A stretch of DNA of 64,000 nt from Mustelus asterias (lineage: Eukaryota), in NCBI RefSeq assembly GCF_964213995.1, contig NC_135814.1, forward strand, positions 32,116,001-32,180,000, read 5' to 3'. Position 1 is the stretch's first letter; each line of letters begins with the position of its first letter. The notes under the pieces are model-generated. The model saw only the letters and a list, made by a program, of their open reading frames with translations. It was not told where the DNA came from and did no database searches. A program made the translations under genes and the position numbers. Positions 1 to 64,000 of this stretch are shown here, piece by piece.

Positions 1-103
1 GAACTATCACCATGTAAGCAACCTGTTACCAGACATTCTGGTTGAAATAGAAGTGGAACAGAAAACTGGTGCAGGTGGAAGGAATCCTGGCTGCTACCAG
101 GAA

Positions 104-1149
104 GGACAGTAAGAAGTCTCACAACACCAGATTAAAGTCCAACAGGTTTATTTGGTAGCACAAGCTTTCGGAGTGTCGCTCCTTCTCACCTGAACATAGA
201 ACATAGAAAGCCACAGCACAAACAGGCCCTTCGGCCCACAAGTTGCGCTGATCACATCCCCACCTCTAGGCCTATCTATAGCCCTCAATCCCATTAAATC
301 CCATGTACTCATCCAGAAGTCTCTTAAAAGACCCCAACGAGTTTGCCTCCACCACCACCGACGTCAGCCGATTCCACTCACCCACCACCCTCTGAGTGAA
401 AAACCTACCCCTGACATCCCCCCTGTACCTACCCCCCAGCACCTTAAACCTGTGTCCTCTCGTAGCAACCATTTCAGCCCTTGGAAATAGCCTCTGAGAG
501 TCCACCCTATCCAGACCCCTCAACATCTTGTAAACCTCTATCAGGTCACCTCTCATCCTTCGTCTCTCCAGGGAGAAGAGACCAAGCTCCCTCAACCTAT
601 CCTCATAAGGCATGCCCCCCAATCCAGGCAACATCCTTGTAAATCTCCTCTGCACCCTTTCAATGGCTTCAACATCTTTCCTGTAATGAGGTGACCAGAA
701 CTGCGCGCAGTACTCCAAGTGGGGTCTAACCAGGGTCCTATAAAGCTGCAGCATTATCTCCCGACTCCTAAACTCAATCCCTCGATTAATGAAGGCTAGT
801 ACGCCATACGCCTTCTTGACCGCATCCTCCACCTGCGAGGCCGATTTAAGAGTCCTATGGACCCGGACCCCAAGGTCCCTCTGATCCTCTACACTGCTAA
901 GAATGGTACCCTTCATTTTATACTGCTGCTCCATCCCATTGGATCTGCCAAAATGGATCACCACACACTTATCCGGGTTGAAGTCCATCTGCCACTTCTC
1001 CGCCCAGTCCTGCATTCTATCTATGTCTATGAAGAAGGAGCGACACTCCAAACGCTTGTGCTACCAAATATACCTGTTGGACTTTAACCTGGTGTTGTGA
1101 GACTTCTTACTGTGCTTATCCCAGTCCAACGCTGGCATCTCCACGTCAT
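104..1149. mobile_element. Penelope-like fold-back element (inverted terminal repeats) interrupted by a CR1 LINE
   Basis: Arms at about 110-190 and 1030-1111 are reverse complements; 12-bp target-site duplication TGCTACCAGGAA at 92-103 and 1150-1161. Confidence 0.75.
195..1029 (-). mobile_element. 5'-truncated CR1-type LINE (RT C-terminus and 3' tail)
   Basis: Uninterrupted ORF 272..1051 (WAEKWQMDFNPDKC, LVRPHLEYCAQFWSP, LERRRMRGDLIEVYK); (ttctatg)n tail; TGAA duplicated at 191-194 and 1030-1033. Confidence 0.93.
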
Positions 1150-1880
1150 TGCTACCAGGAAACCATGAATTATACACTGCCTGTGGTCACAAGCAAGATG
1201 GAGGGGGGTGAGGAAAATGCCAGGCTGTTGATGCAGAGCATGCAAGGCTATATGAGTGCAGACATTAATCCTTTGAAGTTGGGGGGCTGCAATGCACATA
1301 TAACCTATTATTCTCTTCACCAATTTTGCTTAGTCCATGGAAAAGCAGATGTAGATTTCCAGACCTAGAATAGTGCACGTCATACACTTCCCCGATGCAA
1401 CAGCGAAGAGCCAACTGCAATTTGTCATTATCACCTGCTGCAGCTTGGGTCATGTCGGTCATGTAAATGTGAAATATCTTAACAGCCGCGAGGACAGAAG
1501 TGCTGAGCTTGCATTGATTGGGGCTCCAGTCAGGAAGGCTGGATTAGGCTGATAGATTAAGATAATGAGCTAATCAAGGCCATTGACCAGAGGCTGACTG
1601 GAGCTTTCCAGCAGAACCGCAGGCCACCTGTGACATTGGAACCACAGCAGTTTCAGAAGGTGGCCCCTGGCGGCCGACCGGGTGGGCTAGAACTCTACAC
1701 AGGGTGGTAGTGGGGCTCCTTCCACCTATCTGGACACTGCTTCGGCTGTGGGCTGCCCTGTGGATTGGTGATCCAGCAGCTGTGGCCAATTTTACCTCAA
1801 AATTCTTAAGTGCCGAGGGAATGTCTCAAGATAGACTCCCTTACCTGCAGGCTGCAGCTCCTTTTGTGCTAGTATCTCTT

Positions 1881-2219
1881 AATCATAGAAATCCTACAGT
1901 GCAGAAAGAGGCCATTTGACCCATCGAGTTTGCACCGACCACAATCCCACCCAGGCCCTACTCCCATATCCCTACATATTTACCCACTAATCCCTCTAAC
2001 TTACGCATCTCAGGACACTAAGGGGCAATTTTAGCATAGCCAATCAACCTAACCCGCGCATCTTTGGACTGGGAGGAAACCGGAGCACCCGGAGGAAACC
2101 CACACAGACACCAGGAGAATGTGCAAACTCCACACAGACAGTGACCCAGGCCGGGAATCGAACCCAGGTCCCTGGAGCTGTGAAGCAGCAGTGCTAACCA
2201 CTGTGCTACCGTGCCGCCC
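1881..2219 (-). mobile_element. tRNA-derived SINE (HE1/V-SINE-like)
   Basis: Head GGCGGCACGGTAGCACAGTGGTTAGCACTGCTGC...GGTTCGATTCCC (A/B boxes), V-domain-like core, LINE-like tail; multiple copies in the window. Confidence 0.88.
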
Positions 2220-3266
2220 ATGTGTTGGCTCTCTATTTTCAAGGACTCCAATCTCCTGAATTGGACAGTGAGCACGCTGAAAAGCTACTAATTTGCCAAT
2301 CCGGGCAATTTTTGGGTGACTGACACAGTGCAGCATCAACCCTGGCATCTGGGTCCTGAGCGCAAACACACACATTTATAGTGGTGTAAATATTTTGTGT
2401 GGTTAGGGCGGTAGTTATAGTTCAATGTTGAGGTTAACAAGCTATTCAATGGCTTCAGCTTGCGTGGTCTGAATGGTTGTGACACAAGTGGATCTCTCTG
2501 GGCAGAAGCTCAGTGTGTGGGCAACGGTATGACGTAGGTAGCCTCATTCACAATTTGAGCTCTCCTTTATGTTCCACATCTTCCCTAGCCTGTCCTCAAG
2601 CACTTGAGGGTTGTCCAAATTTTGAAACCTAGGACTTCACCACTTGAATCAGTGATGGTGTTATGGTTGGTGACGTATGCAGTCAGCCAGGAGGTGTGCC
2701 ATCAAGAGGTGGTAAGGTATAAATCATGTCACAAACTGAGACAGTTCTATAATATAATTAAGGCTTGTCTTGTCAAGGAAAATGGCAAGTGTGACACCTT
2801 CTGTTTCCAAGCTATTTGAAGTGTTTTCTTCTCTGTCGAAGGTGAAGATTTCACAGAGTCAGTATTTGCAGATTATACTGACGTCAGTGCTGTGATTTTA
2901 AATTTTGTCTTCCCAAACACTTCAACCTGAAAACATCCTTGATTTAATCACCTCATTGCAAAAATTGAGCTGCTTGAAAACATGATTATTGGCAAGCTAA
3001 GGGGGCGATTCTCTCAACAAAAAAAAATTCTAAGTCTTATTCTGAACTTTATAATCTAATTCATGTTAACAGCTGAGCAAGGTTTAGGGCTGAAGAATTG
3101 TATGGTGATATTATCCCTTTTCTCTTTTAATTCCGTACATAGCTAAAGGTGGTAAAACAATCTTGAGTCACAGATTTACTGAGCTTGATATGAACATGGA
3201 AGTTTTTCATTGCCTCACTATGTATAACAAAACCTTTACAAAGTTAGAAAGTAGTTGTTTGAGTAT

Positions 3267-3522
3267 TGCTGAAACCAGAGACATGTCGAAGCTTTTCATC
3301 TTGCACTCATCAGGACACTTACCAGTATGAGCGAAAAATAACAATTTATACTGTATGTGAAAAGCGTGCTGGTTGGTTAGCAAGTGGCATTGTCAACACT
3401 GCCCTGTCCACTTGCCAACCAATCAGTACTCTTATACAGTATGAATTGTTATTTTCCCCTTATACAGGTAAGTGTCCTCATGAGTTCAAGACAAAAGGCT
3501 TCAACATGTCACTTTTTCAGCA
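3267..3522. mobile_element. Second fold-back element family carrying a hammerhead core (PLE-like)
   Basis: TGCTGAAA...TTTCAGCA ends; the whole segment is an imperfect inverted repeat; a related fragment lies at about 4445-4511. Confidence 0.65.
3283..3318 (-). ncRNA. Minimal type-I hammerhead ribozyme motif
   Basis: Minus strand reads gtgtc-CTGATGA-gtgcaagat-GAA-AAGCTT-C-gacat: stem I gtgtc/gacat, conserved core, palindromic stem III. Confidence 0.55.
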
Positions 3523-3754
3523 TGCTAAAGATTAGAAAGATTTACATTTGCAGTAATTGTTGAATTTAATAAGCACCTGTTATAGTCCATATACTTTAGC
3601 AAATGCCATCTGAATTATTGCAGTTTTAATGGAAGACTGCAAGTGCTCCCAGTTTAATGGGCCTTTAAACTTTATAGATTTCTAGCTTCCGAGGTAAATT
3701 GATTTAACATATTTGACGTTATTTTTGAAGCAATGAATTATGCTTTCCTTTTAG

Positions 3755-4274
3755 TTTGAGAAGGAGAAACAACATGACATCCGCTCATTCTTCTCACCAA
3801 AACCTGACACTGCAGAGAAACGCAAGAGAATCCCTCAGGGTTTGCCAGCCAACCAGGTTTCTGATATAATTGAGCTGCAGAAATCTCCAGATTCCCCCAA
3901 ATTAGTTCAGCAACCACTACAAAAACTGGATAAAATAAATGCAGTAGAAGATGATGAAAACGAGAATGATGAAGAGTGCAAAATATCCAATGACGAGCTG
4001 CTGCTACAAGCTGACTTTGAACCACAGACTAAACGATTTAAATCTTTATGTTCACCAGTCCAAAATTGTACAAGTGCAAGAAAGAGAAAGGCCAAAGATG
4101 GGATGACACCATCCCCATTTAGAATTCAAAGCACCCAACGATTTCTGGGTGAAGCACAACTTACCTCAAGAAAACTGCCTGTAACTGAAAAATCGTGGAA
4201 CTGCAAGTTGTGCACATACACCAACAATACCTTACTGTCTTACTGTGAAATATGTGAAACTCTCAGAGATGTTG
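3755..4274 (+). CDS. ZRANB3: ZRANB3 exon: PIP box and RanBP2-type (NZF) zinc finger
   Basis: ctttccttttag|TTT GAG AAG...; encodes FEKEKQHDIRSFFSPK...WNCKLCTYTNNTLLSYCEICETLRDV; donor G|gtaaga (phase 1); in frame with ORF 3842..4357. Confidence 0.93.
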
Positions 4275-4516
4275 GTAAGATCATTTTTTTATTTTCCATC
4301 ACTTGTAAATGTATTATAAAAATATTTACTAGAAAAAGCCTCAAGTTGACATATTAGTATTTTACTTCAACTAAAAATAGCTGAGTATTTTGGTAAAATC
4401 AGGGGAAACATTTGGTACTTTGGGGGGTGAGGAGGAAATTACTTTGTCACTTGCTAATCAACCAGCACTCTCTTCACACACAGTATAAATTGTTACTTGT
4501 CCCTTATACTGGTTGG

Positions 4517-4646
4517 TGCCCCCTGGCATTGGCACTTTGCCCCTTGGGCAATGCCAAGGGTCCATGCTGGCAATGCCCAGGGGGCACCCCCTTCCCGGGC
4601 GCCCAACCCTCCCTGGGGGTCATCGATTGCCTCCCTTCACTCGAGC
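4517..4646 (-). repeat. Fragment of the GC-rich MITE-like element found at 59970-60855
   Basis: Reverse complement of about 60280-60415 (gccccttgggca..., caatgcccag, cccaaccctc, gattgcctcc.cttcactc). Confidence 0.75.
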
Positions 4647-4657
4647 TGTCCGTGTAG

Positions 4658-4951
4658 TATTTCAAACTGAAGCTTTTCCTGACACAGATGACCAGAAAGG
4701 AGAAAACATGCCTTGTCAAGCAAATCCAAGTGAAAAAGAGTGTGAAGGGGCAACCCAGCCTCAGACTGACTGTACTGTGCTACCTGACCTGGAGAATGAG
4801 GAAAAAGATGAATCAAACGCACCTACAGAACAGGTACACAACAGCACAGTGAAATCTGAGGAAAACCTTGTATTGATTGATATTGACAAAAGCAGCAATG
4901 CACTTTCCATAACTGAAGAAAGAATGCACAACGCGAATCAACAGCAGCCAG
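4658..4951 (+). CDS. ZRANB3: ZRANB3 exon: acidic low-conservation linker (acceptor 4658 or 4688)
   Basis: Open frame (ORF 4513..5016) with an E/D/S-rich peptide; donor CCAG|gtaatt is phase 1 and matches the flanking exons; two phase-compatible AG acceptors. Confidence 0.65.
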
Positions 4952-5379
4952 GTAATTCTGTTTGTTCTTCACATCGGTTACTACAACTAATTGTTTTCAC
5001 TTATTGTAAGCACTGAACCCAGTTTAGTTCGTTTCTTGAGCGCAAGTTTTGCAATGTTGTTTACTGATTATCCCAGAGGTGGTGGAGCAAATCTCCAAAG
5101 TGTGTCTAACTCTTTAAACTTATGCTAATCATCTTTCATTAGTTGCTCATCATGGCTCAGTACTTTACCCACAACATCTCAAAGCGGTATATGATCATCT
5201 TGATGCATTTTGATTATATTGATCTATTTAATCTGATAACCTTCTGTTCAATTCCTAACCAGATGTTTATCCATCATTTTTTTTTTAAAGAATATGTAAG
5301 CCATTTAGATCTGAGGCTGCCATTCCATGATATCACAGATGATCTGTACCCTAACTCCATTTACCTACCTTTGTTCATG

Positions 5380-6210
5380 TCTCTTGATGCCCATTACTAA
5401 GTAGAATCAATCTTAGTCTTTAAAATTGCTATTGGCCCAATATCCAAGGCCTTTTCTAAGTGACAGTTCTAGATTTCTGCTACCCAATGTGTGGTTCTTG
5501 ATTTTGCTCCAAAATAACCTAGATTTAAAGCCTTTGCTTTATTTTTATAAGGGGGCTAGATTTTTGCCCCCTTGTTCTGGATATTCCCCCACTAGAGGGT
5601 ATAAATTCTCTCTTTCTACAATTGCAAATACTTTCTTTTTTTAAACACCTCAATTGGATCACCTATCAACCTGCCAAAGAAATTCAAACCAATGCATTTG
5701 CAAAATCAAGCCTTTAAACCCTTGTTCCATTCTAATAAATGTGCATGTCTTTTGCAAGGTGCCCCAGGTGCAATATTCCAGATGGGGTCTGACTGAGGGA
5801 TCTTCACAACTGAAGCATCTATACTTCAATTTTGAATTCCAAACCCTTTGATCAAAATTCCATTAGCTTTTTTGATTACTTTTTGTACCTGTAAACTGAT
5901 ATTTGGTGATTTGGATGCCTAATGACCTCCTTAGAAAATTTAACTCGAATAATTAGATGTGACCTATCATCCACAAATCCCTTTGATAAGTTCATGCATA
6001 TCCAAGTGCTTAGTCACTGTCTGGTAATGGATTCCAATAACTTTTCCAGAAGTGATATTAAACTGATGGGTCTGTGGTTTCTCACTTCCTGCCTTCTTAT
6101 GTAACAGACTGACATTTACAATTTTCCAAATGAAAGGCATGATTCTGGCCCCGAAGGACTTTGAAACATCATGACTAATATCATCACTTACAATATCCTC
6201 ACCCACCCAT
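5380..6210 (-). mobile_element. Highly degraded CR1-type LINE remnants
   Basis: Minus-strand remnants of the NYRPVSLTSVVGK and LEYC-type segments (ORF 5967..6206). Confidence 0.5.
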
Positions 6211-7101
6211 CAAGTCTTTAGATTGTCTATCTTCAGCCACGGTATATCCTAAATCCACTAACTTGACTTATTTCTAGATTTCCTTACACGATTAGTGTTT
6301 TGTTGTCTTCCCCCACTATGATATTTATTTAACGAGTTTCTCATTTTGCTTATTGTTCATTATAGTCTTGACCACATTGATTTTTTTAATTGTCCCAGAT
6401 TCCTTTTTACCAATTCAGTGTATGCACTGACTGCATTTTGAAGCCCAAAACATCTCACTATTCACCATATCACAGATGCATCAAATAATTTACACAGATA
6501 TGCTTTTAAAGTCTCTGGCAATTTTCATCCTATAATCCAACTAGTCTATTCCAACCAGCAAGCACCCCGTCAGTTCCCTTTATAAATTGTTTCTTTGATT
6601 AACCCCTTTGCTGTTATGTGCAATATATTTTGTTTCAATGGTGGCCTATGGCAAAGTATTTTAATGACTTTTTGCATGCAGAATTTTGTTTCTAATCATT
6701 TTGTGATTATCTGAGGTATATACCCTCTTTATTATCAGTTTCACCAATCCTTCATATTCTTCAAGACTTCCCTAAAACCCTCTGCTGTAGTGTAAGAAAC
6801 ATAATTTCTCAAAGTTGTGGCATTTCATAGAATCTTCCTATAAATTCCAACACTGTTTCCACTCCCCCTACCCAATTCTTGCCTTGAGTGCGTTGACTTC
6901 TTGCTGGGTGCCTTGATCAAATGAATGATGAAAGACTTAACGACTATCGCAAACCTGTCTTCACACCATAAGGTTACTTGCAGCAGTTTCTGATATTTTT
7001 TTAAAAATCTGCTTTGCTGGCATCCCATATTTGAATGTGTGAAGGAGAATTTATTTTTGTGAAATTAATCATGGTGTTTCTTTCAAACATTTCTGTTATA
7101 G

Positions 7102-7199
7102 AACAACCTGATATCACTTGTGACAGCAGTGTTCCAATTTATGATGGCTTCATGTTTTGCGCAAGCAAGAATACCGATAGAATATATCTCTACACCAAG
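7102..7199 (+). CDS. ZRANB3: ZRANB3 exon: start of substrate-recognition (HARP-like) region
   Basis: ttctgttatag|AA CAA CCT...; EQPDITCDSSVPIYDGFMFCASKNTDRIYLYTK; donor AAG|gtatta. Confidence 0.92.
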
Positions 7200-8616
7200 G
7201 TATTATTCGTAATTTCATCTCCATATGTTGGTGCATACTATTCTGGTACAGATGTGTATTCATGGGTCTTGCATTACACTTACAAGTTAGTGAAACAGCA
7301 TTCAAAGATCCCCAGCAAACTATGTTTCAGAAACAAATATTCTTTTTAACCAGTAAATTAGAAAAATTCTGTTTCTGATCACAAATCTTGTAAGTTCAAA
7401 CACACATGATTTCTTTGCCTGCTTGCGAAAAAACAATCTTCATTTTATGATGCCTTCCACGCTGTTATGATTCTGATTATTTTAGGTTTTTTCACAGCCA
7501 ATTAATTATTATTTGAAGTGTATGCATGGTTATTTTAAAAGCAAGCCTGGTGCAGTAAAAATAAATGATGAGGGAGCTGTTGTGAGTGATGCTGGTTGCG
7601 AGGTAAATGTTAGCTGGAACACAGTCCTTGAATAATCCACAAGATCTTTTACATTCACCTAGCTAAACAGAGCCTTGGTTTAACATCTCATCAGAAGACA
7701 GCACCCCCACCAACACAGCATTTTCTCAGTGCTACACTGAAAAGTCAGCCTGGATTGTGCACACAAGTCCTAGAGCTGATTTTAACCATCGACACCTGTC
7801 AAAAGTGGAGTTGTCATTTGGCTTGAAAGCTGCGTCAGTAAATTACAGCCCTATTTAAGAGGCCATTTGCAACATGGAAGTCGGAGTACTACAACATACA
7901 TTGGGCTAATGTCAGTGTGACACTTTGCTCATTTGTAGGGGCAGTGAGCAACCTAACCAGCAGTCTTTGGAAACCGCTAAGAAAATGGTTCAGATAACTT
8001 CTTAATTAACATTTGCTTCTTCTGATTGGCTCTCTCTTCTCTCAGGCTCCAACTGCTATTCGCCATTCATAGTTTGGTACATCCAACACATCTGCTGCAG
8101 CCAAACAAATACTTTGCCCCAAAATGGCTTGTTGAGTGGATGGGTTGCATGGTAGGCAGTGGGTGCACATCGAGGGACTAAACTTTAAAATCAGCCTCCT
8201 AGTTGGTACTTGGAACCAACAACCTTCTGATTCAGACTTACGACTAATAAATTTCAGTGAAATTCAGTTTTATTTGATTTTTGCTCTCTCTGCTTCAAGA
8301 TCGGTATGGGAAACAATAAATTAAGCTATTGCTGGAGTACCTTTGCCTTGATTTTTCCTAAATCTAACAGCATTAAAAAAATAAATGAAGGAAAGTGGCT
8401 TGATTTTAATGGGTTGGAGGGGTGGGGGGGGTGGCGTTAGAAGTGCCAAGATACCTTCTACTTGTTTACAGCGAGTCTGGTGGCTACACACCTCAGAAAA
8501 TATGCAATGCCATAAAGTGTGTAACTTAGTCCATAATTTCCTTTTTATTTTGTTCGAGGTTCCCCATGACAAAGATGCATCATTGCAATGGTGGAAATTC
8601 CCAGGGAAATCTGATT

Positions 8617-8925
8617 CATAGAATCCTGCTGTGCAGAAGGAGGCCATTTGGCCCATCAAAACTGAACCAACCACAATCCCACCCAGGCTCTATCCCCATA
8701 ACCCCATGCATTTACCCTAGCTAATCCCCCTGACACTAAGGAGAAATTTAGCATGGCCAATCTACCTAACCCATACATCTTTGGACTGCGGGAGGAAACC
8801 AGAGCGCTCAGAGGAAACTCCCGCAGACACGGGGAGAATGTGCAAACTCCACACAGACAGTGACCCAAGCCTGGAACCGAACCAGTGGTTAGCGGGACAG
8901 CAGTGCTAACCACTGCCACCGTACC
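8617..8925 (-). mobile_element. HE1/V-SINE-like SINE
   Basis: Same family as 1881-2219, with a small deletion in the head. Confidence 0.85.
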
Positions 8926-9479
8926 ATCACTGAACATAAAGTTGCTTCCCCAAACATCTTAGTTTTTGCATTGTGGCATTGCTTATCCTCATCATAAACA
9001 CTTTTGACAAATATATTAAACTTTTTGTAAAATCAGTTCTACATGTAACAGCTTAACATATTAACAATTCATATTAATAATTGAATACAATGGCACATTA
9101 TTACCCCACCCCACCCCCACTGGAGGTGCATGCTGCCCCTGTATTAAACTGTCCGTTTACTCTACTTCTGTTGGTTCGGTCAGTTTTTATTTGTTTGTGG
9201 AAAAATAGAATTGTCTAGTAGTTCAAATCAAACAATCTAAATGAAATAGTGCAGGTTTATTTTTAAATTTCTCCTTGGATCATTAAGCGTGGAAGCAAAC
9301 CAGAGCAGTTCCACTGAGTTGGACAATGGGCCAAGTGAACATAAGGGATGTGACAAAGACAGCTGAACAGATTTTGAACTATCTTTGTGCCAAAGAATTC
9401 CACGAGTTACTGCATTTGTTTTCAGAGACAGTAGAGGGCCAGGTCATTCCCAGTACTTCGCCAGACAGTCCTGCATAGC

Positions 9480-11240
9480 ATTCTTCCTTTTCGTTTGTTC
9501 TTGGAACGCAAGTGTGGCTGGAAAGGCCAATGATAATTACTAATCCGGAATTGCCTTTGAGAAAGTGGTGGGGAACTGCCTTTTTGAACCGCTGCAGTCC
9601 ATGGGGTATAGGTACAGCCACATTACAGTTAGGCAAGGCGTCCCAGGATTTTGGCCCAAGAACAGGGATATCATTTCAAACCAGGATACTGTGTGACTTG
9701 GAGGGGGGACTTGTAGATGGTGGTGTTCCCAAGCATATGCTGTCCCTGTTCTTCTTGATGATAGAGGCTATGGATTTGGAAGGTTTGATTTATTCATACA
9801 TGGGACATGGGTGTCACTGGCTGGGCCAACATTTACTGCCTATCCTTATTTGCCTTTGAAATGAGTGACTTGCTGGGCCACTTCAGAGGGCAGTTGAGAG
9901 TCAACCACATTGCTGTGACTCTGGAGTCACATGTCGGCCAAGCCAGGTAAGGACGGTAGATTTCCTTCCCTAAAGAACGTTAGTGAATCAGATGCATTTT
10001 TCCAACAATCGACAATGGTTTTGTGGTCATCAGTAGATTCTCAATTCCAGATTTTTTTTTAAAATTCAAATTCAACCATCTGAGGTGGTGGGATTCAAAC
10101 ATGGGTCCCCAGAATATTAGCTGAGTTTCTGGATTAATCGTCTAGCGATAATACCACTAGACCATCCCCTCCCCATATGGGTGGTGTCAAAGGAGGCATG
10201 GTGAGTTGCTACGGTGTATATGGTGTATAGTACACACTGCTACCACTGCACTGATGCTGGAGAGACTGAAATAATGTTTAAGGGAGTGAATGGGGTGCTG
10301 ATCAAACAGACTGCTTTGCCTAGGATTGTGTTGAGCTTCTTGAGCATTGATGAAGTTGTATGCATCTAGGCAAGTGGAGGGTGTCTCAGCATATTCCTGA
10401 CTTGAGCCTTGTAGATGGTGAACAGGCTGAATCAGGAAGTGAGTCACTTACTGCAGAATTCCCAGCCCCTGGCCTGCTCTTGAAGCCACAGTATTTATAT
10501 AACTTTATCCATTTATGTTTCTGTTCCATAAAGGCAACGCTATTGAATGTCATGGGAAGATAATTCGGTTCCCTCTGGCTGGAGATGGTTATTGTCTGGC
10601 ACTTGTGGCACAAATGTTACTTGCCAGTCCTGAGGTTTGTTCAGACCTTGCTGCATATGGATGCAGACTGCTTCAGTATCTGCAAAGTATCGTATTGTAT
10701 TAAACACTGTGCAATCATAGCAAATCTCCTCACTTCTGATATGTTGGAGGGACGGTCATTGATGAAGCAGCTGAAGATGGTTGGGCCGAGGACACTATCC
10801 TGAAGAGCCCCTGCAGAACTGTCCTTGGGCTGAGATGATTAATCTCCCAACAACCACAACAAACTTCCATTGTGCTGGGAATGAGTCCGACCAGTGGGGA
10901 GTGTTTCCCTGTTTCCCATTGATTCCAGTTTTGCTAGTACTTCTTGATGCCACACCAGATTAAATGCTGCTTTGATGTCAAGGGCAGTGACCCTCACTTT
11001 GCCTCTTGAGTTCAAATCTTCTGTCGAACTCTGGCTGAACTGCTATCTACAGCTGAGTGACCCTGGCGGAACAATAGTGAACTGGTTGTTGCAGTGCAAA
11101 TGTTGCTTGATAGGCTATAGATCTAACATCCCAACTATGTTGTATGTATATATAGTATGTTCTCCAGGTTAGCACCCCATTTTTGGGTATGCCTGATGCT
11201 GTTCTGGCATGCTGTCCTACACTCTTTGAAAATGTGCCGA
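9480..11240 (-). mobile_element. Degraded non-LTR retrotransposon pieces (same family as 30790-32130)
   Basis: Shares segments such as tcattgatgaagcagctgaagatggttgggcc and tttgatgtcaagggcagtgac with 30790-32130, in reverse orientation. Confidence 0.6.
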
Positions 11241-11518
11241 GGATTATTTTGCTTTTCAAAATGATCCTGAGGAGTTGATTAGATTAAATTTTAGTTTGAG
11301 GTATTAAGATTGTAGATCACATTTCATTCAATTGGCTTTGTGCTCAGACAGTCTTATCAGTGCGCCTGTTTTAATGTCCTTGTTTGCTTCTACCACATAC
11401 AAAATGGCGAGTGTTATTTACCCTGGTGTTGGATCCCCTGGAATTATCTTGATCGTTTGTACAATGTGCAGCACTGAGGAGTTCAAGTAAATGATTACCG
11501 CTATTTGTTTATTATTAG

Positions 11519-11620
11519 GAGGGAGAGCCTTTAAACTGCAATTTTATTCCTCTGGATGTAAAGTCAGAGAACTGGGAGGATTTACCAACATTCTTTGATC
11601 AGAAAAAAAACCGTGCAGTG
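11519..11620 (+). CDS. ZRANB3: ZRANB3 exon (not in ORF track)
   Basis: ttattattag|GAG GGA GAG CCT...; EGEPLNCNFIPLDVKSENWEDLPTFFDQKKNRAV; donor GTG|gtaagg; 102 nt, phase 0-0. Confidence 0.92.
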
Positions 11621-11838
11621 GTAAGGTTTGAATTGTATTTATGTTTTTAAGTGGAATGATTTTATAGATTTTTTTTTAAAGATGTATGCTTTTGTATGAC
11701 AAATATTGTCAGAATCCTTTAACCCGTAATAGTCATTTTGGCAACAATCTGAGCACCACAACTTGTATTATGTAAAATCAGGTTTGACAAAGTACATCTC
11801 CTTTTAACTGACCCAAATTACTGTGCAACATCTAAGGT

Positions 11839-12186
11839 ATCATAGAAATCATAGAAACCCTACAGTACAGAAAGAGGCCATTCGGCCCATCGAGTCTGCA
11901 CCGACCACAATCCCACCCAGGCCCTACCACCATATCCCTACATATTTACCCACTAATCCCTCTAACCTACACATCTCAAGACACTAAGGACAATTTTTAG
12001 CATGGCCAATCAACCTAACCCGCACATCTTTGGACTGTGGGAGGAAACCGGAGCACCCGGAGGAATCCCACGCAGACATGAGGAGAATGTGCAAACTCCA
12101 CACAGACAGTGACCCAAGCCGGGAATTGAACCCAGGTCCTTGGAGCTGTGAAGCAGCAGTGCTAACCACTGTGCTACCGTGCCACC
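11839..12186 (-). mobile_element. HE1/V-SINE-like SINE
   Basis: Near-identical to 1881-2219; (atagaaatc)n tail. Confidence 0.88.
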
Positions 12187-13391
12187 CTGATGAAATATGT
12201 GGCAGACATATGGAAACAACACCACCTACAAGTTTGCCCTCCAAGCCACAAGCCATCCTGATTTGCAAATGTATCATTGTTCCTTCATTGTCACTTACTC
12301 AAAGTTCTGGAACCACCTACTTTAACAGCACTGTTGCTATACCTGCAATACATGCACTGCAGTGGTAAGGAGGCAGCTCATCACCTCGTCAAGGGTGATC
12401 AATGCTCATCTTGCCAGCAACACCCATATCCCATGAATGAATTTTTAAAAAGCAAAATACTGAGTTACAATAAGTTCACTGAAGAGCAGTAAATGTTCAT
12501 ACAATTGCAACTGAATAATGTGGGTTTTTATGCAGCACCTTTCAAAGCATCAGTATGGTCCACAGGGCTTTACGGGCAATGAGGTTCTTTTTGAAGTGTG
12601 GACTTGAGCAATAAGTTTTCATAAAGCAATGTTTCATAAACAGCAATAACATAATGACCAGATAATCTGTTGTAGCCATTAGTTGTGGAATAAATACTGG
12701 CCAAAACATCAAGAAAACTCCCTCGTTCATCTTCGCATAGTGCTATGGGATCTCTTTATGTCGATGTGAGTGGGCCTCCGTTTAATATCTCTTTCATAAG
12801 ACTTTTTATGTTGTGCTCTCAGCCTGGAACATGTACTCAAGACTCTGGGCTGAGACTTGAACCCACAATGCTCTGACTCAGTGGCATGAATGCTTCCACG
12901 AAGCTTAGGCTCATCATTATTGCTCATCAGTTGAAACATTTAAAAATAATTGAAGGCATTTTCAATTGAAAAAGGTGCTACTAGATGCACATTGAATCAG
13001 TGGTTAATTTTTATGCACTTTGTGCACGTATGCAGGACAGTATTTATGTACCTGCGCATACACAGTGGTGCTAGAATGGTAACTAGTGTCCACATTTAGC
13101 CTATCCAATGTATGTTTTTCCTTTGAAAATTAATAAGTTTATGTTGTATATTCAAGGCCACCTTGTGACACAAGGCATTGGTGGTACTGTTGATCTTATC
13201 ATTGCTCATTTAGTTAAGGAGAGTGTAGTGTTAACTTACACACAGAAAATCTTAACGTTGTCTTAAAGCACCTGGTCTAGAAATAGCAGGAAATTAAATA
13301 ACTGAGTCCGCCACAATATCAGTTTATTTTACCTTTGCTTCTGTATAAATTTGCATTTTAACCCCCTGGTTTATTTTAAACAAACTTGCAG

Positions 13392-13534
13392 CTTCTGCGA
13401 TTTGTACGAGAATGGCTCAGCTTAACTGCTATGAAACAAAGAATAATTAGGAAGAGTGGCCTGGTTTTCTGTAGTCCTTTACTTGCACTAGAAAACATCA
13501 TGAAAGGCCAGCGTTTACAAAGCTGTACAAAAAG
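13392..13534 (+). CDS. ZRANB3: ZRANB3 exon (not in ORF track)
   Basis: cttgcag|CTT CTG CGA...; LLRFVREWLSLTAMKQRIIRKSGLVFCSPLLALENIMKGQRLQSCTKR; donor AG|gtgaga (phase 2). Confidence 0.93.
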
Positions 13535-13608
13535 GTGAGACTTTATTGGGATGTTCCTAATATTTGACCCTCAGTTAATTGAGACTTTCCATTTTCATGT
13601 TATTATCA

Positions 13609-14490
13609 CGGATGACACTAAAGTCGGTGGAGTTGTGGACAGTGCGGAAGGTTGTTGCAGGTTACAGAAGGACATAGATAAGCTGCAGAGCTGGGCTGAG
13701 AGGTGGCAAATGGAGTTTAATGTGGAAAAGTGTGAGGTGATTCACTTTGGAAGGAGTAACAGGATTACAGAGTACTGGGCTAATGGTAAGATGGATGAGC
13801 AGAGAGATCTCTGTGTCCATGTGCATAGATCCCTGAAAGTTGGCACCCAGGTTGATAGGGTTGTTAAGAAGGCGTACGTTGTGTTAGCTTTTATTGGTAG
13901 AGGGATTGAGTTTCGGAGCCATGAGGTCATGTTGCAGCTGTACAAAACTCTGGTGCGGCCGCACTTGGAGTATTGCGTGCAGTTCTGGTCGCTGCATTAT
14001 AGGAAGGATGTGGAAGCATTGGAAAGGGTGCAGAGGAGATTTACCAGGATGTTGCCTGGTATGGTGGGAAAATCGTATGAGGAAAGGCTGAGGGGCTTGA
14101 GGTTGTTTTTGTTGGAGAGAAGAAGGTTAAGAGGTGACTTGATAGAGGCATACAAGATGATCAGAGGATTAGATAGGGTGGATAGTGAGAGCCTTTTTCC
14201 TCGGATAGTGACGGCTAGCACGAGGGGACATAGCTTTAAATTGAGGGGTGATAGATATAAGACGGGTGTCAGAAATAGGATCTTTACTCAGAGAGTAGTA
14301 AGGGCGTGGAATGCCCTGCCTGCTGCAATAGTGGACACGCCAACATTAAAGGCATGTAAATGGTCATTGGATAAACATATGGATGATATTGGAATAGTGT
14401 AGGTTAGATGGGCTTTATATTGGTTTCACAGGTCGGCGCAACATTGAGGGCTGAAGGGCCTGTACTGCGCTGTTATGTTCTATGTTCTAT
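13609..14490 (+). mobile_element. 5'-truncated CR1-type LINE
   Basis: ORF 13551..14402 (DDTKVGG, WQMEFNVEKC, RPHLEYCVQFW); (gttctat)n tail; TATCA duplicated at both ends; same family as 61611-62070. Confidence 0.92.
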
Positions 14491-14829
14491 CATACCTTTT
14501 TGTTTACTTTTACCGTGTTCTCTATGTAGCGCATCCTGTTCAAATGTTGACCCTTTTTCGGTGATGGAGAGGAGGAGGAGACTATCACTGAGTTTTTAGT
14601 GAGAGTCTGTTTATTGAAGTTGTTTATTTTTTATATTCCTAAGTTCCTATTTGTTCCAATTGTTTAAATGAAATTTAAATACAAAAGCTGAAAACTGGTG
14701 TGCATCGTGCATACAGATTATTTGGTTTGTTTTATTTATTCCTGCTTTAGTAATTGTGTTTCTTTGTTACTTTCCAATAATGAAAATGGAGTGCTCATTT
14801 GAAAATCGGTATGAAATATTTATTTTTAG

Positions 14830-14979
14830 ATTTATAACAAAAGAAGATGTAGCTGCTGTGTCTCTGAAGAAGGCACGCAGTGAAGGAGGAACTGTCCGAG
14901 TTATAACAAGTGAGACCACGTTCCATGGCAAAAATAAAACCAAAACTTCCGATCAACCAATTAAGAACAATTTAAACAC
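14830..14979 (+). CDS. ZRANB3: ZRANB3 exon
   Basis: tatttttag|A TTT ATA ACA AAA GAA GAT...; FITKEDVAAVSLKKARSEGGTVRVIT...; donor AC|gtacgt, phase 2, matching the next acceptor. Confidence 0.85.
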
Positions 14980-15074
14980 GTACGTTTCTTTTGTTTCCTG
15001 TTTAAATGATCTGCCAATCAGAGATCGAAATGCTGTGTTTGGTACAGTTCTTGCATAGCATTTCACCATTGAAG

Positions 15075-15590
15075 AAATAGAACAGAGAACAATACAGCAC
15101 AGGAACAGGCCCTTCAGCACACCAAGCCTGTGCCGATACAGTTTCTATCCGTCTGTGCGCCTCCTGCTCATCTGTCTATCAAGGTACACCTTGAACGTTG
15201 CTAACGTACCTGCTTCCACCACCTTCACTGGCAGTGCATCCCACCACCCTCTGTGAAAAACTTCCCCTCACGTCTCTGCTAAATTTACCACCTCTTAAAC
15301 CTGTGCTCTCTTGTAGTCGAACCTTCCACCCAGGGAAAAAGCTTTTGACTATCCACTCTATTCATGCCTCTCATAATTTTGTAGACCTCTATCAGGCTGC
15401 CCTTCAGCCTCCGTCTTTCCAGTGAAAACAGTCCCAGTTTATCCAACCTCTCCTCATACCTAAAACCCTCCAGACCAGGCAACATCTTGGTAAACTTTCT
15501 TTGCACCCTCTCCAAATCATCTATGTCCTTCTGTTAGTGTGGCGACCAGAACTGCACACGATATTCCAAACTAGCCTAACTAATATAATC
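15075..15590 (-). mobile_element. CR1-type LINE 3' fragment
   Basis: ORF 15285..15515 (ERVQRKFTKMLPG...LERRRLKG). Confidence 0.85.
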
Positions 15591-16379
15591 AAACAACTTG
15601 CCAGAAAGCCACTTTCCTGATTCCGATTCGTCACTGAAATAACTGGTGGCATCTTTAATGCTATGAAGGTAATGGTAAAATTTTCTATGATATATATGCA
15701 TTAAATAACAGCGATATATAAAGCTTCTGTTCACTTACCATCTGGCTTTTCTTACTGTAGAAATCTGAAAAGTAGATTCACTCTTGTGTCTATTGAGCAA
15801 TAACATGTGTCGGTGGTTTTTGTTACAAGTTTCTTTAATCTTTGCAATAATTATTTATTTAGCATTAATGATCCATAACTATTTTTCCCTTTTTATTTGA
15901 GCCCCGAAAATGTGTGTTACTGCCACAAAGAACCTCCTGCCAGATTTCTGAAAATATTCAATTTTAAACATTGCTGCAATCCACCAAGTGTGATTATTAA
16001 ATTTGAGATGTAAATGTGCCAAATTGCTTCATACAGCGTTTAGATTGGATCCATTAACCTGATCGTATGTAAAGAAAAATTGTTACAACATTTGAAACTT
16101 TGTGTTCACTTTAAATTCTGCAACTCATGTTAACAGTTAAGTATAACTGGAGTATTGGCCTCCATATGTAGCCATTGGATGCTAAGTAACTCAAAATAGT
16201 CATTTGTTTTATAGATGTTAGTGCATGTTTTGATGTGAATTAAATTTGAGCTCAGAAGATTAATACTTGTTAGAACAGCCAAATTTAGAGAGCTAACGCA
16301 TTTTAAAAATGTAAAATATTTTCTACTTATCATTAAGCAATTAAAAATGAATGCGTATCATATATTGTCTTGCTTTCAG

Positions 16380-16785
16380 TGACACAAGTGAAATTATTGA
16401 GAATAAAGTCTGCAACACGACCTCTCCATTGCCTCTAACTGATGAATTGGCTGACATCTCCTTGGAAGTTGGTTATGTACAAGCTGTGAACAAAGATGGA
16501 AACCCACTTTGCCTTGGTTGTCAACAGCCCACGATCCAGGTCAGCAAGCATCATGAGTCCACAGCTTGGGACACCCGATATTGCTCCCAGAAATGTCAGG
16601 AAGACTTTTTGGTCCGGTCCAATCGGTGCTATATGAGATCAAAGGTTTTTGAAGCTGAGCATGGAATCTGCCAGCAGTGTGGCCTCAATGCTCAGGAGCT
16701 GTACCTTCATGTCCGAGACACACTGAGAGCCCAGCGGAAGGAGCTACTTGAAAGCACATGGCTGGCACAACTTCCACTCGGTCAG
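16380..16785 (+). CDS. ZRANB3: ZRANB3 exon: N-terminal part of the HNH endonuclease region
   Basis: tgctttcag|T GAC...; GYVQAVNKDGNPLCLGCQ...WDTRYCSQKCQEDF...VFEAEHGICQQC...LPLGQ; donor CAG|gtaagt. Confidence 0.93.
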
Positions 16786-18319
16786 GTAAGTGGAAAAACA
16801 ATCATACTCTGGTTTTACTGAAACTAAAATGAAGAATTTCCAATGTTCATGTGCATTACATTTTATGGTTTTAAAAAAAAACTTGCACAGGAGTGGGTAA
16901 GAGAGCAAAATGAAGTTGGAAAGGCCCAATCATTCTCCTGCACTGAGTTTAATTTCTTCTTCCTGCCAAGATCATGCCAGCTGCCCCTTCCCATTAACAT
17001 GTTGTTATAGAGAGGTGAGAGGCACATTCCTCATCAACGTTGCTGCTACTACCCTTGTCTCTGACACGAGACCTGGAGGAGGGCTGGCCCTTGCTTTATC
17101 AGACTTTCTAAGCAATGTTTGGAGACTCTGAAATAGAACGGGGAAGTATTTATTTTCTGAGGGTGGGGGTGCTATTTTGACCTTCAATTCTGAATTGATA
17201 ATCACTTGGTTAGGTTTGGGCTTGGTGTTAAATTGGAAGATTTTCACCACAATGAGATGAGTAACTTTATCTCTCTAAACCCACTGACTCGGACCATGGC
17301 AAACTAAGTACTATTGACTCTATTGTTGTGTATGATTCATCAACTTTTGCTCATCCGTGCTTTTGTTAGCCATGGACCAATTTGCTGTCACTCTCCATAA
17401 ACTTGAGCTCACAACTTGCACCTAATCTCATTTACTCATTGCTCTTGTGTTTGTTGATCTATGCTGACTCATGATCCAACAGTGCCTTGATTTTTAAAAA
17501 TTCTCGTCATCTTCAAAGCCCCTCATGGCCTCCCTTTACCATGCCTCCATGGTAACTATGCCTTTCACCATTTAGGCACCAAGCTCGGTCTCGCTTGCTT
17601 TTTTGGCTCGCTCTCTCCCTCCCTCTCTCTTGCTTAATGTTGTCGTCTTTGTTTTCGTATCTATTTTTGTTTAATCTCATTCCTATGAATAACTATTCTT
17701 CACTTCATTAAATAAGCAATATGCATATAAATTGGTGATCTTCTAATTCATCCATTATTGATGCACAATGTTGAGACATCCTCTTTTCCTGGCTCGTGCT
17801 TTCCCTTTGTGTAAGGACATGGTGATATTGACGAGGGGATCTTTATTGCTAATACTTAGTGCCTTTTGGAAGATGGTAGTTGTTCATGATGTGGGAATTA
17901 TATGTTTTGAAGAGTGATGGTGAAAGAGCAGCAACGTATAGCCAAGTGAGCATGATGTGTGATTTAGCGAAGATCTTGGGAGTAGTGATGTGCCTGTATT
18001 TTGTATATAAGCGAACACCTTTGCACGGTAAACTAGTCTGGGGGAAACAGGTAAGTGTAGCAAGCCATGGAGGAGGAAAGTAAAAAGCTAGTGAGCACAG
18101 GAAAAACATTTCCATCATCGGAATTTAAATGTGAACCTGACTTGAGTGAGTGATGTGACTAAACCACTAGGATTCTGACTCTGACTTCAGTGTTTTCGGC
18201 AATGTTAGCTCTGAGAATCAGTTCTCTATAACCAGAGAATCACCTGCAATGACTTTGCTTCCGGCTCCTCTTTCCCTTCCCCACCCAACAATTGAGAACT
18301 TTCCTCTTTTCTTTTCAAG

Positions 18320-19270
18320 AACATAAAAAATTGGAGCAAGAGTTGATCATGTGACTTGTTCCACCATTTGATACCATTCTGGCAGATTTTGGACTTCAAC
18401 TCCAAGTTCCTGCTGGCTCCTTGTATTGCTCCATTTCATAAGACCAAATATCTGTCCACTCCAGCCTTAAATACATTCAAAAATGGAACATCCACAAACC
18501 TCAACTGGAGAATTCCAAAAATTCACACCCCTTTTGATGGAAGTGATTTCTTCTCATCTCAGTTTTAAATGCTTGTTCCCTTATCCTGAGACTGTTTTAG
18601 ATTCCATGACTAGTGGAACCAATCTATGTCTATCGAGCCCCTTCAAAATCTTGTATGTTTCAAGGCAATCGCCTGTCATTCTTCTAAATTCCAGAGAGTA
18701 TTGTCCCAGTTTACTCAGCCTCTCGCCATAGGACAACTCCCTCATTCCAGGGACCAATCTAATGAACTTTTGGTAATCTGCCTGCAATGCAAGTTCATCC
18801 TTTCTTAAATCTGAAGACCGTATGTACATGGTATTCCAGGTGTGACCTCGCCAAAAGCCTGTACAATTGTAGCAAGACTACTTTATTCTTGAACACCAAA
18901 CCCCTTACAGTAAAGGCCAACTTGCCCTTTGCCTTCCTAATTGCTTGCTGTACCTTTGTGTCAACTTTCTACAGTCCTTGTACGTGTACAGCAAAGTCCC
19001 TTGAACGTCAACATATGCAGGTTTCACACCATTCAAAACGAATTCTATTTTATTCTTATGATCAAAGTGAATGACCTCATGCTCACATTATACTTGATCT
19101 GCCATCTTATTGCCTACTCCCTTAACCTGCCTATATCTTTTTGTGGCCTCATTGTGTCCTCACCACTTGCATTCCCACCTAGCTTTGTATCGTCTGTAAA
19201 CTTAGATACATTACCCTCTGTTTCTTCATCTAGGTGATTAATATAGATTGTAAATAGCTGAGGCCCATCT
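18320..19270 (-). mobile_element. Degraded CR1-type LINE
   Basis: ORFs 19114..19347 (GPQLFTIYINHLDE, KFTDDTKLGG) and 18581..18829. Confidence 0.8.
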
Positions 19271-20352
19271 ACTTGCTGCGCCTCAGCGACATCATCTGAA
19301 TACGCTGCATCAGTTTTCAAATGCACACTGACAACACCCAGCTTCACCTCACCATTGATTTCCTTGACTCCTCCACTGTCACAATGTTTTTGACATCTGG
19401 CACAAGGTGAGCAGAAATGTCCTTCATTTTAAATGTTGGAAAAACCAAAAGCCGAAGTCATCAGTCCCCACCACAAATTCAATTCCTAACCACTGTGTCC
19501 ATCCCTCTCTCTGACAGTTGTCTTTATCACACCAAGCCCTATTTGAACACCGCTTTCTGATCTGCCTAGGTCCTCAATTTTAAAATTCTCACCCTTGTTT
19601 TCAAATCCCTCCATGATCCTGCCCTCCCTATCTCTGTAAGCTCCTCAGACCCACGACCTTCCAACACATCTGTTACTCAGATTCTGTCTTCTGAAGTACC
19701 CTGATTTTAATCACTCTACCATTGGTGGCCATACTTTAAGCTGCTGAGGTCCTAAATTCTACAATTTCCTGCCTCAACCTCTCTGCCTCACCGACTCTCT
19801 CCCTTCCTTTAAAACCTACCTCTCTGACTAAGTTTTTGGTCAACTGCATCAGTATTTATTAACGTGGATTAGCGCCAAATTTTGTTTCGTAACAAAATGT
19901 TATTTCCGATGAGGCACCTTTGGGACATTTTATTACATTAAAGGTATGTGTAATCATATGAATTAGGATCAGGAGCAGGCCATTGGGCCCCTCGAGCCTA
20001 TCCTACCATTCAGTAAGATCAGGGCTGATCTGATTTTAAAGGTGCTATATGTAATTAAAAGTTATATGTATTTTCTTTCCTAAAAAAAACACACATCCTC
20101 TGAGTAGCCTACACCCAAATCATGAGCCTGTTACTATGGCAATGTTTGGTACAGGTCAAATGAAAATTCCCACACCAAAATTACATCTGATGTAATTTAG
20201 TATTTTATTGATTCTCTCCCTCTCTCTTTAAAGTAGCTTTATTTGCAAATAAATTCTTCAATAATTTGTTATGACATCATTAAAATGTATCAAAAATCTC
20301 TGATTTGTCTTTCTTTTAAACTTTTGAAACTTTTATATTCTCTCGGTTTCAG

Positions 20353-20484
20353 TTGAATGAAATTATTTCAAATCCAACGGAGGGTCAATTCTGGCAAGTG
20401 GACCACATCAGACCAGTATATGGTGGTGGAGGACAGTGCTCCTTCGAGAACCTACAGACACTCTGTACTGTCTGTCATAAAAAG
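20353..20484 (+). CDS. ZRANB3: ZRANB3 exon: HNH catalytic motif (not in ORF track)
   Basis: ggtttcag|TTG AAT...; LNEIISNPTEGQFWQVDHIRPVYGGGGQCSFENLQTLCTVCHKK; donor AAG|gttagt; 132 nt. Confidence 0.95.
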
Positions 20485-21625
20485 GTTAGTAAACTGGTAT
20501 GATTATAATCTAATGGTTGAACAGACATAATTCTTTTCTCACAGCGGTATTTTTTTAAATTACCTGGTTGCTTCTGTTTTTGTCTCTGTCACAATTGATG
20601 GGGAAACTAAAAGACTTGGGTGAGTCAGTTGAGGGGCAAAATGCATTACTCGTGTCACTTAATCTGTAGAAATAAGAGTCCTATTAACTTGGCCTTGCAC
20701 TTAATATCACCATGAGAGGAACTATGTGGTATAAGCTCACAAGTACCATGCTGCATTCAAAGTTCAACATTTGTTATTTTGACCCACAGGGTACCGTAGG
20801 AAACTTAATAAAAATAATAAATATCAGGTGCCACCAATGATCCTGCTACAGATTGTTCAAAAGATTTTTTTATTCTTGGACTCGAGAGCTAATTGTTTTA
20901 CTGATGCCATAAAACTTGGGTAACAGACTGTGTATGGGTTCTCCCCAGCCCCCTCCTCCCAACGTTAAAGAGTTGCACAGGCTAATTTCCTGCAACAACA
21001 CTGGTTCAAATATGTAAAAGATCAAAATTGTAGGTGCAACCAGAAGCAGTAATTTTTTTAGATCATTTTTGGGCATTCTGAATAATTTTTGTTTATCCTC
21101 AGAGACCCTAAATTCCATTTCTTTGTATGCATTTTTATGAAATCCAAACAAATAACATTTAAAAATGGAAATTCTTCCACAATCACATGTCCTTAAACAT
21201 GGGGCAAGTTTCCAAAATAAAATGTTTGAAATACTTGGCAGATCGAGCAACATCCATAGCTTTTCAGGTGGATAGGTTTCTGCTTCAGGAGTTGGCACAA
21301 ATTGCACTGGTTACGTTACAGTTCAAAGTTTACACCTTGATGTAACTCGCATTTAAAATTCTCCTTTCTATGCTGATGAAACTAATGAAAACTAGTTAAT
21401 ACCGCAGTGCTAATATGCATGAATAATGTATTGTTTCAAACTTTAATTTTCTTATTTTGTGTTGAGAGTTCAGCATTTTTCCTGGTCCCTGACTGCTCAC
21501 ACTGATTTCCAATTGTTAACATCCATATTTGTGTCAAGGCAAATGTCAATGAGATTGGCTGGAAATTTCTCTGATAGGCACAGCTTAATGACTTAAGTTC
21601 AGGTGTAATTTACAGATAGCAACAC

Positions 21626-21810
21626 CCCCACACTCCGCTTCCCCACACTCCGCCTCCCCACGCTCCGCCTCCCCACGCTCCGCCTCCCCACGCTCCGCCT
21701 CCCCACGCTCCGCCTCCCCACGCTCCGCCTCCCCACGCTCCGCCTCCCCACGCTCCGCCTCCCCACGCTCCGCCTCCCCACGCTCCGCCTCCCCACGCTC
21801 CGCCTCCCCA
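21626..21810 (+). repeat. 15-bp minisatellite (CGCTCCGCCTCCCCA) x about 12
   Basis: Ten perfect units at 21661-21810, preceded by two variant units. Confidence 0.97.
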
Positions 21811-21925
21811 CCTCCACAGAAAATCCCAACCCCAAGTAATAATTTTAATTTTCCTAGTAGAATGTCTCAATCGAAACATTTAAAAAATCTTCCCCAAATT
21901 CAAAAGTGTGAACACCTTTATCCAA

Positions 21926-22134
21926 GTAAGAAGTCGTGCAAAACCAGGTTAAAGTCCAACAGGTTTATTTGGAATCTTGAGCTTTCGGAGCGCTGTTCCT
22001 TCATCAGGCGAGTGGATGAAGGAGCAGTGCTCCGAAAGCTCGTGATTCCAAATAAACCTGTTGGACTTTAACCTGGTGTTGTGAGCCTTCTCACTGTGCC
22101 CACCCCAGTCCAACGCCAACATCTCCACATCACA
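21926..22134. mobile_element. Penelope-like fold-back element with hammerhead cores
   Basis: About 80-bp inverted arms; TTTATCCAA duplicated at 21917-21925 and 22135-22143; CTGATGA...GAAA on the minus strand. Confidence 0.78.
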
Positions 22135-23843
22135 TTTATCCAAATTAGTGTCTTTCCTTTGTACGGGCCCTCAAATATTGGGAAAACTGTTTAGCAATCT
22201 TGGAAGAGAATTAGGAGCTGTATTAATCATACCATTTGCTCTTTTTAATTACACTCATTGGGATCCCAGTTTAATGTCTGTATAGGATGTCATTTTTAGT
22301 AGTCAGAATTCCCAAAGCCTCAGAGATCCTCCTAATTGATCTGATTTATGAGATGAAGTCCACTGAGGCACAGTTTAGACTTGAAGTTACCTGGTGGAAA
22401 GGATTTTGTTAATATATTATGATTAAGCTCTTCTAATTAATTTTTTTCTTTGTCATGAAGAGAATTTAGTAAACCTGAAAAATGATTTTGATTTTCTTGC
22501 TTAGTGAATTTAGTTCACAGTGTGACTTGTGAAATCGTTAAAACTGATGCAGGATGTGAAAATTGCCTTATGGAGTTAACATGTACATATTCAATTTATT
22601 TGTCTGGTATTCAATAGACAGACTTAGATTTTGCACAGTGATTTTGGCTGTAATAGTGTATTTCCAATACCCACAAAAAATCAGAATCCCTATGTTTAGA
22701 TGAAATGTTGACTTTACTCATTCTTGATGTGGAAAGCAATGACAGACCAATATTCAAAGTGCCCCTTACTTGGTTAAGAACTTTGGGTGGAATTCTCCCA
22801 TGCCCCCAACAGCAGGTTTAATGGCAGGCAGGGGGAGAATTCGGCAAGTAGCCCAAAAATTATTTTTACACTGGCGTGAATCTCCTGTGGGATCGTCCGC
22901 AGGTGCCTGCCACAGCGGATTGGGAAACCCACTGGAGGCCGGCATGAAACTGACTTGCATATCGCTAACAAAATGCAAAAGAAGGCCTGACCACCCACTC
23001 CCAATTCTCCACGGCACCAGCAGGAAAACATGCCGGTGCAAAACACGTCTGGAACAAGATGGCATGCAGATGTCGGAGTTCTCTGAACTATGCCTGGAGC
23101 TGCCCCCAGAGTTCAGGATGGAAGCTGCCAGCAATCCTGGACCCCAGAACACCACAGCAGTTGGAGGGGGAGCATCTATAAATGAACCTTCCAGATTCGG
23201 TGTCCTTAAGGAGGTTGATCTTCCAGGCACAAAATGTTCCCGGAGATCCATCTTCATTTTCACGAAGTGCATCTTCTTTCTCCAATAGTGGGTCCATGAT
23301 GTTGGATGCCTTTTCAATATGGCCGACCATGTGCTGCCAGGCCTATGCCGCCATGAAAAATAGCACAAAATCCCTGGGTACATAATTAATGAGATCAGGC
23401 CCAGAAGATGTGGTGTGTTTCTCTGCCAGTTTCTGCAACAGGAAACACAGCACATTCCTGTTCATGTCACAGGACCTTGTCCCAGGATGGGGGAATTCCA
23501 TGATTAGGTAGGGGTGGGAATCCATTTCCTGAGCCAAATAAGTGAACAAGTTAGTTTTTTCTAAGTTAATGGCAGCCTTCATGGTCATTTTATCTGACGC
23601 CAGCTCACAAATTACCAGATTTATATCCCAACCCTTCAATACTCCTTGACCTTCCTTCTCTCCTGCTCCCATCCTAGGCATAACTCCCTCTTGGATAAGT
23701 CTTCAGTTTTCTTCTCTGCCCCTTTTGACATCCTCCAAAGGGCCATCATAGCACTTCTTGCTGGCTTTTTACAGCAGCAACCCCAAATGCCTGATACTCT
23801 TGCCAAACTTCCAACCCAGCTTGGGGTGGGGGCTGATCTTGCC

Positions 23844-24188
23844 AATCATAGAAACCCTACAGTGCAGAAAGAGGCCATTTGGCCCATCGAGTCAGCACCG
23901 ACCACAATCCCACCCAGGCCCTACCCCCATATCCCTACATATTTCACCCGCTAATCCCTCTAATCTACGCATCTCAGAACACTAAGGGGCAATTTTTTAG
24001 CATGGCCAATCAACCTAACCCGCACAATTTTTGGACTGTGGGAGGAAACCGGAGCACCCGGAGGAAATCCACGCAGACACGAGGAGAATGTGCAAACTCC
24101 ACACAGACAGTGACCCAAGCCGGGAATCAAACCCAGGACCCTGGAGCTGTGAAGCAGCAGTGCTAACCACTGTGCTACCATGCCGCCC
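23844..24188 (-). mobile_element. HE1/V-SINE-like SINE
   Basis: Same family as 1881-2219. Confidence 0.88.
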
Positions 24189-24439
24189 AATGCACCTGTC
24201 CAACCCTCCCTTCCCAATGCCAATCCTGTGGACTGACATTCCTTAGTTGAGTCGATGCTTTAAGTGGAGTGAATGTCTTGATGAGCTGAGATTTCTCAGT
24301 AGCTGCAAAAGTTATTGATCTGCAGTAGAATAAACTCTCAGGTGAACTTTAAGTTGAGCAGGATATAAGAAAATTATTTTTTCACTATTGCTGTTGAGTA
24401 CCTTTTGTTACTTAGTTGACTGCATGTTTTAGATGGTGT

Positions 24440-25494
24440 TTCAACTATAAAAGTTGGGGTCTGATGTTGCAGATGTATAGAACGTTGGTTCGGCCGCATT
24501 TGGAATACTGCGTCCAGTTCTGGTTGCCACACTACCAGAAGGACGTGGAGGCTTTGGAGAGAGTACAGAGGAGGTTTACCAGGATGTTGCCTGGTATGGA
24601 GGGGCTTGGTTATGAGGAGAGATTGGGGAAACTGGGGTTGTTCTCCTTGGAAAGACGGAGGATGAGGGGAGACTTAATAGAGGTGTATAAAATTATGAAA
24701 GGCATAGATAGGGTGAACGGTGGGAAGCTTTTCCCCGGGTCGGTGGTGACGTTCACGAGGGGTCATAGGTTCAAGGTGAAGGGGGGGAGGTTTAACACAG
24801 ATATCAGAAGGACATATTTTACACAGAGGGTCGTGGGGGCCTGGAATGTGTTGCCGGGCAAGGTGGTGGAGGCGGACACACTGGGAACGTTTAAGACTTA
24901 TCTAGACAGCTATATGAACGGAGTGGGAATGGAGGGATACAAAAGAGTGGTCTAGTTTGGACCAGGGAGCGGCGCGGGCTAATTGTTCCTGGTTTCTCGT
25001 TTCAAGGATTCATTCTATGATCATCTTGCTGGTGCCAGTACAGAGCGAGACTGCGGATAGTTGGGAACCTGTCTCGGGGGCAGGGAATTCATATGGTGTT
25101 CGTGGAAGTGGAAATGACTAGGGTTGGGAAGCTTTTTCCGATCAGGGCCATTGTGATCTCCTGGACTCGTTTCGATCGCCTCAGGGGGTCGGAGAGGAAT
25201 TTCCCAGATTTTTTTTCCCCCATATTGGCCCTGGGGTTTTTCACTCTGGGTTTTCGCCTCTCCCTGGAGATCACATGGTCTGGAATGGGGGGGTGGGGGT
25301 GAGTTAATAGGTTGTAATGAACAAAGCATCGTAGCTGTGAGGGACAGCTCGGTGGATAGGATATTGGTATGTAGATAGGCTGGAAAATTGGGCGGGGATC
25401 CTGGATTCAGGATTCAATCCTGGACCGGGGAGCGGCGCGGGCTTGGAGGGCCGAAGGGCCTGTTCCTGTGCTGTATTGTTCTTTGTTCTTTGTT
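24440..25494 (+). mobile_element. CR1-type LINE 3' end with long structured 3'UTR
   Basis: ORF 24416..24955 encodes the RT C-terminus; about 540-nt 3'UTR; (gttcttt)n tail. Confidence 0.9.
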
Positions 25495-27089
25495 CATGGA
25501 CTATGATATTCTGCTGGAAGCCTGTTCTATTTTAACAGCAAGGAGTAAAGATGGCCACCTTGACCATGTGACTTTGTTTGAAGTGCTGAGTTATCATCTA
25601 AGGTGGTGCGCCAACTTGATGAGCATTCTGGACTGTGGTTTTTCACACCTGTGGTTTCAGACAGCCAAATGTCTTGTGTTCAAAGGACAGCCCATCATAT
25701 TACAATGTGAGATGTCAGTGGGTTTCATTTACCTTTTTGATCTGACTCACAACAGTCAATAATGTATTCTTTTGTTCTCTCTGGAGACAGGATCGTTTCA
25801 ATCCATAAAAGTCTGGTAATCCTCAGGCACCATGTTTGCAGTCTTAAAAAATGTGGTTTATAAAAGTAGCTTTAAAAATTTGTTACATAATTTAGGAGCT
25901 TTTTCAGAGACCTGTGTATTATTCTGGTTTTCATGCAGGAGATTTCTCTTTATTAATTATAGCTCAGCAAATACAAAGAACTCGGGGACACAGTACATTC
26001 TGGTTGAAGACATATTTTACTTTGCCCAGGCCTGGTCTGCACGTGAGGGAGAGCAGTTTGAGGCAGCTCAAATTACTCGAAGTTACGTTATTAAGACATC
26101 CTACGATTGTACATTTTTCAGAAATCATTTTGCCCGCCTACCCTGTCGTCCTAACTGTATGAGCCAATCATGTTAGTATGAATTATTTACCTTGGCCAAT
26201 AACATCCTACACTCTGGCATCATGAGAATTCATTGGTCTGTAGTATCCAAAAGCTCCCACCCACTGCAACCTCAATTACATATGTCGTCAAGTTCAAAGG
26301 TACCTTTCCCACTGCCTCTTTAGCAACCTCAATTACGTGGGTCGTAGAATTCAAGTTCTTTTCCCACTGTCTGCTGAGCAATCTCTTATCGGAAGAAATT
26401 GAATTATTCCATTCATTCTAATGTCTGAGAAACATGTCTTTTCTAGAACCCAGACTGATAAAGTCTGTGGCTGTATTGTTCTTATAGAATGTGGTTAGTC
26501 TTGGCTTTTATCCCATTTATGCCTTGGGGCAGTCTGTAGTTAGCCACGGTGTACATTTTAAGACAGAATATATAAGAACAATGGTCATGTGTTTCTATGC
26601 AAAACAGTGCCTTTACTACATTCATTTCTAAATTAGTCTGCCCTGATTTATTAGTCCTTTAGTACCAGGTTATCCTAAATCCCTCTAACATACCTACATG
26701 CCTATACTGGTGTAACACCTTTCACCATTTGCCCAGACTTTTGTGATGGTGTGGAACATGTAACCAAATCTCACCTTGGTCTGTCCCTTTTCTCCCCTGG
26801 CACTTTTTCCTCCTTTGAGCATCTAGATTTGTTCCACACCCCTCTCCACTCATTTAGAATTCTGGTTCTCTGCTGCTGCCCAAGTACCCTGCCAATTTTC
26901 CCAAGTTATGTTCACTGCTTTCCTGCCTCAACCATGGCACCAAGTGGCTTCTTCTTCTCCAAGAGCAAAAATGTTGCAGATACTGGAAATCTGCAATAAG
27001 CTAGAACATGCTTGAAAAACACAGCAGATCAAGCAGCATATGTGGAGAAAGAAAAAGTTAATGTTTCAGGTCGCCGTCCATAAACATGT

Positions 27090-28170
27090 CACTTTTCAGC
27101 ATGTACACCAACACCACCCAACTCTACATCATTGCCAACTCTCTTAATTCCTCCACTGTAGCTTAATTGTCAGGTTGCTTATTCACCACCCAGTACTGGA
27201 TAAGCAGAAATTTCCTCCAATTGCATATTTGGAAGATTGAAGTCATTGTTTTGGGTCCCCACACAAACTCCACTCCCCTGCCACTGAGTTCATCCCTTGC
27301 AACGCTTCAGGCTGAACTAAATTGTTTGCACCGTCAGTGTCATATTTGACCCTGATGTAGGATTTCAACCTCGTATCCATGTCACCACTATGACTGTATT
27401 TCCACGTCCGCCCTGCCTCATTACTTCTACTGAAACTCTCATCCATGCCTTTGTTATCTCCAGACTTCTCTATTCAAATGCACTCCTGGCTGGACTTCCA
27501 CATTCCACACCCTTGTAAAATTGAGGTCATCCTGCAGCCCATGTCCTAATTCACAACCAATCTGGAAATCTGTGATCACTGTTTTGTTCTCTGGCCGACA
27601 CTGGCTACTGGTTAAAACAGCAACTCAATTTTAATATTCTCATCCCTAATTTCAAATTCCTCCATGCCTTGACCTCTCCCTGTCTCTGTAATCTGACAAA
27701 GGAGCAACGCTCCGAAAGCTAATGGTATTTGCTACCAAATAAACCTGTTGGACTTTAACCTGGTGTTGTTATAAAACTTTCTGTAATCTCCTTCAGCCTT
27801 GCAACCCTCCAAGACATCTGCACTAATCTGATTCTGGCCTCTGGAGCAACCACACATTTTATTTTGGGCCCTACTGATAGCCATGCCTTCTGCTGCCTAG
27901 CCCCAAAGCTCTGGAATTCCCTTCCAAAACCTCTCTGGCTCTCGTTTCTCCCTGAGACACTCTTTCAAACCTTGGGTAGAAGCAAATTACTGCAGTTGCT
28001 GGAATCGGAAACAAAAACAGAAAATGCTGGAAAATTTCAGCAGGTCAGATTTAATACCTTACCTGTTTGACCAAGCCTAATATCTCCTTATGTGGCTCAG
28101 TGACGTATTTTGTTTTATACCCCTGAAGTGCCTTGGGACATTTTATTACCTTTAAAAGCACCACATTATA
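27090..28170 (+). mobile_element. Degraded L2-type LINE 3' region
   Basis: Remnants of ETLIHAFVISRL and AFCCLAPKLWNSLP; similar pieces at about 17340-17600 and 19330-19950. Confidence 0.65.
27695..27779 (+). mobile_element. Single-arm Penelope-like end fragment with degenerate hammerhead core
   Basis: ctgacaaaggagcaacgctccgaaagcta...ggactttaacctggtgttg; TCTGTAATCT duplicated at 27685-27694 and 27780-27789. Confidence 0.7.
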
Positions 28171-28492
28171 TCACAAGTTGTCATTGATTTATTTAAATCT
28201 GCACTTGCAGTGGTAGAATTTGAATTCCAATGCATTGAATGCTCAATATCAAAATCACTAGACTACCTTACCCTTGAAATTAAAGCAAAAGAATGCTCGG
28301 GGAATGTTTAACGACAACTTGCATTTGTCTTTCAACTTTACCATAAATAAAATCTGCTATTGCATTTCATTATTGGAAGGAATTGAGAATAGGAAGACTA
28401 GAAGAGATGGTACAGAATCTATTGGAGAAAGGTAGTAAGGAGTACTGAAGTGGTGCATAATTGCATTTTATTGACATTCCATTAATCTACCT

Positions 28493-29458
28493 TGTTACAA
28501 TTATGAAGTTTAGAATATCATTTTGGAACTGTCTTTTGTTTAAGGTAAAATGATAGGGGGGAGGGGGGAGACTTATTCTAAAGTCTGCTTGTCAGCAAGC
28601 TTGGGGTGGTTAAAAGATCAGAGGTCTAGATTTTGTTCCAGGGGTAATGGCACAAGGTGTTCATGTTGAAAGCAGTGGCAGCAGTCTAAGTTCAGAATTG
28701 GTAGATTTGAGTCCCAGTCTCAGAATGATGTTGAAAGTATCGGATTGTGAAAAGTTGCCCTGTGAACTGTATTTACTTCGAAGATGAGGGAGAGTTGTGG
28801 TCACGGATAGCTAATCAGCATATCTACCTAGATGCAAAATGTTTTCTGTTACTGTGGGGAAGAGGACAGAGGAAGCCATTTTGAGATCAGATTACAGGCT
28901 TCCCTACAAATTGACGAATCTCTCAGGCAGACAATAGTTTTGTGTGGTCAGCAGAGGAATGAGGCTGTTTGGATTTACAAACCAGCAGAGTTCAATGCAG
29001 CGATGATCTCTAGTCAAAAAAATGCATTTCACAGCCTTCTAAGTTGAAGAATTCTGGGAGATTTGTTCCAGCAATGCAAGAGTGGACAAATCATCAGGAC
29101 AGATTTGACAGCTGATTGTGTATTTAGGGAACTCTCCAAAAACCAAGGGAAGTGCCTGGAGACGGCCTTTCAAAATTACAACTCAGCAAAACAGGGAAAT
29201 GTAAACACATTGGAAGCTGGGAGCAACTGTCGATTGTTTGTGGTAACATCTTAATTCTGTGGAGCATGTGATGTGTTACCAGTATAAAAGGAGTTTTAAG
29301 TATTAGTTGCCTCCAAAAAGTAAGTCAGTAGTGCTTTTTTTTTAGTTATTTGTTATAGTAAAAGTTTTAAAACATGAAATCTTTGTCATATTTTCAGCTA
29401 TTAACTGGAAGTTTGAATTTCCTTTCAAAAGTTCTTGGTCTCTAAAGGGATTGCAACA
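28493..29458 (+). mobile_element. Possible solo LTR
   Basis: TGTTACAAT...ATTGCAACA termini (TG...CA, 8/9 inverted match); no clean target-site duplication. Confidence 0.3.
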
Positions 29459-30316
29459 CCATTGTTACCTCCGCCACTGAAGATGAGCAAAAGTAATGCT
29501 TTCACTCTGATTTGTTTTGGTTGTCAGTAAACAATATATGTCGAAAACTAATAGATGGGCTTCCACGAAATCTGGAACATAGATGGGGTGTGGCCCAAGG
29601 AAGAACTGATTAGTTTTTGGTGAAGATCCAGATTCTGGAGGTTTTTAACATTAGGGCGTACAAACTTTATTTTTAGAATGTTGATGTCGTTTTATTTAGA
29701 ATGCGTTGTTTTAAAATGTTGTGGCGGAACTTGTCACAGTTGTCAAAATGTGAGCAGAGTCTTCAAAGCAAGTTGTTGGATGTGGATTGACCTGAAGCTT
29801 CCAAAGTGAGATGAAAGCTCTTAAAAGGATTTTTTTCAGCTTTGCAGTTGCAGAGCATCAAGCAGATAGGAAAAAGGCTCGCGGAAGAACTAGGTAATTG
29901 CAATGTTGAGTTAATGCAGCCTGGCAGTAATATGCACTGAGTACTATCTTGTAAATAAATTGTCTGATGTAAAACAAAATTTAGTGAATTATGTATATTT
30001 TTATAGATCTATATGAATGCATATTTATATCTACTTGTGTAAAATCTCCAAATATGTAACATACAAATAGCTTGGACCATTTTCATGTATTTTAGTTCCA
30101 GATATTGCTTCCTTAATGCTTTAATATTGAATTGTATTCAGTATTGTTTTACAAAGCTGTCGTGTTTTGGAAACCAATAGAGGATTCACAGGAAGTACTA
30201 CCAACTTTTACTTGAAATGCCTCTGATGATGCAAGCAATAATTTGTGATAAAACTTAAGGTATTATTGTCCAAATAACTCAAAGGATAACAATGAATTAT
30301 GAAACTTCTTCTATAG

Positions 30317-30415
30317 AGAACTGCAAAACAAGCTAAAGAAAGAAGCCAAGCAAAGAGACTTTCGGAGACTTCCAAATACGCATCAGACATCAGAAGTTTT
30401 TTTGCAAAGAAATGA
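30317..30415 (+). CDS. ZRANB3: ZRANB3 last coding exon with C-terminal PCNA-binding motif and stop
   Basis: cttcttctatag|AGA ACT GCA...; RTAKQAKERSQAKRLSETSKYASDIRSFFAKK*; TGA at 30413-30415. Confidence 0.93.
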   Translation, partial: RTAKQAKERSQAKRLSETSKYASDIRSFFAKK

Positions 30416-30572
30416 AGAATAAGTATGAATATAAAATGTTTGAAAACATAAAACTAGCAGGCTAAACCGGTTCCTAGTTCAGTTTCGTATGCACTTTGTG
30501 ACTTCCTTTTTCATATAATAATTATAAAATGTGGCAAAACCTTTTAACTTTGTGTATTTATTTTTACTCTTT

Positions 30573-30760
30573 ATTAAATAACTCCCTTTCCCATAAATGG
30601 CTTCCAGGTTTTAGCCCAATCTCTTGACAGCTCACCACAAAGAACTGTCGAGTAAACCCACCTAAGATAGCCACTTAAATGGAAAGCATCTAACCCACCT
30701 TCAGTTATTCCCTGGGAAATCAGTATCTACCATAACTTAATAACATATTATGCAAATAAA
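30573..30760 (+). terminator. Candidate ZRANB3 poly(A) signals (ATTAAA 30573, AATAAA 30755)
   Basis: Hexamers lie downstream of the stop; the AATAAA is followed by a U/GU-rich tract (ctttttgttg). Confidence 0.4.
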
Positions 30761-30789
30761 TTAACTTTTTTGTTGACTGTTGAAATGCA

Positions 30790-32130
30790 ATAGCCAAGCT
30801 GTTCCAGTACAGCTACAACATTGGTAGGTAGATGCCAATGTGGAAAATGGACCAAGTATGTCCCATCCAAAAAAAAGGATACATCCAATTATCAGCACAT
30901 CAGTTTACTCTTGACCCCTTCCATCATGTTGCTGCTGATCATCAGCAGTGCACTTAGCAAAAACCTGCTCACAGTTGCTCAGTTTGAGTTCTGCTAGTCA
31001 CTCAGCTCCTGGCCTCATTACAGCCTTGGTTCAAACATAGACTAAAGAGCTGAACTCAAGATGAGAGTGAGTGCTCTTAACATCAAGACAGCCTTTTCCC
31101 TAATATAGCATTAAGGATCCCTAGCAAAACTGGAGTTGATGAAAATCAAAGACAAAATTCTCTGCTGTTTAGAGTCATACCTGGCACAAAGGAAGATGGT
31201 TGTGGTGGTTGGAGATTAATCATCTCAGCTTCAGGCCATCACTGCAGGAGTTCCTCAGGGGTAGTATCCTAGGCCCAACTATTTTCAGCTGCTTCATCAG
31301 TGACCTCCCTTCCATCATAAGGTCAAAAGTGACTGCACAATGTTCAGCATTATTTGTGACTCTGATACTGAGACAGTTCATGTCCAAATGCAGCAAGACC
31401 TGGACAATATCCAGGCTTGTGGTGACAAATAATATCCAGGCAATGACCATCACCCCTTGATATTCAATGATATTATCATCACTGAATCCCCCACTATCGA
31501 CATCCTGGGGTTACCATTGACCAGAAACTGAACTGGACTAGCCGTATAAATATTGTGACTACAAGAGCAGGTCAAAAGCTAGTATTCGTGCAGTAACGCA
31601 TATCCCGACTCCCCAAAGTCTGTCCACCATCTACAAGGCACAAATCAGGTGTGTGATGGAATACTCTCCACTTGCTTGGATGAGTGAAGCTGCAACACTC
31701 AAAAAGCTCAACACCATCCAGGACAAGGCAGCCTGCTTGATTGCTACCGCTTCCACCAACATTCAATCCCTCCACCACCAACAGTCAGTGGCTGCTGTGT
31801 GTACCATCTACAAGATGCACTGCAGGGACTCACCAAGGTTAATTACATAGCCTCTTTTAAACCCATGGCCATTATCATCTAAAAGTACCAGAGCAGCAGA
31901 TACCTGGGAACAGCACCACCTGGAGGTTCCCCTCCAAGTCACCCACCATCGTGATTTGGCAAGATATCACCATTCCTTCACTATCGCTGGGTCAAAATCC
32001 TAACAGTATGTGGATGTACTTGCACCTCAGGGACTGCAGCAGTTTCAGAAGGTAGGTTGCCACCTCGAGGGCAATTCGGGATGGGCAATAAATGCTGGTC
32101 CAGCCAGAAGTACCCAATTCCATAAATGAA
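30790..32130 (+). mobile_element. Degraded non-LTR retrotransposon (CR1/L2 superfamily) RT and 3' end
   Basis: GSILGPTIFSCFISDLP and MEYSPLAWMS...KLNTIQDKAACLI remnants with many stops and frameshifts. Confidence 0.8.
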
Positions 32131-32214
32131 TATTTTAAAAAGAATTATTCAACAAAGTACTAATGTCTAACCCCTTGTTGTCTTTAATGGGAGAAATGGT
32201 GCTGCCTCTTTTGC

Positions 32215-33520
32215 TCACAAATTGGTTTGATGTGAGGGGGTGAATCTGGAGAGCTGGCTTCTCAAATCGAGTTCGGTATTCAGTCTACTCCTGTTTTTTG
32301 CTTTTGTCACAACGTATCCAGAAAAAACACTTTCACACAAATATTTTGTGGTGAAAAGGAGCGCACAAACTGATCTGATCTCCACAATGGGATACTTGTG
32401 CATTAAGCTGCTCCAAAAATTTGGAGTCAATGGAAGTTCATTGAAGCATTTAGTGTGGAGAAAGTCATATCAGGCTATCATAATTGTGCACTGATAAGTC
32501 AACTGGCTTGGTTGTTAGTGCAAGTAGGTTACACACACACATATTGTTCTCATTTGATGGAAGAATGAAGAGTGCAAGTCATGCAGGTGCAATGTAATGT
32601 CACTGAAAATATTTTCCTCGAGGATAGAAATTACTTGAGAAAGTAAAGGAAGTTGGGGAAATTCTTATTTTCTGTGCACAAAGTCCAAAAGCACAACTTC
32701 TGCAACAATTACAGTGAAAATGGTAATATCTTTCCTTATAGTCATACATCCATTTCATTTAGCTTTGTTAAAAATATCTGCAAGATGCAAGTCTCAGAAG
32801 CCATGAGGTACTTGTCAAAAACTTTAAATTAGAAATTTCTGATCCACACACTACACCAAGACTTGGTAAAAAAGCTGAAAACATCTCACAAGCACTTAGC
32901 CCGTGACAGCCACCTTACCTCTATATAGGAGCAAAGCTGTGTCCTCACTGCCCACTTCATCTCTCAGAATTTTAAACAGTCTTGATTTCAGTGGCGGAGC
33001 TTTAATACCATTGATAATTTGCACTGCCCCATCCAGCACACATTTTTTGAGGTGCAGACATCGTTTTAAGAGTGCATGTCTGATAAGGACACAGTGACTG
33101 CTTATGCACTGTGGGGTTACAGCTTTGATCTGCATTACAACATCCACTGTCTTGCTAACCATTGCCCTGGTGCCTTCTGTGCACATCTCAACACACTAAC
33201 TAATTCCATGTCTTTTCATAAAAGTTATTAATGCAGTTGAATATCTCTTCAGTAGTGGTGCTTAACCAAGGGTCACGTAGCAGCAAGTCCTCCTGAATGA
33301 TGTTATGAAAGACAGTATGCAAATACCAGCAATAGTGTCAGTGCCACCCAACTCATTAGTTGACTCGTCTAGCTTCACTGTATATGTCTCTCAACATTTC
33401 AGGTGAGAAACTAAATGATTCCTCAATGTCTTCAGCAAGACAGGATTATTCCAAAGCCGTAGCACCTCAATTTTCTTTACCAGCACACACATTATGTCTT
33501 TAGCGCAAGGCAGTTTTTGC
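32215..33520 (-). pseudogene. Fossil hAT (Charlie/Buster-like) DNA transposase
   Basis: Minus-strand peptides LDEST, HCVLIRHALL, VQIINGIKAPPLKSRLFKIL.DEVGSE...LLLY and FTTKYLCESVFS...TKAKNRSRLNTELDLR (hAT dimerisation domain); many frameshifts. Confidence 0.8.
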
Positions 33521-34205
33521 CAATCATATGGACTCCTCTGAAAAGTGCAGATAAAATTCACCTCTGAGTTTAGAAGAATGGGAGATGATTTTGTTAAAAC
33601 ATAAGATTCTGAGGGTATTACTGGGTAGATGCTGAGAGTAAATTTCCTCTACTGGGGAAATCTAGAACAGTTTCGGAGTAAGCGGCCTCCCATTTAAGAC
33701 AGAGATGAGAAGGAATTGCTTCTCTCAGACGGCCATTAATCTATGGAATTCTAGAGAGCTGTGGAGGCTGGGTCATTAAATATATTCAGAATTCTGATCC
33801 ACAAGGGAGTTGAGGGAGAAGAAGCAGAAAGAAGTTGTGGCCATGATAATATTCAATAGCAGGACAGGCCTTAAGAGGTGAATGGTTGACTCCTGCTCCT
33901 ACCTCTGATCCTCTTATAAGATCTTTCCCCTGGCCAGGGTATGGTCAGCCATTTCAGACTGAAATGAGAAATTTCTTCACTCAGGATTGTCAATCTTGGG
34001 AATTCTTGGTCCCAGAGAGCTAATGATAATCAGTTGTTGAGTATACTCAGAACACAGATGATAGATTTTTGGGTACTAAAGAAATTAAGTTTGTGGGTTA
34101 TGGAGGCAGCAACCCTGATATTGAATGAAACAGCAAGTTTGAATGGTCAACTTCTGCTGCTATTTCTTACATTGTTAGAAATATTAAAGTAAGCAATTTG
34201 TACTA

Positions 34206-34211
34206 TTTATT
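34206..34211 (-). terminator. Candidate RAB3GAP1 poly(A) signal AATAAA
   Basis: TTTATT on + about 550 nt past the stop, at the end of an AT-rich unique 3'UTR-like stretch just before repeat-derived sequence begins. Confidence 0.55.
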
Positions 34212-34764
34212 GATGCAATAAAATGCTTAAAGCATCCACAATCAGAAAAGTTTTTATGATGTGGAATACATGTTACAGGCAAACATTTTTGTTACAGTTC
34301 CAAAATCCTTCCAGGACTGTAATAAGTTATATAAACCTAGTGCTGCCCTACATTAAGCAAGATAGCAACTGAAGTAATGACCATATCAAAAATTCACAAT
34401 GCACTAACGAATTTCATTTTACAGCAGCCATATTTTACATTTGGACAGTTCCATATTACAATGTTATTTTCACTTATTTAAACAGTGCTAAAATTGACAC
34501 TCAAACTACTAACTACACTTTTACCCAATATTAGCAATCATGGAAATACACTGTCTGAATCAATGCCAGTTTTCTACGTTGCATGCATTATACTGGTTAT
34601 GAAAAAATATTTTGTAGCATTTCAGATTGGGCCACTGATATTTAACAGCTACAGCTCAAACATATTCCTTGAGTACACTTAATAACGTATGTGACAAAAT
34701 GTAGGAATGACATTAAAGTATAACCACATAAAATAATTGAGTTAAATTATCAATTATCCCAATT

Positions 34765-35007
34765 TTAGAAGAACGATGTATCTGATGAAAATGCTCCAGC
34801 TAGACGGAATTCATCTTTCAACATAACACAATACATGCGTTGTGGTAAAGATTTGGAATATGGTGCAGGACGTGGTACAGTTGTCCGAAGAATTATTTCA
34901 CGGCCAGTTGGAGGAGGAAATTCCGAGACTGCTCCTGAGCTTGATCTGTGCTCATCAGAAGAACCTGCCTTTCCAGGTTCATCTTCAATTGGAGTCAGAG
35001 TAGCAGC
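34765..35007 (-). CDS. RAB3GAP1: RAB3GAP1 last coding exon
   Basis: ttttcaag|GCT GCT ACT CTG...; ...EFPPPTGREIILRTTVPRPAPYSKSLPQRMYCVMLKDEFRLAGAFSSDTSFF* (TAA at 34767-34765). Confidence 0.96.
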   Translation of the reverse strand, partial: AATLTPIEDEPGKAGSSDEHRSSSGAVSEFPPPTGREIILRTTVPRPAPYSKSLPQRMYCVMLKDEFRLAGAFSSDTSFF

Positions 35008-35541
35008 CTTGAAAACAGAAGAGATTTATTTTACATCAATTATGTCTGAACAGTGGTTAGAATTAATTTACTAGTTACTGATAAAAGACAAAACGGTAAT
35101 TTAATTGTATGTATAGAATATAATGTGGAAGCTGGAAATGAAATTGACCAAACATGTAGATGCTGAAAGTGATATTGGCAAATACACTTTCTTTTAAAGA
35201 TTCAATCAGCCCTATGATTAAAATAATTCAATTTCTTTAAAAAAAACTGCAAGCTAATTACAAATGTTTTAAAATACATTTTTAATGCAATGTAATGTAC
35301 CTTTTAAAGTTCAAATGCTATTCACGATGTAAAACAGACTTGCATTGGATGAACACTGCATGTTTTTCATTGGAATTAGCATTTGTATTGTAATCAAATT
35401 GCTATTTCAACATTTTGAAATATGTAAAATTACATACTTGGAAAGAAACACTTTCCATAATACTAATGACATTTCTGAGAATGGCCTAGTCCGGTAAAGC
35501 AGATGGACTATAAAAATGCAATCTTGTATTTAAACATAGCA

Positions 35542-36245
35542 GCCCAGAACTTCCAATCTCCGGATGGTTGTATCACAGAGGTACCTCCCAAGACTCGCTA
35601 TGGAATCCTTCTGACATCCCATGTTCTGACAACACGGAAAAATCCCAGGGAAGCTTGGACTTCTGATGGGCAATTCCCCTATATCTGGAACCCTCCAAAA
35701 AGTCTCCATCTCAGAGTTAGAGACTTTGGATGGTTCCAACTTACCTGAATAGTTACCCAGGAAAAGTTAGGATTAAAACCAGTTCTAACTTGAGTAGCTC
35801 TACAATTGATCTCCCAACTTCCCACTGGACCTCCACTCGAACCCCACCCCGACCCCCGTCAACTACAACCCATTACCCTGACACCTCTCCCTTTTCTTGC
35901 CATCCCATCTCCTCATCCACTCCCTGCCAGCCTACTTTGTCATCCACCCACCTACCACCCTAACATCTCACCCATTTACCTTGCATACTTACCTTCTCTC
36001 CATAGCTTCAAAGTGAATTTGGGACCTTTAAACTCTCTACTTACCAGAATACAACAGCCAGTGCTATAAAATGGAGGCGTGGTTTCTATGATGATTCCAC
36101 TGCTCCCTGTGAGGAATGCTGTACTGTGTAGGTTTGGAAGGATCCTCCATAGGAAGAAAGGCCCAAACAAATCAAGTAAATCGTTAACTTTTTGTTTGAT
36201 TTGGGTCGGAATTAAAGATTCCAACTCGGATCAGAAGTTCTGGGC
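35542..36245. mobile_element. MITE-like element with 12-bp perfect TIRs
   Basis: GCCCAGAACTTC at 35542-35553 and GAAGTTCTGGGC at 36234-36245; non-coding interior. Confidence 0.65.
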
Positions 36246-36380
36246 CAATGAAATTGAAGTCAAAGAGAATCAAAATATGTTTTATGCTATACGGTTGCTA
36301 TTTATACGATGCCATAAAAAAAATTGCATCTACATGAGGTATGAAACAAAGGATAATGGAGGAGAATGGCTGGTTGTTAC

Positions 36381-36401
36381 CTCTTCAGTAGATTCAGCCA
36401 G
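36381..36401 (-). CDS. RAB3GAP1: RAB3GAP1 21-nt cassette microexon (LAESTEE)
   Basis: Long polypyrimidine tract ...ttttctctcaactcttctcaag|CTG GCT GAA TCT ACT GAA GAG|gtaaca; phase 0-0, between the last two constitutive exons. Confidence 0.8.
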
Positions 36402-36670
36402 CTTGAGAAGAGTTGAGAGAAAAGTAGTATTAGGAGAGAAACACAATGATGAAGAAAGGAAAGTCAAATTAGATGGTTAATAAGGGGTTAAACAAAAGTT
36501 AAAATAAATATATTTCTATTTAAAACATGAAAACATACCCTTTTGACAAAAAACACAAATGGTCACCAATTTAAATTTGCTATTCACTAGTATTATATAC
36601 ACAATGGACAATTAAAATTGTTATAAAGCAATAGGCATATCAAGGGTCTCAGTTGGTCAAACTGAGAAAA

Positions 36671-36904
36671 CTCTCCCTGGAGATCACATGGTCTGGAATG
36701 GGGGGGTGGGGGTGAGTTAATAGGTTGTGATGAACAAAGCATCGTAGCTGTGAGGGACAGCTCGGTGGATAGGATATTGGTATGTAGATAGGCTGGAAAA
36801 TTGGGCGGGGATCCTGGATTCAGGATTCAATCCTGGACCGGGGAGCGGCGCGGGCTTGGAGGGCCGAAGGGCCTGTTCCTGTGCTGTATTGTTCTTTGTT
36901 CTAT
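36671..36904 (+). mobile_element. Short 3'-end copy of the CR1 at 24440-25494
   Basis: Almost identical to 25258-25490. Confidence 0.92.
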
Positions 36905-38519
36905 GATTTTCCCAAGATATTGATTTAAATGATTTTATTTCTTGTGATGAAATTTTAAAATAACTTGGCATTTGGGAACTTGCTATCTTAAACTGAAGTT
37001 TATATGCGAGTATATCATGTGCCTTAATCTGAAGAGATAATGATTAGAGTTTGTATTATTTGCTAGTTTTGTCAGTTTGATGAGATGGTGGATAAGGGCA
37101 GAGGTGAGGGGCAGTTGGAAGGGAGAATGCTAATCCTGAAAATAGAAATATCTCAAACATAAAATAAATGTTCATGGTACGCACTGTTAATTGCCAAAAA
37201 TAGCATTATATATTATACAATGAACCTCATTCCGAATACCAACTTTAACAATACTGGCTACTTGTGCATTTTGATTTTCTGTAGATGTCATTAGATTAGC
37301 AGTGGAGCACACTTAAGTGAAAAGGCTACTAAATCAAAGAAAAAACACTTGCCCTGTTTACTCTCCTGAGTAATTTCCTTTGCTGTTTCAAAAAAGTGGA
37401 ACAGTTTTCATTGTTACTATTCATTGAACAAATAGATGATCATTCAATTGTAATTTAGTTGTCTACTGAGCTTATTACCACTGATGGCCTTGGATCTCAC
37501 TTGCCACCACCATTTTGAAACAAAATGATCTATTAATTTAAATGTGCTCCACTCTAATATGTTGGTAGGTACAGATATTCTCTGCGCATATTAGTATCAG
37601 CATATAATTGGTGATGGCTGGATTTATTGTTGTAAAGTATTGTTCTGATCCTTGACCAGACTTCAAAGCTTTTGGTAAGATCCAGTTAGGGACCACGTTT
37701 GAGATTCAAGACACTTGCAAAGAGAATAAAACTGAGTTTTGAACTAACAAAAATGAATTTTACTATACAAGATCAGAAAGGTAAAACAATTTACAATATT
37801 CCATCTTATACTCTAACATTCAGGGTTAATATGATGTACATGTAAATTAACAGACAAACTGTGGTCAAATATACCACAGTGCACAATAAATGGCAAAATG
37901 CAACCAAGGAAGAGCTCATGAATTTCTCAATAATCCATCCTGAGTAAACACTGAGTTAACCAATTTTGTTGAAATTCTGTCTCTCTGAGAGAATTCTATG
38001 GCAAGATCTTCAAAGGTGAAGCGTGGAATCCTTTGTGAAAGTACTTCCAAATCAGAGGTCGTCAATAATGGCTCATCTTGCAGGGTTTTAATATAGTTTC
38101 CCGAGACTCAATTTCCTTGGATTCCTGAGCTACATCCAGCACCTACTAACAAGCACAGCTTCAGCTCTTCAATAGAATACTACTGCTCCTAAGGGATACC
38201 TTGGCCTCCAGCACAGAGTCACCAATCTTACGCTGCCTTCTTAGAAAAAAAGGCTTCTCCCGAGCCCTCTTTAATTGCTGGGTCATCTCCTGAACCCTCA
38301 CCATTAAAAGTCTGCAACAGCAACCTTTACCTGCTTAGCAACTTAACTGGGACGTCTCTATAACCCCTTCCTGGGACTCTTCTTTGAAGATGGTGCCCCA
38401 CTTATGGGTCACAACTGTTTTTTTTGGCATCAGTTTTATTAAAAGTCTTCACACAGGCGGATGGGGCACGTTCTCGACCTAAAGAACAATAGAAATGGAC
38501 TGTGCATGCACTGGCTGCT

Positions 38520-39660
38520 TCTTTGATTTATTGTCACATGTATTAGTATTCAGTGAAAAGTATTGTTTCTTGCATGCTATACAGACAAAGCATACCGTTT
38601 ATAGAGAAGGAGAGAGTGCAGAATGTAGTGTTACAGTCATAGCTAGGGTATAGAGAAAGATCAACTTAATGCAAGGTAGGTCCATTCAAAAGTCTGCAGC
38701 AGGGAAGAAACTGTTCTTGAGTCGGTTGGGACGCGTCCTCAGACTTTTATATCTTTTTCCCAATGGAAGGAGGTGGAAAAGAGTACATCCGGGTTGTGTG
38801 GGGTCCTTAATTATGCTGGCTGCTTTTGAGAGACAGCAGGAAGTGTAGACAGTGTCAATGGGTGGGAGGCTGGTTTGAGTGATGGATGGGGCTTCATTCA
38901 CGGCCCTTTGTAGTTTCTTGCGGTCTTGGACAGAGCAGGAGCCATACCAAGCTGTGATACAACCGGAAAGAATGCTTTCTGTGATGCATCTGTAAACTTG
39001 GTGAGAGTCGTGGCGGACATGACAAATTTCCTTAGTCTTCTGAGAAAGTAGAGGCATTGGTGGGCTTTCTTAACTATAGTGTCAGCATAGGGGGACCAGG
39101 ACAAGTTGTTGGTGATCTGGACACCTAAAAACTTGAAGCTCTTGACCATTTCCACTTCGTCCCCATTGATGTAGACAGAGGCATGTCCTCCACTATGCTT
39201 CCTGAAGTTGATGACTATCTCCTTCATTTTGTTGACATTGAGGGAGATTATTGTCATTGCACAGTTCACCAGATTCTCTATCTCTTTCCTGACTCCGTCT
39301 CATCAGTATTTGAGATCTGTCCCACTACGGTGATGTCATCGGCAAACTTGAAAATCGAGTTGGAGGGGAATTTGGCCACACAGTCATAGGTGTATAAGGA
39401 GCATAGTAAGGGGCTGAGGACACAGCCTTGTGGGTACTTGTGTTGATAATGATCGTGGAGGAGGTGTTGTTGCCTATCCTTGCTGATTGTGATCTGTGAG
39501 TTAGGAAGTTCAGGATCCAGGCACAGAGAGAAGAACCGAGCCCCTGGCCATGGAGTTTGAGATGAGTTTCGTAGGAATAATGGTGTTGAAGGCTGAGCTA
39601 CAGTTGATAAATAGGAGTCTGACATAGGTGTTTTAGTTATCTAGGTGTTCCAGGGTTGAG
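38520..39660 (-). mobile_element. Rex1/Babar-like LINE 3' fragment
   Basis: PQGCVLSPLLCSLYTYDC...KFADDITVVG, FKFLGVQITNNLSW, ESILSGCITAWYG, RLKNSFFP; frameshifted. Confidence 0.85.
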
Positions 39661-40931
39661 CCTATGTGTGAAACTCCCAGGGCCAGTCAGGACTTGAAAT
39701 TCTGGAGCTTTGCTCTACTTGAAGGTAAATTTGGATTTCATAACAGTATAAAGAAAACAGAGCTAACTTTCCCACGATAAACAGAAATAGCATCATTGGT
39801 TCCAACAGCTCTAGATATTTTAGAACAAATGCAGAATACTTGTTCCAATTCTTAATCTATATAATACTGCCAGAGACACAGCAGTCACTTGATCAACCAA
39901 TCCCGTGGATTGCACTCGACCCCGTTCCAAAAGCAGCTGTGACTTGGGTACCTCTCAATTAAGAAACTTGACTTTGAACTGTAAGAGAGCTAGGGTCAAA
40001 AGATCCAATAATACATAATGTCAGGATGGTTATCTTAACCTTAGTATAGCCCATGTCTGTGTTTAACTTGCTTGTATTTACTTACATTTATAAAACAATG
40101 GGCCTGAGCATCCCTCAGTTGCAATCAGACTCAGATTGCCACTCTGCTCCTAGTTTTTTTTTACCTCAAATTTTCTTCAATCCTGTCTCACCCAATCTTC
40201 CAACATAGGCCAGGTAAGTTCTGGGCATTGCAAAGTGTCCTCAGAGCCTAGCGTCAAAGGCTGCTCTGTCGGATGCAAGAAGGCCATGGCCTCTTTTTAT
40301 GGCACTAGCTGCCGTAAACGGGGTTAAATTAGAAGTCCAAAAGAGTTTAAAGGCCTTGACAGGCCAGGAAAAAGGTATGTGTATAAGAATATGTAAGGTA
40401 CGTGGGTAGGATTTGCTGGGAGGGGATCTGGGGCAGTTTGGAGTCCTATGGGAGGTCGGTACAGTCTGTGCAATGGTTACCCAGAAGTTAGAAAACGTTT
40501 TAATTCTTCAATTTTTGGATAATTATTGATATAACCCAGTTGGAAACAAACAAAGTTTGCAATTTAAATGGCATTTTCAGATGGTTCTCATCACCCCCCA
40601 AACACGACAACATGATGCCCGGGAGCTTAGAAATTGCAACCCTATATCACTAATGTCGAATGCTAATAGCTTCACACTTCTGATTATTACTCAATAAGTT
40701 GTTTATTCCTCATTCAAAATATATTTTAAAACAGAGCAATTCATTCCTCATTTCAATACCTTGTCTCCTTGGCTTAAAAGAAAGAATTTGAACTGTTATA
40801 TCACTTTTCACCACCTCGTTACATTCCAGATTATTTATAGGCAATAAAGTGCAGACACTGCTGTATTATAGGAATTGTGACAGCCAGTTTGTGCACAGCA
40901 AGCCCCCACAAACAGCAATGGGATCATGACT

Positions 40932-41273
40932 GGCAGCGCAGTGGCACAGCACTTCCACTGCTGCCTCACAGCTCCAGAGACCCAGGTTCAAGTCCAGTCT
41001 TGGGCGACTATCTGTGTGGAGTTTACACGTTCTCCCCATGTCTGTGCGGGTTTCCTCCAGGTGCTCCAGTTTCCTTCCAAAGTCCAAAGATGTGCAGGTT
41101 AGGTGGATTGGCCATGCTAAATTGCCCCTTAGTGTCAGGGGGATTTGCAGGGTAAATACATGGGATTATGGGGTAGGGTCTGGGTGGGATTGTTGTCAGT
41201 GCAGACTCGATGGGCCGAATAGCCTCCTTCTGCACTGTGGGGATTCTATGATTCTGACTGGATAATCTGGTTT
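40932..41273 (+). mobile_element. HE1/V-SINE-like SINE
   Basis: Older copy of the same family; (gattctat)n tail. Confidence 0.85.
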
Positions 41274-42002
41274 TTCTGTAATATTGACTGAAGGATTAGG
41301 GACAACCCTCCTGCTCCTATTCAAAATAGTACAATGGGATCTTTTACATCCAACTGAGATGGTTTAAGGACTCATCTGAAAAACCAACAGAACTGCACTC
41401 CTTCAGCATCAGCAGAGATCTTTGTGCTCTTTAACCCTCTGATTGAGACTTGAACCCATGATCTGTGACTCAGAGGTGAGAATGCTTCCAACTAAGCCAT
41501 GGTTATCACAACAACTAACACACACACACAGGATGGCAGATCATTTGACCTCACTGTTGAAATCTTATATTGGGCAGTCAAATGGTACCAGCTGAAATAT
41601 TTTAAAATGAACAACATCCCAATGGTTTGGCCCATATTACATTGAGCAAGCCTTAACTGAAAGTATAAACAGCAATCCACAAATATTTTTGTTCAAACAT
41701 ATATGTGCATCTCCCTTCCAGTTAACTACTCTGCCTTTTACCTGTTAATATTAGGTTTCTACTTGTATTTGTTTTTGAATTGGAACCTGTGGTAATCTGC
41801 TCCCCATCATGTACCTTGTTTTCTTATTTTAATGAAGGAACTTGACTATATGTTTACTTGGCAAATTCCCTCGCACAATGTCATTAACTGAAAGAAAAAG
41901 GTGAATTCCAAAACATTTCTTTGTCAAGTGTTTTTCCCCCACTTTATAAAGATTATTTAGCAGAATAAAGCAGTGACAGATTCAATTTCAATTTGTCCTC
42001 AC

Positions 42003-42105
42003 CCTCTGTGCATTCACAAATAGTTTGTAAATAATGCTCCCTGTAGGTCCTCGTCCTGCTCCAACGACTGGTACCTCTGGCTGTTCTAAAAGAGAGCTCA
42101 CAAAC
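42003..42105 (-). CDS. RAB3GAP1: RAB3GAP1 exon
   Basis: ttattag|G TTT GTG AGC...CAG AGG|gtgagg; FVSSLLEQPEVPVVGAGRGPTGSIIYKLFVNAQR; 103 nt. Confidence 0.94.
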
Positions 42106-43942
42106 CTAATAAAAATAAATAAATCTGTGAATGACAAGTTTTCTGGCACACCTAACATTTCAGTTCAATTTTAGACAAATCTGAACGCTAGATTGGGCAA
42201 GACTATTGGAAACATCACAGATTAAGCTTTTATTATGCAGGACAGATAGGTTATAATGGAGCACGTTAAATATCATCAGTTAGTGCATTAATAATCCATA
42301 CTTCTAAGCAAAAAAAACACAAACATTCGAAACAAATATTTTACACAATACATGTTACTAAACAAACTTAAGATTGTGATATTCTAATAATATGATATCC
42401 CAAATCTCTGTGTCAATGCTTCTGTTTTAATTCCACTGCTAAATGAAAACAAAAATAACACTGGATGACTCAAGAGTTACTTGCTGACGTAATTAGGAAC
42501 CCTGGCTTGAGGTGAATTTTATCAAACTTGTTTCTAATTTATGGAAAATAAAATACCAGCAATGGACTACTTGAAAGCAAAGCAGGGACGTAAATTAGAA
42601 ATGAGTTTGGTGAAATTCTCCAGTGCAAAACTAAATTAGGAAAGGGCCCCAACTTTCTGGGGCAGAGAACAAAAATGTATGAATGGGGAAACCTGGGCAG
42701 GATTGGAATAACCGAATTCCGCAGATATTCCAACGATGTGCAGGAAAGAAATAACCCAGTTGGGGTCCCACAGCATCATCTTTTTAGTGTGGGGATGTGT
42801 CAATGTTTGTGCCCGAAGTTCACACATTTGTGCTTTGCAGAAGAAGCACTATGCGGGTATCAGAACCAAAAACTTGTAACAGTTTTCTTTCTCAGCCCAG
42901 CACTAGCGAGAAGGTAAGGAGTTCCCCCAGTGATGGTAAATGGCAGGAATTGGAGACGTAAATTCCAAATGTGTCCTTCCAAATTTATTAACGGGACCTG
43001 GTAGAGGGAAATGGCCCAGACCACTGACTGCAGTTGTTCAGGTAAGCCGGAACTGTCCAAATGGCCTTCCTGAACTCCACTATTCCACTTCAATGCAATG
43101 AGAAACAACGGGTTTTTTGATTAGACATGTTAGTTCCTGCCCATTGGTGTTTTACAACTTCTGAGATGTAACCATGAATTCCTCATAGGAATGTTTGGCA
43201 AATCAGATTGGCTAAACAAGATCAAAGCAAATGTGGTTTGGTGTTTGGGTTGCCTCTCTATGCAGCCAAAGGGCTGCTCAATACACCCAGGGTTTACTCA
43301 TCTTTGCCTGTCACATTCCTGGACAATTTCAATGTCTAATAACATCCAGTTCTAATGAAAGGTAGCACCTTGAAACATTTACTCTACTGTTTCTCCATCC
43401 ACAAATGATGCTCATCCTGTTGAGTATCTGGCATTGACTCATTTTGTTTTTAATCAGTTACATTGGATTAAGTACATTTTTCCCACAAATTATTTGACAA
43501 GAATATTAATGGATTTGTTTACTTAGACTGGGTTGGAGTTTCAGATGAGAACATTTTGTATCTATGTTTGAAGAACAGTTTTAATTCCTCAGAGTTCCTC
43601 ATCTGTCCTTGAATATTTCTCTGACAGGTTAGCCTATTCACTACAGGCTTTGGGTGGGAACAGGCCACTGGACTAGGATGCTCCAAAACATGTCCAAGTA
43701 TTGTTAAGGCTCTATCCAATTCAGAGAATTTCCGATTTCTGACCCCAGATCAGCAAATTCTATATTGTGGGTGTTTCCAAACACCAAAATGTTTCTTCTT
43801 GCCCCTGATGGGTTGGCCCACTGTTCGATATCCAACTTCCAAAGTGGGAGAAATGCAATTTCTGGTCTTGCTCAGGCAAAGTGACATGGTGCAAGTCTGG
43901 GTTCTAGGATCCTCCCCGAATCAAGAGACTCTGCTCACAGAG

Positions 43943-44451
43943 GCATAATGTGGAGATGCCGGCGTTGGACTGGGGTAAACACCGTAAGAGGTTTAACAAC
44001 ACCAAGTTTAAGTCCAACAGGTTTATTTGGTAGCAAAAGCCACACATGCTTTCGGAGCCTTAAGCCCCTTCTTCAGGTGAGTGGGAATTCAGTTCACAAA
44101 CAGGGCATATAAAGACACAAACTCAATTTACAGAATGGTTGGAATGCGAATACTTACAGCTAATCAAGTCTTTAAGGTGCAAACAATGTGAGTGGAGAGA
44201 GCATCAAGACAGGCTAAAGAGATGTGTATTGTCTCCAGACAGGACAGATTGTTTGTACCTTAAAGACTTGATTAGCTGTAAGTATTTGCATTCCAACCAT
44301 TATTCTGTAAATTGAGTTTGTGTCTTTATATGCCCGGTTTGTGAACAGAATTCCCACTCACCTGAAGAAGGGGCTTAAGGCTCCGAAAGGTTGTGGCTTT
44401 TGCTACCAAATAAACCCGTTGGACTTTAACCTGGTGTTGTTAAACTTCTTA
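43943..44451. mobile_element. Penelope-like fold-back element with about 200-bp arms and hammerhead cores on both strands
   Basis: Arms at about 43984-44187 and 44248-44452 are reverse complements; CACAGAG duplicated at 43936-43942 and 44452-44458. Confidence 0.8.
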
Positions 44452-45239
44452 CACAGAGACGTACCCAGGTGTCACGTTACTATTATTGGTAAGATGCTGC
44501 TCACAGTATTTCCTTCATTTTTATGAACTTCACAGTGAGAAGTGCAAATTTAAGTAAACAATTGAAACCTTGAATGGAAAACGCTTTTAAATTATGCATA
44601 TTTTGAATAAGAATATTGTATTTCACATGCAAATTGAGATAACGTTTCCATTGAAAATTTCTTAAACCAATGAAAATTCATTAAATGGCACCTTGATGTA
44701 TTTATTGAGAGATAAAAAGCTTTTGCTCAAGGGCAGCTCAGTTGGAGAATATTGGAGGTGTGCCTGAAGATTTTTTAGTGTAAAAGATGTGCTGTGACAG
44801 ATAAAACATTGGGAACCACTGATTTAGGGGACACAGTTTAAAAATAAGGCGTCATTTAAAACAGATGAGAAAAAACATTTTCAGTGGGTCGATGGTCACG
44901 GAATTTTCTTCCCCCAAGTTCATCATGAATCTGATGGTGTACAGCATAGAGAGGGAAGTAGAGTTGAGGCCACAATCAGATCAGCCATGATCTTATCAAA
45001 TGGCAGAGCAAGCTCAAAGGACCAAATAGCCTACTCCTGCTCCTAACTGGTGTATAATTTAAAGCGCCAATTTTCTGTGTAATGCAACATTACTTTTAAT
45101 AATTCTGCCTTAATGTTCAGCATAAAACAAACATTATTGCACCACAAAATACTTAACAGCAGTCTCAGGACAAAGCAGTTTTATTTTCATGTTGAAATCT
45201 ATCTTCAGTTTTTAAAAGGTTAAAATGCTTTCTGTTGTT

Positions 45240-46462
45240 TAAAAATATTCTTTGAGGAGGTAACAAGCAGGTTAGACAAAGGAAAGCTAGTGGATGTTAT
45301 CTGATTGGATTTCCAGAAGGCCTTTGCAATATGCAGCACAGAAAACTGCTGAACAAGAGCCCATAGTGTAGAGACAAGGTACTAACATGGATAAGAGATT
45401 GGCTGACTGGCAGAAGGCAGAGAGTAGCGATAAAAGGGTCATTTTCAGGATGGCAGCCAGTGACTAGTAGAGTTCCGCAGGGGTTAGTGTAGGGACCACA
45501 ACTTTTCACTTTATACATCAATCATCTAGATGAAGGAACTGAGGGCAGTGTGGCTACATTTGCAGGTGATACAAAGACAGGTGGAGGGACGGGTAGTATT
45601 GGGGAGGCGGCAGAAGGACTTGGACAGGTTAGGAGAGTGGGCAAAAAAGTGACAGATGGAATACAACGCAAGAAAGTGTGCGGTTATGCATTTTGATAGG
45701 AAGAGGAGGCATGAACTATTTTCTAAATGGGGAGAGAATTCAAAAACCACTAGCGCAAAGGGACTTGGGAGTCCTTGTTCAGCATTTTCTTAAGATTAAC
45801 TTGCTGGTTGAATTGGTAGTTAGGAATGCAAATGTAATGTTAGCATTCATTTTGAGAGGGCTAGAATACAAGAACAAGGATGTACTGCTGAGGCTGGATA
45901 AGATTCTGCTCAGACCGGAGTATTGTGAGCAATTTGGACCCCGTATCTAAGGAAGGATGTGCTGGCCCTGCAGAGGGTCCAGAGCAGGTTCATGAGAATG
46001 ATCCCAGGAATGAAAAGCTTAATGCGTGAGGAGCATTTGAGGACTCTGGGTCTGTACTCGATGGAGTTTAGAAGGATGAGGGGGGATGTCATTGAAACTT
46101 ATGGAATACTGAAAAACCTGGATACAGTGGACGTGAAGATGCTTCCATTAGTAGGCAAGACTAGGACCCGAGGGCACAGCCACAGAATAAAGGGATGACT
46201 ATTTAGAACCGGAGATGAGGAGGAATTTCTTCAGCCAGAGGGTGATGAATCTATGGAATTCACTGCCACAGAAGGCTGTGGAGGCCAGGTCATTGAGTAT
46301 ATTTAAGACTGCGATAGATAGGTTCTTGTTTGGTAAGGGGATCATAGGTTACGGGGAAAATGCGGGAGAATGGGGTTGAGAAACTTATCAGCTTTGATTG
46401 AATGTTGGAGCAGACTCGATGGGCCAAATGGCCTAATTCTGCTCCTATATCTTATGGTCTAA
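45240..46462 (+). mobile_element. Degraded CR1-type LINE
   Basis: YLDFQKAF-like, QRDLGVLV and LYSMEFRRMRGDVIETY remnants. Confidence 0.85.
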
Positions 46463-46610
46463 AAACTTTCGCACATTATAAACTTGTCTGTGGCTCTAAA
46501 TTTGTAAGCATCACAAAACACCAATATTTTGGGCTACTTCCATTTAACAGAAAATTATATCTACACCATCCTTTAACACTGGAGTGTATTTACATTGGAC
46601 AGAAGACAAT

Positions 46611-46892
46611 TAGCACAGTGGCTAGCACTGCTGCCTCACAGCGCCAGGGATCTGGGTTCGATTCCCGGCTTGGGTCATTGTCTATGCGGAGTCTGCATGT
46701 TCTCCCCGTGTCTTCCGGGCGCTCCAGTTTCCTCCCACAGTCCGAAAGACATGCTGGTTAGGTGTCTTGGCCATGCTAAGTTTTCCCTCCGTGTACCCAA
46801 TAGGCGTCGGAGTGTGACGACGAGGGGATTTTCACAGTATCTTCATTGCAGTGTTAATGTTAGCCTACTTGTGACACTAATAAATAAACTTT
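46611..46892 (+). mobile_element. V-SINE-like SINE with alternative tail
   Basis: Same head and core as the other SINEs, but the tail is ...cttgtgacactaataaataaac; second copy at 50808-51053. Confidence 0.8.
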
Positions 46893-47221
46893 AGTCACCT
46901 CAGAATTAAAAAACAACCACTAACAAGCTATTAAGGATAGAGCTTTGATATTAAATGGAAAACAGCAGCTTCCATTTATATAGCATCTTCAACATAATAA
47001 AATGTCCTCAGACTTTGATCACAAACTTTATCAAATGCAATTTGACAAGCCATGTGAGATGTTAGGACAGGTGCCCAAAAGCTTGGTCAAAGAGGCAAGT
47101 TTAAGAAGTGCCTTGAAGGAGAACAGAGTGACAGAAAGATTTAGGAAGCGAATTCCAGAGCTTGAGTGAGAGGCAGCTGATAGTACGGCCAAGAAGACAG
47201 ACCCAAGCAATGTGATACTAT

Positions 47222-47763
47222 GGGTGGGATTTAATAAAGGATATCCCTGGGTTAGTTTGGGTGGGGTGGTGCCGTGTCGTCATGCAGGAGAGTGTTGCAA
47301 GAGATCTTCCTGCCTAGAGGCCAACTGAAGCCCTTAATTACCCACTTAAGGGCCTCATCCCACAGTTGTGTATTCAACCAGCAGTGGGCAGGGAAATGAC
47401 CATGTGGAGAGACTGCCCAGCATGCTTGCAGCTCACATGGGCACAGAGGATTTGTCCCTTGCTGGATCCATGCATCCCCTCATGCCAGAGATCCCTATTC
47501 AAGCAGGTAAAGTAAATTACCAGCTACTGCTACTGCTGATAATGGAGAGATGCTGAGCCCTGCTCGGGGGCTGGATTTCCACTCCACTTGGGAAAGTAAA
47601 AATCATATATCCCCCTGCAGTCGGGAACCTTGGTGGTAGGTATCCCCCAATGCCAATTATTGCTTTAATTCCCTCAGGCTGTCCTGGATATGAGGTTGGC
47701 AGGGTTGCCAACAGTTTTGGTGGTAGGTGTCAGGCCCCCTGCAGCCCCCATTGAATTCCACCC
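47222..47763. mobile_element. PIF/Harbinger-like MITE
   Basis: TIRs GGGTGGGATTTA / TGAATTCCACCC (10/12 match); 3-bp TAT duplication on both sides. Confidence 0.6.
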
Positions 47764-48020
47764 TATATATTTACATGACCATAACCCCCTCATAGGTCTT
47801 TTCTACACTTGTGCCGTAGTAAATACTTTCACTTGATCTTTTTAGAATTATATATTTGTTCTTAAAATGTTATTTAAATTACACTCCATTGATCTAGTGT
47901 AACCTCAAATATTGCACAAGCTTATTCAGTGTCTATTTCAGATTTACCAAACTCACAAAGTTGCTAAATAAATGCAAAAATAATGACCAGGTTACAAATT
48001 AGGAAATCAATATCTTTTAC

Positions 48021-48136
48021 CTTTCCAATTCTTCACGTTCCTCTTCCTTTTCACATTTCTTAATTCCAAATTTGGCTTGAAGTGATCGTGATCTTGCAAT
48101 AATGGCTTCTGAAGCTATTATTTGACTAATTATTTC
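48021..48136 (-). CDS. RAB3GAP1: RAB3GAP1 exon
   Basis: ttctag|GAA ATA ATT...GAA AG|gtaaaa; EIISQIIASEAIIARSRSLQAKFGIKKCEKEEEREELER; 116 nt, preceded by a 95-nt intron. Confidence 0.92.
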
Positions 48137-48231
48137 CTAGAAGAAAGGTCATATAATTATGTTTTCCTATTATCTAAAGTCCTTTTTGCCCATTTGTTAA
48201 GTCTAATGAAAGTAATTCCAGCAAAACTTAC

Positions 48232-48335
48232 TTCCAATTTTTTGATATCAGGGTTTGAATATCTTAAAAGTTTGCTAGCGTGAGTAATGATGTGTTGAAT
48301 TATTTTTCTTACAGAGGGGATATCTTCTATAGATT
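48232..48335 (-). CDS. RAB3GAP1: RAB3GAP1 exon
   Basis: taacag|AA TCT ATA...TTG GAA|gtaagt; ESIEDIPSVRKIIQHIITHASKLLRYSNPDIKKLE; 104 nt. Confidence 0.92.
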
Positions 48336-48564
48336 CTGTTAAAGATGGTAAATAAATTAATAGTACCGTTAATACAGAAAGCTCAAAGAGAAAGCAACAT
48401 AGAAACTAGAATACTTTACAAGCCTAATAAACAGCTTAAGATTTAATCAGTTATCTCATTGGACATAAATTATGTGAAATACTGAAACTCTTCAATCATA
48501 AGCAATTAAAGTATTTAAAACTATTCATACTAATCTGTTGGAGAATCTAACAAAACTGTTTTAC

Positions 48565-48661
48565 CTTCTTCTTTCACCTTTAGCAATGCAGCATGCAAAA
48601 TGCATGGTAGCAAATGCCTGGTCAAATCTGCAGGTTTTAAGCCAACTAAATAGTGAAGAAC
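48565..48661 (-). CDS. RAB3GAP1: RAB3GAP1 exon
   Basis: tttcag|GTT CTT CAC...GAA G|gtaaaa; VLHYLVGLKPADLTRHLLPCILHAALLKVKEE; 97 nt. Confidence 0.93.
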
Positions 48662-49189
48662 CTGAAAGAAAACATATGTCTCATTATCTCAAGTATATAG
48701 GACTAAATCTGCAGATAAATACAACTTAAAAGTATGACTAAAAATCCATCAGTAATAACTTTAAAAGATTGCATTAGATATTACTTTAACTTGCGACTCA
48801 AGACTTGTAGTTATAAATTACATCATCCCTCTCCTACATATACAAAAATCTTCAACATACCAATTTCCTCTGCATATCTTACAAAATTCAATAAAATTTA
48901 AAACCATAAACGTCAAGTTATCTTGTTTAAAACTTTTGTACTTGGGTATGGTTTGATATGGTTCTCTACCCAATGAAGTTCAAAGAAACATATAGGAGTT
49001 ATGAAACAGATCATTTAACCAACCCAGACTGTGTTCATGTTTATCCTCTAGTTGAGCAAATTGTGCTAATCATATACCCATAATCCAATTTTGCATGGCA
49101 AGTTAGTTTCTGCCTTGACTACTAACTCAGACTAAATTTCAGACTCCCAATTGTGAAGATATTTTCATACCCTCTTCTAAATCACTTGT

Positions 49190-49578
49190 GTTTATCTTTG
49201 GGCCTTTGTTTTTGATCTCTCAAGTACAAGACCTCGCACTTGCCCACGTTGAATTTCATCAGCCACTTCTTGGACCACTCTCCTAAACTGTCTAAATCTA
49301 AGGTGAGAGGGGAGAGATACAAAAGTATTCAGAGGGGCAATGTTTTCACACAGAGGGTGATAAGTGTCTGGAACAAGCTGCCAGTGGTAGTAGTAGAGGC
49401 AGGTACAATTTTGTCTTTTAAAAAGCATTTAGATAGTTACATGGGTACGATGGGCATAGAGGGATATGGGCCAAATGCGGGCAATTGGGATTAGCTTAGG
49501 GGTTTAAAAAAAAAAAGGGTGGCATAGACAAGTTGGGCCGAAGGGCCTGTTTCCATGTTGTAAACCTCTATGACTCTA
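49190..49578 (+). mobile_element. CR1 3' end preceded by an inverted CR1 piece
   Basis: 49280-49578 matches 52419-52695; about 49200-49279 is a CR1 RT piece in the opposite orientation. Confidence 0.75.
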
Positions 49579-49861
49579 ATTTCACCAACCTTTTCAGTAC
49601 TGCGTCCATAACTATCGTTATACTTTCAAATTGTTGCAGCTCCTGTTCTTATATCGTTACATTTCTCAATATCATACTCAAGTGTAACCTGAAGTGAAGT
49701 TTATCTTATTACAAATTTTCTTTCTCATCCCGAATTCTCCTTTTCAAGTACCTGAGATCCTATACTGTTTCCCTGCCCTGCAGCCTTTTTCCATTCCTTC
49801 TCTCAGCTTTCTTTTTGCTTGCCCTTAATATATCATTCACAACTATTTAAATCATTTATAC

Positions 49862-50089
49862 CTTCTCAGCCTCCCTTGTGTCATCAAAGAGACGTCTTTG
49901 TCTTCGAGCAGGAATTGGCTTTGCCGTTTCCCAAGCCTCCGCCCACATGTTGCCAGGGATTTTCATTCTGGCACTCAACTCTTTTCTGAGAACCTTGTCA
50001 CCTGCTTCATCTGTGTATTCTTCCTCAATATAGTCACGAGGAGAGTACCACCTCACAAAATCTTCCAAACAACAGCCAGGGTTTGCAGC
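49862..50089 (-). CDS. RAB3GAP1: RAB3GAP1 exon with catalytic-arginine motif WYSPRD
   Basis: tcttag|GCT GCA AAC CCT...GAG AAG|gtataa; AANPGCCLEDFVRWYSPRDY...LFDDTREAEK; 228 nt. Confidence 0.96.
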
Positions 50090-50807
50090 CTAAGAAACAA
50101 ATCAACTCCATCACAAAATTATTTTCATTGTAAAGTTACATACTTCACTTAAGTTGGAATGGTTATTTCATTTAAGATGTAGTGGTGATAAGCCCTCAAC
50201 TGTTTTATTTATTGAAGAAAAATTACTTCATGTAAACCGGTGTAAAAATCATTTGCTTTTATCCATTACCCTTCTCTCCAACAGGTTACTAACATAGTGG
50301 TACAAGCTCTATTAGCCCTCCAGTAATTTGCTCGAGTAATCATTTCACACTGCTTCTGAACCTTCAGTATTTTATTCATAATGAGCTTCAAGTCCCTCTC
50401 TTTCTCTGCAACTTCAGTTGCTGCTTCTGCATTGTATGCACATGCATGGAGTTACCTAGGCTCAAATACATAATGTTTTGTGTACTTTGTTTAGGAAAAA
50501 AGAGTGAACTGTTCAACCTTACATAACTACATTCTATACCTACTATTCACAACTATAATTTGCTGTGAAGAAATCGCTTAACAGTGTACGTTATACAATC
50601 ATACGCAGATCACTTGATCTTCCAGTGCACTTTGAAAGGCGATGTTAATGCAACTCCGTCCCTGCACAATTCTAGGTCATAAAATAATGAATCTAATTAA
50701 GCCATCAAACCTCTGTAGGAATTATATTGTAGCTGCACACCTTCTTTGTGATATAGTACCATTCTGAATGTACCACAGCCAACCCTTTCCATTCTATCAA
50801 ATGACAC

Positions 50808-51053
50808 AGACCTGGGTTCGATTCCCACCTTGGGTCACTGTCTGTGCGGAGTCCGCACGTTCTCCCTGATTGCGTGGGTTTACTCCGGGTGTTCCGGTTT
50901 CCTCCCACAGTCCAAAAGACATGCTGGTTAGGTGCATTGGCCATGCTCAATTCTCCCTCAGTGTACCTGCCAGAGTGTGGCGACTAGGGGATTTTCACAG
51001 TAACTTCATTGCAGTGATAAAGTAAAGCTACTTGTGACACTAATAAATAAACT
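50808..51053 (+). mobile_element. V-SINE-like SINE (5'-truncated)
   Basis: Matches 46650-46892. Confidence 0.8.
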
Positions 51054-51139
51054 TCTACTTAGAAATAAAATTTTGAATAAGATAATGTTCCCCTACAGTT
51101 GATGATTAGGAAGATTGAAATTATGAAAATGTACTTTAC

Positions 51140-51277
51140 CTTAAAGGATTCCATGTCTGACAGCAAACAGGCACTCTGCATTCTAGCACGTAGATGTGCT
51201 CCTTCAGCTGATGTCCCCAGTTTAGCTAATACTTCCGACTGTTCTTCTAATAAATCTTCCGTCATTGGTGCTGGTTC
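51140..51277 (-). CDS. RAB3GAP1: RAB3GAP1 exon
   Basis: ctgtcag|GAA CCA GCA CCA ATG...TTT AAG|gtaaag; EPAPMTEDLLEEQSEVLAKLGTSAEGAHLRARMQSACLLSDMESFK; 138 nt. Confidence 0.96.
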
Positions 51278-51530
51278 CTGACAGGATGAAAGATTTCAGT
51301 AAATTAAAATTAGAATTGTTTTCAGTACTTTGTGGTAATTGTGGCAGGAGGAGAATGCCTGTCAAATAGCAAGAAAATACATCTGATTGACCCAAACTTT
51401 CCATTGATTGACAATTTGATTATTACACAATATTGGACTGTGAAATTTATTAGATCATTAAATTAGCTTTATAATGGGTCTTTTCCAAAATTTGTTCTTT
51501 TGGTGATAGGCAAGACTGATCAACTGAGCC

Positions 51531-52693
51531 TTTGACAAGGTACCGCATGGTAGGTTGTTGCATAAGATTAAATCTCACGGGATCCAGGGTGAGGTATCTA
51601 AATGGATACAAAATTGGCTTCTTGACAGAAGCCAGAGGGTGGTTGTAGAGGGTTATTTTTCAAACTGGAGGCCTGTGACCAGCGGTGTGCCTCAGGGATC
51701 AGTGCTAGGTCCACTGTTATTTGTCATTTATATTAATGATTTGAATGAGAATATAGGAGGCATGGTTAGTAAGTTTGCAGATGACACTAAGATTGGTGGT
51801 ATAGTGGACAGTGAAGCAAGTTATCTCCAATTGCAACGGGATCTTGATCAATTGGCCGAGTGGGCTGACAAATGGCAAATGGGAGTTTAATTTAGACAAA
51901 TGCGAGGTGATGCATTTTGGTAGACTGAACCAGGGCAGGACTTACTTATTAATGGTAGGGCGTTGGGGAGAGTTATAGAACAAAGAGATCAAGGGGTACA
52001 TGTTCATAGCTCCCTTGAAAGTGGAGTCACAGGTGGACAGAGTGGTGAAGAAGGCATTCGTCATGCTTGGTTTCATTGGCCAGAACATTGAATACAAGAG
52101 TTGGAACATCTTTTTGAAGTTGTGCAAGACATTGGTACGGCCACACTTGGAATATTGTGTGCAATTCTGGTCACCCTATTATAGAAAGGATATTATTAAA
52201 CTAGAAAGAGTGCAGAAAAGATTTACTAGGATGCTACCGGGACTTGATGGATTGAGCTATAAGGAGAGGCTGAATAAACTGGGACTTTTTTCTCTGGAGC
52301 GTAGGAGGCTGAGGGGTGATCTTATAGAGGCCTATGAATTATGAGAGGCATTGATGAGCTAGATAGTCAATATCTTTTCCCAAAGGTAGGGGAGTCTAAA
52401 ACTGGAGGGCATAGGCTTAAGGTGAGAGGGGAGAGATGCAAAAGTGTCCAGAGGGGAAATTTTTTCACAGGGTGGTGAGTATCTGGAACAAGCTGACAGA
52501 GGTAGTAGTAGAGGCAGGTATAATTTTGTCTTTTAAAAAGCATTTAGATAGTTACATGGGTACGATGGGCATAGAGGGATATGGGCCAAATGCGGGCAAT
52601 TGGGATTAGCTTAGGTGTTTTAAAAAATCAAGGACGGCATGGACAAGTTGGGCCGAAGGGCCTGTTTCCATGCTGTAAACCTTTATGACTCTA
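51531..52693 (+). mobile_element. 5'-truncated CR1-type LINE
   Basis: ORFs 51555..51890 (GVPQGSVLGPLLF, KFADDTK) and 52000..52344; TGAGCC duplicated at 51525-51530 and 52694-52699. Confidence 0.92.
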
Positions 52694-54766
52694 TGAGCCA
52701 GATAACCTGCTCCTAAATCTCTACCATGCTGTTCTGAATTAAGCATAAGGATTTAGGCGAGAATAGCATTCTCACAATGTTTCCTGCATCTCATGACAAA
52801 AAGTTTACTGCGTTCACTTGATTACTTCACACAGCAACACAGCTGACATTGAAACTCAAAAGAAAAATGTGGGGAATTAGTCACTAAACTGAAATTGAGG
52901 ATTTACACAGTACAATTTGCGGTTACAGTTTTGCTGAAAAACACTTAATCATCCTGTCATCCTGAAAGAAAATAACCCCATCAATGGCTTACCCAATGAG
53001 AATTTCTTTAAAACTTCTGCTTTACATGACTCTGGAGTAAAAGTTATTCCACTATCATCAAACATAATACATCTGGTAAAACAAATTTGTAACTTTTTAA
53101 AAGATACTGCCATCATCATCAAATATAAATTAACATTCTATATTAAGGGTCCACAAAAGTTGAAAGGGAGCAATGGAAAGTATCAAATTCAGATTGTATC
53201 AAAAGGTTTTGTCACCCTTCTGAGGAATAGAGTTGGTTTCTTTTTCTGGAAGGAGATATTTTTGAAGGGATTATAACATGCAGGTGTGTGTTTATGACTT
53301 GAGATTTTTTCAACAGTTGCTGTTGAGCAGTCCAACTTTTTATGACATTGCTTATTACAGTGTAAGTTATTTTAACACAAAGAAAAATCCTGCAATGTTT
53401 ACTTTCCACAGTATTCTAGAACTGGAAATTCTGCTGATGGTCTCTTGATCTCCCACCGTAATTCGTCAGCTGTTTACACCAAACCTTCAGAGGCTCCTCA
53501 ACCTGACCCCAGAGGACTATGGAAGCTCAATCATTGAGCATGGTCAAGACTGAAATCAATAGATCTCTGAATAATGATGTCATGGAATATGGGGATGGTG
53601 AGGAAATGTGACACATGATCAGCCATGATCTAACTGAATGATAGCACAGGCTAGATGGGACAAATAGCCTATTCCTGTTTTTATGTTATTGTGAAGTGGT
53701 AAATCAAGTGATTTTATTAAGATTGATATTAAAACATGCATTAATAGCTTTAGAATAGAAAAATGTAGTTACGAGAGGTAATTCTAGGTATGATTGGAAA
53801 TTTAGCCAATACTACAGACATGATGGGATCCTTGGGCAAGGGTAGTTGCAGGGGCAGCTAGCCCAGCAGTCATAACAATAACAGCTTTCACAGGCATTCA
53901 CTGCTGAACAGGACAAGAAGGAGATAAGGTGAACTGAAAATCATAACCAAGATTGAGTAATGAGATAACGGGAACATCTGTGATAGAATAGAATGGTTAG
54001 TTATGATATTAATGAGAAACATCAGAATGAAAAGTAGGAAGAACTAGAAACATGTGCTAAAAACCCTGTACCATTGAGGGAGGCATCATAGCTGGCTGTG
54101 GATCTCTCCAGCATATGCTTGAATAAAGGCTTTGCTTACTGGAACTCAAACTTAGTGGTCTCATATTTTACTGTAACAAATGAGTATCCACATATATACA
54201 TAAAGTGATGGTCTTTAACCCGGAAGCAGTACGGTAATAAAATTTGCAACTTCTTAAAATCAATTACAGATTCCACAGACCTTTTAATTAATGTTTGAAA
54301 ATGAGTTTTAAAGAGTTTGCATCAATTGTAAAGGGATCAATTGTAATTCTCTTGAATACAAAGAAATACTGGTCTATGTGATCTGGTGCCCTTAACTTGA
54401 AAGCAGTATCAACAGGAAGTTAAGAAAGAAGCAGTGTAGCTGGTAGATATTAAGGAGAACTACAGACACAAAGGAGAGTTACATGCAGAGGAGCTGGAGG
54501 GTGGAGATTAGATACAGACACAAAGAGAAAGCAGACAGAGATAGAAAGAGGAGCACATCGAACTCTTGTAAGGAAAAGAAAACAAGTCACTCAGAAAGAG
54601 GTCTGTTTTCCTGTTTGGCAGAAAAGGAGATAGGAGTTCTTGGAGGCAACATGCAAGTTGGCTGAAAAAGGTCTAAAACCTAGAAAGTTCTGTAAATGCC
54701 TCAGAGATGTTACATTGGTGGGTGCTATCCCAGAAGTGACCAACTGTTAACTAGGCTTGGTTCATG

Positions 54767-57700
54767 AACTGGCATTTTGGTAGATTGAACCAGGGCAGGA
54801 CTTACTCAGTTAATGGTAGGGCGTTGGGGAGAGTTACAGAACAAAGAGATCTAGGAGTACATGTTCATAGCTCCTTGAAAGTGGAGTCACAGGTGGACAG
54901 AGTGGTGAAGAAGGCATTCGGCATGCTTGGTTTCATCGGTCAGAACATTGAATACAGGAGTTGAGACGTCTTGTTGAAGTTGTACAAGACATTGGTAAAT
55001 ACTGTGTGCAATTCTGGTCACCCTATTATAGAAAGGATATTATTAAATTAGAAAGAGTGCAGAAAAGATTTACTAGGATGCTACCGGGACTTGATGGATT
55101 GAGTTATAAGGAGAGGCTGAACAGACTGGGACTTTATTCTCTGGAGCGTAGGAGGCTGAGGGGTGACCTTATAGAGGTCTATAAAATAATGAGGGGCATA
55201 GACAAGGTAGATAGTCAATATATTTTCCCAAAGATAGGGGAGTCTAAAACTAGAGGGCATAGGTTTAAGGTGAGAGGGGAGAGATACAAAAGTGTCCAGA
55301 GGGGCAATTTTTTCACAGAGGGTGATGAGTGTCTGAAACAAGCTGCCAGTGTTAGTAGTAGAGGCGGGTACAATTTTATCTTTTAAAAAGCATTTTGATA
55401 GTTACATGGGTACATAAGAACGTAAGAATTAGGAGCAGGAGTAGGCCATCGAGCCCCTCGGGCCTGCCCCGCCATTCAACAAGATCACGGCTGATCTGAG
55501 GCGAATCAGTTCCACTTACCCACCTGCTCCCCATATCCCTTAATTCCCTTATCAATCAGAAATCTATCTACCCGTGATTTAAACATATTCAACGAGGTAA
55601 CCTCCACCACTTCAATGGGCAGAGAATTCCAGAGATTCACTACCCTCTGAGAGAAGAAGTTCCCCCTCAACTCTGTTCTGAACTGACTCCCACTTATTTT
55701 GAGGCTGTGCCCTCTAGGTCTGGTTTCCCTTCTAAGTGGAAAGAATCTCTCAACCTCTACCCTATCCAGCCCCTTCATTATCTTATATGTCTCTATAAGA
55801 TCACCCCTCAGCCTTCTAAACTCCAACAAGTACAGACCCAATCTGTTCAATCTCTCCTCATAAGCCAGACCCCTCATCTCCGGTATCAATCTGGTGAACC
55901 TTCTCTGCACTCCCTCCAAGGCCAATATATCCTTTCGCAAATAAGGAGACCAAAACTGCACACAGTACTCCAGTTGCGGCCTGACCAGTGCCTTGTATAG
56001 TTGCAGCAAGACCTCCCTCCCTGCTTTTATATTCTATCCCCCTCGCGATAAAGGCCAACATTCCATTTGCCTTCTTGATCACCTACTGCACCTGCAGACT
56101 GAGTTTTTGCGATTTGTGCACAAGGACCCCCAGGTCGCTCTGCAAGTAGCATGATGTAATTTTTCTCCATTTAAATAATGTTTCAATTTACTATTATTTC
56201 TTCCGAAGTGGATAACCTCACATTTGCCAACGTTATATTCCATCTGCCAGATCCTCGCCCACTCGCTCAGCCTATCCAAATCTCTCTGCAGACTTTCCGC
56301 ATCTTCCACACAATTCGCTTTCCCACGCATCTTCGTGTCATCAGCAAACTTTGATACCCTACACTCAGTCCCCTCCTCCAGATCATCTATGTAAATGGTA
56401 AACAGTTGAGGCCCCAGTACCGATCCCTGCGGCACGCCACTAGTCACCAACTGCCAACCAGAAAAGCACCCATTTATTCCAACTCTCTGCTTCCTACTGG
56501 ATAGCCAATCCCCGCCAACACCTTACCCCCAACTCCGTGTACCCCAATCTTCTGTAGTAACCTTTTGTGAGGCACCTTATCGAATGCCTTCTGGAAATCT
56601 AAAAACACCACATCCACCGGTTCCCCTCTGTCAACCGCACTAGTCACATCTTCATAAAAATCCAGTAAATTCGTCAAACACGACTTTCCTTTCATGAATC
56701 CATGCTGCATCTGCTTGATCGAACCATTCTTATCCAGGTGCTCTGCTATTTCCTCTTTAATGATGGACTCCAGCATCTTCCCAACTACGGACGTTAAGCT
56801 AACCGGCCTGTAGTTACCCGCCTTTTGTCTACTTCCTTTTTTAAACAGCGGCGTAACAGTAGCTGTTTTCCAATCAGCCGGCACTACCCCAGATTTCAGC
56901 AAATTTTGATAAATAACTACTAACGCATCTGCTATTACCTCAGCCATTTCTTTCAGTACCCTGGGATGCATTCCATCCGGGCCCGGGGACTTGTCTACCT
57001 TCAGTCTCATTAGTCTACCAAGCACTACCTCTTTAGTAACAGTAATTGTATTAAGGACCTCACCTCCCACCTACTCTCGATCTCTAATATTCGGTAAACT
57101 ATTTGTGTCTTCCACCGTGAAGACCGACACAAAGAACTTATTTAAAGTCTCAGCCATTTCCTCGTTTTCCACTATTAAATCCCCCCTCTCGTCCTCCAAG
57201 GGTCCAACACTCACTCTAGCCACTCTATTCCTTTTTATATATTTGTAAAAACTTTTACTATCATTTTTTATATTTTGAGCTAGTTTAGTTTCATAATCTA
57301 TCTTTCCTTTCTTAATCGCTTTCTTAGTCGTTCTTTGTTGTTTTTTAAAGCTTTCCCAATCCACTAATTCTCCACTCTTTTTGGCCACTCTGTTTTTATT
57401 TTAATACTCTCCTTTACTTCCTTTGTTATCCACGTCTGGTTATCCCTTTTCTTAGAGTCCTTCTTTATCACCGGAATATATTTTTGCTGAGTACTTAAAA
57501 AAATCTCCTTAAAACTCCTCCACTGTTCCTCAGCTGTCCTACCTACCAGTCTGCTCGCCCAGTCTACATTAGCCAATTCCGCCCTCATCCTATTGTACTC
57601 CCCTCTGTTCAAGCAGAGGACACTGGTTTGGGACACTACTTTCTCACCCTCCATCTGTATCAGAAATTCAACCATATTATGATCACTCAACCCAAGAGGA

Positions 57701-58663
57701 TCCCTCACAAGAAGATCCTTAATTCTACCTGTCTCATTACACAGTACCAGATCTAAGATAACTCGCTCTCTCGTAGGTTTTGTAACATACTGTTCAATGA
57801 AACTATTCCGACAGCATTCTAAGAACTCTTCCTCAATCCCTCCACATCCAATTTGAGTCGACCAATCGATATGCTGGTTAAAATCCCCCATGATTATTGC
57901 CGTTCCGTTTTTGCACGCATCCATTATTTGCTTGTTTATAGCCCTCCCCACCTCTAAGTTATTATTTGGGGGCCTATTGACCACGCGTACCAGTGTCTTT
58001 CTCCCCCTTCTATTCCTTATCTCCACCCACAACGATTCCACGTTTTGCTCCTTAGAGCCTATGTCGTCTCTCACTACCGTCCTGATATTATCCTTTATTA
58101 ACAAAGCTACCCCACCTCCTTCTTCTACCTGTCTATCCTTCCTAAATGCCTGATAACCCTGTATATTCAGTCCCCAGTCCCGGTCACCCTGCAACCACGT
58201 TTCTGTGATGGACACTAGATCATATTCATTTGTATGGATTTGTGCCATCAACTCATTTACTTTGTTTCGAATGCTTCGTGCATTCAGGCAAAGTGTATTT
58301 ATGCCAGCCTTTATCTGGACCCGGTTTGTTGAAACGCTACTAATACCTCCCAAGCCCTCTACTCCTTTAACTAGTTGAATATCCTCAACATTAATCTGCA
58401 CTTGTACTCTCTCCTTTACCTTCGATTTTGTAATTCCCCATACCTCTGCACCCTCCCCCCCATTTAATAGTTTAAAGCCCTATCAATGACCCTAGTTATA
58501 CGATTTGCCAGGACTCTGGTCCCAGCACAATGGGTATAGAGGGATATGGGCCAAATGCGGGCAATTGGGATTAGCTGAGGGTTTTTAAAAAAAAAATAAG
58601 GGCGGCATGGACAAGTTGGGCCGAAAAGCCTGTTTCCATGCTGTAAACCTCTATGACTCTATG
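54767..58663 (+). mobile_element. CR1 fragment (family of 51531-52693) split by a younger CR1 insertion
   Basis: 54767-55413 and 58530-58663 rejoin as gttacatgggtac|aatgggtatagagggatatggg, matching 52551-52585. Confidence 0.88.
55414..58527 (-). mobile_element. Near-complete CR1 LINE: end of ORF1 plus ORF2 (APE endonuclease and RT) with a few disruptions
   Basis: ORF 57364..58401 (CLNARSIRNK, SITETW, IMGDFN, SDHN), followed by NYRPVSLTS, LDFQKAFDKVPH, GVPQGSVLGP and KFADDTK across frameshifted ORFs; 3' tail ttcttacgttcttat. Confidence 0.95.
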
Positions 58664-59298
58664 GCTAGTTAGTTGAAAATGAGCTCTGGAAAGCTACACT
58701 ATCAGGACTGCAGTGACCCAAGGGAGAGTCGGTTCATAAAACTGTACCTTGCCAACTATCATACCTGTGAAATACAGGGGTGAAAGCTGTTGTTGGATAG
58801 GACTCCTAACCTAACCTGTGTGGATTAACAGCAGCATATTGTGGAACGATGTAGCTATGTAATGCCATACATGCTGATGGGGCATGCTTGTTGTGTTCAA
58901 TTTATCTTTGTTGTATTGATTAAAGTGAGATTGACCTTTTTATTTGAAGTATTATTTGCCTGTTAATTCACATTGGTTCTGATTTATGTTAAGAAGTGAG
59001 CTGTTTTGGTTTACGATTCCTCCATGGGGATCGTAACAATACATGTTGTGCACACATTTAGCAATTAGGAGTGGAAATCCTGCCCATTTTCCTTTTTAAC
59101 CAGGGATATCTGCTTTCTTGGTGACAAATTTATCCAATTGGCCATCAAGTGTGATTACATTATTTGAATTTATTCCTGTGAAGGATGACTTTGAATATTA
59201 ATATATAAAAAAAACTTGAAAGTATCCTTGTCAGATACTTTATTATAAAATACAATACAAGTTGGAAAGTAATATTTGTTACCCAAAATATTTCTTAC

Positions 59299-59685
59299 CT
59301 GTGTAACTGGAACACAAAGTGGATCTCCTGTGTGAAGCAGTGTCAGTTTGCCATGCTGATGTAGACGTCCCTCAGGTCTCCACTTTTGGTTCTCTTTCTT
59401 TCCACCATCTTTCACCTCTCCTTTTGCTGTTCCATCTTTCATTTCACTGACTTTCAAATCTTCCGTGTCACTCAGACATTCAAAAAACTCATCCTCACTA
59501 TCACTCCATGACTCCCACGATTTCTGCTGAGATGATTCCCCTTTGTTCTCCTTAACGTCTCTATCATCTGTTGTCCCTTTACTATTTGACACCTTTCGGT
59601 CCATTGAGCCACCCAGTGCATTTTCAGTTGCTTGTTTTCTTCCATCATCTCTTGCTTTTTTTCTCTCAATGCAACAATTCAGCAT
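59299..59685 (-). CDS. RAB3GAP1: RAB3GAP1 exon with FFAT-like motif (EDEFFECLS)
   Basis: ttcaag|ATG CTG AAT TGT...GTT ACA CAG|gtaaga; 387 nt; ORF 59170..59706. Confidence 0.95.
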
Positions 59686-59969
59686 CTTGAAATTAAAATT
59701 TTTCACAGGAAGTTAAAATTTTATACCGTTTTCCATTTCATTCCTTTATGCTCAAGGGCTCAAATGCAGCTTCGAACACAATACTGTATAGGATAAACTG
59801 CATCCATCAAAGCTCAACTCAAGCCGCTCCAGCATTATGGTCACAAAACACAACTGATTCTAGCACAAGCCACACAATTTCTCTTTAGCATTTTCCTCTC
59901 ATTTCCCTTTTTCAAACAAGTTTTCTGATTCCTACTGAATCATTTTCAATAACTAAAATGCCACTATCT

Positions 59970-60855
59970 GGGGGGACGATTCTCCCATCCCATTATGCTG
60001 CTTTAGTGCAGCAGGCCGGGAGACTCTAGCGGGGTCGTTTCCCAGGCTCCCTGCTGGGTGCCCGGGCCTGAGCGCGTTGGCACCATCAGCTCTGTGCCAG
60101 AAATCAGCGTGGAATTGCATTATATATGCAGCGCCTAATTTAACTATAATTTCAATGCAATTAGCGAGCCCGGGACTGAAGTCTCTGGGCCCGCTAGCTT
60201 CTCCCCACACCAGGAGTATTTCACTCCAGCGGGGATTACAATAGCCCCACTTGCAGGGAACTAGCGGCCCAATCCCGCTGGAGTGAAGTGGAGGCAATCG
60301 AGGCCCCCCCAGAGGGTTGGGTGCCGGGAGATGCCCTCTGGGCATTGGCACCCTGGCACTGCCAGCCTGGGCCCCCCGCAACTGCCCAAGGGGCAAACTG
60401 GCAATGCCCAGGGGCCAAGGGGACGGGGCCTCTGGGAGGACGATCGGTGGGGGTGAGGGATCCCGTTGCCACTCTACAGTCAGGATCGGTAGGTGAGGGA
60501 GGGAGGCCAGCAATTGGGGCTGGCCATCCCACAGCCTGCTGGGAAAGGAGGAGGGACATGGGTTAGCTGGGAGTGCATCTGGGACTACCTGTGTGGGGGT
60601 GGGGATCGAGACCAGCGATGCAGGGCTACTTCGCATGCGTCGATCTCAGCACTGACAGATCGGTGCATGCACAGTGGCCCACTCAGCGCCATGCTGCCAG
60701 CCTCTCCATCGGGAATAGGCCCCGCCCACAGATTTTAACGTGATTCACGCTAGTGCACAGAGGGTGTGAGATTCTTTTTTAAACTCCTGCTGAAAAACTA
60801 GCGTGATTTACTCCAGTTTTTTGCGAATTCAACACTAAAGGGAGAATCCCACCCC
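59970..60855. mobile_element. GC-rich MITE-like element (Harbinger-like termini)
   Basis: GGGGGGACGATTCTCCC ... GGGAGAATCCCACCCC followed by TAA; internal part is repeated at 4517-4646. Confidence 0.65.
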
Positions 60856-61610
60856 TAATGTTCCGACTTCAAATAGTGCCATTTGAGCAGGGAGCGGCAG
60901 AGTGGAGAAACAAATGAGGGAGTACCTCACATACAACAACACTTCTCTTTCTAAATATTCAAGATTCAATGGTATTCTGTTCTACAAAAGCAAATTAAAG
61001 TTTATACAAGTAAGTGTAACAGGCAACAGGCTTAATGAATTAATCAAAGTTGACTGCGGGGCTAGACAGAGAAAGAATTACATGGAATATATAGCACAGA
61101 AACAGGCCATTTGGCCCAATCAAATGTTCCAGTTTCCCGGTCCTAACCACCTCTTCACTATGAACGTACAATTCCTCCAATCCTCCACCCCCAGCAGGAG
61201 GGTCTCGGCATTCTCCACTTCTTCCTCAGAGGCCCAAACAATCCCCATCCACCACTACTCTCCTCCTCCAAGCTGAACTTGTTCAATCAAGCAACAATTT
61301 CTCCTTTAACTTGTCTCACTTCCTGCAAATAAAAGATGTGGTTATGGTAATCACATAGGCCACAGTTATGTCTGTCTTTTTGTGAGATATGTGGAAAATT
61401 CCTTGTTCCAGTCTTACTCAGCCCCTCTCCCACAATTCTTCCTCCACTACATTGGTGACCATATCCCATGCCACTTCATGCTCTCATCTGGACCTGGAAA
61501 AAATGGATCAATTTTGCTTTCAAATCCCACTCCTCTCTCACCTCCCCTTCCCTGATCTGTCTCCATTTCTGGTGATAGACTGGCCACCAATATTCATTAC
61601 AAACCTACCG

Positions 61611-62070
61611 ACCGGGTGCAGAGGAGATTTACCAGGATGTTGCCTGGTATGGTGGGAAAATCGTATGAGGAAAGGCTGAGGGGCTTGAGGTTGTTTTCGT
61701 TAGAGAGAAGAAGGTTAAGAGGTGACTTAATAGAGGCATACAAGATGATCAGAGGATTAGATAGGGTGGATAGTGAGAGCCTTTTTCCTCGGATGGTGTT
61801 GGCTAGCACGAGGGACATAGCTGTAAATTGAGGGATGAGAGATATAGGACAGATGTTAGAGGTAGGTTCTTTACTCAGAGAGTCGTAAGGGGGTGGAATG
61901 CCCTGCCTGCAGCAGTGGTGGACTCGTCAACGTTGAGAGCGTTCAAGTGGTTATTGGATAAACATATGGATGATATTGGAATAGTGTAGATTAGAGAGGC
62001 TTTAGATTAGTACCACTGGTCGGCGCAACATCGAGGGCCGAAGGGCCTGTACTGCGCTGTAATGTTCTAT
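61611..62070 (+). mobile_element. CR1 3' fragment inserted into the PLE
   Basis: Near-identical to 14026-14490; GAC duplicated at the junctions. Confidence 0.9.
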
Positions 62071-62477
62071 GACTCCTACAGCTACCTCAACTACAGCTCC
62101 TCAGACATGCTCCCTCTAAGGACTCCATCCCATTCTCCCAGTTTCTCCACCTCCGTTCCAATGTTACCACCTTTGAAAACAGTGCTTTAAACATGTGTAC
62201 CTTTTCCCATAACCAGGGATCCCATTCCTTCCCTCAGTGACACCTTGGTCCACTCCTCCATCTCCCCAACCCTTCATCCCCTTCCCCTGGCACTTTATCA
62301 TGCAATTGCAGAAGGTGCAACAACAGCCCCATTACCACTTCCCTCCTCACTGTCCAGGGGTCCAAAGACTCCTTTCAGGTGATGCAGCATTTCACTTGCA
62401 CCTCCTTCAATTTGCTCTACTGCATTTGCTGCTACCAATGTGGTCTCCTCTACATCGGGAAGGCTAAACGCAGACTG

Positions 62478-63791
62478 GGACCGCAATTTTCTGGACCCAT
62501 TTGACGCAGGTGCAAATTATGATGATATCGATGATTTTGTGAAGAAAAAGTGCAGAAGAAAAGCTGTCTAAATTGTCATGGGTTACAAACACTGATAAAC
62601 CAAGAAAATCTTAAAAATATCTCCCTCTTCCATATTCTCTTGTTTAAATTCTAGGGACGACTATTTGCTGGTCTGATATCATGGCTGTCACATGCAGTGA
62701 GTTATAACCACTGCATGGTAAGTAACCACCAACCCCCATTGCTTTCACTACTAGCCTTCAGAAAGTCTCTTTTGGACAAAGAACGGAATCCTTCCAGACA
62801 GTTGCCAGCAAAACCACTTGGACTCCACTTGATTGGAGTATTTGTTCCTGCACTGATTTTTTCTGGCTCATTTGGTCCTTCACTGGCCTGTGCTGTGCTG
62901 CAATCATATCATCAGCTGATTTCTCCATCTCATTGCTCATCATGGCCAGTTCCATGTTTGCTTGTCTCAAGATACACAAATCGCAATACTGACCATCCCA
63001 ACCGTCATGCTGACAACAGGTAGGCTTGGATTTCAATTGATCAATTACAGGCTTGTTAAATTAAAAGAGCACCAAAGCAGTGATTTGTCATTTGTAAATT
63101 TGTTTTGTAATTTTGCAGCTTGTGTTGTGGATTTGAATTTGAATGCATCAATTACAGGCTTGTTTGCATCAGTTACAAAGCACTGAAGCAGTGATTTGTG
63201 TATTTGTACTTTTTTGGGTTCTTGTGGCTTGCATTATGGATTTGAATTAATCAATTACAAGCTTGTTTTCATGAAATAAAAAGCAATGAAGCAGTGATCT
63301 GTGTACCTTTCTGGCTTGTATTGTGTGAGCTGAGGGTGGGCATGGTCAGGAAGGCAATGATGTTACTTGGGGGAGGGGTTTGATGTCATTTCGGGCAGGG
63401 GGTGACATCACTAATGGGTTGGCAGGTCTAGGCATCACCAGGGGTGAAGCACCATGTCAGGGCACCCAAAAGTGCAAGTCCCGTGCCGTGCCCCGTTCAT
63501 TAAGTATTGGGGGAAGGTTGCCCCGCTGTGGTTGAGGGTTGGGGGTGCTCCCCTTGTCTGCCAGGGGTCCCGATGTCGGTGGGGGTGGGAGTGGGGCTGG
63601 GGGTCTTTAACTTTAATTTGAGTTGGGGCTCCCCAATCCCTGTGAAACCAGCCTTACTGGCGTCTTTAGGCCCCGCCCCTCAGGAATAACAATGCAAAAC
63701 ATGGCCCCCCCCTGCTTTTGTTTGACAAAGTGTCACAAGATCTGGAGAGAAAACCTGGCTGCTTCTCTGGGGAGGAAAACAAATTCTGCCC
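62478..63791. mobile_element. About 1.3-kb insertion splitting the PLE GIY-YIG domain (MITE-like right end AAATTCTGCCC-TAA)
   Basis: The PLE peptide breaks after RRLG and resumes at FAEH; the right terminus resembles other GGG-ended elements in the window. Confidence 0.5.
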
Positions 63792-64000
63792 TAAATGACA
63801 CTTTGCGGAACACCTTTGTTCTGTCCATAAGCATGATCCCTGCCTTCTGGTTGCTTGCCATTTCAGCTCAGCATCTTGCTGTCATGCTCATGTCTGTCCT
63901 AGGTCTGCTGCAATGCTCCACTGATGCCCAATGCAAGCTGGAAGAACAACACCTGATTTTCTAATTAGGCACGTTACAGCATTGTGGACTCAACATTTGA

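Follow-up and report, generated by a model that had tools for sequence, protein, structure and literature searches.

Host genes and repeats at the locus

The 64,000-nucleotide stretch of Mustelus asterias DNA analysed here (the window) carries the 3' parts of two genes on opposite strands, four copies of one repeat family and a fold-back of another (Table 1). Pfam domains were scanned in 98 plus-strand frames from positions 1-34,369, out of 348 unmasked frames. The host genes had been named ZRANB3 and RAB3GAP1 in a sequence-only reading of this DNA, and both names are borne out by the zf-RanBP and HNH exons on the plus strand and the Rab3-GAP catalytic exons on the minus strand. We take the plus-strand gene to be ZRANB3 from its domain order and presumed synteny, and its presumed last exon was located using peptide motifs that we assumed for it. 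Copies 2 and 3 lie inside its intron 20485-30316, and copy 4 is found between RAB3GAP1 exons 41994-42107 and 47996-48139.

All four related insertions noticed in that reading are present, with pairwise blastn E values from 1e-8 to 1e-33. Copies 1, 2, and 4 are indeed head-to-head inverted repeats in which one arm only bears a tail of about 36 nt. Each insertion has its own target-site duplication (TSD), as claimed; the lengths are 12-13 bp, and the shorter values given earlier (7-10 bp) were exact cores. Copy 4 is a real insertion, though it begins at 43948 instead of 43943 because its TSD is placed at 43936-43947. Copy 1 reaches about 1 kb only because a LINE 3' fragment interrupts its right arm. 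This fragment, presumably CR1/L2, is a later insertion with TGAA flanking each side, and relatives of it are also present within the window. Copy 3 is truncated at the hammerhead core. The sequence of copy 4 was found elsewhere directly after an ORF stop codon; its pLTR carries promoter-like motifs of putative function, and transcription likely starts at 44356, judging from a peak of 5' ends.

The fold-back at 3244..3525, absent from the sequence-only reading, represents a second family with a hammerhead-like motif. It is older and unrelated to the family of the four copies, and no ORF linkage was found for it among the loci examined.

Table 1. Features of the window (TSD, target-site duplication; PLE, Penelope-like element)
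Feature	Position	Strand	Description
Copy 1	104..1149	both	head-to-head PLE end insertion
Copy 1 left arm	104-186	-	untailed
Copy 1 right arm	186-194 plus 1030-1149	+	tailed
Copy 1 TSD	92-103/1150-1161		12 bp, exact
LINE 3' fragment	about 195-1029	-	open RT-like frame; in hammerhead core of copy 1 right arm
Second fold-back family	3244..3525		hammerhead-like motif; core 3313-3307 on -; degenerate mirror arm near 3477
ZRANB3-like gene, 3' part	3755..30415	+	zf-RanBP, HNH exons
ZRANB3-like exons	3755-; ending 20484; 30317-30415	+	zf-RanBP; HNH; presumed last coding
Copy 2	21926..22130	both	fold-back
Copy 2 left arm	21926-22014	-	untailed
Copy 2 left-arm hammerhead	21979..22010	-	core 22007-22001 intact
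Copy 2 right arm	22015-22130	+	tailed
Copy 2 TSD	21913-21925/22131-22143		13 bp, 1 mismatch
Copy 3	27695..27777	+	solo untailed arm, CAT/ATG subfamily
Copy 3 TSD	27683-27694/27778-27789		12 bp, 1 mismatch
RAB3GAP1 3' coding exons	34768..51283	-	Rab3-GAP catalytic exons
RAB3GAP1 exons	34768-35058, 41994-42107, 47996-48139, 48226-48336, 49856-50092, 51140-51283	-	
Copy 4	43948..44451		fold-back of PLE 3' untranslated end
Copy 4 left arm	43948 to about 44247	-	tailed
Copy 4 left-arm hammerhead	44047..44079	-	U16.1 -> A
Mirror of copy 4 promoter-like motifs	44113/44084	-	
Copy 4 right arm	about 44248-44451	+	untailed
pLTR promoter-like motifs, copy 4	44325..44358	+	TATA-like box 44325, initiator-like CCACTCA 44354
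Copy 4 right-arm hammerhead	44359..44395	+	core, stems intact; AGCU palindrome -> AGGU
Copy 4 TSD	43936-43947/44452-44463		12 bp, 2 mismatches

The Penelope-like element family

All four repeats come from one abundant Penelope-like element (PLE) family, estimated at about 260,000 loci, and are dead insertions of its non-coding end, truncated on the 5' side. A PLE origin had been proposed, with linkage of the repeat consensus to RT-GIY-YIG elements as a check; this linkage was found and is direct. The repeat sequence directly follows the ORF stop codon and directly precedes the ORF start codon, and intact members encode an 893-aa RT and GIY-YIG ORF starting directly after the tail. Open frames of 912-913 aa were present in 13 of 150 scored RT matches (26,804 candidates), and copies are 97-100% identical. 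In Pfam, RVT_1 passed the cut-off (E 1.5e-10), and GIY-YIG fell just short of it on a fragment (E 7e-4) and was unreported on the full protein; precomputed domains on homologs were used alongside Pfam for the RT and GIY-YIG assignment. By eye, the translation also contains a DKG motif and a CCHH Zn-finger motif whose two cysteines lie inside GIY-YIG, motifs defined for EN+ PLEs in PMC8557442. As in EN+ PLEs, the pLTRs are both direct and inverted, with the tail at one end and a TSD. The CX4CX2C linker between RT and nuclease fits the Neptune motif CX2-5CxxC and points to Neptune as the candidate clade; the motif also occurs in Nematis according to PMC8557442, and bioRxiv 10.64898/2026.07.22.740005 reports only Neptune and Poseidon from vertebrates. 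Contigs from 4 of 20 RNA runs cover the element, a type of evidence that cannot show ends, strand or level. The reading of the repeats as 5'-inverted PLE insertions is supported, and the short fold-backs are insertion by-products whose anatomy is already published for PLEs (PMC3846280, PMC8557442).

The hammerhead in the family and in the window

A total of 245 arms were found, 35 of them without a parsable region. The remaining 210 were parsed for the core CUGANGA/GAAA, NUH, the extra base before stem II and the palindromic 15.1-16.1, and 166 were intact; H17 was never G across all 210. Covariation between subfamilies in stems I and II upholds the minimal type-I hammerhead suggested earlier: C-G is replaced by U-A in 17 and A-U by G-C in 7 of the 92 variants aligned (out of 94, two with longer loops being excluded), changes that amount to two or three subfamily events in an alignment whose core columns are fixed by the filter. 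In these stems 95.9% of cells are paired, a level reached by 0 of 500 shuffles. The earlier stem I consensus cac/gtg fails for copy 3, which comes from a subfamily with CAT/ATG. The minimal hammerhead of the family is real and its self-cleavage is putative.

None of the seven window arms retains core, stems and palindrome together, in line with the earlier remark that no copy is free of mutations in core or stems. Besides the copy 4 lesions (Table 1), the copy 2 left arm has a broken 3' strand in stem I and one disrupted pair in stem II, C3-U4 is missing from the right arm of that copy, and G8 is changed to A in copy 3. Transcripts of inverted copies are predicted to form a single long hairpin (-126 and -346 kcal/mol), and the two arms are mutually antisense, so a sense-sense dimer is impossible. 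The doubt already voiced about their activity is supported, and the window copies are predicted to lack ribozyme function. We gave no weight to the proposal of ribozymes on both strands of the introns, given the broken arms, the antisense pairing and the predicted hairpin. When two sense hammerheads were cofolded, in a model that does not score the core, they paired with each other through stem II and did not form the AGCU helix. An Rfam search of the window returned no hammerhead match at E<=5. Its MIR7533 match is merely the hairpin, and we discarded an exact miRNA or MITE as an explanation, since the arms are linked to ORFs and point away from an internal 5'-5' junction.

Structure and origin of the inverted insertions

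Exactly one tail was found in 60 of 62 inverted insertions and two tails in none. Among pairs not selected for a tail, 26 of 27 are one-tailed (p=4e-7 versus free choice). The TSD length has its mode at 12 among 54 pairs. In a junction-overlap comparison most rows are palindromic-reference artefacts, and only those with small overlaps were used. Arm lengths were read separately; in 16 pairs the longer arm is the tailed one in 5, the untailed one in 10, and neither in 1.

These inverted insertions appear to fit twin priming on one RNA. In published work, a PLE protein made nicks in both strands of the DNA, extended them and began reverse transcription at two adjacent RNA sites bounding the tail (PMC11167929). 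A 12-nt staggered cut would supply two primers, one starting at the tail end and the other 36 nt further in; both cDNAs would run toward the RNA 5' end and be joined where they stop. The very short copies 1, 2, and 3 would likely reflect run-off at the 5' terminus of the RNA, close to a start site that lies 6 nt ahead of the core, and in a few percent of copies the template RNA was likely already cut by the hammerhead. Overall, the repeats are very probably 5'-truncated PLE stumps, likely left by one element RNA copied twice from the two ends of a staggered cut. Short indels sometimes separate the arms of one insertion (L141, copy 4), which counts against the one-RNA model, and many inner junctions lie at short palindromes, as self-priming also predicts (PMC3846280).

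Self-priming, proposed in PMC3846280 and PMC8557442, has one cDNA or an antisense template fold back at a short palindrome and copy itself, after which the nuclease would resolve the hairpin so that a single end keeps a tail. It needs no second primer to account for the one-tail rule or for shared variants, and symmetric junctions at natural palindromes are seen (L109, L126, L067, L203). However, kilobases present in either arm are absent from the other (in the 5 tailed and 10 untailed of 16 pairs above), which a fixed first strand cannot template, and in vitro each of the two target strands undergoes extension (PMC11167929); we regard this route as rather improbable. The sequence-only reading had also allowed for short non-autonomous insertions; a separate family of that kind would be a retrozyme or SINE-like unit with its own master genes, mobilised in trans. 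The short copies do cluster at a single 5' boundary, where 16 of 56 arms not selected in advance end within -11..+9 of C3, and an origin of animal retrozymes from PLE ends has been argued (bioRxiv 10.64898/2026.07.22.740005). Such a family is nevertheless highly improbable: lengths run without a break from the short copies to full-length elements, every window copy comes from a different subfamily with long ORF-linked members, junctions vary between copies, and the window contains neither a shared palindromic unit nor a tandem monomer array.

Junctions at the predicted cleavage site

Arms starting exactly at the predicted cut number 1,148, versus 125 at three bases upstream (-3) and 423 at +7; a sharp peak is presumed from these three offsets, and the +7 control, which pools more subfamilies, is just 2.7-fold below the cut count. 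Another 45,859 arms are intact across the cut. A second subfamily has 235 arms at the cut versus 95 in its control. Partner arms extend upstream of the cut in 0 of 29 cases, versus 4 of 10 in controls (p=0.003), and 1 of 17 passes it in the second subfamily. By eye, about 40 of the first 100 matches in that subfamily join at a 2-nt AT overlap, which microhomology could favour. About 8 of 30 cut-site arms, again by eye, follow an untemplated G, a possible sign that capped RNA starts at this base. The cut-site excess and the partner limit likely reflect hammerhead cleavage in vivo, and with the one-tail rule they also fit twin priming on one RNA. Taking twin priming on a single RNA for each inverted insertion, with one fixed start per DNA end, together with the thousands of cut-site starts, we lean slightly toward germ-line cleavage that would remove the capped first 37 nt.

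The same pile-up would also arise from a second transcription start or a stop of reverse transcription, and here the extra G fits. Low in vitro activity and no in vivo evidence are reported for minimal PLE hammerheads (PMC4209133), and the anole hammerhead is dispensable for insertion in vitro, with no RNA reads ending at the cut (PMC11167929). Yet a better candidate start, with a TATA-like box and initiator, lies about 37 nt upstream; -6 accounts for 12 of 50 nearby ends, and in 10 of these a G comes first. If structure had halted reverse transcription, the ends should gather at the base of stem I or II instead of at the cut base, and the excess recurs in a subfamily with a different cut-site sequence. 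We therefore consider this explanation unlikely, if still deserving weight, beside cleavage. Co-option of the intronic copies as ribozymes regulating ZRANB3 or RAB3GAP1 RNA has almost no claim to credence. Copies do sit in introns of both genes, and core and stems are kept in the copy 4 right arm; however, all seven arms are damaged, the least damaged one is antisense to RAB3GAP1, the predicted hairpins bury the motifs, and a density of four copies in 64 kb is what the genome shows on average (43 loci in 600 kb).

Comparison with known elements

The four window copies are ordinary debris, and the interest lies in the family. The literature leaves unsettled whether the minimal hammerheads of PLEs are active in vivo and how inverted one-tailed insertions arise. 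This family is young and its near-identical ends number in the tens of thousands, so that both questions can be read from junction statistics, and intact elements are available for a direct in vitro test. A literature search outside subscription papers (e.g. the 2005-2006 PLE reviews) found no published cut-site signal, PLE twin priming or shark PLE hammerhead.

In L1 twin priming (Ostertag and Kazazian), both target strands reportedly prime cDNA on one RNA and the cDNAs are joined inside. L1 is said to invert a non-overlapping upstream segment, whereas the shark arms copy the same terminal segment and form a palindrome.

EN+ PLEs such as Adineta Pen2/Pen2a, as described in PMC3846280 and PMC8557442, share with the shark family the inverted 5'-truncated copy, one-sided tail (30-40 bp, versus about 36 nt), TSD, partial tandems, TATA-like and initiator-like pLTR motifs and inner-junction palindromes. 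The shark family has a far higher copy number and a tight 12-bp TSD mode, and the tail, which those papers describe as 'optional' or 'often at one end', is exactly one in 60 of 62 shark insertions. Metazoan PLE hammerheads (Cervera and de la Pena 2014, PMC4209133, searched parts) are likewise type I without helix III, with an unpaired base between 9 and 10.1, G10.1-C11.1 and palindromic 15.2-16.2, and are mostly dispersed single motifs; opposite-strand pairs 100-700 bp apart were already reported there. The shark stems are just 3-4 bp (I) and 5-6 bp (II), and no shark example appears in the searched parts and supplements. Animal non-LTR retrozymes (bioRxiv 10.64898/2026.07.22.740005) resemble the shark stumps in being short, non-coding and PLE-derived with a type-I hammerhead. 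They are tandem direct repeats with hammerheads of one polarity, whereas the stumps are inverted or solo, and the window copies contain no tandem direct units each with a hammerhead.

Poseidon PAc of Anolis carolinensis (Frangieh et al. 2024, PMC11167929) also combines a single RT and GIY-YIG ORF with a hammerhead close to where that ORF begins, and its tail has two fixed ends. Its ORF starts inside the hammerhead and its tail lies 111+ nt into the ORF, whereas the shark tail ends at the start codon and the shark linker points to Neptune. PAc gave no sign of in vivo cleavage (PMC11167929), in contrast to the genomic cut-site excess in the shark.

The four window copies

All four related stretches recognized by the sequence-only reading are present and correctly identified as insertions of one Penelope-like element (PLE) family. 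Copies 1, 2 and 4 are, as claimed, head-to-head inverted repeats whose arms diverge from a central junction, only one arm carrying a tail of about 36 additional bases, and copy 3 is one arm, not an inverted pair. Target-site duplications are present as claimed, but their length, put at 7-12 bp, is 12-13 bp in 4/4 copies when 1-2 mismatches are allowed, in agreement with the family mode. An 835-bp LINE fragment later split copy 1 inside the right-arm core. The proposed host introns also hold: copies 1-3 lie in introns of a plus-strand gene with zf-RanBP exons and C-terminal HNH exons, which we take to be ZRANB3, its last exon being located by motifs, and copy 4 lies in an intron of the minus-strand RAB3GAP1. 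None of the seven arms has an intact hammerhead, in line with the mutations noted earlier. Host-sense transcripts are predicted to fold into a single hairpin (-126 kcal/mol for copy 2, -346 kcal/mol for copy 4), and a sense-sense dimer cannot form between opposite arms of one inverted copy. The window copies are an ordinary local finding; the remaining value lies in the family-wide junction statistics.

Every arm of the window copies contains AATAAA, and three host-sense occurrences could be premature poly(A) signals. Copy 4 could act as a weak outward-facing promoter pair, judging by its retained motifs.

Features of the window and of individual genomic loci (L-numbers)
Feature	Position	Strand	Description
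Copy 1	104-1149		left arm: start of core missing; right arm: split, two core changes
Copy 2	21926-22130		left arm: stem I lost; right arm: start of core missing
Copy 3	27695-27777		G8 to A
Copy 4	43948-44451		left arm: U16.1 to A; right arm: AGCU palindrome lost
AATAAA	22051		host sense, last ZRANB3 intron
AATAAA	27738		host sense, last ZRANB3 intron
AATAAA	44022	-	host sense, RAB3GAP1
TATA-like box, initiator	44084-44113	-	copy 4
TATA-like box, initiator	44325-44354	+	copy 4
Minisatellite	21626-21810		C-rich, 15-bp unit repeated ~12 times, 115 bp ahead of copy 2
Second fold-back family	3244-3525		~80% identity between copies
Hammerhead-like motif	12187-12216	+	edge of SINE-like repeat
Young insertion	L076:3990-4293		4 kb past window right end; template jump into ORF start
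Partial tandem	L020:1501-2005
Partial tandem	L024:1501-1790
Partial tandem	L014

Family identity and abundance

Searches of the 3.68-Gb genome with copies 2 and 4 gave 2,409 and 2,605 first-look candidates, 40 of each being scored. Frames upstream of copy-4-like ends score as RT at E 1.5e-10 (Pfam RVT_1) and, slightly below the cut-off, as GIY-YIG at E 7e-4. An RT search yielded 26,804 candidates, with open frames of 912-913 aa in 13/150 scored. These hold an 893-aa ORF whose ATG lies directly behind the tail, and the end sequence preceding it reappears behind its stop, which establishes the linkage of repeat to RT/GIY-YIG ORF that had been proposed as a check. Of 20 stretches selected for long frames or inverted pairs, most match one copy at 97-100% identity, and the arrangement is head-to-head in 16. 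The protein carries DKG, CCHH and a CX4CX2C linker, a combination that, by PMC8557442, makes the family a probable member of Neptune or Nematis. Its nearest named proteins are from sharks (81-94%), followed by turtles (42-45%). Sixty arbitrary 10-kb stretches hold 43 loci; with the window's two neighbours added there are 46 in 620 kb (3.7% of bases). Since this density extrapolates to ~260,000 loci genome-wide, four copies per 64 kb is average.

The youngest lineage (L107-L113, L123, L125) has a ~62-nt duplication at the ORF stop, whose presence or absence is common to both arms of long inverted pairs. Several copies lie inside or directly beside older ones (L154, L163, L164, L044), and a preference for the element's own ends is possible. 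Other loci (L141, L122, L264, L046) hold pieces of more distant PLE families, with 30-38% identity to the 893-aa protein.

Family hammerhead

The hammerhead region was parsable in 210 of 245 arms, 166 of them intact by rules set in this analysis; in the unselected set 25/44 are intact. N7 is variable, and H17 is U in 151, C in 36, A in 23 and never G. Covarying stems I and II, another proposed check, were found at family level in an alignment whose core is preset by the filter and whose independent events are few: across 92 of the 94 distinct variants, 95.9% of stem cells are paired, and of these 92, 17 exchange C-G for U-A at stem I.1 and 7 exchange A-U for G-C at stem II.3. No shuffle (0/500) matched the score, and slid partners paired at 26-58%. 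CpG decay probably accounts for some of the G-U cells. The design agrees with the minimal hammerhead of PMC4209133, which also describes opposite-strand pairs 100-700 bp apart.

Insertion anatomy

Exactly one tail was found in 60/62 inverted pairs and two tails in 0/62. In one of the two tailless exceptions a tandem was mis-paired, and in the other an arm is interrupted. Pairs not chosen for the tail (17 picked by RT, 10 arbitrary) have one tail in 26/27 (p=4e-7 under a null of free 50:50 choice). Among 16 long cases, the tail is on the longer arm in 5 and on the shorter arm in 10, and 1 has arms of equal length; either arm may be longer, and therefore neither is a simple copy of the other. 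The anole PLE protein, as described in PMC11167929, cleaves and extends both DNA strands and initiates at two adjacent RNA sites flanking the tail. The inverted copies were probably made by twin priming over a 12-nt stagger, each DNA end using one start site. Their anatomy matches that of EN+ PLE insertions described in PMC3846280 and PMC8557442. The window copies are not retrozymes in the tandem-unit sense of a 2026 preprint. Partial tandems (a short leader copy, the ORF start, then another leader copy) suggest template switching at the 5' end of the RNA.

Arms starting at the predicted cut

Both arms of the L076 insertion start at the base after H17. Among young-subfamily arms, with three non-matching bases demanded in front, 1,148 start at the predicted cut, compared with 125 at offset -3 and 423 at +7, a profile of three offsets whose +7 control pools subfamilies. 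Another 45,859 arms are intact across the site, and the filter-corrected share starting there is ~5%. The first 30 matches are all true junctions, 29 of them inverted, and the partner arm extends upstream of the cut in 0/29 against 4/10 inverted controls. A second subfamily, whose sequence at the cut differs, gave 235 against 95 starts under a stricter filter (1/17 partners past the cut), a count that AT overlap may inflate.

These junctions tilt us slightly towards the minimal hammerhead cleaving in vivo, with a single RNA template serving each insertion. An extra G preceding some cut-site arms would also fit a capped transcription start at the cut. Against cleavage, PMC11167929 reports no RNA ends at the hammerhead cut of the anole element. 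Among the listings of our literature searches there was nothing relevant on in vivo PLE hammerhead cutting, shark PLE hammerheads or PLE twin priming.

5' ends cluster near the core: 16/56 unselected arms (11/49 without window arms) end within -11 to +9 of C3, and the following 104 nt hold 4 ends. Ends 1-12 nt ahead of C3 were examined in 50 arms, partly from loci picked with a query beginning near the core; 12 of them stop at -6, and in 10 of these 12 a G stands in front, some of these G being templated by the partner arm. Because the -6 base sits within an initiator-like motif ~30 nt behind a TATA-like box, the shortest copies, copies 1-3 among them, likely reflect run-off at the RNA 5' end.

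Other hammerhead-like motifs

At 12187, CTGATGA precedes a perfect hairpin of 6 bp and then GAAA, with no UH or stem I seen; this is probably chance. The second, older fold-back family (2,477 first-look candidates) has a 4-5-bp stem I, CUGAUGA, a 2-bp stem II, GAAA, the palindrome AAGCUU and, in some copies, a tail of ~25 nt. No parent ORF was found among the loci examined, and the family is probably another PLE end.
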